DNA of 63,957 bases, filler included, from Stramenopiles sp. TOSAG23-6 (lineage: Eukaryota): assembly GCA_900128565.1 (NCBI GenBank). It is 3 parts of 3 records of this genome, joined end to end, with 100 filler letters (N's around TTAATTAATTAA, not from the genome) between each part and the next. Parts side by side here need not be neighbours in the genome. Positions count along the whole stretch, not along the records: positions 44,375 to 63,957 come from LT636049.1; 2 more parts are not named here. One strand, given 5' to 3'. This document shows, one piece after another, positions 1 to 63,957 of this stretch. Numbering within the stretch: the stretch's first letter is position 1; each line of letters begins with the position of its first letter. The translations under genes were made by a program, and so were the position numbers. The notes beneath the pieces are model-generated. The model saw nothing but the letters and a program-made list of their open reading frames with translations, made no database searches and had not been told where the DNA came from.

Positions 1-369
1 TCCACCCAAACGTAGAAAAAAATAAAAGAATGTAAATGATGTAGTAAATGTTTTTCATTTTTTTAAAACTTCTACAGTTTAATAGGGATACTTCCGTTTA
101 CGGGAAGTAAGCTCCGCTGCAGCGATTTCTACCAGTATTCTAAAATTTGAAATTTTGAAATTTTAGAATACTTGGCTTCATGTCCTATATTCTTAGCTCT
201 TTGTATCTTACTCACTTTAATTTGCTTATGACGTGGTGGCATTGAAATCAGCTTGATAAATTCATCCAATGTAATATCATTGTAGAACTGATTTTTAAAT
301 TTGCTTCGATTAGTTGCCAGCGGGTAATTGTGTGTAATATAATCGAATATCATGCGATATATATAATAT

Positions 370-448
370 AAATGTATTAAAAAAAAAAGGCAGATAATAT
401 GTTTTATATTCAATCAAGGTGTTGCACCAACTAAATATAAGTTATATT
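370..448. repeat. ~75-nt imperfect direct repeat, copy 1 (copy 2 at 1682-1757), flanking the ankyrin gene
   Basis: AGATAATATGTTTTATATTCAATCA..GTGTTGCACCAACT.AATATAAGTTATATT is present at both positions. Confidence 0.85.
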
Positions 449-585
449 TAAAAAGTCAATATTTACTGAATGAACCAGTGGAAAATGAATAATATGTAAC
501 ACTAACAATGTGCGCTCAATAGATGACTCTTCTTACTATTCATTACATTCAATAAACTAATATCTTTTTCTGTTTCTGTTATTTT

Positions 586-1311
586 TTACAATGCACCTGC
601 TGCGCGAAGTAATTCAACTACTTTTTCATAACCATTCATTGAAGCCATTAACAATGCAGTTTCTCCGTATTTTTTAGCCTCATTGACTTCTGCACCATTC
701 TCAAGGAGTAGTCGAACTACTTTATCATAACCATGCTGTGAAGCAATCATTAATGGGGGATCTCCGTATTTTGGAGCTAGATTGACATCAGCACCAGCAT
801 CAACAAGTTTTTGAACTACTTTATCATGACCATTCGCTGAAGCATAAAACAATGGGGCAATTCCGTTGTTATTAGCCTTATCGACAACAGCACCATTCTC
901 AAGAAGTAATTGAACTACCCCAACATGACCATTATGTGAAGCAATAAACAATGGCGTTTCTCCATCCTCGTTCTCCGCGTTGACATCAGCCAGACTCATA
1001 AAATAACGGACTTGATCTGTACTTCCATTCGCAGCCGCATCATAAAGCTTCTGATTGAAAAAGGCGTCATTCCTGCGTATTTTGGCTAAGTTCTTCAAAC
1101 GACTATCAACTTGATTCATCCCCAATGTTTTTGAAGCACCCCTCAAAAGACCCATGTCACTAGGTGAAAGATATCCATTTGTAACTCTGCGTAACGCGTT
1201 ACCCCTTCTACGGTCTATCACGACAGGCGCGACAGCATCACCAGCATTGACAGTAGGGACAATTACAAATCCAATAACAAAAAGATTCCAAAATATGCAT
1301 GTAGTTTTCAT
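586..1311 (-). CDS. Ankyrin-repeat protein with predicted N-terminal signal peptide, intronless
   Basis: Repeated G.TPL.IAS.NGH..VV.LLL..GA motifs; hydrophobic N-terminus MKTTCIFWNLFVIGFVIVPTVNA; start chosen at the second Met of the ORF. Confidence 0.85.
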   Translation of the reverse strand: MKTTCIFWNLFVIGFVIVPTVNAGDAVAPVVIDRRRGNALRRVTNGYLSPSDMGLLRGASKTLGMNQVDSRLKNLAKIRRNDAFFNQKLYDAAANGSTDQVRYFMSLADVNAENEDGETPLFIASHNGHVGVVQLLLENGAVVDKANNNGIAPLFYASANGHDKVVQKLVDAGADVNLAPKYGDPPLMIASQHGYDKVVRLLLENGAEVNEAKKYGETALLMASMNGYEKVVELLRAAGAL

Positions 1312-1681
1312 TGTTAAACACTTTGACGAGTTCGTATTCACTTTGTGTGTTGTATGCGTCGTGTAGTACACAAGTTGCGAGAAAATTCAATGAGAGAAAG
1401 CAACGGTTATTGAAAAATTATAACCGACCGATTTCTGAAGAAAACAAGAAAATCCCCGCAGAAACCGATATTTTTGGATTTCGTGTACTACTAATACTAA
1501 TAAAAATGTGTAATTTTTAAAATTGGAAATTGTAAATAAAGTTGAAAATTGTACAAAGAATGAAACAAAACATGTGTAAAAAATAAAAGAAAGAGTGACA
1601 AAAATAATAAAGTATATAAAAGAGTTGAAAGATTATTATTATATAATTTTTTTTTTTGGTACTCTAAAAATTTCGAAAGTA

Positions 1682-1757
1682 AAATGTATAAAAAAATGGT
1701 AGATAATATGTTTTATATTCAATCATTGTGTTGCACCAACTGAATATAAGTTATATT
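1682..1757. repeat. ~75-nt imperfect direct repeat, copy 2
   Basis: Matches 370-448. Confidence 0.85.
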
Positions 1758-1969
1758 AATGAATGGATTAGCGTGTACCTTTTGTTTCTTTATGCTTTTT
1801 GCTTTTTGTTTACTTATACTTTTTTGTACTTTTTACACGAATGGAAAAAAGAAATTAATAATTATATCAAAAAAGTAACCGACCAATAAAACGTATTATA
1901 ACGGACGGTTTTTTGAGATCGAGCATTAGAGAAGGATTTTTTTAAGGATTTTTTTTATATATACAAAGT

Positions 1970-3200
1970 ATGGCATTGTCACCAAGAGTTCGTGATGCTG
2001 CAGAAGCTGCAAGTCGTGGTTTCCGAGGATACCACCAGGACAGCAATAGCTTTTATTCTCTCCCTACAAAAGCGGATCTGGTTGGCCCAGCACCTCCACC
2101 TCATTGGGCTCGTACATCTAGGGATATACATCAGCAAGAAAGTGACGATTACTTGGGAAGACTTAATCAACGACAAAGTACTTTCAAAACGTTGAGTGGA
2201 CAAACAAATACACAGGAGAATGTTAATCTTGATTGGGGAGGACATGCTATTCGCAAAAGAGGTCGTCGACGTCGTCATCACCGTGCTCAAAAAGATTCTG
2301 TCGCATCTCTTTTTTCTGGTTCTGGTGATGTAGAAGAAGCAACAGATCTACATAAGTTTGGATCTAGAAAACATATCGACTACAAAAAAGATCCTCGTTT
2401 TGCTCCTAATGAAAATGAAGTCAATAGTATTATGGACAAATCAATAACTAGTACAGGGACATACCAATTAATACAAGGACCTGGAGGTCGGGCTCAAAAT
2501 AATCCAGATAGATGGAAGACTTCCTATCAAGCTCAGGTTGGACATGAAAATGTTTCCACAATGGATAAATATGAAAGATCTAATTCTATTCTACGCAAAC
2601 ATGGGCGAAAAAAATATTTCAAATCACCATATGAGAATTCAAATTCAAATATTGTAACTGGTTTATACGGAAGACCATCTCAACAATATATTCGTTCCAG
2701 TAATTTTAGTAAAACACCTGCTAGACAATATTTGTATGTTTTATGTGAATTTCTAATTAAAATTTTTTTTTTGGTTTTCATACGAAATTTTGTACCTAAC
2801 AAAAANTNANTTTTTTTTTNGAANTATTTTTNACANTATTTAAAACCAGCTGTACGAGGTACAGGTGGATTTGGAGGAATTGGTGGAGGTGCATGTATGT
2901 TTTCATCATTAGTTTATATTTATTCATTTTAGTATAAAACGTTTTACCTAACGATTTTTTTTTTTCGGTAAAAAAAAAAAAAAATTATTTTTTCACAATA
3001 CATCCTTGCTCGATGGTATAGTAGAAAAAGTATCTCAGCAGACTTTAGATTCTAGAAAAAAGTTCAACGGTTCCTCTACTAATACATATAAGAGAAGTGG
3101 TTCATCTCAATATGAACTCCGTAGAGAAGATCCAGGTTTGATGTTGGAAAATTTTCATATTGAAAAAAGTGGTTTTACAGGGAAACGAAGATTTTTATAA
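1970..3200 (+). CDS. Hypothetical protein, 3 exons (1970-2733, 2842-2894, 3004-3200)
   Basis: Removing two family introns joins ORFs 1970 and 3006 in frame. Confidence 0.7.
2734..2841 (+). other. Family intron, GT..TT (108 nt, in frame)
   Basis: TT|GTATGTTTT, TTCATACGAAATTTTGTACCTAAC, ends ACANTATTT|A AAA CCA; several N bases inside. Confidence 0.7.
2895..3003 (+). other. Family intron, GT..AT
   Basis: AT|GTATGTTTTCAT ... TACCTAAC ... TTTCACAATACAT|CC TTG; restores frame. Confidence 0.8.
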
Positions 3201-3250
3201 TTTATAGTTTATAATAAAAGAAACAAAAAAAAAACATTTATTTAATCCAT

Positions 3251-5206
3251 TTATCTTAATTTTGAATCAATTACTCGTATCTCAGCAATTATACAGGAAA
3301 CAGAATGAAGTAATAAACACATGTTTGAAGTGAAAGGTTCTCCATTAGAAGAACACAACAGAATAGCATTTTTATCATTTTTTGTCAAACATTTTTGGTT
3401 ATTTTGTTTTGTTACTTTCATTACACTTGAAAATTTACTATTGTATTCATTTGAAATTGAACGTATGCTAAACTTTTTCACATCACGAAATAATAACTCC
3501 AGACGAGAACGTCTCATTTCATAATCCAAAATTTGCTCTGAGTTTTGAACAGTTTTTAAATGTATTTTTGATGTACAATACTTTATATACGATACAGCAT
3601 TACTATTGGATACAAATATATTTTCAAATATATTTTCAAATATATTTTCAGATACTCTTTTAGATGTATTTTTAGATGTATTTTTAGATGTATTTTTAGA
3701 TGTATTTTTAGATATATTTTTAGATATATTTTTAGATATATTTTCGTGTATTTTGTCCATTATGCTCTGTTTTTTTGCATCCTCGAGCTCATATATACAC
3801 ATTTGCGTATAATTTTCTTCTGAACTTTGGACTGCATGAACGCCTCCTGTGTCATAACACCAACCAGTAGCAGCCACTAGATGCCTCAACAAATTTTCAG
3901 GAATATTTCGTGCAATCATTTGTAGAACAAACATCTCTAAAAGTTGATTGTACGAAATATTCGTACCTACATTAGACATTTCAAGAAAAATGTTACTATT
4001 ATTTACATTATTTGCTGACTTCCTACACGTCTTTCTATATAATAATTGTCTCGCCGTAGATTCAAGACAACACCGCAATTGGTATCTTGGCACACCATCC
4101 TTTTTTTTATTGACATTTATAGCTATCTTGTTTAAAATCTTATCTAATTTTGCAATATCAATTTTTGACTTCTTTTCAATTTTTGAGGTACTTTCAAACG
4201 GATTTTGAGCAAACCTTTGACAACATAATTTCGCTATCTTTGATTGTACATCAGATTTGTCTTTTAATAAACTATCAATGGTCAAACCATCAGCATCACA
4301 AGTTAATAATTCCATAAGGAGGAGCTCTCGAAGTTTTCTTGTATCAGTGTCTTCACATTTTGAAACAACATCAATTTTGGTTAATTTACGTTTCTTTTTT
4401 GAATTTTTTGTATTTTTTGTATTTTTTGAATTTTTTGAATTTTTTGTATTTTTTGTATTTTTCACATTCTTTGTATTTTCTATGATAGATGTACTTGTCA
4501 TGGTGACATCATGTAATGAGTTATTATTAATCATCATTCGATCTGTAAGAATACCTCGTTTCCGCTTTCGAGAATTTTTCAAAAATGCGTCGGAATTCGT
4601 ACGAGAATTTTTACTTAAAAGTGTTGTCGTTTTTTTCCTTTTCAAGAACAATTTGGACTTTTTCTTAGCCACTTTACCAACTAATTTGGATTTCTTCACG
4701 ATGTTGTGCGTTCGCTTTCTACTAGTATTTTCTTTTAAATTATGAAACAAGACTTCCTTAGATTTCCTTGCCTTACTCGCTTCTGCTGCTTTTTCCGAAC
4801 GTGAACGAATTGCACCTTTAGTTTCTGAATTTAAGAGACTCTGCACCATTAATTTTTGCTGACAAGTTCCAATGGTTGCAAAATATTTCGAGTCTCTTGT
4901 AGAACTATGTTTGGCTTTTGGAAGTACGTCTACATCTGTAACCAACGCAGCACAGTAACAACCACCAGTGGCCTCATCAACTGAACGTAGTTGGTACATT
5001 TTGGTGCCGACTGAAAGTACAGCACCCGTCCAAGGCGGGCCGTTGGAAAGAGATTGCAAATCCAGAGTCAATTCCTCTGGATTTGTTTTATGCATCGAAA
5101 ATTGCTTCATCAATGCAGGTGTCAATCGAAGAGCAATAGGGGCAAATACAGACGACCGTAACTCTGAGTCGTGTCGCACATCAAATTGACTACCGTCGTC
5201 CGCCAT
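3251..5206 (-). CDS. Probable RNA polymerase II elongation factor ELL-like protein
   Basis: IGTCQQKLMV...IRSRSEKAAEASKARKSK resembles the ELL N-domain; LRELLLMELL...LDKILNKIA...YQLR resembles the middle region; VQNSEQILDY resembles the occludin/ELL C-domain; recognised by eye only. Confidence 0.5.
   Translation of the reverse strand: MADDGSQFDVRHDSELRSSVFAPIALRLTPALMKQFSMHKTNPEELTLDLQSLSNGPPWTGAVLSVGTKMYQLRSVDEATGGCYCAALVTDVDVLPKAKHSSTRDSKYFATIGTCQQKLMVQSLLNSETKGAIRSRSEKAAEASKARKSKEVLFHNLKENTSRKRTHNIVKKSKLVGKVAKKKSKLFLKRKKTTTLLSKNSRTNSDAFLKNSRKRKRGILTDRMMINNNSLHDVTMTSTSIIENTKNVKNTKNTKNSKNSKNTKNTKNSKKKRKLTKIDVVSKCEDTDTRKLRELLLMELLTCDADGLTIDSLLKDKSDVQSKIAKLCCQRFAQNPFESTSKIEKKSKIDIAKLDKILNKIAINVNKKKDGVPRYQLRCCLESTARQLLYRKTCRKSANNVNNSNIFLEMSNVGTNISYNQLLEMFVLQMIARNIPENLLRHLVAATGWCYDTGGVHAVQSSEENYTQMCIYELEDAKKQSIMDKIHENISKNISKNISKNTSKNTSKNTSKNTSKRVSENIFENIFENIFVSNSNAVSYIKYCTSKIHLKTVQNSEQILDYEMRRSRLELLFRDVKKFSIRSISNEYNSKFSSVMKVTKQNNQKCLTKNDKNAILLCSSNGEPFTSNMCLLLHSVSCIIAEIRVIDSKLR
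3614..3745. repeat. Coding 12-nt tandem repeat (TTTTTAGATRTA; NISK/NTSK)
   Basis: Directly visible periodicity. Confidence 0.9.
4395..4480. repeat. Coding 9-nt tandem repeat (KNT/KNS)
   Basis: TTTTTTGTA/TTTTTTGAA units. Confidence 0.85.
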
Positions 5207-5701
5207 TTCGTTCGAAAATATTTTTACCTCGTTTCTACGATGTACACTGTATTATAAAACATTCATAAATCCACGCATTTCATTGTTTCTATATATATAT
5301 ATGAAAACACATAGACCGTATAATGTGGTTTATGATTCGAAAACAAAAAGTGAGGGGAAATGTTGTTACCTACAGGTAAGAAACACCTTATTTTCTTGTT
5401 CGAGAGTTTCAGTGTTGCTCCTTTTTTGACACGTGGCACGTGGCGTCTCAAGTCAAGTCAAAAGTCAAAGTCGTCGCGTGTCAAAAAACAAAAACAGTCC
5501 CGCGAACAACAAGTAAAATAAGCTGCAAGAGCAAAACAACACAATCTGGCTTTTGACGAGTCATTGTTTGCTGGTGACAGTGTATACAGTACTTTGAAAT
5601 AGGAATCACTAGAAGTTTCTTCATTTTATTAATCTATACGATATTATAAACTATTCTGGCTATATAGATATAGATTAGTAAGTCGGGTCTAGTTGCTCAT
5701 A

Positions 5702-8700
5702 ATGAATCGACCTCAGCAGTTGACTGTGAAACAACTCCATGGTCTTCTAAATGATCCAATCCATATTGCGTGCTCACAGCTTTATGAATTCATTAGAAAT
5801 GAAATCCGTCAATCTGGTGGTCCATCTGTCGTATCTGATGACTTTTGGCTTGATTTTTATGAAGTCTTGATGGACCGTATTGTAGGCGAAGGGTCGGCTG
5901 GCATGACGACTTACAAAGACGGCGGTTGGTTGCAAATATGTACTGGTTTTAATCCGATGTCTTCCCAAATGAAACCAACGCCTCGTTCTAAGGGACAGGG
6001 AGGTATAGCAGCATTCCAATTGATTCGTCTTTTGGGTGTTCACCCTACTGAAAATACAGGTTCTTTATTTGAGTCAGTATTTCGCAGCGCATGGGATAAT
6101 GAAGCCCAATTTTGGTACCCTATAGATATGCTTCCCGAACCTCTCATGAACACATTAAATGATTTTGCAACTTCTTTCTTATCAATGTCTCGTTCTCCTA
6201 GAGGTTTGTATACACAACAACGTTTACAGCAAGAGCGTCAGCTTTTATTACTGAGAGGATTGTCATGTGTCGAGCAAGAACACGATTTCCCAAATAGACT
6301 TAGATTAACCGCACAGGAATATTTTCTTTTTAGTTTTCTTAGATATCCAGTGTCTCGAACACGTCATGCTCGTACAAATGGTCGAACATTTGGAAAAAAT
6401 ACGTCGCGTGCTGTGAAAAAAGGATCCGTCATTCTTCATCATACGGATTGGAATACATCTGTCTCTGAGATTGCTTCTACTGATTGCTATATTACGTTGT
6501 TGATCCAGTATCTCAGTTGTTTCTTTCCGCATGGTGATGACACTTCAAATCGTGGTATGGAAATACAAGAAAGTAATTTATTAGACGTATTCAAGAATTT
6601 AATTAATCAGTTGTGGCTACATCAAAATTATCGTGCAATTGCAAGACCTGAAATGGACAGAAATATTCTGATGAATGCTCATTCAAAGAATCATTCAAAT
6701 AATCATGTCACTCCTTTCAAACACCAAAATCAGTCTCAGAGTGGTCGGAGTATTCATCATAGTAGAAATAATTGGAATTTGAATTCACCCGCACAATCTT
6801 CACGTATGGGTGAGCAAGGGAATTCTTTTCTTCCACCCCAAATGAGACATCCATACGTTGTACCCACTACAGTACAACTTAATGCTCTTCTTGCCGTTGT
6901 CGTGCACCTAGTCTCTGATCCTGGTTTACGAATTGCTTTAGAAGGTTCCACTATAATAGGTGATGGTGGTGCTGCTGCTTTAAAGGCACATGTACGTTTT
7001 CAAAATTATTATTTTTTTTAGTTTGAAATTTTTTTCAAAATTATTTTTTTTTTAGTATGAAAATTTTGTACCTAACAAAAAATATTTTACCAAAAAAAAA
7101 TTATTTCTTCACAGTACAGGATAGCGGGAAAAAATCTTTAGGTATTTTGAGAGACTTACACGTCCCCTTATTCGATTTTTTTGCATGTGCATTTTCGAAA
7201 CAGGGTTGTTCCGTTAGAGAATCAACGCATTTTGTTCAAGTTGTTGATCTTTGGTTAGTCCTTTTACAACCTTGGAATGCTGGTGTATGTGTTTTTCATC
7301 ATGAATTGTTTTTCTAATTTACCATTTTTTAATTTTTTTTGTTTTTTTAAATTTTTTTTGTATTTTTTTGTTTGTTTTGTTTTCGTAAAAAATATTTATT
7401 TGTACCTAACAAAAAAATCGAATTTCTAAATTTTATTTATAATACATGTACGAACAAATAATAGACGTGGTGAAATGAACCGTGGTACTCATAAAACACC
7501 TGGAAAAGAGAATGTACCTCAAAAATCAGGTTGGCTCTCCGGAATAAGTATAGGATCTCCTTTGGGTAATGTAACTCGCCCTGGAGGACGTACAACGCAA
7601 CCACCACGTCGTACATATACAAAATCGTGGTTAAGTTTTGTTGTAAATCATTATATGTTTTATGTTGGTTTATTTCCACGATTCTTGAAAAAAGCTCTTG
7701 AAATGGATTTTACATCTCAAGAAAAAGGTCATGTTGATGTTCTCGGTCGTGTATTAAATTTATTTCATCCGAGGCAAACAAGGGATAACACAATAGATGC
7801 AACGTCTTTACTAGGTATTGAACGTGGTGCTGCTGAACTTTTAGGTGGAAAAAATCTCCGTGCGGAGCGTGCAATGCGAGAATCTGGAGCAGATGAATTG
7901 TATGTTATTATTATTATTTTCAAATGTACTTTTTTTTTTATATACTGAATCCATTGTTTATAAAATGATAAAAACTAACAATTTTTGAATTTGACATATA
8001 TTTAACAACAAATGTGGAGGGATGTTCGTAATTGTTCAGCTTATTTGATGCGTCTCAATCAATCAACTCATGGAACTCAACTAGGACATAGAATGCGATC
8101 ATTAGCTGGTTCTCAAGGATTGAGTGATAAACATTGCCGAGAGTTATCATTTCACGTTTCATTTATGGAGGAGACATCTATACTACAGACATTTCCATTG
8201 AACCATTCTAATGTACAAGAAGAAAACTCAAACTTTGCAAATGATCCTGCAATGAGTGACATTTCTAATTTACGCTATAATAATAATAATCTTGGTCAGA
8301 GAATAAACACTTTGGATGATTTAAATTACAATGATTTTGGTTCTAAAAACAAAAACGATTCATGTATAGGTGCTAGAACTGGAGGTGGTATTGAAGGACC
8401 TGGAGATTTAAATATGCCATTAGATTCTCTGAGGACATGGCCGACATATTCACATTTAGCAGATATTCCTACAGGAGAAGTATGTGAGGAATATTCAGGT
8501 ATTCAAAGAAGCGCGAGAGAAGTGTTACAGAAAATGCGAATCGCACATGAAAAGTTTGTTCGGTTTTCGGATTCTCATGTTGCGGGGCATGGAAATACAT
8601 CGTATACGATATTGTACGGGTTTAAACAAAAAGCTGCACAGTTAAGTGATTCTTTATCTGCTGGTTCTCAGCGACGCGAAAGACAATACAAACATGCAAT

Positions 8701-9800
8701 ACGCCGATTATCAGATTTATTTGGTATTGATTTAGAAAGGTTTACAAAAGATAACCCAATTCCAAATGATGGTAGAGGATCAACGTCCGGAAAATTAGGT
8801 TCAGGTATTGATCAGTCTTCAATGCAGTCAAGTCTTGTTGCATCTGCTGTCCTTAATTGGGGGTCAAAGTTACGAGAGGGAGGTGGTCATATAAGTAGAT
8901 TGCCAGCATTTAAGGGTGAATATGGTACATACCTATCTAGAGAAGGCCGTGAGGCTGTTCGTGATGGTAAAGCTAGATGTTATAATCATCAAATTCAGTA
9001 TGTAGGTCATCCGTTACTTCGACCAGCGTGTTCATTTGAAATATCCCCTTTATTACCTTGGCTAATTCTCCTATCAGTAAAATTAGATTCTTTTGCCAAA
9101 AGACTCCTCGGTTTACCAAAGGATGAGGATATGGAAGAAAATGGATTGTCGATCGGTTTTGGTACTGGTGTGTATTCAGAAACACCCCAGTCAGAGATGT
9201 CATCTGTTCTTCAGTTTGCAGTGATGCGTTGTGAAAAAATAGAAAAAGATTATGAAATTGCTGCTGCAAAGTATGCATCAAAAAAAAACACAAATTCTAA
9301 ATCTGTACAACAAAGGAAAACACCTGGAAAGAAACGACGTAAAGAAAAAATAGATGTTAATGATCCATTGTATATATTTAACATACAAAAAGCTGCGCTG
9401 TTAGAAGGTGCGATGTTACAAGGTGATAAAGAAGTTGTTATAATGATGAGAAATCGCGGATATAAATTACTCCCGGGTCGTCAAGCCCGAGCGCACATGT
9501 ACGTTTCCAAAATTGATTTTTTCCCTATTTATTTTTCATTGTAATGGTTGTATCTAACAAATATTTGAAACAAAAAAAAATAGTTTTGCACAATACATGA
9601 TTATTAATCTTCGCCCGTTGTGTGATTTACGAAATTATTGTTTATTGTTTTCATGCATTGCTTTTGTATGGATTATTTATATGTTTCATTATTTTTTGTC
9701 AAATTTTACGATTACTGCAAAATTTAATGATCCAAAGAGCCATTTCGATGAAAATACAAAAAATGAATTCATTCCTTCTCAAGGACAAATTGGAATGTAG
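5702..9800 (+). CDS. SMPD4: Sphingomyelin phosphodiesterase 4 (neutral sphingomyelinase 3)-like, 5 exons
   Basis: Family motifs LTAQEYFLFSF, VVDLWLVLLQPW, WLSFVVNHYMFYVGLFPRFL, RPACSFEISPL, INLRPL and a C-terminal TM anchor; continuous after removing 4 introns. Confidence 0.75.
6992..7119 (+). other. Family intron, GT..AG (skips a CAG 5 nt upstream)
   Basis: CAT|GTACGTTTT ... GTACCTAAC ... TTCACAGTACAG|GAT; the first CAG would lead to a TAG stop. Confidence 0.85.
7285..7447 (+). other. Family intron, GT..AT
   Basis: GGT|GTATGT ... GTACCTAAC ... ATAATACAT|GTA CGA; in frame with ORF 7475. Confidence 0.8.
7900..8013 (+). other. Divergent family intron, GT..AT
   Basis: TT|GTATGT ... AACTAAC ... 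ACAACAAAT|G TGG; no AG after the branch point. Confidence 0.7.
9499..9598 (+). other. Family intron, GT..AT
   Basis: AT|GTACGT ... GTATCTAAC ... GCACAATACAT|G ATT; yields the SMPD4 INLR motif. Confidence 0.8.
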
Positions 9801-9849
9801 AATTCATACATGTATTCAAATGCAAAAATGATTGACCCCACTACATACA

Positions 9850-12800
9850 AAGAATGGTTTTCTTATAAAGACTATACAAAAAAGCTACAATAAAATTGTA
9901 AAAACATAAAAATATTAAATTTATTTATTTTTCTAACTCTTTTTTCCCAATCACTATTCTGGTGGTTGAGGAATAATTCTTGTCATGTCAAATCCAGTGA
10001 AAGTAAAAATGGAAAACAAACAATGATGTATACCAAGTGAAATTCTTTCCCATTTGATGAATTACACAATTATATCTTCCATCCATATGTAATCTGCTTT
10101 AGTGGGTGGCGTAGCGTCTTTTTGTAGTTTGGGTTTGATGGTGTTGTAGAAAAAGAAGTTGCTGATCTTGTCTAATTGGTGTATTTGCATTGCATGTTTT
10201 TGATTTGATGGTAGTTTTTTTGTAATATGACAATGCACTAAGAAATATTGAATAAAATACTTTAATAAATATATAATTTACAATGAAGCATCATTAACTT
10301 GATAAATGCTTCTTTGAGTCAATGATTCACATCGCAAAGCAGTAGCACCTTGTAACTCAAGTTTACAAGCTTCAGATTGTTGTTTCTTTTCAATATTTTT
10401 GTTTTCATGATATGTTTTTGCATCAAATTTAATTTGACGTTCAAATCTTTTACTATTTTGATCTTCTAATTCATGTTATACTTTGTCTTTTCCATTGGTT
10501 AAACACTTGGTCGGAATGGTTAGATTCACTTAAGTTATTGTCATGGATAATGGAAAATATTCTACTATGCATGCATGTAGTCTCTTGCGGGAGAACATTC
10601 TCTGATTTATTTCTTCGGCAGTTACAGATTTTAAATCCAGTAATGTTTTTATATGGCAAAAATCTTCTAATATTTCACTGACTCTAGCACCAACTCCATT
10701 AAGTTTATCAGTTTGATTGAGCTCATAAATTACTGAAAGATAGGTTTCAATTGTCCTTGCTGGTTCAAGGCTTGATATACACAACTGATTTTGTGCAACA
10801 CAATTGTTTGCTTTTGTTTTTACAGCATGAAACACACCAGGGTGCGTTTGCAATTAGAATGAATTAAAGTCCTCTTATGTATTTGGCATTCCATGGGATA
10901 CCGGAACATTTGCCAACACTATGATCCACCGTCATCATTTGTTCAATTGGAACTTCGATAACATGTAAACCACCCAGCCTGGCAGTTGACAGTTCACATA
11001 TTCCAAGTTTTCCTTCTAAATTCGATACTGCACCATCAGTTACTCCCTCTATTGCTATGGTTTCAATTACTTTGGACTCTTTTAGTAGATTGATATCACT
11101 TACAGCGCTAAAGTTTGCACCAGAATCACAGCGGATCAGGGATCAAACCGAAATCAAAGGCATACCAATTGACCTACATAACTATTGTTAATTGTTGCAT
11201 GTAAAAGTTTTGTTGCTGTTGATGACATTGATACTTTATACAATGGTTTAAAACCAACTTGGTCAGCCTTATCAGCATTTCCATTTTTTTGTTTGTACAC
11301 ATGGGAAATTGAATCTTCTGATGTGACTTTTGAATTTGTTTTCTTTTTTTCAGATATTACATTCTCTAACATATCTTACAGGAATATGTGCACCTTGTAG
11401 TTGCAGATTTCCCCATTGTTGTTGATTGACAGTAGGATGTTGTCCAATATGATTTCTCAATTAGCATTAGATAATTATATCCTTCCTCACACAGATCTTT
11501 TATTTTTTCAAGAGCAGCATCACAGATTTCCATACTTGTTGTGAAGACTGCAACATTTGTGTGCCTAAATGACTCCAACCATATAAGGTTGGAGAACATC
11601 CAGTCAAAGCATTGTTTTTTGTCTAAGACTGAGAATTCTTTCCCATAACAGGAATAGATTCCTTTTGAAACTGACCCAAGAACCCTACATAGGATCTCCA
11701 TCCTAAATGTTGGTGTACATTTGGATGGAAGATCTTTAGACTCAATAAAGGACATTGCAGGTCCAGACTTTTCAATTTGCTCCAGGAGTGATTTCTCTTG
11801 TTTAGATAGATCTGCTCTCCCATCATCCTCAAAAAGGACTGTGATCAGTCAATCCTCTCATGCCATTATCTCTTATGAATTTAAAAAGTTTTTGAATACC
11901 TTTTGATAAGAAGATAATTGGCATGTTTTCAAAATTCTCCTCATACTTACTTTTAATACTTATTTTTTGTACTGTAGGTAAGAGTCAAGTGTACACCTAT
12001 TCAGTAATGTATGTATCTGTCTCTTCAGACAAGCCTTGTTTTGGGCTTGGTTATTTGTATTGTTTTGGTTTATACAGTGATTTTGCATTGGTCTTTGCTT
12101 ATCTCTTTCAGTCTGCTTTGGTACATCTCTCCATTGAAAAATGACAAAAGCTCCTTATCTCTAATTTTAATTAAAATTCTCTACTTTTCTTGTAATCTGT
12201 CTCCAACATAACCCAGAAAAACACATTCATCAGACTGTATAGTTTGACTTGCATCTGTGGAGAAATGATCTCTAAGTTGTTCTTTAGGTGATGGGTTGTT
12301 ATCTTTGTCATCATTCTGCTTCTTTTTCTTTGACAGCAAATTAGACAAGTCAACAGTTCTGTTATGTTTTTTTTTTGTACTATCTTTCTTTGGTGTGATA
12401 GTCATATTGTCTGAATCAAAGGTTGCTCCCATCACTGTTTTCACCAAGGGCAAAAAAATTGTCCAAAAACTTATTGGCTTCTTCACTCTTTCCACCAGTT
12501 AAAGCCTGATTGATCTTTTCTGTTAAGCTTTTTTTTTCAGTGTCTAGTAGCTTGACTGCTGTAGTAGAAGTCTCCTTTGCATAAAATCAGGATTTTTTTT
12601 GCAACATTTTGATTTTGCTGTAGTGGTATTGCCATCAACTTTGGTGAATGGGGGATTTCTTTTCTGAGGACAATTTGTGGTTATTGTGTTGCTTCCATTG
12701 GTGTGAATAGAATTTTGTTGGACATACAAAAACTTCTTCACCAGTGCAATGTAGCTTATTTATTCCTGATCTTAATGCTTTGAATTCATCTACACTCAGA

Positions 12801-13400
12801 TCATCTTTAGTTTTATTTGGCCCATCATGTGTAGATGTGACCTCTAGTCCTGGATCCAATAACAGTGCTGCCTGCTTTTTGATAGGTCTTCTCACAAGCA
12901 GTTGGGGATGGTAGGCTTTACAATTACACTGAAACATACTAGGAGTATCCATAGTGGTTACTCCTTACCATTGTGGTATACTGTTGCCATAGTGGCAACA
13001 GCAAAATATGTATTCCAGTTTGATTTTTTTTGATTACTTTAGGTTGTTCTGTAAAGAGAGGTAAGTGTAGCTAGCTAGTAGCTATTTTGTGGTGAGTGGC
13101 TTGGGGTAGCAAATTTTTGAGATCTGAAAAAAATTTAAACAGCAGGTTTGTGCCTCAAATTTTTGTTGCTAACATCCTGCAGATTCAAACAGCAATGTAA
13201 AAGGCAAAAACTTATACAATTAGAAGAAAAAAAAAATATTTTTAAAGATGAACTTCAACTCAATCTGTGATATCTAAACTTCTGTGTTTATTTCCTCCAG
13301 TAGTTGTTTGATACTAAAGAGTTTTTTATTTCCAATTTATTTCCAATACAAAATAGAAATACAAAAAAGAAATACAAAAAAGAAATACTAAAAATACTAA
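9850..13400 (-). pseudogene. Degraded, CpG-depleted element with fragmented minus-strand ORFs (probable transposon or viral relic)
   Basis: Short broken ORFs only; no CG dinucleotide found from 11151 to 13533; weak integrase-like IRCDSGANF near 11110-11140. Confidence 0.45.
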
Positions 13401-13463
13401 AAAATACTATAAAAATACTAAAAATACTAAAAATACTAAAAATACTATTTTTATATATTGGAA

Positions 13464-14339
13464 TTAAAATGCAGCTTCATCATCATCACTATCATCCCAT
13501 GCATCCATTGAAATGAGTGCTTCTTCTGCCTTTCGCTGTAATTCCTCAAGACCTGTAATTTTTTCAAGTAATTTAGGTGTATTACAAGCCGCAATGACAA
13601 GATCAGCACCATTTTCTCCGGCTCCTTCAGTTATATTTGGACCTCGATAATTGCTTATAATTTTTGGAGAACAAGCAATACATTGATCAAACGAACGTGC
13701 AACAGGTAAAACTTGTGAAAAATGAGATAAAAATCCCCGAATTTGATGCGGAACTAATCCAAGTGTACTTCCTTTCCCTCCTTGACTCGGTCGGTAAGAT
13801 AAAGGCTGTACTGTATCAGCAGGTGCATTAGCACCAAGTGGATGGTGCAAAATATTCACCATTAATTCTACTGCAGATGCACTAGCAATAGCTGCTAATC
13901 CAGGTCTAGTTACAGTACATTGTTGATCAAGTGCACGATTGCTCATTGAGTCAAGTGGAGCTACTACGTCATTACAAAAATAACAACCTAGTTTACTTCC
14001 ACATACATTTGACTGTTTTGATGTTTTCTCTACACTTCCACTTTCTTTAGTCTCTTCTATTACATTTGATTTGTTTGAACCATTTGGTAAATCACCAGAG
14101 TAACCATGACGCATTACCATATACGTATCAAATCCTAATGCTGCATTTAATACAAGCTTACCCATAGCTCTTCCTAATAAACTAGGTAACCAACGTGATT
14201 CTCTTGTATCTGTTAAAAGAAATAGAACATCATGTTCTGAAACTAATTTCTCTATAGTTGACACATCTTTGCGAATGTATTATGAAAAAATATTTCAAAA
14301 AAAAAAAAGTGAAATTTGTTAGGTATGAAATTTTCTTTG

Positions 14340-14375
<36 letters not shown>

Positions 14376-14416
14376 AAAATGAAAAAAAAAAAAAGAAAAT
14401 TTTTTTGGGTTAAAAT

Positions 14417-14454
<38 letters not shown>

Positions 14455-14821
14455 CAATTTAAAATGTAAAATGTAAAAGTGGACCACGTACACACGTTCT
14501 TCTTCTATACTTCCAATACTAACAGGATGACCTGGCATTGGTATACTCATACAAATACCTCGAGATTCTACACCTGGAAATACCTTTTTTAATGAATCAG
14601 CAGCAGCTTGGGCTTTAGGTAAACCTCCGCCTTCACAATCAACAAAATTAAAAAGAGGTTGCCGCACTGGATTGGAATACGATACTCTCCCAGAATCCAA
14701 AAATGTAATATTACGTACACCCCAACCAATTAATGCTCGAGATACATAACAACCTAATGTTCCTGCTCCAAATAAAAGACATTTTGTGGTTGCTAATTTT
14801 TCAACGTTGAGTGATGGCATC
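13464..14821 (-). CDS. ATG7: Ubiquitin-like modifier-activating enzyme ATG7, C-terminal part (5' end lost at a chimeric junction)
   Basis: [63 protein letters not shown]; exons 14492-14821 and 13464-14274. Confidence 0.95.
14275..14491 (-). other. Family intron, GT..AT (poly-T tract probably mis-sized)
   Basis: GT|GTACGT ... ATACCTAAC ... TTCATAATACAT|T CGC gives [19 protein letters not shown]. Confidence 0.8.
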
Positions 14822-15038
14822 ATGTATTTTGTAAAAATATTTTCAAAAAAAATAAATGTTAGCCTAAAAAACGTTTTGAAAAAGAAAAAACAGCGGTTGA
14901 GGTGCAATTGGCAGAGCTTAAGGAAAAAAGAGAACAAGATCATGCGAAACTTATACGATTTCGTAAAAGGGCCGACGACGAACGTGCAGAAAAGGCAGCA
15001 ATTGAAGCTGAGCGTTTACGACAAGAAGACCTTGAACG

Positions 15039-15116
15039 NNNNNNNNNNNNNNNNNNNNNNNNNNNNNNNNNNNNNNNNNNNNNNNNNNNNNNNNNNNNNN
15101 NNNNNNNNNNNNNNNN
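15039..15116. other. Assembly gap (N run)
   Basis: Run of N. Confidence 0.95.
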
Positions 15117-15280
15117 TGAATTTACATGGGCACCAACATCCTTTGCGATTTGTTTCATTCCAGAGTTAAAAGAAGAAATAATGTCAATTTTAAAATTCTC
15201 CCTTTATTTTCCAAATCTCATACAAAATAAAGTTGTGATTTACAATAAAAATAAAAGTGAACTGAATGAATAAAAATGTA

Positions 15281-16999
15281 TTATTCTTCCACTGTACTAG
15301 TCCCATAATTCCGGTTTGAAACAACTGGAAAATAATCCTCACTTGGATCTTTTGTGGCAGTGCATCGACGAAATATTAAAATTAATCCTGATACAAGAAT
15401 GATAAACAAAATTGCGTATTTCGCCACTATTAAACTAAATACTGGTGAAGGCTCAAATTGAACTTTTTCAGCCCATGTCTTGTCTCTTGGATCTAAGTCT
15501 CGATGAAGCCACGTTGGTTCATCTAAAACATCTGCATATATAGTAGTGAAGAAACATTTCAAAAATTTGATTTTTTTGTTAGGTATACTAATTTCTATGG
15601 AAAAAATATAGATAAAAAAATGAAATGATGAAAACATACATGTCGTATTGGATATTCATTTTCACATCGCTCAGCTTCATACCTACACGTCCAACAGAAT
15701 GCTTCAACAGCCTTATATACTATCCTATCATCGCCTTCCCAACTATATATATTGTGAAAAAATATTTCAAAAAAAAATCGTTAGGTAAAAAATTTCGTAT
15801 GAAAAAAAAATTAAATTAGAAATTCATATAAACATACACGTTTCTGCTGCTATACTCTCATTGCTAGGGAATTCATCTTTGAAATAGCCCTTAAAAGAGT
15901 CTCTATTGCAATCTAAAATATTTATGTACTTGATAGTGCAGGTAGGAGGGTGTCCAACTTTCCAGTCAAAAGCTCGCCGAACATCATCTGGTAAATCTTG
16001 AAACAAACCTGCTTGTAATTGTAACATTTTAACTCCTTCAAAGCCGTTTTCATAGAAATTAAGTAGTGGGGAAGGGGGTAAACAGTCGGGTATATATTCC
16101 ACCTGTTGTAGATTGATGTTCGTCGGAATGAACTCAGCAGACGACGCATCAAATGAACACACAGGAGCGTCGATGACACACTCAGAGGGATCGTTTTTAG
16201 GTTTTTCGCTTTGAACGGCAACTCCGAGGTGATTTCCAGAATTCATGTTGTTTTCGATATCATACACTTCACCATCACTATCTGATTGTAGGAAACTGTT
16301 AATAGGTTTCTTCGCAGTTGAAGTAACTATTTTTCTAGATGAACAGTCAGCGGAATTATAAAATTTATTGGGCGAAGGAGATGCTGTCACGTCGTCAGAA
16401 CTACCTATACTAGATAAATCAGTGCTTTCTTCATTCGCACACGAACTACCCGAACTAGTCGTCATATCAAGTTTATCGAGAACTTTGTGTGAAGCTTTTG
16501 ATACGTATATAGCGTCGTCAACACATACCAAGTCACCATCAGTTAACGATAAATCGAGTTGAGCGGCTGTTTCAAAGGTTGAATAGGAAGCTGTAAGCCG
16601 AGTAGGTAGGTTCGAAATCAGCGGACAATTTGTCGAAACAACACTGATGACACTTCCAGGTGAAAATGTTTTGTTTTCGTCAAGGCCCGTATGTGCGTAA
16701 ATATGTATTTTCGTTGTCTTCTGTGGAGTTGAAAAAGGGGACTTATCTTTATTATCCCAAGCTTGCATGCGCAAACTTTCAGAGTCTTTAGAGAGCCCGC
16801 GTGATCGGTGTTTCTTACCATCTATGATTGTCGTAGCTACATTACTTTGTTTTGTTGTATTCTTCAATACTGGTCTGTCAATAATGAGTTCCCTTTGAAA
16901 GACGTCGTGGTTGAAAGCGTCTTCATCTGAAAATTTATTTTCTTTATCTGTCGACATATTTCTTGTATCTAAAACAACACTATTCTCATTATACTTCAT
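15281..16999 (-). CDS. Hypothetical Ser-rich protein with C-terminal TM helix, 3 exons
   Basis: Exons 15838-16999, 15640-15746 and 15281-15535 join without stops; FSLIVAKYAILFIILVSGLILIF TM segment. Confidence 0.7.
15536..15639 (-). other. Family intron, GT..AT
   Basis: CAT|GTATGTTTTCAT ... ATACCTAAC ... ACTATATAT|GCA GAT. Confidence 0.75.
15747..15837 (-). other. Family intron, GT..AT
   Basis: GT|GTATGTTT ... TTCATACGAAATTTTTTACCTAAC ... TTCACAATATAT|AT AGT. Confidence 0.8.
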
Positions 17000-17422
17000 A
17001 ACATAGATATCTGATAATAATCAGAGACAAGGTGTGTCTAAATTCAAAGACTTCACACGACAGTACTGTTTATACGGACAATTACAGTGAATCGTAAAAT
17101 CCTTGATGTTCAAGATCTTCGGGTCGCTCAAATAACAACCACTCCATGTGGGGGAGCTCCTCGAATCCTCTCACAAAATCCTTTTTCAAATGTCAGGCAG
17201 ATTTTTTAAGGATTTCGTGTTGTACGAAATTTTTGTACCTAAGTACTAGTTTTCCTCCCACCAGATTTCGTGGTGAGTTCCTCTCATGCATGACGTGCCG
17301 GATTTACCAATTTACCGGCATGAAAGGAACTCAAAACGAGTCAGTTCCTCTCGAAATTGTTCATAACAGCACATAACCTTCATAAAAACTGTAAATCTTT
17401 CAACAAAAAAATACAAATTAAG

Positions 17423-18445
17423 ATGAGAAATATTACAATTATTCTAGCATTTCTTGCATTGTCTATTATTGATGCCCAAGAAGATGTTAAAGTAACGAAG
17501 AATTTACCACTTCGACGTTGTTCTAGTGACGGAAAATGTCACACGAGTGAAACGCCGCAAGCCTTGCTCGAAACAGGAGCTGGTACAAGAAACGAACTTC
17601 TTACAGTTGGTCCAAGTGATTCAGATATTAACAATATATCCAACACTAACACAGTTGCTGCTAATTCATCAATGTATAAGCACGATATGGAGGATGAAAC
17701 GCAACCCGAACAAGCTACTAAAAAGCTCACTGTTGTAGAAAATATCAGCAATTTGGACGACGTACACCGTAAGTGTACTCCCGAAGGTAACTGTGACGTA
17801 GATGAAAACCCAACTGAGGAATCAACGAAAGAAGAAAAAGAGGCAACACAACCTAATTCACAAAAGACAACTCCGAGAGATGTTCAAATTCATACCAAAA
17901 TTACCAAAATTACTAAACCTATTGTTAAAGTAGACAATACAAACAAAGCTACTGCTGATTTACCTAAAACAAAAGGTTTGTCTTCTACACAAGCAGCTAA
18001 CACAGCTGCTGCTACTTCATCCATGAAAGAAAACACAGAAGTACTAATGACACCAGAGGATGCGAAATCTAAGTACAAAAATAAGTACAAAAAAGGAACG
18101 AAAGTTCGCATAATGTATGACGGTCAATACCAAAATGCTATTATAGAATCGATCGTCCGTAAGGACAGCAAAAAGGACGCACGATCTGAATATAAGGTTC
18201 GATTATCTGACAATCAAGATGAATTGATTGTTCAAGAATCATCAATAAGGGCATTTTCTTCATCGTTTCATGCTGGTGTACTTGGAAGAGGAAATGGGAA
18301 AAGCAAGGAATCGCATACAATATTTCTATTTGTACTTTTTGTAATTTTATGTGGACTTGTAATATGTTTCATCAATATGCGAACTCGTAAGGAGACTTAT
18401 GAATACACTACAGCCCCAAAGATGCAACAACAATTTAGTCTCTAA
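17423..18445 (+). CDS. Predicted type I membrane protein (signal peptide, Thr-rich stalk, Tudor/SH3-like barrel, TM)
   Basis: MRNITIILAFLALSIIDA signal; YKKGTKVRIMYDGQYQNAII..EYKVRL barrel-like segment; TM IFLFVLFVILCGLVICFI. Confidence 0.65.
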   Translation: MRNITIILAFLALSIIDAQEDVKVTKNLPLRRCSSDGKCHTSETPQALLETGAGTRNELLTVGPSDSDINNISNTNTVAANSSMYKHDMEDETQPEQATKKLTVVENISNLDDVHRKCTPEGNCDVDENPTEESTKEEKEATQPNSQKTTPRDVQIHTKITKITKPIVKVDNTNKATADLPKTKGLSSTQAANTAAATSSMKENTEVLMTPEDAKSKYKNKYKKGTKVRIMYDGQYQNAIIESIVRKDSKKDARSEYKVRLSDNQDELIVQESSIRAFSSSFHAGVLGRGNGKSKESHTIFLFVLFVILCGLVICFINMRTRKETYEYTTAPKMQQQFSL

Positions 18446-18657
18446 TGTCTTTTATAATTTGAGCAGGCAGGAAATTTTATAAACTGTTTACAATAAAATG
18501 TCTACACAATGACTTTGAAAAAAATGATGTAATAAAATAACAAAACATATAAACTCACTTTTTAGCTTTATTTTTATCAAAATACAAACATCATCATCCA
18601 AATGAAATATTTACATCAAGGAGCTCGAGTAGTAGAAAATAATTTCACTACATCTCA

Positions 18658-19251
18658 TCAAGGAGCTCGAGTAGTAGAAAATAATTTCAATCCATCTCGC
18701 CACTCATTTTCCTGTAAACCACTGGGAGTCCGAACTCCAACAACGCCTAGCTGCTGATGTAATTTACCAACATGGTCACCCCAGTTGCAATCATCAAAAA
18801 ACAGCATTTCTGAATAAGGAATTCCAGAAATTTCACTTATCTTTTTGAAGTGAGTTCTTTTATCACTCGTCAAACCACCACTTCGACGGCCAATGGCTAG
18901 AAAACTAAAAACATGCTCCATAAGAACGCCAGGAGATAATTCAATAGTGTTCAAAACAAACTTTGCAAACTCTGGCTCTTCAGTAGAGCTAGCCGCAGCA
19001 ACACGAACCGTGGACAGTTCAGGTCTAGTTCGCAATTCGTTAAGAGCAATGCGAGCCCCTTCAAATAGACGAACAGTTTCTTTGCCGTTAGAAGCTCCAA
19101 CCACAAGTCCAGATGAAGCACCATAAACTGGAGTTTTTGGTGGACCTGAAAGCTCATACATTTCAGGACTCCACATACACATATCTAAATCAAAGACCAC
19201 TAACTGAGGTAAACGGGACGGAAGTAAAGGTAGTTGTTGATGACTCATCAT
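18658..19251 (-). CDS. MDP1: Magnesium-dependent phosphatase 1 (HAD family)
   Basis: PQLVVFDLDMCMW, VAAASST, KRTHF...GIPYSEMLFFDD motifs. Confidence 0.9.
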   Translation of the reverse strand: MMSHQQLPLLPSRLPQLVVFDLDMCMWSPEMYELSGPPKTPVYGASSGLVVGASNGKETVRLFEGARIALNELRTRPELSTVRVAAASSTEEPEFAKFVLNTIELSPGVLMEHVFSFLAIGRRSGGLTSDKRTHFKKISEISGIPYSEMLFFDDCNWGDHVGKLHQQLGVVGVRTPSGLQENEWRDGLKLFSTTRAP

Positions 19252-19252
19252 C

Positions 19253-19402
19253 TTAGATCGCGAGCATATCACCATATGCGAAAATGGCAGCAGAAGTAAC
19301 AGCGAAGATTACACAGTTTTTGGCAACTTCAATTTTTTTAGCAATCGCAGGTTCTGATAACTTTTCATAAGCGGATTTTACAAGTGTAGAGAATTTCGTC
19401 AT
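19253..19402 (-). CDS. TOM5: TOM5-like 49-aa mitochondrial outer-membrane translocase subunit
   Basis: Size, C-terminal TM and ending FA.......YGDMLAI resemble plant-type TOM5. Confidence 0.55.
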   Translation of the reverse strand: MTKFSTLVKSAYEKLSEPAIAKKIEVAKNCVIFAVTSAAIFAYGDMLAI

Positions 19403-19650
19403 GTTTGTGGGAAATGTAAAACGTACTACTAAGAAAATATTGTGTGTATGTTGCGCACTGGTCATAATACCGTAGGTAGGTTTCAGTGAGTTGACTAGCA
19501 TATTACCGGGTATCCGATGACACATGTGTTTTGACAGAAACAATTCACCATTTATTTTGTNATNATGGGTAAGACATCGATCGCTATACATTCTCAATTT
19601 ATTGTTCCACAATTCTCACACAAAAGAACATACAGTAAGATACTGTGCCA

Positions 19651-21205
19651 ATGACATTCTATCGTGTCGTACCTAGACTTCACAATCGAGGAAATATTAT
19701 CGGAAAGGTTCATCGAAGCTTCACAACATCAACTGCAAAAGTTTCGAACTTTCGAAAGAAGTGCTCACCCATCGCAAAAGTAGCTGCTATTACTATTACC
19801 GCTGGTGGTATTACAAATTGTGCACTAGCTGAAAAGAGTGACGCTTCAAATAACATTAATCTAAGCAAGTCGGAATGGGCTATTCGGGTTGGTGCTCTAT
19901 CTGCTGTAATGGGAACAGCTTTGTACTTTTTTTCCAGATGGCAAGGCAAAGAAAAGGCCGCTGTTTATCCTGACCCAGGTCTTGGTAACCGGCTATCTGA
20001 GAAAATACGACTCCGAGTGGAAAAGAAACTCAAAAAGGTTGATTTATTAATTGCTCGCGCTGATAAGGAAAAACGAGAAGATTTACTAGAAGAGGCATTG
20101 GATGTTTTTCAATCTACTGTTGAGGCACAATCCAATAAAATGGGCCTCTGCGACGCCGTTGCTCGTTCTTCAAGTCTTGTCTCTTCAGAAACTGTGAGTA
20201 TCATTGCTGATTTGTATTTTCGACGTGGTATTGAATCCACAAAAAGCAGAAAATGGGACAAAGCGATTGATAACTTTTGTACATCTATGTAGGCTTTCAT
20301 CAGTAATTTCAATTTTATTTTGTACCTAACAAATTTTGAATCTAACATTTTTTTTTACAAAAACAAATATTTTTTCACTATATATGGCAATGATAAAATC
20401 AGCTCTTGATGGTGAGGAAAGTGAACCTTTTCAGAGAGCTTTATTCGAATCTGGTAAACTCTTACAGCAAGCCCCAGTGGAATCCGCATTACATGTATAT
20501 TTTATTTTTTTTCAATTTCGAATTTATTATTTTTTTCATACGAAATTTTGTACCTAACAAATTTTAGTTTTTTTTTTTTAATATTTTTCCGCATTACAAA
20601 AGATAAATCTTTTAGAACAGGCTGTCAAATTATTTTCACAAATATTTGGACCTCATCATACCGTCCTTGCTCAAGCTTGGAATGATTTGGCTGATATTCA
20701 TCAAAAACAAAAAGATTTCCGCATGTCTCTTAAAGCTTTACAAGAAGCCAAAATTGTTCAAGAGTTCTCTTTAAACAAAAATCATCCTGACTATGCAAAA
20801 ACTTTATTGAAAATGGTACGTTTTCAACATACATTTCAAATTATTTTTTTTTGTACGGAATTTTGTACCTAACAAAAACGGATTTTTTTTGAGACATAAT
20901 TTTTTACAATATTTGGACACTGTAATTTAGCCATGCGTAAATTTGATGTAGCAGAGTCTTTATTCAAAGAAGCAGCCAAAATTTTTAAGATTTCAATTGG
21001 ACCAAAGCATCCACTTAGTCTTGAAAGTCTTCATATGATTAAAGTTGTTTCAGAAAAAAGTCAAAAAATGGATGATGCCATTCAAACACAAAACTCGAGG
21101 GAACTGAACCGAAGAAAAAGAGCTACGGAAGCTGCATCTTGGATTAGTCCTGAAAGGGGAGGTGGAAAGGCACCTTCTACGGCATGGATACCACCTAGTT
21201 CTTAA
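19651..21205 (+). CDS. TPR-containing protein with mitochondrial-type presequence and TM segment, 4 exons
   Basis: Arg/Ser/Thr-rich N-terminus; FGPHHTVLAQAWNDLA, HPDYAKTL, IGPKHP repeats of the kinesin-light-chain TPR type; continuous after removing 3 introns. Confidence 0.75.
20289..20385 (+). other. Family intron, GT..AT
   Basis: AT|GTAGGC ... GTACCTAAC ... TTCACTATATAT|G GCA. Confidence 0.8.
20495..20599 (+). other. Family intron, GT..AA
   Basis: CAT|GTATAT ... TTCATACGAAATTTTGTACCTAAC ... GCATTACAA|AAG ATA; an in-frame AG 3 nt downstream (20602) is an alternative acceptor. Confidence 0.55.
20816..20914 (+). other. Family intron, GT..TT
   Basis: ATG|GTACGTTTT ... GTACCTAAC ... TTACAATATTT|GGA CAC gives TPR KTLLKMGHCNL. 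Confidence 0.8.
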
Positions 21206-21354
21206 TTTTTGTTTACTGGTTATGTTTATTTAGATTGTATTGTATAATTGGATTAAACAAATTAAACATTTTTTTATTGGTTATAAATTGGAAACCAAAA
21301 ATAAAACAATACAAATGTAATAATTTAGTTTGCTATTGACTTTTACTTTTGATT

Positions 21355-22089
21355 TTAGTTGTCTTCTGTTGTCAATTCATCTGTAATTAATCCAGCTGGT
21401 GTTGCAACAATTAATGATTTACATCCATAGAAAGCANGCTNACNAATACTAGTCACACTATTTGGAATTGTTATAGAATTTAGTGATTCACATCCAGAGA
21501 AAGCACCATTACCAATACTAGTAACACTATTTGGGATTGTTATAGAATTTAGTGATTCACATAAACAGAAAGCATAATTACCAATACTAGTTACACTATT
21601 TGGAATTGTTATAGAATTTAATGATGTACATACTTGGAAAGCATAATCACTAATACTAGTTACACTATTTGGAATTGTTATAGAATTTAGTGATTTACAT
21701 CCACGGAAAGCACCATTACCAATACTAGTAACACTATTTGGAATTGTTATAGAATTTAATGATTTACATTGATAGAAAACATACTCACCAATACTAGTTA
21801 CACTATTTGGAATTGTTATAGACTTTAGTGATTTGCAGTCACGAAAAGCATTCTTACCAATACTACTCACACTATTTGGAATTGTTATAGAATCTAATGA
21901 TTTACATCTACAGAAAGCATAACTACCAATAATAGTCACACTATTCGGGATTATAATTGATTTTAGTGACATGCCTATGAAGGCTTCCTTTTCAAGATAA
22001 GTCACAACTTCTGACAAAAATGATTTGATATTACGCCATACATCATCACCTCCATCCCAATACATCTTTCTCCTGGCTTCAGCATCTCT
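21355..22089 (-). CDS. BspA-type leucine-rich-repeat protein (LRR_5), probably 5'-truncated by the gap
   Basis: About eight 23-aa repeats [18 protein letters not shown] (69-nt DNA period). Confidence 0.9.
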
Positions 22090-22189
22090 NNNNNNNNNNN
22101 NNNNNNNNNNNNNNNNNNNNNNNNNNNNNNNNNTTAATTAATTAANNNNNNNNNNNNNNNNNNNNNNNNNNNNNNNNNNNNNNNNNNNN
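22090..22189. other. Synthetic contig-join spacer N44-TTAATTAATTAA-N44
   Basis: All-frame stop linker between N runs; same structure at 44275-44374. Confidence 0.95.
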
Positions 22190-23752
22190 TGAGAATGTTT
22201 CATGTATGTTTTATTTTTTTTCAAATTCGATTTTTTTTCGTACTAAATTTTGTACCTAACGAATTTAGTTTTTTTTTTTTGAAATATTTTTCCAAAATAC
22301 ATGTAGATCTGAAATAGATTTTGGAAATCGTTTGTCTAAATTGACTGAAGAAAATTCTACTGTTGAAAGTTCACATATATGTCGTAGTATATTTTGTGTT
22401 CGTTTAGGTTGGATGTATGTTTTCAGAATCAATTTTAAATTTATTTATTTTTCGTACGAAATTTTGTACGTAACAAAACAATTTACTAAAAAAAAATATT
22501 TTTCCAAAATACATGTGTGGTAATGTATGTTATGGGGGTAGTGGACTTGATACGACTCGCGTGTCTACTCTTGATACAAATACAAGTCATGATGTTTTTT
22601 CATCTATAGTTACAGAAAAAAGTAGTGATATACATAATAAAGGATTGTTTGTGAGGAATGGTATTGATGAGACACCAGATAAATTTTTCACCTGTGAGCA
22701 AGTTTTAGGAAATATAGATATATCAACTAAACAAAAATACAACTGTGGGTGTAATGTGCAACATTTTATCAATAATCTAGTTATATTACGACATCGACCT
22801 CGAATATTAGAATTAAGCCCTGGGGGCAGTGGATCATCTCTTGTGTTCTCCGTGCTTAGTCGAGTTTTTCCATTGATTGGACATCGGTGCCCTTCTACGA
22901 ATAACAAGAACAAATCTACAAATCAATCAAAAGATAGAGAGGAAGAGTGCAAACTTCAAGGTCAACTATATCGTTTTTCATACGACATTTCGTACCTAAC
23001 GAATGTTTTTTTAAATATTTTTTCACAGTACATTTACATCTAGAGAAACATATGTAATTTCTGCTGTAAGAAATCCTTTTGATTTATTAGCAAGACGAAA
23101 AAGACAACAAATTCAAAATCTGTTTGGTACGGAATTTAGTATGGATTCAATTTCAAATTTGCAAAGTGCCACCCCTATCTCTTCTTACAAGACTTTGCAA
23201 AAGTCAATTTTCAGACAAATTGCTGAAATGAAACGGCATATTGAAAGTTTATTTTGTATCTTGGATATGCATGCTGCAGGTGATCTCCCAAGACATTTGA
23301 TTCTTAGATATGAATTATTTGCTGGAAAAAAACCAAAAGGTGTAGATGAAAACACGAAATCATTTTCAAACAAAACATTTCAAAATGAAAAATGGGAATA
23401 TCTTTTTGATGAGATTGAAAAGTTTTTTGCACCATCAGTTATTATTACTACACAAGAACGCCTTAAAATATCGACTGAATTTGATATGAATAAAATCATG
23501 TCAAATAAAAGGAAGCAAAAGCTGGGGCACATACCTGTTGGACATAGTACTGGAGATGGTACATCACAATTTCGATTAGTTTTGTCAAATGAAGATATCG
23601 CTTTGGTTTGCAGAGAATTTGGAGAATATATTCGTCGATTCAAGTTTTCTGATTTAATTCAATGTGAAAAATATATTGATGAATACTTTGAGGTGGATGA
23701 AAGACTGCCAATGATACCTGCAGCAGATGATATGTATTGTGGTATTATATAA
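22190..23752 (+). CDS. Partial gene with a sulfotransferase-like C-terminal domain, at least 4 exons
   Basis: SPGGSGSS, VISAVRNPFD, LILRYELF, ..QFRLVLSNED..LV...FGE motifs; continuous after removing 3 introns. Confidence 0.6.
22204..22302 (+). other. Family intron, GT..AT
   Basis: AT|GTATGTTTT ... GTACCTAAC ... CCAAAATACAT|GT AGA; the AG 4 nt downstream leads to a TAG stop (upstream frame is short because of the gap). Confidence 0.75.
22415..22514 (+). other. Family intron, GT..AT
   Basis: AT|GTATGTTTTC ... TTTCGTACGAAATTTTGTACGTAAC ... CCAAAATACAT|G TGT. Confidence 0.8.
22961..23033 (+). other. Short family intron with atypical donor GTCAAC, GT..AT
   Basis: 3' half typical (CGTACCTAAC ... 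TTCACAGTACAT); donor inferred from frame only. Confidence 0.55.
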
Positions 23753-24131
23753 ATTCATCTTTTATTTTCTTAGATATTTGTGGTATTATATAAATTCATC
23801 TTTTATTTTCTTTAGTTCAAATTTGTATTTTATAAATTTCGAAATTGTGGATTGCCATTGCAATTTGCAATGATTTGCAATGGCTGCCGCCGCTGCCGCG
23901 ATTGCGGATTTCAGATTGCCGATTTAGATTTAGATTACATTGCTGCGTTATTTATTTTTTATGAAAAAAAAATTGCAAAAAAATTATCGGTTATTTTTTT
24001 TCAAGCAAAAACAAAAACGCTCCTCCCTCTTCAGTAAAAGATAACGACTCCTCCACGATAAGTGTATTTATTGTGTACGATAGCTAAATATTGCTTGACC
24101 CATATTCAGCAGTGAAAACACGGAGAGGATC

Positions 24132-25202
24132 ATGGATTCAACGGATGCACCGCAAATAATTGAGCATATTAAAAAGTCTCTGACTTGTACCCCGTTCGCT
24201 GTGCGTTGGATTCCATGCTCCGCCAGGTTCGTATTACTTGGTCAATATCCGCGTGCTACTGGTTGTATGCAAATATTTGAGTTGAGTCAAGGCGAACTAA
24301 AGATGGTCAGTGAAAGTGAAACAAAGCACGGTTTCAAATGTGGTACTTTTGGAGCTTCTACACTGGAAGAACGACACTTAGCAACGGGTGATTACGGTGG
24401 TTTTCTACGAATTTGGGATGTGGAACGTCCAAAAGTTCCAATTTATTCGGTGAAAGCCCATAAAAGTATAATAAATGTAGTTGATGGTTGTGGTGGTGTC
24501 AATATAGGTTATGGTGCTCCTGAAATTGTCACCGGAGGACGTGATGGATGCGTTCGTGTTTGGGATCCTCGTGTTGAAACCGCGGTAATTTCCTTAGAGC
24601 CAAATGAAGGTAGAGAGAGCCGAGATTGTTGGGCTGCATGTTTTGGCAACAGTTATAGTGATAATGAACGGTCCGTTTGTGCTGGATTTGATAATGGTGA
24701 TGTAAAACTTTTTGATTTGAGAACATCAAAAGTATCTTGGGAAACAAATGTCGGTAATGGTGTTGTAAATTTGGAATTTGACCGTAAAGATATCGAAATG
24801 AATAAACTTTGTGTGACATCATTAGAGAGTAAGTTTCGTATTTATGATATGCGAACTCGGCATGAAACAAAGGGGTATTCCTTCCTAGCAGAAAAGGCGC
24901 ATAAATCGACAGTATGGTTAGCAAAGCATTTACCACAAAACCGTGATGTTTTTGTGACAGCAGGTGGAAATGGGGGTCTAAATTTATATAGTTATCATTA
25001 CCCATCACAAAGAACACGAAAAGATGCAGAAGGTCATTTGCTTGGTGTGCCGGGCACTGTTGAACTATTGAATGCTAGAGTAATTGGAACTCAACCTATA
25101 GTTAGTTTTGATTGGTCTCCAGACAAGGAAGGCTTAAGTGTTTGTGCTTGTCTAGATCAAACATTNAGAGTATTTATAGTTACAAAACTGCATAAATATT
25201 AA
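24132..25202 (+). CDS. WDR92: WD-repeat protein 92 / dynein axonemal assembly factor 10, intronless
   Basis: PQIIEHI, WIPCSARFV, FKCGTFGAS, GAPEIVTGGRDG, FDRKDIEMNKL, SFDWSPDK, IVTKL. Confidence 0.95.
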   Translation: MDSTDAPQIIEHIKKSLTCTPFAVRWIPCSARFVLLGQYPRATGCMQIFELSQGELKMVSESETKHGFKCGTFGASTLEERHLATGDYGGFLRIWDVERPKVPIYSVKAHKSIINVVDGCGGVNIGYGAPEIVTGGRDGCVRVWDPRVETAVISLEPNEGRESRDCWAACFGNSYSDNERSVCAGFDNGDVKLFDLRTSKVSWETNVGNGVVNLEFDRKDIEMNKLCVTSLESKFRIYDMRTRHETKGYSFLAEKAHKSTVWLAKHLPQNRDVFVTAGGNGGLNLYSYHYPSQRTRKDAEGHLLGVPGTVELLNARVIGTQPIVSFDWSPDKEGLSVCACLDQTXRVFIVTKLHKY

Positions 25203-25823
25203 ACATATATTGTTTGTGCTTCGTGTCTAGATCACTAAGAGTATTTATTGTTACAAAACTGCATATAAATAGAAAAGATTTTTCAGTAATTTTTCATATA
25301 AATAGAAAAGATTTTTCAGTAATTTTTCATATGTACCAAATATCTTTCCAAATTGAAACAATAAATTTGACATCCTTAGAATATTTGTGCAAAATAAATA
25401 ATCTGATGTATTGCTAATCGATTCTGATGCCAATCTTCTTGGCAATTTCAGATTATGACAAAAAATGATCATTGAAATATAAGAAGAATGCCAAGTCAAA
25501 ATATAATAAAACATGAAAAGTTCTAATTTGTGCAATAGAAATTTTAGTGTGTACTACTTTGCTGAATTTTCATGGGAAAATGCATCAATCCCACCACACT
25601 ATGAAAAATTAGTCGCAATGATATTTTTACCATAAGAAAACAGAAAAGCTGGATAAATTGATGTAGAGAAAAATTCCAAATTCTTTGACCAAATAAAAAT
25701 TTTATTCATTAGAGCTTTGTATATATAAACATGCTGAGAATACCTCCAACAAACCAAATTGGTATCATATGCAAAGTTCTGTATTCACTACAAAATACAA
25801 ATGTAAATACAGATTTTTGTTGT

Positions 25824-26405
25824 TTATACGTTTTCTCCTTTCATCCCTGGAGTAAAGTAGTAGAGTTGAGGTGCATAAGGAGCTACATCTTGGTACTTGC
25901 ACGCAATGAGCATGCATTTACCTTCGAGAGCGTCGGCTACGTCAGTAGCAAAGAACTCGAAATCAGCAAAATTTTCAGCAATAAATTGGCCAAAATGTCC
26001 AGCATCCTTGGTAATGTAATCTTTGAGAAATGACTTAACTTTCTTCTTTTCTGGGCCCTTTGGAAGCTTATCGAGGACAGCCTTGAGGTACTTCATCTGG
26101 ATCTTCTTCCAAGTAGATGCCTTCTTCAGTCCCTGAACTTGTTGCAAATTATATTGGTTAATAACATCAACGTGTTGAACACATTGAGTCTTATCTTCCT
26201 TATCATCGTATTGTTCATCAGAAAGACGTTCAGTATTTTCATTATCATACCAATACTTGCTTCCGACTGATTTCGTAACTAACTTACCGAAATCCTTTTC
26301 TGGTTCTTGAGAATCAGCGAGATCGACGAACCAAGTTTTCCCTGTGTCGACGATACCATCAGATATGAGTTCCTCTCCAGATACCAAATCCTTGTAAACC
26401 TTCAT
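25824..26405 (-). CDS. TCTP: Translationally controlled tumour protein
   Basis: MKVYKDLVSGEELISD N-terminus, VDVINQYNLQ, NFADFEFF, YYFTPGMKGE C-terminus. Confidence 0.85.
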   Translation of the reverse strand: MKVYKDLVSGEELISDGIVDTGKTWFVDLADSQEPEKDFGKLVTKSVGSKYWYDNENTERLSDEQYDDKEDKTQCVQHVDVINQYNLQQVQGLKKASTWKKIQMKYLKAVLDKLPKGPEKKKVKSFLKDYITKDAGHFGQFIAENFADFEFFATDVADALEGKCMLIACKYQDVAPYAPQLYYFTPGMKGENV

Positions 26406-26703
26406 TCTCCAAAGCGTATCGATAAAGTGAATAAGCGAATTCTTCTTGTGAACAACACAAACAACAAACACGACAAACGAGAACAAACACAAACACACAC
26501 GAGGCCAACTGTAAACAGTCATGAATTCATTCGTGGATGGCTGAGCTGAATTCATGTGATACCCGGTACCCGAATTTTTCGATCTCGGAGAAAATTTTCA
26601 TCAGTTTGCGTATCGTCGTCGTCCCTCCAGAGAGACTTCTCGAAGAATTCCACAAAAGAAACAATAATTGATTTCGTTCTGTAGCTTAAGCATTCATTGT
26701 TTC

Positions 26704-28980
26704 ATGGATGACATTCTAAATACAGAGTTTCTTGACTTTTTCGATGCTTCCGAAGATGATTACGATCATTTGTGGGGTAATGGTCACAGTCTAGGTACCA
26801 TTGAAAATTCAGCTGATACCTCTATTGGGAAATCGTCGATTCTATCAGATACAATTCCGTTTCCCATAAAGATAGAAGGAAATTCCCTTGAAAGAACTGG
26901 CATTCGTGAGGTTTCCACTTTAAGTGTTCAAACTCGAGGTCGAAGTTTATCAGTTTCATCGTGGTTAAATTGTAATTTTACTACACCAGAGGCAGATTCG
27001 TTCCAACGTGGTGTGTCAACGGATAGTACCATCCAACTTGACGAAAACTTCTTGGATACTGCAGTCGATTCTTTGACTACAAAAGATAATAAAAAAGATG
27101 CGGTAAATGATTTCGTGAATATAAGTTCTCCCATCAGAGTCGAAAAAGGCAACCCAAAAGAAGCAAAACGAGCTAAAATTTCTCCTGAAAAAAACACCTT
27201 TCAGGACAAAATGGCGGAGGACACAATGTTACTACCTTCGTCATCTCTAACTGAAACAAATTTATCAAAGGAAAAGTGTATAAATTTTTCCACTTTTCTG
27301 CCGAATTATATTCCAGCACCTCAGCCAATTCCAAAGGAAAATTATTCAACCAAAAAGAAAAGAAGAGGAAAGTTAGATCTGGCCGAGGCACGTAATTTAC
27401 CTGCATATGCCGCAGCTGTTGCAGCTGCTTCGAATGAAGGTGTTTCTGAGGGAGTACAAAAAATTCTAGATGAAATCAAGTTAATGGAGGCTTCAACTTC
27501 AAATCTTACTGTTGAACAAAAGAAACGTCGAAGATTATTGCGTAATCGCGCGTCAGCTCAGTTGCATCGCGAACGGAAAAAAAACCAAGTTGCTTCTCTT
27601 GGTGCAGAAATTGATGATTTACATGCAAAGCTTGTTGCCGAGAGGAAAATAACTAATCTACTCCGTGCTGAGTGCTCTCGATTAGGAACTCATTTGGATA
27701 AAAAAGTCTCTGAAGTGGCACGTTTAAAGGAAAAGGTTACTTTGCTTGGTGGTACGACGTCATCTGTTTTACACACTTCACCTCCTTCTCCGAAGCCTTT
27801 ACAAGCTTTGCCTCCAATGGTTGAAATCACAGACAGCTCTGGTAGCAGTAGTGATAGTGATTACTCCTCTTTGAAAAAATCTCAAAGTGGCGGGGAGCTG
27901 TATACTTGTTTATCTCCTAAAAATCCTTCTAGATGCCTCGGTGATTGGTTTCAACGTGAGGATTATCAGTCAGTTGATAATAGTAATGATTTAAATAAGA
28001 TGCCGCGACAGAAATATCGCGGTACAAAGAGAAAAAGCACAGCTATGATGGCAATGGTTTTTTCATTGGGTCTCATTGCAGTTCCTTATATAGGCAGTAC
28101 GTATGGATTAGTAGGTAATACGTCTAATCAACAACTAAATACGAGTGACATTTGGAGTACTGAGTATCGAAGAGGAGGTGGTAGAATATTAATGTCAATT
28201 GATAAGCACAATAATCTTACAGATAGTACTGAAAGTTTGTATATAGATGATAGCTTGGAACTTACTGTAACGGACGATCAAGGTACTTATGGTAGCAATT
28301 ATGTGTCAAGTGAATCTCTACAGTATAATAAATTATCACCAAGTAAACGTATCCGCGGCGCATTAGTCAACCAAAATAGTTATCTGAATCACACATCCCC
28401 ATTTGATGATGTAACTAACATTACTGAGAAAAAGCATAGATACGATTTGGTTTCTCAATACCTTACGCAGCACCACATTTCCCGACCAATTGAAAATTCC
28501 GATGTTCGCACAGATTCTGTTGCGAATAGTTCATTACTTTTTTGTGATGCTTCTCCTGATCTTATATCTGCAGAAGCTTTATCGTATGCGTATATGCGTG
28601 GTCGGCAAGATATGAAGAAAGAAAGCGAAAAGAGAGCAACTGGAGATGGTGTTGTGATTGAACTTCCTTGGTATGCTATCAGTAATGTGGATATTGGTGA
28701 TCGTATAAGTAGCAGTACTGCTGAAGGAAATGTGGATGATATGGACAAGCGAGCTGTTGTATACTCTCCACCAAAGGCATCAATGTCTACAGAACAACAA
28801 CATGATACGTTTATTAAGGTAAATGAGGGAACGTACAAGGGTTCAAAACCTTCGCTACACCTATTAGTGCCAACTAAACAAGTAAAATGGGGAAACTGGG
28901 CATTCAGTGATGTAAATACATATGATAATTATATGGAAATTGGTTGTACTATCGATAAGATTCGACCTATCAAATTATAA
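26704..28980 (+). CDS. Membrane-tethered bZIP transcription factor (ATF6 / plant bZIP17-28 architecture)
   Basis: KKRRRLLRNRASAQLHRERKK plus leucine zipper; TM AMMAMVFSLGLIAVPYIG; luminal GRILM motif. Confidence 0.85.
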   Translation: MDDILNTEFLDFFDASEDDYDHLWGNGHSLGTIENSADTSIGKSSILSDTIPFPIKIEGNSLERTGIREVSTLSVQTRGRSLSVSSWLNCNFTTPEADSFQRGVSTDSTIQLDENFLDTAVDSLTTKDNKKDAVNDFVNISSPIRVEKGNPKEAKRAKISPEKNTFQDKMAEDTMLLPSSSLTETNLSKEKCINFSTFLPNYIPAPQPIPKENYSTKKKRRGKLDLAEARNLPAYAAAVAAASNEGVSEGVQKILDEIKLMEASTSNLTVEQKKRRRLLRNRASAQLHRERKKNQVASLGAEIDDLHAKLVAERKITNLLRAECSRLGTHLDKKVSEVARLKEKVTLLGGTTSSVLHTSPPSPKPLQALPPMVEITDSSGSSSDSDYSSLKKSQSGGELYTCLSPKNPSRCLGDWFQREDYQSVDNSNDLNKMPRQKYRGTKRKSTAMMAMVFSLGLIAVPYIGSTYGLVGNTSNQQLNTSDIWSTEYRRGGGRILMSIDKHNNLTDSTESLYIDDSLELTVTDDQGTYGSNYVSSESLQYNKLSPSKRIRGALVNQNSYLNHTSPFDDVTNITEKKHRYDLVSQYLTQHHISRPIENSDVRTDSVANSSLLFCDASPDLISAEALSYAYMRGRQDMKKESEKRATGDGVVIELPWYAISNVDIGDRISSSTAEGNVDDMDKRAVVYSPPKASMSTEQQHDTFIKVNEGTYKGSKPSLHLLVPTKQVKWGNWAFSDVNTYDNYMEIGCTIDKIRPIKL

Positions 28981-29112
28981 TTTTAAAAATCATGTAGATG
29001 CTAGTTGGTGTAATTATTCAAAGATGTTGGTTGGTGTACAAATTTATAATAATAAAAAATCAAAAATAATTTATATCATATTTTTTTCTGATCCTTATAT
29101 TTTTGTTATATG

Positions 29113-31680
29113 CTAAATCCAAGCAGATTGAGCTTGATTCTTTTCATGGTGTGTTCTCTTGTTCTTGTTGACACGATTTACCTTCGAGCTACGTACACTA
29201 CTAGAGATACCGGTATTATTCTTAATAATATTATGATGTTGCATTAAACTATGGCATCTGATCTGATCTTTTAAGATCAAGAGATCTTCCCATGACTGTT
29301 GCACTTCCGTGTGCACCGCACCCAACAATTCCTTTGACATACTCTTGTGCTCTTCATGATCAACTTTCATGGAATTCAGATGTGCATCTCTAATAGATGC
29401 ATGCATTGCCTTCATAGTATCAGACTTGAGTTTATCATTTGAATGCTCTTCACCTGGTTCCTCATTGAGCTCACCGAGGTCAACAAAACCTGTATGATTA
29501 GCACTATCAACATCTAGTAGTGGGTGAACTTTTGTTCTCCGTTTAGAGTGCTTCACATGTTTTCCATACTTTTCAGATTTATTTTGACTTTTATTTTTGT
29601 ACATTTGTAAATTTTTGACAGGGTCTTTCAACGATGAGTGTTTATGTCCTAATCTACCCATCATTTTTTTCAAATGAATATGGTGTCCTACTGGTTTAAT
29701 GATACCCGCATTTCGTAATCGCATTTTGAGGTCATCGGGGACATTCTTCAAAGTATCTTCGCGGACCGAATCCATTTTTGCACAAACACTTACCTGCTTC
29801 AAATGAACGATACGTCTTCGCTTCATTAAATTTCGAAGTTTGTTTATTCTAATAGAATCCCTAATACGCTCTGCATCCTTTCGGGAAGTGACTATCTTTG
29901 CCAAAAGGGAATACACTGGGAGAATTGTTCCAGTATTTTGATACTGTTTCTCGTCCATTTGTGCTGCCTTGCGTTGCACCCATTCAGGAAATCCTCTCAC
30001 TAAGTTTAAGGATTCAAAAATGTAGAGAAACGCCCGCAAACTATGAGGTAATAACGTAATTAAGAATGTAAAGCAGTATACTAAAATGGAGAAGCGAATA
30101 ATCTCAGCTTGACAGTCAGGGCTACAATACAATTTAGATGCTATGAAAAGAGCATGTACACCCCATGGTATATCAAATAATTCTTTCAACTTCGTAAGTA
30201 CCCGTAAGGAGTCCATGTCGTGTCTGTATCTATATACTAAATATTCTTGACCATGGTAAAATATACTTTTCAAGTGATCTCTTGATTCTTGCATCGCTTT
30301 TCGATCATCTTCAGCAGTCATTGGACCTATGCCCAATTCGTTTGGACTATAGTTTGAGCCCCCGATATGTTTGAATGCATGATGGTCTTTGTTCTGATGT
30401 GTTGCTAAAAAATGACAAGTCTTTTTGTATAAAGTGAAACGAAACACAACTATAAAAATTTCAATCGCTGCAGTTATAAATAAAAATAACCAAGCATCAA
30501 ATTTAAATCCAGTCTTCATATTTTTTGAGTTAATTCCATCAGAATCATTCACTACGTGAGATGCTGTTTCATTTTCTAATATACAAATAGCATTGTAATC
30601 ATAATATAGAGCAAACAGTATTAATAGAATCATTGGCATCCCAAAAATTAGCTGTGTATGTCTATGGCGATTTGTGAAACTTACTTGGAATGGAGCCAGC
30701 AGAGACGCTACGACAACTGAAGGTAGCAACATACTAAAATCTGTTGAAGATGCATCGCCTAACCAAATTCTTTGCATCTCAGTAAATAAAAAATCGACCC
30801 CGTCAATTACTGCATCTTTAGAGGTATTTACAGCCCTAGTAACGGATGTATCTAGTACCCACTCACTTGCATCTAAACGAGTTTTTTTCAGGTCCAAAAG
30901 TTTTTCTTCATCTTCTTTGTTGTCAGTTATTTCATGTTGCGATTTTTGCTGCATAACCAAAGAACTTTTCATTAAATGACTCGTTAAACTTTGATTCGGA
31001 GGAACCATTTTGATGTTAGTAAATTGCTTAACTTCATCAAGTGTGATTTCTCCTGAGCCGTCAGTATCAATCTTTTCAACAAATTTTGGATTTAGTCGAT
31101 GAGATATAGAAGCCAATGCTGAGTTACTAGATGCTATTTTTTCATGATTCTTTCCTACTTCTTTGATAAATTCATGAGAGAGTCCCCTTGAACGAACAGA
31201 AAAAAGCTCTGCCTCATCTAAAGTATTCAACACAGATTTGCTTAGCCCTTTTTTTGCTTCCTTTGCTTTCCTCAAACCACTCGTCATATCTGCTTCCAAG
31301 TTCGAATTGAGAAGAGAATCAATACCTAAAATATTGTGCAATGATTCATTCTTAAAATTTCGTTTTTTTGCTAGTGTGTCGCGAAGAAGGCGGAGAGCAA
31401 CCTGAATTTGTTCATTTTTCTTCGATTGTTGGAGAGAAGGAGCTGGGCCAGCTCCATTTCCCGAGGGGACTGCGTCATATCTTTTTGCATCATCAGATAC
31501 ATTTTGAATTGTATTCTCTGTATTTAAATTTCGTCTGTTATTTGTATTATTGACGTCACGTGTCGGAGTTTGTATCTCGGGCACTACTCCGACATTACCA
31601 AGAAAGTTNTCACGAGTCAATTCTTTTTCGTCTTTGTCAACCAGGCGTGTATTTCCCATGGATCTAATGACTTTAATCAA
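29113..31680 (-). CDS. Multi-pass membrane protein with an EF-hand
   Basis: DTDGSGEITLDE canonical EF-hand loop; several hydrophobic helices; first ATG at 31659. Confidence 0.7.
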   Translation of the reverse strand: MIKVIRSMGNTRLVDKDEKELTRXNFLGNVGVVPEIQTPTRDVNNTNNRRNLNTENTIQNVSDDAKRYDAVPSGNGAGPAPSLQQSKKNEQIQVALRLLRDTLAKKRNFKNESLHNILGIDSLLNSNLEADMTSGLRKAKEAKKGLSKSVLNTLDEAELFSVRSRGLSHEFIKEVGKNHEKIASSNSALASISHRLNPKFVEKIDTDGSGEITLDEVKQFTNIKMVPPNQSLTSHLMKSSLVMQQKSQHEITDNKEDEEKLLDLKKTRLDASEWVLDTSVTRAVNTSKDAVIDGVDFLFTEMQRIWLGDASSTDFSMLLPSVVVASLLAPFQVSFTNRHRHTQLIFGMPMILLILFALYYDYNAICILENETASHVVNDSDGINSKNMKTGFKFDAWLFLFITAAIEIFIVVFRFTLYKKTCHFLATHQNKDHHAFKHIGGSNYSPNELGIGPMTAEDDRKAMQESRDHLKSIFYHGQEYLVYRYRHDMDSLRVLTKLKELFDIPWGVHALFIASKLYCSPDCQAEIIRFSILVYCFTFLITLLPHSLRAFLYIFESLNLVRGFPEWVQRKAAQMDEKQYQNTGTILPVYSLLAKIVTSRKDAERIRDSIRINKLRNLMKRRRIVHLKQVSVCAKMDSVREDTLKNVPDDLKMRLRNAGIIKPVGHHIHLKKMMGRLGHKHSSLKDPVKNLQMYKNKSQNKSEKYGKHVKHSKRRTKVHPLLDVDSANHTGFVDLGELNEEPGEEHSNDKLKSDTMKAMHASIRDAHLNSMKVDHEEHKSMSKELLGAVHTEVQQSWEDLLILKDQIRCHSLMQHHNIIKNNTGISSSVRSSKVNRVNKNKRTHHEKNQAQSAWI

Positions 31681-32124
31681 GTATTCTAATGCTCTTCGGC
31701 ATTCAAGTAATTTGGCTTGTCGTACATTCTGATATTCTTGCGCAAAACTATCTTATTTGTCACCTTCGAGTCCTTGGCAGTTACTACGTGTGGTACCATA
31801 GTACAGTATCATTCCAAAGGATTGTTCGTTAAGCCGGCGCCTATACGCTTTAAGTACGGTAAATAAGTACAAAATGGGCGGTCAAACCAAACTGGAATAT
31901 TTATAGCTACGACGTACCGTTTCATGCCTCATTTCTATTTCTTACATTACTATAAACTGTATTATTAGCGTATACATGACGATAAATCATAGTCCTCATA
32001 TTTTGGTTTTGATATTATTTGGAATTTTTGCATATTCTGTTTAGCACTTGTTACACCCTTCAATTGCAGAATAAGCCAAAAAAAATAAATAGCTAGACTT
32101 GAATAGAAACCACTAGTGAGGTGA

Positions 32125-34209
32125 ATGGATAATCAGCACATTGAAAACAAGGTTCCTTCAGAAATTCCTGAGTTTGGAGTGTATCGTTACAATCCAGATT
32201 TTATTACACAATATGGAAAGTGTGAAAGACAAAGATATATGGGAAGCGATAAAGTAAAGGATATTGAAGTACCAGGGAAATATACACGGGGGCAAATGGA
32301 GAGCTACTCTGGTAAGTTACTAAACAAATATACTCATCCCGCGAAAGAAGTAAGACAATCACGAAAACGAACTGTTAAACTCTTGAATACTTGGAAAAAT
32401 CCAAGTTTCGTTCATGGAGATAGTATAAGCATTCAAAGGAGAACAAATGTGATGAAGAAACAAGCTTCATCAAAATCTGTACAGTCAACAATAAATCGAG
32501 GAAGTAGTCATAGTAATCATAGTAAAAAGCTTCGTTACATGCAAATTACGAAGCAACCTAGTCGAAGATCTCTTGAAGAACAGAAAAAAACAATCTACGG
32601 AGCAAATGTAAGTCAATTAAATAAGTTAAAAACCAAGTCTTCAAAAGAAAAGGCTAGACTTATGCTACGTTGGCAATTGAAAGGAAGTCCAAATAGAATG
32701 TCTTCCTTGACACAGAATTTACTGTCTCCAACGCGCTCAATAGTCCCAAAGAACATAAATGGAACCGCCTCTGCTTCTAATAGGCAGCACGATTCCTCAC
32801 ATGACATAATTTTAGAGGCAGGAAAACGACCATCAGTTACTAATGATGTCACAATGGAAAAGGTCATGGGTGCTGGAATGGGCTTCAATGGTCGGGCGTT
32901 GAACGCTAAATTACAAGGAATGGGTAGAGGAAATAGAGGAATGCTACGGCTAAAAGAATACAAATCTGTTGCAGGAAGAGGAAAGGGAAAGGGTTGCGGA
33001 TGGGATTTTATCAATGATACAAATGGCCCAGAAATTATCGATGGGATTGGAAAAAGTGTTGGTGCTAGTGGAACTTGGTTTAGCGAACCATTTATTGAAT
33101 GGCAAAGAGACAAAGCAAGAAGACAAAGACCTTGTCCATGGCTTTTAACCAATCCCAATGAAGTACATGTTAATCCACCAAACACGATGCTTCCAATGTG
33201 CTTTGCCAATCAACAATATAGAGTATTTGAGAGAAATATTCCAGAAGGGTCATTTCAATCAAATGATGCCGNAAACAATACAAATTCAAGTTTCATTGAT
33301 GTCAAAGCAGAAGGAAATTTTCTTGTAAAATATCAAGAAGGATTTTCAGTATCTCAAGGTTGGCATGTCGGGGGCACAACATATGTTGTTACCCCAGATG
33401 GGAAACGCTGGCCTGCTCGTCTGGTCGAGGAGAGAAGTATCTCTTTGACTTTTGCTCCACTGGATCCGACGGTTGACCATTCCATTGAAAAGGATGGATT
33501 TATGTCAGTAACGACTCGCCTGGCGGTGCCTAGGGTAGGCATTGAAGGCCGAGCATTAGCAACTACTATATATTTGCACCCAATGTCACTTTGCATAGAA
33601 GCATATGATCCAATCATTGATTGTTGGTATACTGTACAGATTAAAGTTGACAAACAGTCTGTCGAAAATGACTCACATATGTTATCTAGTCCAGAAAAGA
33701 AAAAAAGTAAAAAATTGAAAACTCTTAAATGCTTTTCGTCGATAATTGCTAAACCAGATAGGCGTCTTGAACTCTTTCGAGTTGTAGCAGATTCTATCCA
33801 TGTGAAGTTGGCATCATTGACCCGGCCTGGATTCTTGTTTGTTGATTTGAAACAAATAAGGCAATTAACTCTCGCAAATAGCAATAATCCAATCATACGT
33901 AAATTACCCCGTGAGATCAATTTTCGCCATATAACTCAAAAAGAAAAGAAAGCCGTGGTAGTTATACAATCTGCTTCAAGACGAAAAAGGGCAATCAAAC
34001 AAATTAAAAAGAAAAAGAAAGCTGCTATAGTTATACAATCAGCATCTAGAAGAAAAAAAGTTNTTGTTCAAAATCAAAAGAAAAAGAAAGCTGCTATAGT
34101 TATACAATCAGCATCTAGACGAAAAAAAGTTATTGTTCAAAATCAAAAGGAAAAGAAAGCTGCTATAGTCATACAATCAGCATCTAGACGAAAAAAGTTA
34201 GTAAAATAA
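32125..34209 (+). CDS. Hypothetical basic protein with four C-terminal IQ motifs
   Basis: A..VIQSASRRK repeated four times with a 60-nt period (about 33940-34200). Confidence 0.7.
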   Translation: MDNQHIENKVPSEIPEFGVYRYNPDFITQYGKCERQRYMGSDKVKDIEVPGKYTRGQMESYSGKLLNKYTHPAKEVRQSRKRTVKLLNTWKNPSFVHGDSISIQRRTNVMKKQASSKSVQSTINRGSSHSNHSKKLRYMQITKQPSRRSLEEQKKTIYGANVSQLNKLKTKSSKEKARLMLRWQLKGSPNRMSSLTQNLLSPTRSIVPKNINGTASASNRQHDSSHDIILEAGKRPSVTNDVTMEKVMGAGMGFNGRALNAKLQGMGRGNRGMLRLKEYKSVAGRGKGKGCGWDFINDTNGPEIIDGIGKSVGASGTWFSEPFIEWQRDKARRQRPCPWLLTNPNEVHVNPPNTMLPMCFANQQYRVFERNIPEGSFQSNDAXNNTNSSFIDVKAEGNFLVKYQEGFSVSQGWHVGGTTYVVTPDGKRWPARLVEERSISLTFAPLDPTVDHSIEKDGFMSVTTRLAVPRVGIEGRALATTIYLHPMSLCIEAYDPIIDCWYTVQIKVDKQSVENDSHMLSSPEKKKSKKLKTLKCFSSIIAKPDRRLELFRVVADSIHVKLASLTRPGFLFVDLKQIRQLTLANSNNPIIRKLPREINFRHITQKEKKAVVVIQSASRRKRAIKQIKKKKKAAIVIQSASRRKKVXVQNQKKKKAAIVIQSASRRKKVIVQNQKEKKAAIVIQSASRRKKLVK

Positions 34210-34245
34210 ATTAAGATATTATCTAGTGTTTATTCTTGAAATGTT

Positions 34246-36462
34246 TTACTCGCAACCTAATAAAATATTAGTATTATCAAGTAGAGAAGCAGCCATGCAA
34301 ATCCAGTCTCGGTGCTTTGAAGCATTAACTGCGCTACCATGGCTGGATACTACATCTTGGATTCCTCGTATCTCCGGTTTAACTACACCTCTTGTTTTCA
34401 AATATGTGAGAGTTGCATCGATGACTCCTAGCAAGAGTACATGACACTGAGCTGTGTCAGGATTTTGATAATTGCGTAGGAAACATTCTCTTGCAAAGTC
34501 TCGAACTGGCAAAATATTTTCTCGACTGGTTGCACGAAGAACTTTTGAAATATGGCGATTGTTCCTAGCAAGGTAAACTGTCTCATGCATGTCTTCTATG
34601 TCAGTGCGATCTCCATATACCATTAAATTTCCATCCGATGGTCGAAATTCCAATTCATTCAAAACGCTAGATGGATATGGTACAACTATGGGAGAACCAG
34701 AGTCTCCATATCCTATCGATTGGATTTTATCAAGACCATATTCCATATTATTAAAAACTTTGATCTCGCCACTTCGTCGATCAAGGCTTATTCTAAATTC
34801 AGCTGCATTTGGTAAAATTGCACTTCCAAATGCACCAGGCTCCATATATTTCTTTACAGTTTTGTATTTATAAAGTAGTAATGAACCCATACTTTGGCGT
34901 AAATAATTAGCAAAATGATTCAAATAAGTATTTTCAACATACCTCACATCGGCAGACTCCTGGGCAATTTGGTGAAGACTTGGCCGGTGTCGCGGTGTTT
35001 CAGCAGCATACGCTGCTGCATGGGCAAGTTGAAACTCAGCGCGTAATTTAGGGTCTACATCTAAGAGGATTTTTTTGCACGTCGTAACCAGTTTTTGATA
35101 TTCGTGGCTTTCTTCAAGAATCATACTTCGCATATAATCTTCAGGCAGCTCTTTTTCAGACTTTGCTGACATTATAATGCTCACTTCTTTAGTAGTCATA
35201 GAGATTAACTGTCTTATCACAGTATTTATTGCATCTTTCCAGTGTTTAACAGCCTCTTTTTCTTTCATGAGTGACTCCGTATCATATTCTCTTATTCCAT
35301 TTTTAAAGTACATGTGATGGTTAAAAGCGGTTACATGTTTGTTGACACCAAAGCCTGCCTGTAACACCTGGATCCGATTTAATGAGCCTTGAGTAAGAAT
35401 CTGGTGTAAACGCTCATTACATTCAGGTTTAGGAATCTGAACTGTACAACCAAGTTGGAGAGGTTTGTCTAACTTTAGCATCGCCATATCTACATTAGAT
35501 TTGACATTATCAGATAAACTCAAAGGGTGCATCATTGCATGAGTCGCTCTGACCCAGCCATACTTTTCACACAACGCGTTCCACTTGTGATTAATCTGAT
35601 GACAGTGCTTACCAATATCCCCTTGATATTTTTCCCGGCAAGATTCCAAACTATCCAAGAGATAAGAACACTCGTCAAATGTATGTTTACCAATCCTTTG
35701 CGCTTCTCTCATTGTGGTACCACCACCTTTTACCAGAATTTTGAAATCATTAGTTGTGGGTAGAGTACAAATATTACCAGGAGATGTAACTTTTAAGCAA
35801 GAGGGGAAATCCCCGGCCATTTTAGTTTGTATTGATGGCTCAAAAAGACTTTCCGATTTCCTTTCGAAGATTCTATGCCAGCCCGGAATGACTTTTCCTG
35901 CCAAAGTTAATCGCCGGTATAAATGCTCAAGTATTACTGTGCTATTTTGCTCTATTTGTACGTCACCTACAGTTGCTGATTCTCGAATTCGTCTACCCTT
36001 GTACAACAGCACCATTCTGTCGCTTGAATCATCTGCTTGGATTCTTTGGTGTGATGAAGATTGTTTTACTAAAGCTGAAAATGCAATGCTCTTTACCTGT
36101 CGGATAGACATTTGAGATTCAACTTTGATTTTGGTAGTCTTTATTCCTAGTCCTTCTACAAATATTGAATAAACACTCGTCATTTCGGTTATACAATGGC
36201 GATTTGTTAACACAATCGTTGGAGATAATGCAACACCTGAGCACACGTATTCAGCACCACGGGTTGTAAAGTTTATACGTACAATGTATGAATAAGCTTT
36301 TGAAATAGACATTTGCTCCTCATTGTCCGCATTACTATACCAGCTGTTTTCATCGTTAAATACAACGTCTTCTTTTCCAGCATGAGCTGTTCCCAACACG
36401 AGAAATGTCAGTAACCCCAAAATCTGAGTGTACCGGTATGTACCACTAGTGCCTGTTACCAT
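34246..36462 (-). CDS. Secreted trypsin-like (S1) serine protease with inserted ubiquitin-like domain and long insertions
   Basis: CSGVALSPTIVLTNRHC (His), DMAMLKL (Asp), GDSGSP (Ser); IFVEGLGIKTTKIKVE...LLYKGRRIRESATVGDVQIEQNSTVIL Ubl pattern. Confidence 0.75.
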   Translation of the reverse strand: MVTGTSGTYRYTQILGLLTFLVLGTAHAGKEDVVFNDENSWYSNADNEEQMSISKAYSYIVRINFTTRGAEYVCSGVALSPTIVLTNRHCITEMTSVYSIFVEGLGIKTTKIKVESQMSIRQVKSIAFSALVKQSSSHQRIQADDSSDRMVLLYKGRRIRESATVGDVQIEQNSTVILEHLYRRLTLAGKVIPGWHRIFERKSESLFEPSIQTKMAGDFPSCLKVTSPGNICTLPTTNDFKILVKGGGTTMREAQRIGKHTFDECSYLLDSLESCREKYQGDIGKHCHQINHKWNALCEKYGWVRATHAMMHPLSLSDNVKSNVDMAMLKLDKPLQLGCTVQIPKPECNERLHQILTQGSLNRIQVLQAGFGVNKHVTAFNHHMYFKNGIREYDTESLMKEKEAVKHWKDAINTVIRQLISMTTKEVSIIMSAKSEKELPEDYMRSMILEESHEYQKLVTTCKKILLDVDPKLRAEFQLAHAAAYAAETPRHRPSLHQIAQESADVRYVENTYLNHFANYLRQSMGSLLLYKYKTVKKYMEPGAFGSAILPNAAEFRISLDRRSGEIKVFNNMEYGLDKIQSIGYGDSGSPIVVPYPSSVLNELEFRPSDGNLMVYGDRTDIEDMHETVYLARNNRHISKVLRATSRENILPVRDFARECFLRNYQNPDTAQCHVLLLGVIDATLTYLKTRGVVKPEIRGIQDVVSSHGSAVNASKHRDWICMAASLLDNTNILLGCE

Positions 36463-36821
36463 CGAGAAACTTAAAGAGAGTATGTGATCTTTTGATATGA
36501 GCTTTATGAGATCTATAATGGTACCAAAATACTTCTGTTGCTTGTTTGAAGATATGATTACGCAAAGTTTTACAATAGTTGGTACAATGTCAAAGTATCA
36601 TATAAATATTATAATAATAATATACCGTTTTTTTGATGTGACTGATCAATTTTTAACAGCTTCTGTTTAAAAATTAACGTACAGCCTACTGTATTTATTT
36701 AATACTATGTAGTAGGACGAAAATATTTGAAATTCAAATTAATTCAAAAAAGCGATTTTTCTTTTTTTATTCAAATGAGCAAAATATTCAATTTACTACA
36801 GTATGCGGGTAAGCATTACCA

Positions 36822-38723
36822 TCACTTATCCAACAAACTACTCCGAACGGAACTACTATCTGATGCAAATGACTTCTCTTTCTTAGGTTTTATTATTTTT
36901 AATGCTTTGCTAAATACAGACCTGACACCTTTGGATAAATTTCTTTCATCATTCTCACAACTAGCTGTATTACGGTTACTTGCTTTTTTTTTTAGAGAAG
37001 TTAAACGTTTCGTTTCTGTTTTATCTATTTTTTTGGTTGCTTTGTTTGTGTGACTTTTATCAATACTTGTATCACATTTTTTTGAAGGAATAGTTAATGG
37101 ATCACTTTTATCAGCAATAGGAGAGTCATCTAATATATTATTATTCTCATTCAAGTTTCGATTTATCTTACCAAAGATTTTTTTAATTCCGATTTCTCCT
37201 CTGTTGCCGAGACACGTTGCTGCACTAATGGTACGAGAAATAATAGATGAATTTATGGAATCTTCATTGTCTTCTCTTTTACGATTACTTTTCGCATTTG
37301 CAATTTCTTCTAATTTTGAGTGAAGTTTCTTTGTATTCTTTCTATTTTCCACAAGTCCAAAGTAGCGCCACTTACCACTCATAAATTGTATTCGAAATGC
37401 ATCACCAACGTAAAGATCATCAAGAATTAAGATTGACGTATTTGTTCCATCAGAAAATCCAACATTCATTGATTTATTTTTCGCTATTTTTTTTGTAGCT
37501 TGAACTTGTATTTGGTCGCCTTCAAAGGCATCTAAAGCACTAAAACCAATGGCCCTTTGTTTTTTACTATTTATTCTTTCACTTTTACTCGTATTTGAAG
37601 ACAGATTTTTTCTCAATACTTTTTCATCAGCAGAAGACAGATTTTTTCTCAATACTTTTTCATCAGAAAAAGTTGCATCACCTAAAGAGGATAGTTTCAT
37701 AGTATCATTATCATTATTGAATGAACTTCCAGTAAGAGATGTTGATAAAGAGGTATGCTGGTCCCATACATCTGGGGAGTCATTTGCTGTATAACCTTCT
37801 GTAAGAGCTGCAGACCACTCGTCTACATTATTAGGGTTAGGGTCATCATCTACTTTATTGATATCACTTGTAGGTACGTTATTCGTAGATATATCTAACA
37901 ATTCTTGACTACGACTTTCCATTTGACGATTATCATAATCCCTCTCGGCTTCGGCTAGCTTTGTCATTACAGCCGCATGCGCACGTCTAGCCTCTTCTTC
38001 CTCTTCACCAAAATCTGCAAAAAAACGTTTCGACTCTTCAGCCTCTTTCACCCACTGACTACGTACATCATTTGAAGTTCGCTGTAGAACATCACCACTT
38101 TTTTCTCTCTTGATGGAAAAACTAGTTGAGAGCCAACGACTAATGATACCTTTTTTTGGTGTATTTAAAGGCTTCGCTCCAGTATCCGTAGTTTTAGCAG
38201 CTGGTAAAAATTCTTGAGAGTCGCAACCGGAATTTGTTACACTTGACTTCTCAACATCGCTTTTCGATGTTTTTTCTTTAGTCAAAGTATCATGAGTTAT
38301 TGTGTATTTCTTGCCCTCTTTTTGACACCAAGTTTGAGATGAAACTCCAACACTAGATAAAAAGGGACTATCAAGGATGCGATTATTAATGGCGTCAGCA
38401 CCACTTCGTATCGTATCTAAAATTTTTTGGTTCATCCGTTGAGATACGGAAGGCTGTCTCAAATCGTGTATCCGTATCACACTTTCTACATCATTTTCAC
38501 GGTCAGACGAAGATTTATTTTCTCTTTTTATTTCTACTTCTTCAGATAATGTGTCAGAAGAAACACCTTCTTGTTCGAAATCCAAACTTTGAAATTCTTT
38601 TTCACTTACCGCGATATTTCTTTCATCATCACATAATAAGTCGTCACCCACGACAGTATTAAACTTTAAATGTTCCATGCACCTATTATTGCATATTACT
38701 GCACTTGCAGATCGGAAAATCAC
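36822..38723 (-). CDS. Hypothetical low-complexity Ser/Lys/Asp-rich protein
   Basis: 633-codon ORF, no recognised domain; 36-nt internal duplication near 37597-37666. Confidence 0.6.
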   Translation of the reverse strand: MIFRSASAVICNNRCMEHLKFNTVVGDDLLCDDERNIAVSEKEFQSLDFEQEGVSSDTLSEEVEIKRENKSSSDRENDVESVIRIHDLRQPSVSQRMNQKILDTIRSGADAINNRILDSPFLSSVGVSSQTWCQKEGKKYTITHDTLTKEKTSKSDVEKSSVTNSGCDSQEFLPAAKTTDTGAKPLNTPKKGIISRWLSTSFSIKREKSGDVLQRTSNDVRSQWVKEAEESKRFFADFGEEEEEARRAHAAVMTKLAEAERDYDNRQMESRSQELLDISTNNVPTSDINKVDDDPNPNNVDEWSAALTEGYTANDSPDVWDQHTSLSTSLTGSSFNNDNDTMKLSSLGDATFSDEKVLRKNLSSADEKVLRKNLSSNTSKSERINSKKQRAIGFSALDAFEGDQIQVQATKKIAKNKSMNVGFSDGTNTSILILDDLYVGDAFRIQFMSGKWRYFGLVENRKNTKKLHSKLEEIANAKSNRKREDNEDSINSSIISRTISAATCLGNRGEIGIKKIFGKINRNLNENNNILDDSPIADKSDPLTIPSKKCDTSIDKSHTNKATKKIDKTETKRLTSLKKKASNRNTASCENDERNLSKGVRSVFSKALKIIKPKKEKSFASDSSSVRSSLLDK

Positions 38724-38904
38724 TAATCGGGAATCTAAATCTTAAATCTATCCCAAAACAATCTAAGTCTAAATCAAATGATCTAATCAATCTCGAAATC
38801 GCGTTTTCCTTTTGTTGCTCCGTCTTTTTCCTAATAAATCGAATTTTTTTTTTATTTTTTTAACTATGGCTCAGAAATTTAAACGCTCCAAAAAAAGATT
38901 TAGC

Positions 38905-38915
38905 TAGGGTTAGGG
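38905..38915. promoter_or_regulatory. Telo-box-like TAGGGTTAGGG motif in a divergent intergenic region
   Basis: The same motif recurs at 45438 and 47738, each upstream of gene starts. Confidence 0.45.
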
Positions 38916-39108
38916 CTGTCATTGTAACGGAAAAGATACGTGCAAATACGTAAATACATGTAACTTTAATGAAAGGGGGATACCATCACAACAACATTAA
39001 AACTTTCCCGAAACAGATAGACAAAAAAATACGATTAATATAAAATTAAAGTAAAAGAGAATAGAAAACTGATTGACACCATTAAGTAATAAGCATCAAA
39101 CGCAAAAT

Positions 39109-40074
39109 ATGGAAAATATGGAAAAAAAGGTAGAAAGGGCGCAAGTAGTGAATTTGGAGCCCCATCCATTCAGTTGCGTCCCACAAGTAGTGAATTTGGA
39201 GCCCCATCCATTCAGTTGCGTCCCACAAGTTTGCACTGAGAATGATGCTAATGCAGGCCTGGGAAAAGCAAGATTGGAAACTGAAGCAAAAATTAATGAG
39301 TTACAACAAGAAATTCATCAAAGATATAGAACAATGCAGGAAGAGTTAAAAAAAGTTCTTGCTGATGAGTCAGCCGGGTTAATAGTTGTGCCTAAAGGAA
39401 CAGGCTCAAAGAAAAAGAGTAGAAGAAGAAAAACATCTCAAGGGCAAAAAAATCATGCTTGCGAAAGGTGCCGCATGGCTCACATATCATGCTCATGGAA
39501 AGAAAGCACAGAAACGTGTGATAACTGTATAAAAAAGAAGAAAAGTGATCCAACTATCCAGTGCATTAAGAAGATTGATCGACGAACGCGCAAGAATATA
39601 AAAAAGGGTCCGAACTATAGACATAACAAAAAACGGGGAAGAGACTTAGTCAGTGAAAGTGACATCATTCCGTATGGAGCTAGAATCTCTGGGCCACGTT
39701 TAGTTACATTGGAGGAGTGTATAAGGTCTCAGAACAAGTATAATGCACTCTGTGAAGTAATGGAGAAAAATAAATTGGACTCTACAGTGCCACAACCATT
39801 TGATGACAAAACAAATAGTTTGATTTTTTTTTCGTCTGATGAAGAAACTTTCCTCCAACAAGATGCAGATTTCTTCGAAGGTAGTACTTCTTTGTCTTTT
39901 GAAAATGATAAAAGTGACTTCAAAAAAGATGTAGAATCCTTTGTAGATAACACTTTATTCAGTATGGATGGTAAAACTTTAGACGAAACTCTGAAGTTTT
40001 TTGATGATATCGATATGCAACATATCATGGAGACGGACGATGAAGATTCAAGTCTTTTTCCAGGAAAGGATTAA
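39109..40074 (+). CDS. Zn(II)2Cys6 binuclear-cluster transcription factor
   Basis: ACERCRMAHISCSWKESTETCDNCIKKKKSDPTIQC (C-x2-C-x6-C-x8-C-x2-C-x11-C); acidic C-terminus; 42-nt tandem duplication at 39142-39230. Confidence 0.75.
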   Translation: MENMEKKVERAQVVNLEPHPFSCVPQVVNLEPHPFSCVPQVCTENDANAGLGKARLETEAKINELQQEIHQRYRTMQEELKKVLADESAGLIVVPKGTGSKKKSRRRKTSQGQKNHACERCRMAHISCSWKESTETCDNCIKKKKSDPTIQCIKKIDRRTRKNIKKGPNYRHNKKRGRDLVSESDIIPYGARISGPRLVTLEECIRSQNKYNALCEVMEKNKLDSTVPQPFDDKTNSLIFFSSDEETFLQQDADFFEGSTSLSFENDKSDFKKDVESFVDNTLFSMDGKTLDETLKFFDDIDMQHIMETDDEDSSLFPGKD

Positions 40075-40416
40075 GTTTTACGGTACTCATTACATGTAAC
40101 GGCCATATGAGAACTATTGCACCCTTCCTGATATCTGAAGAATACATCATAGATATAAAATTTGTACAAATAGAAGTCTTTTAGTATAATGATGATATAC
40201 TGTATATTATCATGCTTTGATTTTATAGATTTTATGAATAATTGAAAAATAATAAAAAAATTCTAAAATATTTTGGGTACCCGGTACCGTACGTAAAAAA
40301 TAAAGGAAGTGCATTCCACACAACGAACTGATGCACATACTTATTATACAACAATAATTACTCAAGTCCCACACGTACCAAGAACGCATCTTGTTCTTTT
40401 ACCAGAGTTAATACCC

Positions 40417-43400
40417 ATGGTATATCAGAAGCGAAAGAAGGCGAAATCACTGCGCGGTAGGCGTTTACATAAAGATGCTCGTGTCGGTATCTTCAAGCAA
40501 GCGGTTGCAAGGGGAACAAGCTTTTTGCCTCGACGTATTAAATTTCACAAAGCCACAACAGTGGCTACAGGTTTCCACGTGACTAACTCACGTCAAACGT
40601 CGAATTCTATAAAATTAAGTAGTGTACAGGAAGGTAAAAGTCGTAGTCGTAGTAATAGTTTAATAGGAGATCAATTGGAGTTAGCCGTAGAATCAGACTG
40701 GTTGTGCTCTAACAAGACACTTAGAGACTTTGATGGACACTCCCATAAAAATGGTTGGATACACCAGCTTCCAGTCGGCGCTGGTTTACACAATCTTGGC
40801 AACTCTTGTTACATGAATGCCACCCTTCAAAGTCTTATCTATTGTCCGCCATTAGCTAAGTATTTGCTTCAGAGATGCCATTCAAGACAGAGAAAGAAGA
40901 ACATAGATAAGGACTCACGTAGAACAGTTGGGTTAAACGGGAATCCTTGTTTTTTTACACTTTTAGAGAAGCATATACGCCGATCATTTGGAAATATTTC
41001 ATATAATTCTTCAGCAAATAGCAAATTCAATCCATTTCAGAGAGTTAAGCCATTTTCACCGACGATGATACATAAAAAACTTCGGTTAATTGGTCGACAA
41101 TTCCGAAGAGGTAGACAAGAAGATGCACATGAGTTCTTACGGTTACTCGTCGATGCTTTACAAAAGTCGTGTCTTATTAAGTTTGGGTTATCGCCAAATA
41201 TTATCAATCGAGTGAGTGAAACAACATTTGTATTTGGAAATTTTGGTGGTTACACTAGGTCTCAGATTAAGTGCCAAAAATGTAATTTTTGCAGTAATAC
41301 TTACGATCCTTTCATGGATCTTTCTTTGGAACTACCACGTGGTGTATCGTCTATTAGTGATGCATTGCAGATGTTCACACAGACAGAAACTCTTGATTAT
41401 AATAACATGTATAAATGTTCACGGTGTAAGAAGTTGAGTCGTGCGAAGAAAAAAATTTCTATTCATCAGTCACCGCAAATTCTTATGCTTCATCTTAAAC
41501 GTTTTCGGTTTGGCAGACAAGGCCGAAAAATTAGTCGACAAATTGCATACCCAGAAACATTGAATATGAATAAGTATATTAGTGATAGCTCTAATACAAT
41601 ACATAATCACTCTAATAACTATGAACTTTATTCTGTGTTGGTACATAGTGGTGATAGTTTATCCTGTGGCCATTACTATAGTTTGAATAAGACAACATCT
41701 GGTATTTGGTTCTGCATGGATGATAGTTCTGTCTCTCAAGTTGGTATTAAGGAAGTGTTGAATCAAAGTGGAGCATATATCCTTTTTTATAGACGTATTT
41801 CTCCCAGAGTAGTTTTAAGTAGTAAAAGTCATGTAAAATCTGCTAAATCATCTACCATAAAAAGTGATTTATCTAGAAATGTATCATCCCAAAAAAATGT
41901 GAAAAAAAATAATGAAGGAATTGATAAAGTCACAATTGACTCGATTTTACGAGGCGTTTCAGATTTTTCTTCATTATCTACAAATAGAACTGAGATAGCA
42001 AAAGCATCCGAATTACGGGATCGTCAGATGAGACAGAAAATACTCCGAAGGAAACGAAAAGATGATGTATGTTTTATATGAATTTCTGATTTAAATGTTT
42101 TTTTCATACGAAATTTCGTACCTAACGATTTTTATTTGAAATATTTTTTCACAATACATGTGTTTAAGTCTGATAATACTACAAGTAATATTGAAAACGT
42201 TAAATTTGTTACTGAGGGTAAACGTCCCATAAAGACTGCTCATACTAAAGATATTTGGAATTCCAACCAGTGTAATGATACTATTGGTGATAAAGTGTCT
42301 GATTCATTAGCATGTTCTACTCAACGACGTTTACCCGAAAATGATACTGCTAATTGGAGTTCACAATTTAGTCATAATTTCACGGTCGCAGTCAATTCCG
42401 ATTCATCTGATTCCGATTCCGATTCATCTGAGTCTGGTGTTATCAATAATAACAATATTCACCAAGAGGACATCAAAGATACTAGTGAAATAATTTCCTC
42501 TGGTATTAATCACAACCATGCTATAACTAATTTTACAACAAGTACAAATACTCTTGCCAGTGATCAAAATTGCGCTAATCAACTTGATGAAACTACTATT
42601 CATTCTGAAGATGTTAAAGATGTATCTGATAATTCTGGTATTATTGATCACGATACCACAGATGTTGGTATTACTACGTATGACAATGATAGTGATGATA
42701 GTGATGATAGTGATGATAGTGATGATAGTGATCACAGTGATGATAGTGATGACCTACTGAATAATGCTCAAAATGAAGTTGTTGAACTTACAGGTGATCG
42801 AGTTAGATCGTCCAAATTTCGTAATATTCACCAGAAAGATGTTGCCGCTGCAAAAGATCGTCTACAAATACAGATACAAGCCAAAGCATGTATTCAATCA
42901 AAGACAGGTGCCAAATCTATCAATACATACACAGCTGTTGCTCGAGGGGGTGGCAAAGGAATATTTCCCTTTTCAAAGACAGCAGAAGAACCAACACAAT
43001 GGGAAATCAATACTGCCAATTACAGTACCACAGATCATCATAAAGTTGAAGTTGTTGATGCAGAGATGGCAGAGGATTTACAGCGTCGGTATAGAGTTCT
43101 TGCTGATGATGAAGAAGTATCTAGATTATCCAATTCAAAACGTCGGAGAGATCATTATGATTATGCATTGGATTCCGGAAAACAGAAAAAAGTAAAGACT
43201 AAATTAGATTCTAATGATGATGTTTATGAAAAAAATCTATTCCAAGAGATGCATGATCGAAAACTAAGTATGGGATTAATCCAGAAGAATGGCGGTGGAA
43301 AAAGAACAGGTAAAGTACAAGAAGGTCGCCGAGATGCGTCTCAATATAATAGAGATAAAGACAAGAATAGAGGGCGTGGTGGTAGAGGGCGTGGTGGTAG

Positions 43401-43575
43401 AGGGCGTGGTGGTAGGGGGCGTGGTGGTAGAGGGCGTGGTGGTAGAGGGCGTGGTGGTAGAGGGCGTGGTAGAGGACATAGTAGAGGACATAGTAGAGGA
43501 CATAGTAGAGGGCGTGGTGGTAGAGGACATAGTAGAGGGCGTGGTAGAGGTCATAGTAGAGGGCGTGGTAGATAA
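40417..43575 (+). CDS. Ubiquitin carboxyl-terminal hydrolase USP36/USP42-like with RGG tail, 2 exons
   Basis: GLHNLGNSCYMNATLQ Cys box, QEDAHEFL, VLVHSG...GHYY His box, YDYALDSGKQKKVK C-terminal motif. Confidence 0.9.
42067..42159 (+). other. Family intron, GT..AT
   Basis: GAT|GTATGTTTT ... TTCATACGAAATTTCGTACCTAAC ... TTCACAATACAT|GTG; no AG anywhere in the intron. Confidence 0.85.
43368..43572 (+). repeat. Coding RGRGG / RGHS tandem repeats
   Basis: AGAGGGCGTGGTGGT 15-nt and AGAGGACATAGT 12-nt units. Confidence 0.9.
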
Positions 43576-43798
43576 GATTTGTGTTACTATTTGTAGTATT
43601 ACGTTGATGTAAAATACATCTAGAATCATATAAGTTTGCCTCTTATTTTTAGTATTTTTAGTATATGTAATGAAAAATATTACCTCATTTCTATTGATTA
43701 CTTTACTTATCTTTCGTCTCTTACATTTTGCTTTATATCATTAATAGACTGTGATACTAAATAGCATGATTTTATTGATACGCAAAATATATATGGTT

Positions 43799-44209
43799 TT
43801 AACTAAATTTTGCCTTGACGAAATTTTCTTTTTTTGATGTAGTAAAATTTTCAGCATATGGCTTATGCGTTCCCGATAAATGATCCCACCACATGACAAA
43901 CTGTCCATAATTCGTTCTCGGCCAACGGTGATGTACATCATGATCTCTCACATCAAACATGAAAGGTATTTTTACACCAAGACGTGTATGGTTGAGTGAT
44001 GCCATCAGAGAAGTTGTAGAAAAGAACAAAAGTAAACCAAGACCTTGAACTTGAAGCAAACTAAAAACTACAGGTTGTATAAAACCACCGTAATCATGAT
44101 ACTCTTTAAATAATAATAAAAGACGATCAAGCACAATTACTACAAAGAGATGAAGATATTCACCAAACAAAAACTCAAGTGGGTTTGTATTAATACCGTC
44201 ATAAGCACC
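43799..44209 (-). CDS. Fatty-acid hydroxylase / sterol desaturase family, last exon only
   Basis: NPLEF, LNHT, HDVHH..PRTNYGQ...WDHLSGT histidine boxes; preceded by a family intron 3' end (CACAGTGTAT). Confidence 0.85.
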   Translation of the reverse strand, partial: GAYDGINTNPLEFLFGEYLHLFVVIVLDRLLLLFKEYHDYGGFIQPVVFSLLQVQGLGLLLFFSTTSLMASLNHTRLGVKIPFMFDVRDHDVHHRWPRTNYGQFVMWWDHLSGTHKPYAENFTTSKKENFVKAKFS

Positions 44210-44274
44210 ATACACTGTGAAAAAATATTTCAAAAAAAAAAAACTTAAATTTGTTAGGTACAAAATTTCGTACG

Positions 44275-44374
44275 NNNNNNNNNNNNNNNNNNNNNNNNNN
44301 NNNNNNNNNNNNNNNNNNTTAATTAATTAANNNNNNNNNNNNNNNNNNNNNNNNNNNNNNNNNNNNNNNNNNNN
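44275..44374. other. Synthetic contig-join spacer N44-TTAATTAATTAA-N44
   Basis: Same linker as at 22090; both flanking contigs end inside family introns. Confidence 0.95.
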
Positions 44375-44429
44375 GGTACAAAATTTCGTACGAAAAAAAA
44401 TTCGAATTTGAAAAAAAAATAAAACATAC

Positions 44430-45327
44430 ATGCCGTATCAGGATGTGTAAGCCCTAGATTTTGTTCCGTGATTTTTAAAGCTTTAGTTAGAACAGGGACA
44501 GCTTTTTCATATTGAAGTTCACTTATATAGAGATTTCCTAATTTACGTAGAGTCAAAGAAATTCCATTGTGCTGCTTTCCTAGTATTTCTTCTTTCATAT
44601 GCAAAGTTTTTTTTAAATTTAAAATACTGATTTCGCTCTCATTTTTTGGTATCTCTGATGTCTCAATTTCTGTGACCAATGGAACTAAATCGACCGGATA
44701 TCCATGACGCATCGATGGTTTACTCGAGTCATCTTCCCTTTCATCATCACTTAATAAGATCATGTCCGCTTTAGTTTCTTTGAGTACCATATTTTTTAAA
44801 GCATCTGGATGTAGCGTACTATTTACAAACTTTTCTCTATTGAGTACAGCCTCAACGGCAGTTTCCGACATCATTGTATCTATTGATTTTTCCCATCGAT
44901 TTAATACTCCAATGATATCACTTTGATTCATTTGTTTTGCGACTTCTATTGGTTTTTGTCCTTTGGAATTAGTTAAAGTTGGGTCGGCCGAATGGCTCAA
45001 TAATAACCCCACCAGTACTTTTGTGCCCCAGCCTGCGGCAAAATGCAATGCTGAATTTCCACCCCAATCTACCCTATTTATCATATTGTCAGTAGTTGCT
45101 AAAGAAATTAATAAGTTTGACATTTCAGTGTGACCATATTTACATGCCCAATGAAGACTCGTTCGTCCGTACTCATCGTCACAAAGACAATCGTCATATC
45201 CAGGACGCCGAAGAAGGACTTTCATTCTGTCTAGTTTTCCATGCCGTGCAGCATACCACTGCTTCCAAATGTTTGCGACTGTATCTGGCCCACCCTCGAG
45301 TTTATGAGGGCCAACATGGGTCGTCAT
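44430..45327 (-). CDS. Ankyrin + TPR protein, first exon (duplicated at 63005-63902 +)
   Basis: GRTSLHWACKYGH and GNSALHFAAGWG ankyrins; LGKQHNGISLTLRKLG and LGLTHPDTA TPRs; ends at a family donor AT|GTATGT. Confidence 0.8.
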
Positions 45328-45437
45328 CTTCCAGCTTATTTTTCACAAATTTGTGCTGAAATTCATAAGACTGCTATACTAACTTGTTTTCTTTTGAAAC
45401 TGTAAAAACTGTCATATCGGATATATTTGGACGCATA

Positions 45438-45452
45438 TAGGGTTAGGGTTAG
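45438..45452. promoter_or_regulatory. Telo-box-like TAGGGTTAGGGTTAG in a divergent promoter
   Basis: Between the ankyrin/TPR and acyltransferase starts. Confidence 0.5.
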
Positions 45453-45595
45453 TCGTGTTTGATATGCTCTTCCCACAACTATACTTTTATTATTATCAGA
45501 CTAATCTTGAGATCATCAATCTCTATTGTTCACTGTAGTAACACAATTTATCACCAAAGTTGCACTTTGTTTACAAAGCAGTAGAAGTGCAAAAT

Positions 45596-47268
45596 ATGTT
45601 TTGTAGATATTTTCATAGTATTGTACAAACTCGTCAGTTGCATCATGTTTTGCAAAGATGCGTCTTGAGACCAAAGGCAAGGACACAAATGTCAACTAGT
45701 GTAGAAAAGTCTATCCAGAACAACCCATCTCTACCTAGACTTCCACTACCAAACCTGGAAGACACCATGCATCGTTATTTAGAGAGCGTTTATCCTTATT
45801 GTATCAGTGATGGTGAATTTGAGGCACATCAGAGAGATGTTGAAAGTTTCATTAATGGTATTGGATCAAAGTTGCAAGAAGAACTTGAACGGTGTGAAAA
45901 AAACTCTCAATGCTCTGGTAAATATCCTTATTCGTTTATTGAAAGACAATGGGATGATATGTACTTATCTGGGCGTAATCCATTACTCATTAATGTGAAT
46001 CCTGCTTTTATACTTCATCCTAATCCACAAAAAAATATCTCTACGTTGAAGAACCCTAACCCTAATGAAAACACGACACAAGTGAGCCAGGCGGCGAAGT
46101 TTATAAATTCATCACTTAAATGGCTTTTGAAAGTTCGCCTTGGACATTTACCAGCTGATGGTCCATTGCCTGGTCAGTGCATGTCACAGTTTGAGACATT
46201 TCATGTACGTTTTCATCGTGAATTTAAATTATATTTTTTAGTACGAAAGTTTGTACCTAACGATTTTTTTACGAAAAAAAAAAAATATTTTTTCACAATA
46301 TGTGGATCATCAAGAATTCCTGGTGCTACAAGAGACAAACAATTATTCAATAAAAACGCAAAGCATATTGTAATCTTGCATCGTGGTCATATTTTTAAGT
46401 TAAATGTTTTTATTGAAAGTTGTGAAAAAATGAAAAAAAATGAAATTTTATCTGTTGAAACTTTAATTAAAAATTTATCTTGTATAGTTGATTATTGTAA
46501 CCAAATAAATGATGGTCCAGGAATTGGAATTTTGACTAGTTTAGATAGAGAAACTTGGTACAAAACCAGAAAATCTTTGATTGAATTTGACAATTTGAAT
46601 GATTCTCATGTCACTGAGATCGATACAGCAATTCTTGTTGTTACATTAGATGTATCAAACTGTATAAATAAAAATAGTTCAAATCATAGTCAAAATGATT
46701 TAATACGCGCCACAAGAAATGGTCTTCATGGATTACCAGGTAACTCACTCTCAGATCGATGGTACGACAAACCAACAATTATTATAGACAAAAACTCGCG
46801 CATCAGTGTTAATTTCGAGCATTCTTTTTCTGATGGTTCAATGTGGAATCGTTGGTTATTCGATACTCTGCAAGATTTTCCTAACCCAAATGAAGAGAAA
46901 ACAAAAAATAATGAAACTAATATGAAATTAAATTCCAAATTAGAGCCTCAAACTCAAGAACTCAATTTTAATATCCCAGATTTTATTCAAACTACTATCA
47001 ATGAATCAGTAAAAAAGGTCACTGATACTACGAATAATGTATGTTTTATTTTTTTATTTTTTTTTTTTCTATGATTTTTTTTTCGTACGAAATTTTGTAC
47101 CTAACAAATTTAAGTTTTTTTTTTTGTGGACTTCACGTGATAGAAGTTAAATCGTTGGGTAAAAATGACTTTAAAAAATTAAATGTTTCTCCTGATGCTG
47201 TTCTACAACTTTCTTTTCAACTTGCATATTTTCGCATGCATAAAAAATGTAGTGGTGTGTATGAGGCT
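45596..47268 (+). CDS. Carnitine O-acyltransferase (CPT2/CrAT family), 3'-truncated by a chimeric join
   Basis: LPRLPLPNLEDTMHRYL, CMSQF, SRIPG, DRWYDK, FEHSFSDG, SPDAVLQLSFQLAY, YE motif. Confidence 0.9.
46205..46303 (+). other. Family intron, GT..GT (99 nt, in frame, stop-free)
   Basis: Removal gives CMSQFETFH|GSSRIPG, the family spacing; ends TTCACAATATGT. Confidence 0.8.
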
Positions 47269-47360
47269 ATATGTTTTATGTTTTTTCAAACTCGAATTTT
47301 TTTTTCGTACGAAATTTTGTACCTAACGATTTTTCTTTCAAATATTTTTCTAAAATACAT

Positions 47361-47456
47361 GATATCAGTATGAATTTACCAGCTGCTCCAACAACAGCTC
47401 CAGTTTTGGAGGAAGATGACGAATTGGCAGAATTAGAAGGAATGATGGCAGCATAG
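47361..47456 (+). CDS. Terminal exon of an unrelated Snf7/Vps32-like ESCRT-III gene
   Basis: MNLPAAPTTAPVLEEDDELAELEGMMAA* resembles the Snf7/CHMP4 C-terminus, not an acyltransferase. Confidence 0.6.
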   Translation, partial: DISMNLPAAPTTAPVLEEDDELAELEGMMAA

Positions 47457-47737
47457 TGTGAAGTATTTGATCGTTGTAGTAATTTTTATCCTTCACAATA
47501 AATTGAATTTAGAAGAAACATATTGTTTTTTTTCGTGTTTTTGTGTTTTTGTACTACTATGGATTCCTCGTGCTAGGATTTTTTGATTTTACTATCCATA
47601 GTCTTACGTGATTGATCATGGGGTGTACCCTTTGTTATAAAATCTTGGATGAAACTGATTTATACTCTATCAATCAATTTCTAATACCTATCCCAGTATA
47701 CCCTAGTTATACTATGTATAAAAAAAAAAATTCANAG

Positions 47738-47760
47738 TAGGGTTAGGGTTGTGACGTCAC
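47738..47760. promoter_or_regulatory. TAGGGTTAGGGTT directly followed by palindromic GTGACGTCAC (CRE-like), upstream of TOP2
   Basis: Seen about 200 nt before the ATG at 47959. Confidence 0.5.
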
Positions 47761-47958
47761 TCAAAAACAACAAACGCCGAGCCAAAGAGAACACGCACTG
47801 TGCACGTGTATTAATAACAATTTCTGTCTGTTGATTTTGAAATAATTGTCAGTAAACTTCGCCTACCTTGCATTATTCACTTTACATTTGGGATCGTTTA
47901 CTAACCTTGATCTTCAATTTATTTGGTTTTGAAAAGATTCTTTATATTCGACGAAAAA

Positions 47959-50900
47959 ATGTCGCGAGCACGTAAGAAGGTTGACTACAAAGTTGATATT
48001 TCTAATTCTGATGATGATAGCAACTTCTCGTGTCTCAGTGATAGTACAGAGGATTCAATTAAAATGGGCAAAAAGAATGTGTCTTCCGGGAAAAAGGGTA
48101 CAAGGAAAAGCGTAGAAGAAAAATATCAACGTTTGGATCAGCATGAGCATATCCTACAACGACCTGATAGTTATGTCGGGAGTACTGAAGAACATACGGC
48201 AAAGATGCTCGTCTACGACGATGACTCAAAGACTCTTCGTGAGCGGTCTATTACGTATGTCCCTGCATTGTATAAGATATTTGATGAAGTTCTTGTAAAT
48301 GCGTCTGATAATAAGCAAAGATGTGGTAAGAAACAAACATACATTAAAGTGTCATTTGATGTCGATAAAGGCGAAATCTCAGTGACTAATGATGGTTCAG
48401 GTATCCCTGTGAAGAAGCATAAGAAGTGGAAAACATATGTTGCTGAAGGTATATTTGGTGTCTTATTGACAGGTAGTAATTATGATGACAAGGAGAAGAA
48501 AACGACTGGTGGGAGGAATGGTTATGGTGCGAAGTTAGCCAATATTTTTTCTAATCGTTTTGTTATTGAAACGGTTGATGCAAATGCACGATTGAAATAT
48601 CGTCAAGTTTGGACGAACAATATGTATAAAAAAAATGAACCAAAAATAACGGATGCGAAACCAACAGGTGCAAAGAAGAAAATCTTGGAATACACTAAAG
48701 TAATTTTCCGACCTGATTTTTCAAAATTTGGTGGAATGAATGGCCTTGACCGTGACATTGTTTCGTTAATGAAGAGGCGTTGCTATGATGTTGCTGCTTG
48801 TTTTCGTGGTACTTTAAAGATGTATATTAATAACAAACGTATTGGTGTGGACAGATTGATTCGATATGTGAAGTTATGTCGAGTTGGCATTCAGTATGAT
48901 GCGAATAAAATATCTTTGGATGCTTCTACCAATGGTGAAAATATCAAACCGAGTGTATTGAATGGATCAGAAGGAAAAAGTGTATCATCTTCGAATGATG
49001 TATTTTCTAAGAGTAAAAATACTGTACTTGACAATTCGATGTCATCACCAATACGCAATGCATTACCTTCAAGTCAAAGTTCACCGTGTAGCACAATGAC
49101 GACTAATTCACCTTCATCTTCTTCGTTACTCACGGAGGATCTTGATTTGACAAAGGTATGTTATATAAGTGTAAATAATAGATGGGAGGTTGCAGTATGT
49201 CTTTCTTCTGAAGGTCATTTTAGACACCATAGTTTTGTGAATGCAATTTCTACGACTGATGGAGGAAGTCATGTTGATGTGATTACGCAATCTGTTGTCG
49301 ATGCAATTATTTCTGCTGTATCTAAAAAAGACAAGAAAATGGCTAAACCACGACCTTCAGTTGTGAAAAATCATTTAATGATTTTTGTTAATGCTCTCAT
49401 TGATAACCCGAGTTTTAGTTCACAAACGAAAGAAAAACTAACAACGAAAAAATCGCAATTCACATCTAAAATTCAATTGCCTGAAAAATTTCTGCGTAAG
49501 GTGGTTTCCCCAGCTACAGGAATTGTTGCTGCAGTTGCTGCATATGTACGTTTTCATCATACACTAATTTTATTTCTTACCTAATCCAAAAGATTTTGTA
49601 TCTAACGTTTTTTTTTTTTTTTTAATAATCATATTTTTTCACAATACTTGCGAGCTTTGATGATAATCACCGCCGACAAATTATAAATTCAAGAACAACA
49701 AAAAATGCATCTATGCGTGGTGTTAAAAAGTTGGATGATGCGAATAATGTATGTTTTCATGATCAATTTTAAATTCATTTATTTTTTTATAGTAAATGTT
49801 GTACCTAACAAAAAACAATTGAAAATATTTTCCCAAAATACATGCAGGTGGCCGTAAAAGTTCTGATTGTACTTTAATTTTAACTGAGGGAGATTCTGCT
49901 AAAGCATTAGCGATTGCTGGATTATCAGTCATTGGTAGAGATAATTTTGGTGTATTTCCATTGAAAGGAAAACCTTTAAATGTACGTGATGCTACGTACG
50001 CAAATATTAAAAAGAACGAAGAAATCCAAACAATTATTAAAGTGATTGGGTTAGATCGAAATAAAGATTACGAACAAGTTGGATTGAAATCTCTTCGGTA
50101 TGGTTCTGTTATGATTATGGCTGATCAAGACGATGATGGTTCTCACATCAAAGGTCTTTTAATTAATTTTTTTGATTGGTACAACCCAACTTTACTAAAG
50201 AAAAAAGGATTTTTAAAACAATTTATTACTCCCATCATTAAAGCTACACGAAAAAAAGAAGTATTTACTTTCTATACACTTGGTGATTACAATGATTGGG
50301 AAAATGAACGAAATGAACGTGATGGTGGTTTAAGTGCATGTACGTTTCCATCGTGAATTTCAAAATTATTTTTTTTTAATAGTAAATTTTGTACCTAACA
50401 AAACAAAAATCGAATTTGACATATTTTCCGAAAATATATCTTCAATGGGTTGGCATATCAAGTATTATAAAGGTTTAGGTACTTCGACATCTAAAGAAGC
50501 TAAGGAATACTTTAGTGATATGAAGAAACATTTGAAAACATTTGCGTCATGTTCTGATAGTAGTTCTATGAATACTCCAAGAAATTTAGATGCTAAAGGT
50601 TTACCTCAACGTGCTGATAGAGAATGGATCGATTTAGCATTTACAAAGTCAAAAGCAGATGATCGAAAAAAATGGCTTTTAGCTTATGATGCTGAATTGA
50701 ACGGTGCAATTAATTACAACAAAAAAAGTATAAAATATACCGATTTCATTAATAATGAACTCATCCAATATTCTAGAGCTACTGTTCGTAGAGCTATTCC
50801 GTGTATTATTGATGGATTCAAACCTTCTCAAAGAAAAGTTTTGTTTGCATGTTTTAAACGTAAACTGACTAAAGAAATTAAAGTTGCTCAATTAGCTGGT

Positions 50901-53390
50901 TATGTCTCAGAACATTCTGCTTATCATCATGGTGAAGTTTCCTTACAAGGAACTATTGTGAGTATGGCTCAAAACTTTGTTGGGTCGAATAATATTAATT
51001 TATTATACCCAGGTGGTCAATTTGGTACACGTTTGCTTGGTGGAAAAGATCACGCGAGTGCTCGTTATGTACATTTTAATTATTCATTACAATTTCAAAT
51101 GTATTGTTCTACTATATTATTTTCAGATGAATTTTGTACCTAACAAAAAATTCGAATTTGTCATATTTTTCACTATACCTATCTTTACAAGACTTGAAAA
51201 AATTACACGATTAATTTTTCCTGCCACAGATGATGCGATTCTTGAGTATTTAGAAGATGAAGGTCAAATGGTTGAACCAAAAGCATTTATACCTATTATT
51301 CCTATGGTACTGATTAATGGTGCAAGTGGCATTGCTACTGGTTGGAGTACTTCTATCCCGAATTTTAGTCCTCGTGAAGTCATTGAAAATGTCAGACGTT
51401 TCATCGCAAATAAGAAATTTTTACCAATGGTACCATGGTACCAAGGTTTTCAAGGTGACATTCAGGATGTAAGTGGTGATGGTACTAAATTTAATTTTTG
51501 TGGTACTGCAAATTTTGAAGATGACAAAGTCTGTATTACTGAATTACCAGTTGGAGCGTGGACGTCTACATACAAGGAAAAAGTTCTTGGAAATATGTAT
51601 GATGTTCCTATACCAAAGAGTAAGAAGAAAAAGAAGAAAGGGAGTAACAATGACGATGATGACAGTGTTAGTTCGAAAAAGGGCAAAGTTAAAAAAGTTT
51701 CATCTAAAAAGAGTAAAGTAACGATAAAGAAAGTTCGTGAAAATCATACTGAAAATTCAGTATATTTCAACATTGAACTTGATTCAAGTAAAAATCACGA
51801 CCAAATTTTAAATACGCGTTCTAAACTGGAGACTGAATTTAAACTTACGAATGGTGTGATGCTGACCAATATGCATTTACTTGATTATGAAGGTATGAAA
51901 ATTGAACGATTCTGTACGTCTTCATCATTCATTTCAAATTAATTTTTTTTTCGTACGAAATTTTGTACCTAAACAAAAAAGATTTTTATTTTTATTTCTT
52001 CGAATCCAATTTTTGTAACATTACAAAAAAAACAAAAACTAATAAATTTCAAGTTTGACATATATTCTACTGCATATCTGGAACAGATCGAATCTTACAG
52101 AAATTCTGTGAAACAAGACTTCGATTTTATACATTACGCAAAGAACATCAATTGACTTGCTTACGTCATGAGTGGAAGGTATTGAACTCAAGACGAAGAT
52201 TTGTTGCTGCCGTTTCGTCTCGTGAATTGGAATTACGAAACAGACCGAAATCGGCGATTGTAGTTGATCTTGCAAAAAGAAATCATTATGTACGTTTTCA
52301 ACCTTCATTTGAATTTCAAATTGTTTTTGTTTTTGTATGAAAATTCCGTACCTGACGGTTTATTATTATATATATATATATATTCATAATACAGGTACCC
52401 ACTATTAAAACTCTTTTAATCATACGAAAAGGTATGTCTGGTTCAAAAGCTCAAAGTAAAATTGCTACTATGAACGATTCAGTTGTTGGTGCGAATGAAA
52501 GTGATGACAGTGATGTTTCTGATGATGAAAATAATGGCGAAAATAATGAAAATTTATGTCGTTTTGATTATCTATTATCGATGCCTATGTGGAGTTTAAC
52601 ACGAGAAAAAGTGAAAAGCTTATCTAAAAAATTAAAAAAGAAGAAAGATGAACTTGATGCTTTGAATGTTTGTACAGAAAGAGAGTTATGGAGTAAAGAT
52701 CTCGACGCGTTGGAGGCTGGATTGAATGAAGCTGATAAGATACGCGAAAAAGAACAAGCAAAAGAATATAAAAAACTTGGACGGAAATTCAAACGCCGAA
52801 TGGTCAATATTCGTTCACCAATGAAAGTAAAAGCGAAAGTTCCTGTCCATCCTGCACCTCTAACTCTCAGAGATGCTACGAACGTTATTCCTGATATTCA
52901 TTCAAGTCATTCTGCTGTAATTGTTCCAGTTGGAGAGACTATAAAAAAAACATTTCCAGTGGACAGAAAACCTGTAATTTCTTCAAACAAATTGAAAATT
53001 GAAAAAGATTCTAAAATGATAATTGTAGCAACATCATCTGATGATGACTCGGATGATGTTCCTTTGCGCAAAGTATTGGACAAGTCAAAAAAAAAGAAAA
53101 AAGTAATTGATAAAAAGGTAAATATTACTAAAAAGAAACGAAATGTTTTTGTTTCTTCAGATTCAGATTCTGATGATATTGAAGCTGATATGAAAGCGTA
53201 TCGAGAAAACGTGAAAGTAAAAAAAACATTAAATATTTCTGGAAAGAAACGTGCTGTCATTCTTTCGTCTGATTCAGATTCTGATGACATTGAAGCTGAT
53301 ATGAAAGCGTATCGAGAAAAAATGAACGCAAAACGAAAAAGAAAAAACACGTCAAGCGACAAGAAGAAAACAAAACGGTTTCGTCTCTGA
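47959..53390 (+). CDS. TOP2: DNA topoisomerase II (type IIA), 7 exons
   Basis: IFDEVLVNASDN, GGRNGYGAKL, KLDDANN|AGG, LTEGDSA, MADQDDDGSHIKGLL, YYKGLGTS, AYHHGE, SARY|IFT, LINGASGIATGWS. Confidence 0.97.
49546..49649 (+). other. Family intron, GT..TT
   Basis: TAT|GTACGTTTTCAT ... GTATCTAAC ... TTCACAATACTT|GCG AGC TTT. Confidence 0.85.
49749..49843 (+). other. Family intron, GT..AT
   Basis: Restores conserved KLDDANN|AGGR..CTLILTEGDSA; the CAG 4 nt downstream frameshifts to a stop. Confidence 0.92.
50340..50439 (+). other. Family intron, GT..AT
   Basis: AT|GTACGT ... GTACCTAAC ... GAAAATATAT|CT TCA ATG GGT TGG; no AG between the branch point and the WHIK codons. Confidence 0.85.
51069..51180 (+). 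other. Family intron, GT..CT, immediately after the catalytic Tyr codon
   Basis: CGT TAT|GTACAT ... GTACCTAAC ... CACTATACCT|ATC TTT ACA gives ARY|IFT. Confidence 0.92.
51914..52077 (+). other. Family intron, GT..AT (longer variant)
   Basis: CT|GTACGT ... TTTCGTACGAAATTTTGTACCTAAAC ... ACTGCATAT|CT GGA gives RFSGTDRILQKFCETRL. Confidence 0.7.
52290..52394 (+). other. Family intron, GT..AG
   Basis: TAT|GTACGTTTTC ... GTACCTGAC ... ATAATACAG|GTA CCC; in frame with ORF 52434. Confidence 0.88.
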
Positions 53391-53726
53391 TTTTGTTTGA
53401 AACGTTTTCCTTATTGTGGATTAATGAATGGAAAAACAAAACGGTTTCATCTCGGATTTTGTATGAAACGTTTTCTTTATTATGGATTAATGAAAATGAG
53501 AAAAATTAAATTGCTCATGCGTTGTATATATAAGTGGTATGAGTAATGTATAATAAGTGTATATATAGTATAATTTTTGTAGTGCATTTTGTGCTACGCC
53601 NAAGATAATATCATATAAAAAGAAATTTGTGTTATAATATTTTATATTCCCACCAAGATATTTTGAATTGGGATTCCAATATTATTTAGTGTTCACATGA
53701 GATAATTAGTCACTCTTTCCTCATTA

Positions 53727-55874
53727 TTAATGTAATGTTTGATTCTTTGCCATGAAGCGTTGGAAATCCCGAAGCTTACAGTTCGATAATTTTGATGCAT
53801 CTACAGCATATTTTTGACACGTCTGGGGTAAACGGGAAAACTCTACTGCGAGACTTTGCTTTGCTTTCTCATCTGCCTCGGCAACACCAGCAACAATTAA
53901 TACCATAGCTTTTGTAATATTGGGATGGATTTGAGAGTTTTGAGGTAAAGAATTTGGGCAATTATTTTCACTCATTCCAAAAGAATTTGTAGAATCTAAC
54001 ATAATTAGTTTATGCTTTTGTGACACAAGATCTGCAAGTTGAGAATGAACAACTCTAGCTTCTATGACATCACCCATGAGTGGCATTTTATTAACCCATA
54101 ATTCCATCAATTTTGATATCTTCACATCTCCTAAAATTTGGCCATGTGAAAAACAGATTCGTCCTAGTGCACCAATCGCATTATCAACTGCATCAATTGA
54201 TTCTTCTTTTAATGTAATATCCGTCAATTTATCAGCTTCTGAAATGAGGTTGGTGATTCTTTCAATTGCTTGAATACAATATGGTTGAAAATATTGTGCA
54301 GCTTTTGCTGCACATTGACCAATTCCATATAATGAACATTGTTGAATTCCGCGATGTTGACTTTGGATTGCATCAATAACAAGAGGAATAAATTTATTTG
54401 CGAAAGTTGCATGAGCAGTTGGACCACAATGTTCAATGATATCATCAAATATACATATACCATTGATACGTAAACTATCAGACATGTCTGTTCCAAGCAA
54501 TTTTTGAAACATAGACTGAACTTGTGCTGCCTCAAATACTGGTAAAAATGCACCTTTATGGATTTTAATCATATAACCAATTCCATCCACAATTTCCGTC
54601 ATTAATTCATCTTCCTCCTCTAACTCTTCTTCTAAAGCATCCTTTGCTTCCTCGTCAAAATATGGATCATTTTTAGCTTCATTTTCCACTTGAATACGCC
54701 GCGTCACACTCGCAGCTGCACATTGCACAAATATTGATGAAATCTCTTGACATCTTCTAATAGATGGTACAAGAATTGCTGGTGCAAGAAATGGAGCCTC
54801 GAAGTTTTCTTGTTTTGCAGTCGGTGCACCTGATCGGTAACAAACTTCCATCAAAGTCTTCAGTCCTTCAGCAGCACATGAAATATCTTCAATATCACCT
54901 TTTTCCATTTCAGTCTTTACACTATTCACTAATGCAGTAATACATGCTTCAAGTAAAGGTTGTATAATATTCGAAGACTGCCCAGCAGATACAGCACCAG
55001 CAATAGCAGATCGCACAAGCTGTGGTAACGCCAAAACAGCAGCAGAACGAACACCAGCAAAATATTGAAAAGAAACGCATGATTGCATTAGAATTTTTGA
55101 TGCGTCTTCAACAAATGGATAAAAATCTTCACGAAGAATTTCGGCATATTCTCGAATACAATTCACTGCACTATGTTTTTCTTCAATTGCGCACGTATTT
55201 AAACTAATTCTTTTATTACCAAATCCTCGTATATTTAATGTAGCATGAGAAAATCCTGTATTCGTAGCTTCCGAATTATCTTGAGTCACATCATCATCGA
55301 CGTCAGTGACAGTGTATGACACTTCAACAGCAGCCGCACGAAATAATGAAGGCATTACATGTGGTAGATAACATTTAAACGCAGAACCAATAGTACGACA
55401 AATATTTACACAACAATTTGTCAAAGCTAAAATCTGTGGATCACTTGCACCTACTTCACCATTATTCATACGAGCAAGTGAAGGTTGAAGCATATTCATT
55501 ATAGCATTCGCATCTGGTTGAAAAATTTCAGCATCAACAGATGCAACAATCAAACCGAGACATTCCAGTGCTCTTGCACGAAGTGAAGCTTGTTTTGTTC
55601 CAGTACATGTTCCATTTGGATCAAGAATTTGTTTCAATCCAGGAATAAATGAGTTATAATATTGATTGAAATCTGTTTCTACAATAGTAGCTACACAAGC
55701 GACAGCTTTTAATGCTTCTTCTTGAACAGCTTGTGCAGAGTTACCTAATGAAACAGCATTACTTAATAATAAACATAACGAACCTAATAAATCATTTAGA
55801 TGCGGTTCTATCGCCTCTTCAGGACATTCATTTGGTGTAGCAAAGCATGTTATACATGATGCTGCTTGACCACG
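53727..55874 (-). CDS. IPO5: Importin-5 / Kap121 family karyopherin, C-terminal half (5' end cut by the inversion junction)
   Basis: VRGQAASCI, VQEEALKAVACVA, LRARALECLGLI, IRGFGNKRISLNT..IEEK, ICIFDDIIEHCG, AVDNAIGALGRI. Confidence 0.9.
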   Translation of the reverse strand, partial: RGQAASCITCFATPNECPEEAIEPHLNDLLGSLCLLLSNAVSLGNSAQAVQEEALKAVACVATIVETDFNQYYNSFIPGLKQILDPNGTCTGTKQASLRARALECLGLIVASVDAEIFQPDANAIMNMLQPSLARMNNGEVGASDPQILALTNCCVNICRTIGSAFKCYLPHVMPSLFRAAAVEVSYTVTDVDDDVTQDNSEATNTGFSHATLNIRGFGNKRISLNTCAIEEKHSAVNCIREYAEILREDFYPFVEDASKILMQSCVSFQYFAGVRSAAVLALPQLVRSAIAGAVSAGQSSNIIQPLLEACITALVNSVKTEMEKGDIEDISCAAEGLKTLMEVCYRSGAPTAKQENFEAPFLAPAILVPSIRRCQEISSIFVQCAAASVTRRIQVENEAKNDPYFDEEAKDALEEELEEEDELMTEIVDGIGYMIKIHKGAFLPVFEAAQVQSMFQKLLGTDMSDSLRINGICIFDDIIEHCGPTAHATFANKFIPLVIDAIQSQHRGIQQCSLYGIGQCAAKAAQYFQPYCIQAIERITNLISEADKLTDITLKEESIDAVDNAIGALGRICFSHGQILGDVKISKLMELWVNKMPLMGDVIEARVVHSQLADLVSQKHKLIMLDSTNSFGMSENNCPNSLPQNSQIHPNITKAMVLIVAGVAEADEKAKQSLAVEFSRLPQTCQKYAVDASKLSNCKLRDFQRFMAKNQTLH

Positions 55875-58800
55875 TACCTTTTCGTATGATTAAAAGAGTT
55901 TTAATAGTGGGTACCTGTATTATGAATATATATATATATATAATAATAAACCGTCAGGTACGGAATTTTCATACAAAAACAAAAACAATTTGAAATTCAA
56001 ATGAAGGTTGAAAACGTACATAATGATTTCTTTTTGCAAGATCAACTACAATCGCCGATTTCGGTCTGTTTCGTAATTCCAATTCACGAGACGAAACGGC
56101 AGCAACAAATCTTCGTCTTGAGTTCAATACCTTCCACTCATGACGTAAGCAAGTCAATTGATGTTCTTTGCGTAATGTATAAAATCGAAGTCTTGTTTCA
56201 CAGAATTTCTGTAAGATTCGATCTGTTCCAGATATGCAGTAGAATATATGTCAAACTTGAAATTTATTAGTTTTTGTTTTTTTTGTAATGTTACAAAAAT
56301 TGGATTCGAAGAAATAAAAATAAAAATCTTTTTTGTTTAGGTACAAAATTTCGTACGAAAAAAAAATTAATTTGAAATGAATGATGAAGACGTACAGAAT
56401 CGTTCAATTTTCATACCTTCATAATCAAGTAAATGCATATTGGTCAGCATCACACCATTCGTAAGTTTAAATTCAGTCTCCAGTTTAGAACGCGTATTTA
56501 AAATTTGGTCGTGATTTTTACTTGAATCAAGTTCAATGTTGAAATATACTGAATTTTCAGTATGATTTTCACGAACTTTCTTTATCGTTACTTTACTCTT
56601 TTTAGATGAAACTTTTTTAACTTTGCCCTTTTTCGAACTAACACTGTCATCATCGTCATTGTTACTCCCTTTCTTCTTTTTCTTCTTACTCTTTGGTATA
56701 GGAACATCATACATATTTCCAAGAACTTTTTCCTTGTATGTAGACGTCCACGCTCCAACTGGTAATTCAGTAATACAGACTTTGTCATCTTCAAAATTTG
56801 CAGTACCACAAAAATTAAATTTAGTACCATCACCACTTACATCCTGAATGTCACCTTGAAAACCTTGGTACCATGGTACCATTGGTAAAAATTTCTTATT
56901 TGCGATGAAACGTCTGACATTTTCAATGACTTCACGAGGACTAAAATTCGGGATAGAAGTACTCCAACCAGTAGCAATGCCACTTGCACCATTAATCAGT
57001 ACCATAGGAATAATAGGTATAAATGCTTTTGGTTCAACCATTTGACCTTCATCTTCTAAATACTCAAGAATCGCATCATCTGTGGCAGGAAAAATTAATC
57101 GTGTAATTTTTTCAAGTCTTGTAAAGATAGGTATAGTGAAAAATATGACAAATTCGAATTTTTTGTTAGGTACAAAATTCATCTGAAAATAATATAGTAG
57201 AACAATACATTTGAAATTGTAATGAATAATTAAAATGTACATAACGAGCACTCGCGTGATCTTTTCCACCAAGCAAACGTGTACCAAATTGACCACCTGG
57301 GTATAATAAATTAATATTATTCGACCCAACAAAGTTTTGAGCCATACTCACAATAGTTCCTTGTAAGGAAACTTCACCATGATGATAAGCAGAATGTTCT
57401 GAGACATAACCAGCTAATTGAGCAACTTTAATTTCTTTAGTCAGTTTACGTTTAAAACATGCAAACAAAACTTTTCTTTGAGAAGGTTTGAATCCATCAA
57501 TAATACACGGAATAGCTCTACGAACAGTAGCTCTAGAATATTGGATGAGTTCATTATTAATGAAATCGGTATATTTTATACTTTTTTTGTTGTAATTAAT
57601 TGCACCGTTCAATTCAGCATCATAAGCTAAAAGCCATTTTTTTCGATCATCTGCTTTTGACTTTGTAAATGCTAAATCGATCCATTCTCTATCAGCACGT
57701 TGAGGTAAACCTTTAGCATCTAAATTTCTTGGAGTATTCATAGAACTACTATCAGAACATGACGCAAATGTTTTCAAATGTTTCTTCATATCACTAAAGT
57801 ATTCCTTAGCTTCTTTAGATGTCGAAGTACCTAAACCTTTATAATACTTGATATGCCAACCCATTGAAGATATATTTTCGGAAAATATGTCAAATTCGAT
57901 TTTTGTTTTGTTAGGTACAAAATTTACTATTAAAAAAAAATAATTTTGAAATTCACGATGGAAACGTACATGCACTTAAACCACCATCACGTTCATTTCG
58001 TTCATTTTCCCAATCATTGTAATCACCAAGTGTATAGAAAGTAAATACTTCTTTTTTTCGTGTAGCTTTAATGATGGGAGTAATAAATTGTTTTAAAAAT
58101 CCTTTTTTCTTTAGTAAAGTTGGGTTGTACCAATCAAAAAAATTAATTAAAAGACCTTTGATGTGAGAACCATCATCGTCTTGATCAGCCATAATCATAA
58201 CAGAACCATACCGAAGAGATTTCAATCCAACTTGTTCGTAATCTTTATTTCGATCTAACCCAATCACTTTAATAATTGTTTGGATTTCTTCGTTCTTTTT
58301 AATATTTGCGTACGTAGCATCACGTACATTTAAAGGTTTTCCTTTCAATGGAAATACACCAAAATTATCTCTACCAATGACTGATAATCCAGCAATCGCT
58401 AATGCTTTAGCAGAATCTCCCTCAGTTAAAATTAAAGTACAATCAGAACTTTTACGGCCACCTGCATGTATTTTGGGAAAATATTTTCAATTGTTTTTTG
58501 TTAGGTACAACATTTACTATAAAAAAATAAATGAATTTAAAATTGATCATGAAAACATACATTATTCGCATCATCCAACTTTTTAACACCACGCATAGAT
58601 GCATTTTTTGTTGTTCTTGAATTTATAATTTGTCGGCGGTGATTATCATCAAAGCTCGCAAGTATTGTGAAAAAATATGATTATTAAAAAAAAAAAAAAA
58701 ACGTTAGATACAAAATCTTTTGGATTAGGTAAGAAATAAAATTAGTGTATGATGAAAACGTACATATGCAGCAACTGCAGCAACAATTCCTGTAGCTGGG

Positions 58801-60350
58801 GAAACCACCTTACGCAGAAATTTTTCAGGCAATTGAATTTTAGATGTGAATTGCGATTTTTTCGTTGTTAGTTTTTCTTTCGTTTGTGAACTAAAACTCG
58901 GGTTATCAATGAGAGCATTAACAAAAATCATTAAATGATTTTTCACAACTGAAGGTCGTGGTTTAGCCATTTTCTTGTCTTTTTTAGATACAGCAGAAAT
59001 AATTGCATCGACAACAGATTGCGTAATCACATCAACATGACTTCCTCCATCAGTCGTAGAAATTGCATTCACAAAACTATGGTGTCTAAAATGACCTTCA
59101 GAAGAAAGACATACTGCAACCTCCCATCTATTATTTACACTTATATAACATACCTTTGTCAAATCAAGATCCTCCGTGAGTAACGAAGAAGATGAAGGTG
59201 AATTAGTCGTCATTGTGCTACACGGTGAACTTTGACTTGAAGGTAATGCATTGCGTATTGGTGATGACATCGAATTGTCAAGTACAGTATTTTTACTCTT
59301 AGAAAATACATCATTCGAAGATGATACACTTTTTCCTTCTGATCCATTCAATACACTCGGTTTGATATTTTCACCATTGGTAGAAGCATCCAAAGATATT
59401 TTATTCGCATCATACTGAATGCCAACTCGACATAACTTCACATATCGAATCAATCTGTCCACACCAATACGTTTGTTATTAATATACATCTTTAAAGTAC
59501 CACGAAAACAAGCAGCAACATCATAGCAACGCCTCTTCATTAACGAAACAATGTCACGGTCAAGGCCATTCATTCCACCAAATTTTGAAAAATCAGGTCG
59601 GAAAATTACTTTAGTGTATTCCAAGATTTTCTTCTTTGCACCTGTTGGTTTCGCATCCGTTATTTTTGGTTCATTTTTTTTATACATATTGTTCGTCCAA
59701 ACTTGACGATATTTCAATCGTGCATTTGCATCAACCGTTTCAATAACAAAACGATTAGAAAAAATATTGGCTAACTTCGCACCATAACCATTCCTCCCAC
59801 CAGTCGTTTTCTTCTCCTTGTCATCATAATTACTACCTGTCAATAAGACACCAAATATACCTTCAGCAACATATGTTTTCCACTTCTTATGCTTCTTCAC
59901 AGGGATACCTGAACCATCATTAGTCACTGAGATTTCGCCTTTATCGACATCAAATGACACTTTAATGTATGTTTGTTTCTTACCACATCTTTGCTTATTA
60001 TCAGACGCATTTACAAGAACTTCATCAAATATCTTATACAATGCAGGGACATACGTAATAGACCGCTCACGAAGAGTCTTTGAGTCATCGTCGTAGACGA
60101 GCATCTTTGCCGTATGTTCTTCAGTACTCCCGACATAACTATCAGGTCGTTGTAGGATATGCTCATGCTGATCCAAACGTTGATATTTTTCTTCTACGCT
60201 TTTCCTTGTACCCTTTTTCCCGGAAGACACATTCTTTTTGCCCATTTTAATTGAATCCTCTGTACTATCACTGAGACACGAGAAGTTGCTATCATCATCA
60301 GAATTAGAAATATCAACTTTGTAGTCAACCTTCTTACGTGCTCGCGACAT
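55875..60350 (-). CDS. TOP2: Second, 3'-truncated copy of DNA topoisomerase II (likely artefact)
   Basis: Same ORF translations as 47959-52434. Confidence 0.7.
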
Positions 60351-61040
60351 TTTTTCGTCGAATATAAAGAATCTTTTCAAAACCAAATAAATTGAAGATC
60401 AAGGTTAGTAAACGATCCCAAATGTAAAGTGAATAATGCAAGGTAGGCGAAGTTTACTGACAATTATTTCAAAATCAACAGACAGAAATTGTTATTAATA
60501 CACGTGCACAGTGCGTGTTCTCTTTGGCTCGGCGTTTGTTGTTTTTGAGTGACGTCACAACCCTAACCCTACTNTGAATTTTTTTTTTTATACATAGTAT
60601 AACTAGGGTATACTGGGATAGGTATTAGAAATTGATTGATAGAGTATAAATCAGTTTCATCCAAGATTTTATAACAAAGGGTACACCCCATGATCAATCA
60701 CGTAAGACTATGGATAGTAAAATCAAAAAATCCTAGCACGAGGAATCCATAGTAGTACAAAAACACAAAAACACGAAAAAAAACAATATGTTTCTTCTAA
60801 ATTCAATTTATTGTGAAGGATAAAAATTACTACAACGATCAAATACTTCACACTATGCTGCCATCATTCCTTCTAATTCTGCCAATTCGTCATCTTCCTC
60901 CAAAACTGGAGCTGTTGTTGGAGCAGCTGGTAAATTCATACTGATATCATGTATTTTAGAAAAATATTTGAAAGAAAAATCGTTAGGTACAAAATTTCGT
61001 ACGAAAAAAAAATTCGAGTTTGAAAAAACATAAAACATAT

Positions 61041-62736
61041 AGCCTCATACACACCACTACATTTTTTATGCATGCGAAAATATGCAAGTTGAAAAGAAAG
61101 TTGTAGAACAGCATCAGGAGAAACATTTAATTTTTTAAAGTCATTTTTACCCAACGATTTAACTTCTATCACGTGAAGTCCAAGATGTATTTTGGAAAAA
61201 TATTTCAAAAAAAAAAACTTAAATTTGTTAGGTACAAAATTTCGTACGAAAAAAAAATCATAGAAAAAAAAAAAATAAAAAAATAAAACATACATTATTC
61301 GTAGTATCAGTGACCTTTTTTACTGATTCATTGATAGTAGTTTGAATAAAATCTGGGATATTAAAATTGAGTTCTTGAGTTTGAGGCTCTAATTTGGAAT
61401 TTAATTTCATATTAGTTTCATTATTTTTTGTTTTCTCTTCATTTGGGTTAGGAAAATCTTGCAGAGTATCGAATAACCAACGATTCCACATTGAACCATC
61501 AGAAAAAGAATGCTCGAAATTAACACTGATGCGCGAGTTTTTGTCTATAATAATTGTTGGTTTGTCGTACCATCGATCTGAGAGTGAGTTACCTGGTAAT
61601 CCATGAAGACCATTTCTTGTGGCGCGTATTAAATCATTTTGACTATGATTTGAACTATTTTTATTTATACAGTTTGATACATCTAATGTAACAACAAGAA
61701 TTGCTGTATCGATCTCAGTGACATGAGAATCATTCAAATTGTCAAATTCAATCAAAGATTTTCTGGTTTTGTACCAAGTTTCTCTATCTAAACTAGTCAA
61801 AATTCCAATTCCTGGACCATCATTTATTTGGTTACAATAATCAACTATACAAGATAAATTTTTAATTAAAGTTTCAACAGATAAAATTTCATTTTTTTTC
61901 ATTTTTTCACAACTTTCAATAAAAACATTTAACTTAAAAATATGACCACGATGCAAGATTACAATATGCTTTGCGTTTTTATTGAATAATTGTTTGTCTC
62001 TTGTAGCACCAGGAATTCTTGATGATCCACATATTGTGAAAAAATATTTTTTTTTTTTCGTAAAAAAATCGTTAGGTACAAACTTTCGTACTAAAAAATA
62101 TAATTTAAATTCACGATGAAAACGTACATGAAATGTCTCAAACTGTGACATGCACTGACCAGGCAATGGACCATCAGCTGGTAAATGTCCAAGGCGAACT
62201 TTCAAAAGCCATTTAAGTGATGAATTTATAAACTTCGCCGCCTGGCTCACTTGTGTCGTGTTTTCATTAGGGTTAGGGTTCTTCAACGTAGAGATATTTT
62301 TTTGTGGATTAGGATGAAGTATAAAAGCAGGATTCACATTAATGAGTAATGGATTACGCCCAGATAAGTACATATCATCCCATTGTCTTTCAATAAACGA
62401 ATAAGGATATTTACCAGAGCATTGAGAGTTTTTTTCACACCGTTCAAGTTCTTCTTGCAACTTTGATCCAATACCATTAATGAAACTTTCAACATCTCTC
62501 TGATGTGCCTCAAATTCACCATCACTGATACAATAAGGATAAACGCTCTCTAAATAACGATGCATGGTGTCTTCCAGGTTTGGTAGTGGAAGTCTAGGTA
62601 GAGATGGGTTGTTCTGGATAGACTTTTCTACACTAGTTGACATTTGTGTCCTTGCCTTTGGTCTCAAGACGCATCTTTGCAAAACATGATGCAACTGACG
62701 AGTTTGTACAATACTATGAAAATATCTACAAAACAT
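61041..62736 (-). CDS. Second copy of the carnitine O-acyltransferase (likely artefact)
   Basis: Identical ORF translation; intron 2 is intact in this copy. Confidence 0.7.
61185..61293 (-). other. Family intron, GT..AT (intact version of the intron starting at 47039)
   Basis: AAT|GTATGTTTT ... TTTCGTACGAAATTTTGTACCTAAC ... CCAAAATACAT|CTT GGA. Confidence 0.85.
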
Positions 62737-63004
62737 ATTTTGCACTTCTACTGCTTTGTAAACAAAGTGCAACTTTGGTGATAAATTGTGTTACTACAGT
62801 GAACAATAGAGATTGATGATCTCAAGATTAGTCTGATAATAATAAAAGTATAGTTGTGGGAAGAGCATATCAAACACGACTAACCCTAACCCTATATGCG
62901 TCCAAATATATCCGATATGACAGTTTTTACAGTTTCAAAAGAAAACAAGTTAGTATAGCAGTCTTATGAATTTCAGCACAAATTTGTGAAAAATAAGCTG
63001 GAAG

Positions 63005-63902
63005 ATGACGACCCATGTTGGCCCTCATAAACTCGAGGGTGGGCCAGATACAGTCGCAAACATTTGGAAGCAGTGGTATGCTGCACGGCATGGAAAACTA
63101 GACAGAATGAAAGTCCTTCTTCGGCGTCCTGGATATGACGATTGTCTTTGTGACGATGAGTACGGACGAACGAGTCTTCATTGGGCATGTAAATATGGTC
63201 ACACTGAAATGTCAAACTTATTAATTTCTTTAGCAACTACTGACAATATGATAAATAGGGTAGATTGGGGTGGAAATTCAGCATTGCATTTTGCCGCAGG
63301 CTGGGGCACAAAAGTACTGGTGGGGTTATTATTGAGCCATTCGGCCGACCCAACTTTAACTAATTCCAAAGGACAAAAACCAATAGAAGTCGCAAAACAA
63401 ATGAATCAAAGTGATATCATTGGAGTATTAAATCGATGGGAAAAATCAATAGATACAATGATGTCGGAAACTGCCGTTGAGGCTGTACTCAATAGAGAAA
63501 AGTTTGTAAATAGTACGCTACATCCAGATGCTTTAAAAAATATGGTACTCAAAGAAACTAAAGCGGACATGATCTTATTAAGTGATGATGAAAGGGAAGA
63601 TGACTCGAGTAAACCATCGATGCGTCATGGATATCCGGTCGATTTAGTTCCATTGGTCACAGAAATTGAGACATCAGAGATACCAAAAAATGAGAGCGAA
63701 ATCAGTATTTTAAATTTAAAAAAAACTTTGCATATGAAAGAAGAAATACTAGGAAAGCAGCACAATGGAATTTCTTTGACTCTACGTAAATTAGGAAATC
63801 TCTATATAAGTGAACTTCAATATGAAAAAGCTGTCCCTGTTCTAACTAAAGCTTTAAAAATCACGGAACAAAATCTAGGGCTTACACATCCTGATACGGC
63901 AT
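63005..63902 (+). CDS. Second copy of the ankyrin + TPR first exon
   Basis: Mirror of 44430-45327. Confidence 0.7.
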
Positions 63903-63957
63903 GTATGTTTTATTTTTTTTTCAAATTCGAATTTTTTTTCGTACGAAATTTTGTACC

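Follow-up and report, generated by a model that had tools for sequence, protein, structure and literature searches.

The introns in this stretch of DNA lie in mutually unrelated genes and yet resemble one another along their whole length, and the question is whether that likeness records the copying of one element from site to site or the shared demands of splicing. The window, meaning the whole stretch that was analysed, is 63,957 nt of AT-rich eukaryote sequence in which three contigs stand end to end, separated by spacers of the form N44-TTAATTAATTAA-N44. Contig 3 is an inverted duplication whose arms, 44375-52437 and 55872-63957, are 100% complementary; copies beyond 55871 are therefore not to be counted twice, and the unique sequence, with the foldback duplicate removed, comes to 55.7 kb. 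This sequence holds 25 complete introns and three partial copies (44210-44274, 44375-44429 and 14822-~14905, all on the minus strand), 28 copies in all and all related (Table 1). They are likely to be U2 (major) type spliceosomal introns that all derive from one high-copy introner-like family.

Common to the introns are: GTAYGTTT; a T-run; CGTACGAAATTTTGTACCTAAC; and then AAATATTTTTTCACAATAC plus 2 nt. The first-pass annotation had described long motifs shared among introns of unrelated genes as the mark of one repeat family, and the counts bear this out: the 26-nt core, allowing at most three mismatches, has 16 matches in the window against 0.00 expected, and the 20-nt 3′ motif has 18 against 0.06. 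GTAYGTTTTYAT is matched 19 times against 3.4 expected in the window, and CAAATTCGAATT, with at most two mismatches, is the weakest motif because only 44 matches are found there against 22.8 expected. An nhmmer profile of the family, run on the window at E < 1e-4, finds family copies and nothing else. Lengths of 91-112 nt, given earlier for most introns, apply to 19 of the 25 complete ones. The donor is GT in 24/25, and the branch box TACCTAAC, with at most one mismatch, is present in 24/24 family introns examined, at 34-105 nt (median 42) from the 3′ end.

Among the canonical U2 features tested, the GT donor and the upstream branch box are present and the terminal AG is mostly absent. U12-type (minor) introns carry a donor [AG]TATCCTT and a branch box TCCTTAAC ~10-26 nt before the 3′ end; this type was rejected on the GTAYGTTT donor and the distance of the branch box. 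Nonconventional introns of the euglenid/diplonemid type, or hairpin introns, were likewise rejected, given a mean fold z-score of -0.3 across 24 introns and a conserved donor. The earlier statement that no other intron type occurs stands insofar as all introns are related, but one diverged member, 7900-8013, lacks the core. It was missed by the family HMM in the window scan and has ACTAAC in place of TACCTAAC; it keeps GTATGT, the T-run, GAATTTGACATAT and the terminal AT, and once it is removed, ORFs 5693-7945 and 8006-9797 form a single ORF of 1200 aa.

The host genes include those for topoisomerase II, an acyltransferase, a UCH protease and a ThiF enzyme. All 28 copies lie sense to the coding strand, with no clear case between genes; the fragment at 17221-17242 is the sole non-intronic candidate, and a weak one. 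Copies are strongly clustered. None lies in 23034-42066, ~19 kb of genes, against 9.2 expected (P ~1e-4). The long genes reported as intronless (WDR92, the bZIP, the IPO5 half and the protease) are each a single ORF, namely the WD40 gene at 24099-25199, the bZIP gene at 26668-28977, the importin gene at 53730-55889 and the trypsin-like gene at 34249-36597, and 13/24 ORFs of at least 200 aa have no intron after splicing. Three contig ends had been placed inside the core; they do fall there, but only two are independent (44274, and 44375 = 63957). The 5′ end of the partial copy at 14822-14905 is not placed because an N gap (15039-15116) lies upstream.

Table 1. Intron copies and associated features in the window.
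Coordinates	Strand	Feature	Ends	Remarks
2734..2841	+	intron, family member	GT..TT	phase 2; with single-base Ns
2895..3003	+	intron, family member	GT..AT	
6992..7119	+	intron, family member	GT..AG	one of two canonical ends
7285..7447	+	intron, family member	GT..AT	long T-rich insert
7900..8013	+	diverged intron	GT..AT	branch box ACTAAC
9499..9598	+	intron, family member	GT..AT	
14275..14491	-	ThiF-family gene intron	GT..AT	internal tandem duplication
14822..14905	-	3′ half of family member (GGCTAAC ... ACAAAATACAT)		directly before ATG ATG of ThiF-family ORF; profile E 0.6
15536..15639	-	intron, family member	GT..AT	phase 0
15747..15837	-	intron, family member	GT..AT	93% identity to 42067-42159
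17221..17242	+	core-like fragment GTACGAAATTTTTGTACCTAAG		between two divergent genes; profile E 0.16
20289..20385	+	intron, family member	..AT	donor GTAGGC
20495..20599	+	intron, family member	..AA	donor GTATAT
20816..20914	+	intron, family member	GT..TT	
22204..22302	+	intron, family member	GT..AT	14 nt from contig 2 start
22415..22514	+	intron, family member	GT..AT	branch box TACGTAAC
22961..23033	+	5′-truncated member	..AT	substitute donor GTCAAC
42067..42159	+	UCH-domain gene intron	GT..AT	
44210..44274	-	member 3′ half, fatty-acid hydroxylase gene		contig 2 end cuts core
44375..44429	-	member 5′ half, Ank/TPR gene		contig 3 start cuts core
46205..46303	+	carnitine/choline acyltransferase gene intron	GT..GT	
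47039..47126	+	left-arm copy of intron 61185-61293		last 23 nt lost
47269..47360	+	member starting ATATGT	..AT	
49546..49649	+	topoisomerase II intron 1	GT..TT	
49749..49843	+	topoisomerase II intron 2	GT..AT	junction DDANN|AGG
50340..50439	+	topoisomerase II intron 3	GT..AT	
51069..51180	+	topoisomerase II intron 4	GT..CT	directly 3′ of catalytic Tyr codon (ARY|IFT)
51914..52077	+	topoisomerase II intron 5	GT..AT	long 3′ part
52290..52394	+	topoisomerase II intron 6	GT..AG	
55872..63957	.	inverted duplicate arm of contig 3		second copies of contig-3 introns, non-independent
61185..61293	-	second acyltransferase intron, intact copy	GT..AT	

An AG at the 3′ end of introns is almost universal, and the main new point here is that these introns end otherwise. 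The dinucleotides of the 25 complete introns are AT (17), TT (3), AG (2), AA, GT and CT (1 each), so that the last base is U in 22. The cut falls at a fixed place, 2 nt after AUAC/AUAU, and not at an AG; the first-pass annotation had stopped the introns at ...CACAATAC, 2 nt too early, and had overlooked the non-AG ends. When the 3′ end is set 2 nt past ATAC/ATAT, one open frame results in 24/24 testable junctions, as compared with 2, 5, 3 and 5 open junctions at offsets of -2, -1, +1 and +2. The spliced ORFs run to 1599 aa (six introns), 1200 aa (four), 514 aa (two), 444 aa (three) and 421 aa (three). The longest, topoisomerase II, is gap-free against 10 homologues at junctions 1, 2, 4 and 5, among them the DDANN|AGG junction and that at the catalytic tyrosine. 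Within 30 nt of introns 49546 and 51069, no GT/GC-AG pair would keep the frame. The lone same-length canonical alternative for intron 49749 was rejected, as it replaces AG residues kept in 10/10 homologues. The 3′ ends are non-AG, with borders fixed by open reading frames and topoisomerase II homology. Because the introns end in AT rather than AG, standard gene finders mis-splice these genes; one database gene model, that of the nearest protein, P0001, whose source carries the string MAST3 in its name, is mis-spliced.

Environmental libraries hold the same element at high depth in both DNA and RNA. From a seawater metagenome DNA run, 5422 contigs were placed on the window, with summed depths of 428-21860 in element bins against ~4-8 over exons; across seawater metagenomes the element exceeds exons 100- to 4000-fold in depth, a figure that sums all organisms in the sample and does not give a copy number. 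The contigs from seawater, an independent source, end or break at the element and accumulate over it. For poly(A) metatranscriptome contigs, the match breaks off exactly at the predicted exon ends 44430, 47128/47268 and 52289. One RNA contig also has an unmatched end where no intron is recognised, and neither a read nor a contig joining exon to exon is shown, the joints listed being only cross-copy ones, with 189 further joints outside the listing; for these reasons the RNA support is a hint only. The element/exon depth ratio is about equally high in RNA and DNA libraries, which gives no proof of efficient removal and may reflect DNA in the RNA libraries.

The alignment of the copies bears directly on descent. 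Mean pairwise identity is 0.66 over 100 aligned columns; 14/24 copies have a nearest neighbour with an identity of 0.79 or more, and no identical intron pair was seen among family copies. The likeness is bounded by the exon-intron borders: identity is 0.27 in the exon flanks, 0.60 at the 5′ intron ends and 0.71 at the 3′ intron ends. In 47/100 columns conservation reaches at least 80% while the spacers have diverged, and for this reason the conserved blocks look selected; much of the likeness could reflect functional constraint and not youth. Taken to its end, this would mean ancient, immobile introns whose long motifs are selected splicing signals of an unusual spliceosome, with no copying between sites. 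That reading, which the earlier annotation had itself offered as the alternative, fits the position of the conserved columns at the expected donor, branch site, U-tract and 3′ end, as well as the diverged intron 7900-8013, which retains GT..AT, and a non-AG 3′ site plausibly requires extra recognition sequence. It is nonetheless unlikely. When residues were permuted within alignment columns (1000 permutations), a procedure that keeps site-specific constraint, the observed spread of pairwise identity (sd 0.075) lay beyond the null maximum of 0.059, and the best pair, whose partners sit in unrelated genes, was 0.934 identical against a null maximum of 0.851. None of the 1000 permutations reached any observed measure, and restricting the test to the 53 variable columns gave the same result. 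Subfamilies with 10-20 nt spacer strings in common, together with the clustering and the 19 kb of empty genes, weigh in the same direction. To judge from the aligned sequences, the variable columns carry linkage and subfamily structure beyond site-wise constraint. The introner claim is partly supported: linkage, subfamilies, sharp borders, unrelated hosts and the metagenome pile-up stand in its favour, and it is qualified by the 47 columns that look selected.

If the family was copied, a DNA element is one candidate: a MITE-type introner that would target CAT|G-like sites and leave a short duplication, such that CAT|GTAT...ATACAT|G would combine inverted ends and duplication. Many known introners are DNA elements, as far as the source describes them (Gozashti et al. 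2022, PMC9860276); here, the exon positions -2,-1 are AT in 16/25, the last two intron nucleotides are AT in 17/25, exon +1 is G in 15/25, and two short internal palindromes, TTTCGTACGAAA and AAATTCGAATTT, are present. Exon end and intron end agree in 11/24, however, as independent AT frequencies predict, and by reading of the flanks only one of the eight non-AT exon ends matches its intron end. A position-by-position scan (6 positions x 24 introns) found no excess-match diagonal (best +3.8) and hence no target-site duplication; no terminal inverted repeats were found, the consensus scoring 21 against its reverse complement and shuffles 23.5 +/- 5.4, with GTAT/ATAC (4 nt) the only match between the element ends. 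With all 28 copies on the coding strand as well, a MITE origin appears quite improbable. Ectopic gene conversion among short introns, a concerted evolution that maintains likeness with no insertion at new sites, would also yield near-identical pairs and subfamilies, and dense copies would offer many partners. It requires prior homology and so fails to explain the same element in unrelated genes, and it sits poorly with similarity that ends sharply at exon borders; its chance of being correct is small. Smaller still is the chance that these are not RNA introns at all and represent somatically removed DNA, as in ciliates, or an amplification or assembly artefact. The foldback, 23-nt deletion and probable chimera of contig 3 would suit an artefact, but the element is abundant in independent seawater DNA and RNA contigs, the GTAYGT donor and yeast-like branch box are spliceosomal marks, and the frame is kept when the 25 insertions are removed.

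Neither duplication nor inverted ends nor a fold was found, so that the copies bear no positive signature of a transposition mechanism. Nothing related came from pattern scans of metagenome, viral and prokaryote contigs. The introner-like family probably expanded by self-copying into new sites of transcribed genes, each copy carrying a full signal set: the donor GUAYGUUU; a U-run and the CGUACG palindrome; the extended branch box UUUGUACCUAAC with its branch A at a median distance of 42 nt from the 3′ end; and a U-rich tract AUAUUUUUUCAC followed by the terminus AAUAC plus 2 nt. The route may have run at the RNA level, through reverse splicing into AU|G sites, reverse transcription and recombination. 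This route is favoured, at about an even chance of being right, because of the exact intron borders, the lack of target-site duplication and inverted ends, and the restriction to the coding strand. Selection for splicing would maintain the conserved blocks, and the spliceosome of the lineage may have adapted its 3′-site recognition to the element. A bolder proposal, put forward tentatively, is that essentially the whole intron complement of this uncultured stramenopile stems from one self-copying intron, that AG was replaced genome-wide by ...AAUAC-AU|, with U as the final base, and that second-step recognition co-evolved with a reverse-splicing invader. Any statement about most introns of this genome is an extrapolation, since one 64-kb window was seen. 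If the bolder proposal is true, it would give the first GU-AU intronome whose donor and branch signals are otherwise canonical, as well as a natural system linking intron gain to a change in the splicing code.

Several known systems share parts of this picture. The introners of Micromonas pusilla and Aureococcus anophagefferens, both marine unicellular hosts, are short introns in unrelated genes, alike end to end and limited by the exon borders; here, by comparison, one family seems to supply essentially all introns seen. Dothideomycete introner-like elements are ~100 nt, near-identical, sense-only and without duplications, and RNA-level spread has been proposed for them; they reportedly have stable folds and AG ends, in contrast to the fold z-score and AT ends found here. 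Budding yeast introns read GTATGT ... TACTAAC ... YAG. The donor GTAYGT and the long, near-invariant branch box with a bulged A are alike, whereas in the present introns the box holds one additional C (TACCTAAC), ~30 further positions are conserved and YAG is missing. The non-canonical introns of the tunicate Fritillaria have a MITE origin. Their spliceosome, in the portion of the account available (PMC13326754), is likewise adapted to introns outside the GT/AG rule, but those introns vary among themselves and depart from the rule at the 5′ end too. Amoebophrya, as partly described (PMC7789003), is also a marine protist in which most introns break GT-AG, some are repeated and spread is transposon-like. 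Its elements, in the same partial account, carry inverted repeats of 8-20 nt that form a hairpin and direct repeats of 3-5 nt, and their end dinucleotides are not fixed; the present introns lack both hairpin and direct repeats and combine a canonical donor with a strong branch box and a fixed 3′ motif. In the operational sense of Gozashti et al. (2022), the present introns show both whole-length likeness in unrelated genes and likeness limited by exon-intron borders. Some families in that survey, within the part of it available (PMC9860276), also lack duplications and inverted ends; splicing there is GT-AG as far as described, while 23/25 ends here are non-AG. Introner surveys, as set out in the same part, take annotated introns as input.

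Contig 3 combines three artefacts: the foldback, a 23-nt deletion and a probable chimera. The intron at 47269-47360 may be an assembly join inside the repeat, since the sequence downstream of it is not acyltransferase. The acyltransferase exon 2/3 junction, at intron 61185-61293, is contiguous on CPT2 structures (~410|411).

The introns of the window share far more than splice signals, as the first-pass annotation had pointed out: four motifs occur far above chance. In the alignment of all copies, read from 5' to 3', the donor GTAYGTTT is followed by a variable stretch that often contains AATTTCAAAT or AAATTCGAATT. A T-run and CGTACG-AAAT-TTTGTACCTAAC come next, then a variable spacer of A and T, and finally AAATATTTTTTCACAATAC with two further bases. 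A profile made from this alignment recovers all copies and, in a scan of the window, nothing else at E < 1e-4. The census comprises 25 complete introns and three partial copies (duplicate arm excluded), with all 28 in the sense orientation relative to their host genes. The length range of 91-112 nt proposed for most introns holds for 19 of the 25, and the distance from the branch A to the intron 3' end is 34-105 nt (median 42). All 25 introns are related, in keeping with the claim that no intron of another type is present, but one diverged intron lies outside the profile and was detected by a generic donor-plus-branch scan. Similarly, contig ends do cut the core; of the three such ends proposed, however, just two give partial copies, the contig 3 arms being duplicates. 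The distribution of the introns is clumped: topoisomerase II holds six in 2.9 kb, and a 19-kb stretch with eight genes holds none, against 9.2 expected. The only copy-like piece outside any intron in the window is a candidate core-like fragment (see table).

The borders are defined by a single rule: an intron begins with GTAYGT and finishes two bases past ATAC/ATAT. Under this rule, exactly one open frame runs over 90+90 nt at 24 of 24 testable junctions, and moving the 3' end by -2, -1, +1 or +2 lowers the number of open-frame junctions to 2, 5, 3 and 5, respectively. Removal of the introns fuses fragments into ORFs of 1599, 1200, 1061, 514, 444, 444, 421 and 345 amino acids. The spliced topoisomerase II aligns to ten homologues without gaps at junctions 1, 2, 4 and 5; splicing brings back DDANN|AGG at junction 2 and, at junction 4, ARY|IFT, which includes the catalytic tyrosine. 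The 5' ends are GT in 24 of the 25 introns. The 3' ends are AT in 17, TT in three, AG in two, and AA, GT and CT in one each, such that 22 of the 25 introns finish on T. Two introns have no GT/GC-AG pair within 30 nt that would keep the frame, and in a third the sole same-length GT/GC-AG alternative destroys two residues common to all ten homologues. AT-AC borders, two nucleotides to the left, are rejected: they convert the catalytic Tyr of topoisomerase II to Ser at intron 51069 and are impossible for the two AG introns. Pairing of AUGUAU at the 5' junction with AUACAU at the 3' end was also considered, but in a manual table donor position 4 does not covary with position -6, nor do the end dinucleotides of exon and intron covary.

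The nearest database protein to the topoisomerase II, the one database model of this gene, here termed P0001, whose source name includes 'MAST3', is letter-identical to the window across the correctly predicted exons. Elsewhere, it turns branch-site sequence into a mini-exon and translates intron sequence, because the model forces canonical splice sites, and real exon parts are skipped. A non-AG family wrecks gene prediction. Against the first-exon translation of topoisomerase II (47911-53387), P0001 is only 64% identical overall.

The annotation had proposed that one introner family produced most introns of this genome, and had offered as its alternative that the long motifs are selected splicing signals. 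Selection on the blocks is indeed likely, because conservation reaches at least 80% in 47 of 100 alignment columns, whereas the spacers have drifted. Site-wise constraint does not account for the linkage between positions, however. Permutation within alignment columns, which keeps site-specific constraint and destroys linkage, gives over 1000 permutations a maximum standard deviation of pairwise identity of 0.059; the observed value is 0.075, above all 1000. The best pair reaches 0.934 against a null maximum of 0.851, and the top-ten mean 0.844 against 0.787 (1000 permutations). This result stands in the 53 variable columns alone. Consistent with descent by copying, the copies form groups with common spacer strings, similarity between copies stops at the exon borders, and two copies in unrelated genes on different contigs are 93% alike.

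The linkage, subfamilies and sharp borders favor the introner reading, but the family bears no mark of a simple transposon. No target-site duplication was found: exon end and intron end are both mostly AT, they coincide at 11 of 24 junctions, as independence predicts, and no diagonal has excess matches. Likewise, the ends are not inverted beyond GTAT/ATAC, and the element has neither overall dyad symmetry nor an unusual fold. Because evidence of descent is here combined with coding-strand-only copies, conserved blocks and no transposon marks, the family is read as an introner-like element, with the conserved blocks acting as its splice signals. Chances are about even that it spreads at the RNA level; a DNA route is a possible alternative.

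Within the element, one subfamily carries the palindrome AAATTCGAATTT in its 5' spacer and another carries it in its 3' spacer; together with TTTCGTACGAAA of the core, this makes two TTCG..CGAA palindromes. In the 217-nt intron of the ThiF-family gene, 85 nt are tandemly duplicated (86% alike), with very long T runs on either side. A hidden in-frame intron was sought in TCTP, and none is evident.

Bursts of intron gain are at present best explained by introners, whose families have been found through comparison of annotated introns. Because surveys compare annotated introns, a family with non-AG 3' ends would be invisible to them. The family shows the testable operational marks of introners and does not show those of MITE-type, U12-type or hairpin/nonconventional introns. 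Its closest cases are the introners of Micromonas and Aureococcus, the introner-like elements of fungi and the non-canonical introner elements of Amoebophrya, none of which is known to join a canonical donor and branch box to a fixed non-AG end. The literature search found no description of a GT-AT intron class, nor of introners in MAST-3/MAST-4, and survey supplements may list a related family. One survey screened 520 Tara genomes for introners (Gozashti 2022, PMC9860276), and the accessible text of PMC5778133 mentions introns only under gene-prediction methods.

If confirmed, the AT ending would show how far the AG rule relaxes when donor and branch signals are canonical, would put to the test the idea that the splicing code can be reshaped by an invading element, and would provide corrected annotation for single-cell and metagenome-assembled genomes of this abundant group of marine grazers. 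In post-catalytic spliceosome structures, the first G of the intron and the branch A recognize the terminal AG. With a terminal AU, the A would be kept and G·G would be replaced by G·U. Where the 3' cut falls may depend on the fixed CACAAUAC block and the U-tract. One possible lead for the non-AG 3' ends would be second-step fidelity factors that are changed or lost; in yeast, non-YAG sites are reported to become active when Prp18 is lost (PMC10711555). If the spliceosome co-evolved with the element, the U2 branch-binding sequence would be expected to match UACCUAAC.

Among the poly(A) metatranscriptome contigs are three records whose match to the window breaks off precisely at the predicted exon ends 44430, 47128/47268 and 52289, and one RNA record has an unmatched end at a place without a visible intron. 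None of the 15 joints listed (189 more lie outside the listing) removes a single intron; all 15 skip at least 212 nt or join opposite strands, and they are read as links between different copies. Support from RNA for the predicted exon ends is only a hint. Among 1583 matches to RNA-derived protein fragments spanning the topoisomerase II exon 4 junctions, none is near-identical; the best are 59-61% identical at full coverage (up to 67% partial), and therefore none derives from the source organism.

Contigs from an independent seawater DNA run break off at the element. Summed depth, which adds all organisms and is not a copy number, is 428-21860 in element bins and ~4-8 over exons, and RNA libraries give the same contrast. 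The exact core pattern has no match in metagenome contigs. The looser two-block pattern TTTGTACCTAAC...ATATTTTTYCA matches 16 loci there (L001-L016), which are rejected as family copies, being unrelated single matches without donor or family context. In these unrelated AT-rich metagenome contigs, the pattern reappears within a conserved stretch, and the loci look like a different, coding sequence family. An 18-nt core scan finds nothing in viral contigs and four matches in prokaryote contigs (L017-L020), by rough estimate the chance count for an 18-mer in 596 billion bases.

Coordinates of contigs and sequence features
Feature	Position	Strand	Description
Contig 1	1-22089		LT636020.1
Contig 2	22190-44274		LT636021.1
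Contig 3	44375-63957		LT636049.1
Contig 3 foldback arms	44375-52437, 55872-63957
23 nt in right arm only	61183-61205		lost by left arm at 47126/47127
Diverged intron	7900-8013
Similar copies	15747-15837, 42067-42159
Tandem duplication in intron	14297-14466	-	ThiF-family gene
Core-like fragment GTACGAAATTTTTGTACCTAAG	17221-17242	+	22 nt, lacks donor and 3' motif, flanked by two divergent genes
Palindrome AAATTCGAATTT	7413-7426, 20513-20526, 22222-22235, 44397-44410, 47287-47300, 50405-50418, 51147-51160
Intron starting with AT	47269-47360		acyltransferase gene
Probable mis-join	47269-47453
Broken ORFs	9800-13460	-	92-160 aa
Coding tandem repeats	21331-22020, 33933-34196, 43367-43579, 593-963

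The window is three contigs and not a single molecule, with a G+C content of 30-39%. The spacers between contigs are N44-TTAATTAATTAA-N44, and one further N gap and scattered single Ns are present. Contig 3 is a foldback: its arms are 100% reverse-complementary except for 23 nt, which form an intact intron 3' end, and enclose a unique middle of 3.4 kb. Unique sequence therefore amounts to 55,671 bases, and copies past 55871 are all duplicates. A foldback of this kind is typical of a whole-genome-amplification or assembly chimera. The artefacts of this contig are the foldback, the 23-nt deletion and, probably, a join inside the one intron with an AT start. Past exon 3, at approximately residue 458 of 626 of CPT2 structures, the acyltransferase gene comes to an end; downstream of that intron follow an unrelated short acidic C-terminus and a stop. 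Here, two loci were probably mis-joined inside the repeated intron.

Eukaryotic genes in the window encode topoisomerase II, a carnitine/choline acyltransferase, a UCH protease, a ThiF-family enzyme, WD40, bZIP, importin, TCTP and ankyrin/TPR/LRR proteins. Rfam and tRNA scans find no RNA genes in the window. The run of short broken ORFs contains no family intron and has neither a Pfam family nor a homologue; it could represent a decayed gene or a mobile element. The coding tandem repeats consist of 69-nt units (a BspA-type LRR protein and an IQ-motif ORF), 12-15-nt RGG-like units ending the UCH gene, and 99-nt ankyrin units.

Follow-up and report, generated by a model that had tools for sequence, protein, structure and literature searches.

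The window, a stretch of 63,957 nucleotides from Stramenopiles sp. TOSAG23-6, contained a DNA topoisomerase II gene that encoded 1,583 amino acids once six introns of one family were removed. The intron of main concern (49749–49843, 95 nt) was composed of a 93-nt element, GTAT...ATAC, and a 3′ AT copy, in the arrangement AT/GTATGTTTT...AAAATAC-AT/GCA, with slashes at the splice junctions. It interrupted the gene in phase 0 (DDANN/AGG), and the Ala and Gly residues past the junction were conserved in 60 of 60 homologues. The features were as follows.

47959–53390, plus strand: host gene, DNA topoisomerase II
49546–49649, plus strand: family intron AT/GT...TT, with an exact join in the seawater contig X3 record 18
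49746–49756, plus strand: 5′ splice site AAT/GTATGTTT
49747–49748, plus strand: exon-side AT of the duplication, kept in the mRNA and pairing with U1 positions 9–10
49749–49843, plus strand: the intron described above
49790–49809, plus strand: conserved family core, near-palindromic (TACGAAATTTTGTAC type), with the branch motif CTAAC at its end
49838–49841, plus strand: element 3′ end ATAC, a 4-bp inverted repeat of GTAT
49842–49843, plus strand: 3′ copy of the duplication (AT), serving as acceptor
50340–50439, plus strand: family intron AT/GT...AT
51069–51180, plus strand: family intron AT/GT...CT, in which the codon for the invariant Tyr of ARY-IFT is completed by the upstream AT
51914–52077, plus strand: family intron CT/GT...AT, whose upstream C is required for a conserved aromatic residue
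52290–52394, plus strand: family intron AT/GT...AG, where registers −1 and −2 yield a stop
58466–58560, minus strand: mirror copy of the 49749–49843 intron, inside a 100% inverted duplication

The branch motif was located at 49805–49809, about 35 nt before the intron end. The intron appeared a second time at 58466–58560 because positions 44375–52437 were a 100% inverted duplicate of 55872–63957, which is probably an amplification or assembly artefact. The two appearances were entered once in the window counts, which were based on a hand list of 24 non-redundant introns.

The topoisomerase II reading frame was restored in the GT register only. In addition, X3 record 18 joined 49544 to 49649 with no mismatch, which corresponded to the GT...TT intron neighbouring 49749–49843; this was a single contig showing a junction, and its run was labelled 'probably DNA'. 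The junction of 49749–49843 itself was crossed by none of the listed seawater pieces. Different true boundaries, either AT-AC by a 2-base slide or GT-AG with the +5 GT or a neighbouring AG, are highly improbable. A +4 slide at 49749–49843 gave an in-frame GT...AG, and some in-frame GT-AG option existed in 63 of 152 copies. However, the slide replaced the invariant Ala-Gly with Val-Cys, 89 of the 152 copies had no such option, and AG options were no commoner than control dinucleotides. The AT-AC register produced a stop at 52290 and conflicted with X3 record 18. It was also excluded at 51069, since the upstream AT was needed for the invariant Tyr codon (Tyr in 60 of 60 homologues). The AT-AC, TG-CN and GT-AG registers were all rejected, and with them U12-type AT-AC boundaries; a U12 snRNA search was empty, and its own control made that search uninformative. 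Across the family, ending the intron two bases past ATAC gave an open frame in 163 of the 181 copies, compared with 39–44 for +0, +1, +3 and +4.

A strict family pattern gave 3,429 exact matches, duplicates included, and 0 in the control. The main sample consisted of 181 non-redundant copies from ~0.9 Mb. Similar introns were present at many unrelated positions, as in introners, and almost all introns seen belonged to this one element family. Nearly all copies seen lay inside genes in sense orientation. Copies of the core motif were also present beyond introns, for instance in the interval between two converging transposon genes. The AT target was preceded by C in 44% and followed by G in 52% of 122 copies. 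Sixty-three inter-copy spacings appeared to cluster near 90–190 and 310–395 nt, a pattern that bears on a possible preference for nucleosome linkers. Three tandems were seen overall, with unlike partners. No empty paralogous site was found in the 0.9 Mb examined, and the 5 family matches in viral contigs were all due to chance. In the RNA runs, only 6–13% of the words were present. Compared with X1 and X2, the element-to-exon depth was reduced ~15-fold in X3 and X4, a ratio that is not a measure of copy number.

The only U1 snRNA found started with AAACGUACAUG, which is exactly complementary to CAT/GTACGTTT, and the upstream AT therefore doubles as a donor signal. This U1 carried three changes (U2A, U5G and C9A), one of which paired with exon position −1, the duplicated base. 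GT started 158 of 176 copies. Over all 176, the donors paired with U1, as in U2-type introns, at a mean of 10.1 of 11 positions, whereas the consensus U1 would pair at 7.3. Donor position +4 varied between C and T as G5 of U1 predicts, with 58 Watson-Crick and 116 G-U pairs among the 176. The duplex of the 5′ splice site at 49746–49756 was −9.5 kcal/mol with the U1 5′ end of the same genome and −1.9 kcal/mol with the Rfam consensus U1. One non-family GT-AG intron formed a weak duplex with the altered U1 (−3.1 versus −11.4 kcal/mol). A pattern search for a canonical U1 gave 2 matches, equal to its control, and an Rfam search scored 41 of 253 candidates. The metagenome scan for the altered U1 gave one match, by chance, in a GC-rich contig without a U1.

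The branch motif had a CTAAC core complementary to the canonical GUAGUA of U2. U2, loop 1 of U5, ACAGAGA of U6 and the 1231–1730 region of Prp8 were ordinary, and this Prp8 region had no telling change compared with human. One U2AF65 was found (G000:C433), and no U2AF35 was present among 15 zf-CCCH matches from 23 candidates. These signals and snRNAs point to the major spliceosome as the agent of excision, and the altered U1 would be the one used in splicing.

The original prediction described the element ends as short terminal inverted repeats (TIRs), with ATGTAT and ATACAT as reverse complements. The complementarity is true, although the palindromic AT accounts for two of the six bases. The inverted repeat was 4 bp long and perfect in 73 of 176 copies, and compensatory changes were absent. 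A clear TIR of at least 6 nt, as in MITE-type introners, was absent, and position 5 paired in 1 of 176 copies. The suggestion that pairing of the RNA ends juxtaposes the splice sites was not borne out: 49749–49843 folded with free ends (z = 0.02). Excision driven by such pairing, non-spliceosomal or structure-guided as in euglenid nonconventional introns, is very unlikely. End pairing of at least 4 bp was predicted in 71 of 176 folds, compared with 41–51 when the 3′ end was shuffled. Nevertheless, a +4 C had a partner G in only 2 of 58 copies, the +4 variation followed U1, and the donor and branch signals were spliceosomal.

Among the window's 24 introns, a recount agreed with upstream AT in 16, terminal AT in 16, AT at both places in 10 and TT at both in 1. 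T at −1 was counted in 23 rather than the 22 claimed, with 47269 read as CT/ATATGT. These 24 introns showed no covariation of AT with AT (10 seen versus 10.7 expected; Fisher p = 0.67). The covariation that had been proposed as a check was present in larger genome samples and was strongest in the least diverged copies. The upstream pair equalled the terminal pair in 139 of 181 copies (110.5 expected; 0 of 5,000 randomisations), and by rising divergence in 54 of 60, 46 of 61 and 39 of 60. Another sample gave 81 of 100 (66.6 expected; 0 of 20,000), and one subfamily had 31 identical pairs in 36, compared with 12.6 expected. In an independent set of 60 young copies with GT, TT or CT upstream, 28 of 30 non-AT ends repeated the upstream pair (13.8 expected; 0 of 20,000). 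The pairs matched better within copies than between copies, which is a locus-specific target site duplication (TSD) in the sense of PMC9860276. The 28 of 30 young non-AT ends and the equality in 139 of 181 copies indicate that a 2-bp duplication forms the acceptor, and that the target pair flanks the element on both sides after insertion. A 3-bp duplication was rejected, since base −3 and the final base of ATAY showed no covariation.

A view without duplication, in which the terminal AT is borne by the element and the upstream AT was selected only to pair with the altered U1, has very little probability. U1 does pair with YAT at −3 to −1, C at −3 was enriched only in copies with AT at both places (47 of 112), and the window's own introns lacked covariation. 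However, this view cannot yield matches of GT with GT, TT with TT, CT with CT, AA with AA and AG with AG, and it is contradicted by their locus-specific nature. The predicted 2-bp duplication, with the 3′ copy ending the intron and the coding sequence unchanged, was thus upheld by the covariation, the topoisomerase II frame and the X3 record 18 join. The predicted insertion at AT held for the main target, but GT, TT, CT, AA and AG were also originally duplicated. Reading frames, conserved residues and the one contig show that the mRNA regains its original sequence, with one splice site carried and one co-opted as in introners.

The terminal dinucleotide was AT in 149 and AG in 6 of the 181 copies, so that the AG acceptor of U2-type introns was not the rule. 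The claim that the acceptor has drifted from AT needs correction: 27 copies had a non-AT pair upstream and AT at the end, compared with 10 in reverse, so that the acceptor was kept at AT, or shifted toward it, more than it drifted. Because the matching GT, TT, CT, AA and AG pairs are original duplications, many non-AT acceptors are not products of drift. At 51914, the upstream C is required for the aromatic residue, and the terminal AT is therefore not a copy of the present target. Of the 60 young copies with a non-AT pair upstream, half had an AT end, and among the 27 phased cases 19 were non-synonymous. Plain duplication followed by drift accounts poorly for these copies. Scanning to the first AG was rejected, as the first AG past the branch lay before the end in 54, at the end in 5 and after the end in 122 of the 181 copies. 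The branch-to-acceptor distance was 35–43 nt (interquartile).

The preferred reading, to which somewhat better than even confidence is given, is that a non-autonomous element inserted at a 2-bp site and is spliced with the 3′ duplicate as acceptor, and that the spliceosome adapted. The element would be a DNA element of ~93–100 bp, GTAYGTTTT...GTACCTAAC...CAMAATAC, with thousands of insertions in genes, at a site that is mostly AT, also GT, TT or CT, and rarely AA or AG. The donor and the branch point would be carried by the element itself, and the major spliceosome would cut at the element GT and past the 3′ duplicate. With U1 (AAACGUACAUG) pairing with YAT/GTAYGTTT, the AG/GT...YAG/G pattern would have become YAT/GT...YAT/G. 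The acceptor would probably be located by branch distance and a YAT/G preference. After insertion, the age classes suggest that non-AT acceptors tend toward AT and that the exonic copies drift. The enzyme would most likely be a cut-and-paste transposase with a 2-nt staggered cut. No autonomous partner with family ends was found in searches of the incomplete genome, where Transposase_21, Resolvase, Phage_integrase, TnpB and RVT_1 gave no match. G000:C2432 (Harbinger-type; DDE_Tnp_4/Plant_tran) was rejected as the partner by its GGCCG TIRs and TAA duplication, and a second DDE_Tnp_4 gene and two DDE_3 genes by the lack of family end motifs.

The same anatomy and splicing would result if the element left with its own two bases, as an overhang or a circle joint (ATAC-NN-GTAY), and exchanged strands at a matching pair. 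The pair would then be inherited along lineages, and after an imperfect match the upstream bases would come from the target and those ending the intron from the donor. This is a possible explanation, though a tentative one. Among the first 100 of the 372 places of subfamily GTAYGTTTTATTTTTTTTCAAATTC, the upstream pair was AT in 90, GT in 6 and TT in 4. Subfamily GTAYGTTTTATATGAATTTC, counted in the first 100 of 195 places with duplicates dropped by eye, had AT 15, GT 26 and TT 6 in its GTATG branch and 14, 3 and 9 in its GTACG branch (p = 9e-4). The donors of the GTATG branch were identical from +1 to +11, yet the target pair differed. The sharp contrast between same-donor subfamilies (AT 90 of 100 versus GT 26 of 47), although post hoc in origin, hints that the pair is partly inherited. 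Intron ends in GTAYGTTTTATATGAATTTC were AT 39, GT 29 and TT 17 of 85, and an upstream AT with a GT or TT end occurred in 3 of 13 copies, compared with 4 of 132 family-wide (p = 0.016). A non-AT pair upstream of an AT end was common even in the youngest copies (10 of 25); such copies were, however, older than those with matching non-AT pairs (p = 0.005), as later conversion or selection predicts. Nearest neighbours shared the pair in 0 of 29 cases in an unselected set, and not significantly in a selected set (p = 0.17–0.30; p = 0.053 for matching non-AT pairs only); an apparent signal of 17 of 59 was gone once ascertainment was controlled. Head-to-tail joints, as traces of circles, gave 46 matches, and of 11 read, 10 were ordinary exon ends and 1 was a tandem. 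In the incomplete genome, an IS607-like serine recombinase gene (Resolvase) had 0 matches, as did Phage_integrase and TnpB.

An RNA route, in which introns circularised by the spliceosome are reverse-transcribed or reverse-spliced and enter DNA via microhomology at NN-G, is improbable. Spliceosomes are able to make intron circles, according to the available part of PMC10996645. The sense orientation within genes and a G directly after the intron in 54% are consistent with this route, which would also render the terminal pair heritable. However, the incomplete genome gave no reverse transcriptase match, core-motif copies lay outside introns, and no duplication is expected from reverse splicing by itself, whereas 28 of 30 non-AT ends repeated the target.

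The near-universal 3′ AG ranks with the best-conserved rules of splicing. In this genome, almost every intron seen comes from one family and ends without AG, and the three changes of the accompanying U1 fit both the element and its duplicated base. The preferred reading would make the system a splicing machine retuned around an invading element in an uncultured marine protist. Two long-standing questions thereby become testable in one genome: how the 3′ site is chosen by the spliceosome when AG is lacking, and whether invading introns are followed or permitted by snRNAs. Variation of the pair from copy to copy means that the insertion chemistry is also recorded, and the subfamily-specific target pair is open to a tree-based test. 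Gene finders that assume GT-AG garble the proteins of this organism; P0003 was a garbled topoisomerase II model.

No published report of this system was found in the open-access literature. A bolder reading, put forward with considerable reserve, is that the major spliceosome was retuned around one element from AG/GT...AG/G to AT/GT...AT/G (a rewritten U1, an AG-independent acceptor and possibly no U2AF35), and that this element spreads by donor-inherited 2-bp core exchange. Intron gain by such exchange is absent from the introner literature examined. Introner-type systems share multiple copies at unrelated gene positions, a locus-specific duplication that supplies the acceptor and an unchanged mRNA. 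They co-opt an AG acceptor with TSDs of 3–9 bp, whereas here the duplication is 2 bp, the acceptor is AT in most copies, and U1 matches the element.

ISL2EU elements of the PHIS superfamily share the 2-bp AT duplication, but the portion of PMC4482050 available describes an A/AT/T target and TIRs of 6–259 bp starting with GG, in animals. Neither that context nor a GG-start TIR was found here, where the target was C-AT-G with GTAT/ATAC ends, and GT, TT and CT were used too. IS607 serine transposons have two identical bases at both junctions and no real TIRs, as here. Their serine transposases exchange at a fixed GG core and are encoded by the element (PMC6188088, in part), whereas no such recombinase was found in the present incomplete genome.

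The non-canonical, transposon-derived introns of Fritillaria borealis and F. pellucida are similar in that AT is the commonest 3′ end (34% and 44%), a YAY triplet precedes the donor and also ends the intron, and canonical introns are a minority (PMC13326754, in part). In the same partial account, F. borealis has mostly non-GT donors (AG/AC, AG/AT), a duplicated U2AF and a U1 not strongly complementary to the non-canonical donors. By contrast, the present system has GT donors, one dominant family, one U2AF65 found and a U1 rewritten even at an exon-pairing position. The U1 5′ end is also fully complementary to an atypical donor in Entamoeba and Mastigamoeba (10.1101/2022.06.08.495308, in part). 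Two changes and one change, respectively, are described there, with neither a mobile intron family nor a non-AG acceptor in that part of the source, whereas the present U1 has three changes, one of them at the duplicated base.

The window was eukaryotic, with about 34% GC and scaffold gaps, and the assembly comprised 21.1 Mb in 6,236 contigs, duplicates among them. The focal intron interrupted the topoisomerase II gene.

49749-49843, + strand: focal intron, 95 nt, AT|GTATGTTTT...CTAAC...AAAATAC-AT|GCA
44375-52437 and 55872-63957, opposite strands: perfect inverted duplication of 8 kb

The inverted duplication is probably an amplification or an assembly chimera; 23 nt of the intron end at 47126 were missing from the + arm and present in the − arm, and this end appeared as loose ends in seawater contigs. 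A database protein (P0003) from an assembly labelled marine stramenopile (MAST) had exon residues identical to this topoisomerase II in a garbled gene model. Among 24 non-redundant window introns, the original prediction had counted correctly: the upstream exon pair was AT in 16, the terminal intron pair AT in 16, both were AT in 10 and both TT in 1. T at −1 prevailed as described, in 23 introns on re-reading and not in 22. The interpretation, an element inserted at AT with a 2-bp duplication and spliced out with the 3′ copy, was supported in essence, with some of its details corrected.

When the six introns were taken out in the GT register, a single topoisomerase II frame of 1,583 residues resulted, with intron ends, in order, of TT, AT, AT, CT, AT, and AG. 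In an alignment with 60 of 120 listed homologues, the Ala and Gly directly after the focal junction were conserved in 60/60, and a GT..AG slide was rejected, as it would replace them by Val-Cys. An AT-AC slide at 51069 would delete a Tyr conserved in 60/60, which we take to be the catalytic tyrosine, and slides by one or two bases at 52290 gave a stop codon. Copies of the family were also called, blind to their flanks, in about 0.85 Mb of the genome plus the window, part of the stretches being picked for copy density. The frame was open in 163/181 copies with the intron end at ATAC plus two bases, and in only 39-44 of 181 at alternative lengths out of frame with that end. A GT-AG reading gave an in-frame option in 63/152 copies, no excess over control dinucleotides (45-131), and was rejected. 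Excising the stretch that starts at GT and includes the 3′ duplicate restored the frame.

Record 18 of seawater run X3 covered 49414-49544 and 49649-49741 with zero mismatches, lacking the GT..TT intron and retaining the upstream AT. The run is labelled 'probably DNA'; if so, the record represents an empty allele carrying a single AT, likewise a prediction of the duplication model. The same intron was still present in record 4 of run X1. The focal junction was crossed by none among the seawater pieces listed (2,275 further pieces exist).

The strict family pattern matched 3,429 times genome-wide and 0 times in the control. The window alone showed no duplication, since independence already predicted 10.7 AT/AT introns against the 10 seen (p=0.67). 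The expected covariation of upstream and terminal pairs did appear in the genome samples, where the two were identical in 81/100 strict copies vs 66.6 expected (0/20,000) and in 139/181 of the wider set vs 110.5 expected (0/5,000), the latter including GT/GT 7, TT/TT 6, AA/AA 2, and AG/AG 2. Identity was strongest in the least-diverged copies and dropped with rising divergence, from 54/60 through 46/61 to 39/60. A second set of 60 was selected among copies with an upstream GT, TT, or CT (279 genome-wide, the first 100 considered); evident duplicates were passed over, as were most copies of the earlier samples. The pair was repeated in 28, the end was AT in 30, and two were GT/TT; the non-AT ends matched their own upstream pair in 28/30 vs 13.8 expected. 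Base −3 did not covary, and the locus-specific duplication was therefore 2 bp long. A locus-specific TSD match is a criterion for introners in the accessible text of PMC9860276, and such a match was found here.

The acceptor, thought to have drifted, was instead the steadier copy (non-AT/AT 27 vs AT/non-AT 10). Base −2 lay at the third codon position in 16/25 phased non-AT/AT cases of the unselected set vs 48/162 overall, which fits exon drift. Among the selected 60, it did so in only 9/27 phased cases, and 19/27 were non-synonymous. The AT end at 51914 was not the target, because the upstream C is required for a conserved aromatic residue. Non-AT/AT copies were older than copies with the same non-AT pair on both sides (p=0.005); to explain them, either AT must be favoured by selection or gene conversion, or the end must come from the donor.

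The target pair also differed between subfamilies, a post hoc pattern checked genome-wide afterwards. Copies starting GTAYGTTTTATTTTTTTTCAAATTC had upstream AT in 90, GT in 6, and TT in 4 (first 100 of 372, duplicates kept). For GTAYGTTTTATATGAATTTC copies (first 100 of 195), raw AT/GT/TT counts for the GTATG and GTACG branches were 25/34/6 and 19/3/13; with 27 evident duplicates dropped by eye, they became 15/26/6 and 14/3/9 (p=9e-4). Across 85 matches, after exclusion of a secondary one, their ends were AT in 39, GT in 29, and TT in 17, and copies linked by coordinates repeated their own pair in 31/36 vs 12.6 expected, with AT/GT twice. U1 pairing cannot explain the contrast, because GTATG donors were identical from +1 to +11. 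This leaves two readings: the subfamilies used different enzymes or inserted at different times, or the pair is handed down by strand exchange across a 2-base core, as described for IS607 in the available part of PMC6188088. Against such inheritance, nearest-neighbour tests of the pair were not significant, and resolvase and integrase searches found no recombinase in the incomplete genome; it is the less likely reading. Fresh duplication by a transposase is moderately favoured, and the anatomy common to both insertion readings is held with high confidence.

A long transposase-encoding element with the family ends had been anticipated, and none was found among the families searched.

G000:C2432 and three duplicates: Harbinger-type two-ORF element, 27-bp GGCCG TIRs, TAA flanks

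The family core was present between the converging genes of this intact-looking transposon (L096:1050-1110), with family ends absent. Other DDE genes showed no family end motifs, searches for CACTA, TnpB, and reverse transcriptase gave no match, and an autonomous partner was lacking in the families searched. An ISL2EU identity was rejected. Another DDE_Tnp_4 gene, of a single ORF, was followed downstream by an inverted repeat of 54 bp that contains GTATAC motifs (L095:1913-2063, G000:C4153).

The proposed TIRs were weak: the GTAT/ATAC complement existed, perfect in 73/176 copies, with position 5 paired in 1, short of the 6-nt TIR of MITE-type introners. Pairing of the ends in RNA, the suggested alternative, would form a poor clamp; copies with C at +4 had the partner G in 2/58, and the predicted fold of the focal intron left its ends free (z=0.02), while family-wide the ends were paired in 71/176 vs 41-51 in controls.

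The spliceosomal RNA genes were located as follows.

G000:C1146:9-645 (L101; duplicate contig C6122): U5, U2, U1, and U4 in one cluster, head to tail within 640 bp
C3740: U6

The U2 GUAGUA, U5 loop 1, and U6 ACAGAGA were canonical. The U1 match was full length with an Sm-site motif (54.1 bits, under the 69.5 gathering score; E=7.5e-12), and its loop II was GAUCAC instead of AUUGCAC. Its 5′ end was AAACGUACAUGG vs consensus AUACUUACCUGG; the first 11 bases were the reverse complement of CAT|GTACGTTT, and U1 was complementary to YAT|GTAYGTTT. Over 176 copies it paired at 10.1/11 positions vs 7.3 for consensus U1, the three changed bases pairing at −1 with T (156), at +4 with C (58) or, by wobble, T (116), and at +7 with T (172). 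Since U1 pairs with T at −1, the upstream AT doubles as a signal for splicing. Enrichment of C at −3 was confined to copies in which AT comes next. Neither a pattern, whose 2 hits equalled its control, nor an Rfam search that scored 41 of 253 candidates turned up a canonical U1. A second U1 may be unassembled, because a non-family GT-AG intron (GTAAGT...TAG, L068:4531-4626), among very few such introns seen and presumably in an RNase HII gene, shows poor pairing to this U1. Of 175 intron-like gaps found by a search that used no splice signals, 129 were family by rule; by eye, most of the remaining 46 were diverged copies of the family or gaps between genes, and only one or two were plain GT-AG introns. 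Non-GT starts occurred in 18/176 frame-keeping copies (AT 9, GC 3). The Prp8 1231-1730 region was ordinary; Prp8 (L102, G000:C84) lay in an open frame of 2,021 residues with zero introns, against six in topoisomerase II. U2AF65 was present, and U2AF35 was absent among 15 zf-CCCH matches, weak evidence given that the genome is incomplete.

The element would move by DNA transposition with a 2-nt stagger and would be excised by the spliceosome, 3′ duplicate included; distance from the branch point (interquartile 35-43 nt) and a YAT|G preference probably determine the acceptor. G followed the intron at +1 in 54%. Judged by spliceosome structures, A at −2 of these introns can still contact the branch A, and the contact between G and G at the two intron ends would be lost; this loss would fit the tolerated non-G starts.

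Head-to-tail pairs of dissimilar copies sharing a single AT occurred at L070:2638, L001:1493, and L198, the newer copy inserted in the older copy's terminal pair, leaving a zero-length exon, AT|GT. At 47269-47361, an ATATGT-starting copy connected a carnitine acyltransferase-like gene to a tail that is presumably Snf7-like, by either mis-join or recombination between two element copies. The core and 3′ end at 22950-23036, without a typical 5′ end, may represent a truncated copy with AG|GTCAAC as its splice site. About ten protein-coding 69-bp repeats at 21331-22020 belong, we assume, to a BspA-like leucine-rich repeat protein.

Neither this system nor its combination of features was found described in the open-access literature. 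In the accessible text on introners (PMC9860276; PMC11282704), the acceptor is co-opted from the TSD, as here, and the family agrees with their tests except for the 6-nt TIR and the partner. A co-evolved U1 is already known from Entamoeba, according to the available part of 10.1101/2022.06.08.495308. In Fritillaria, 3′ AT ends with YAY context are also known, and its own U1 is described in the available sections of PMC13326754 as lacking strong complementarity to the non-canonical donors there, whereas the U1 found here matches the donor.
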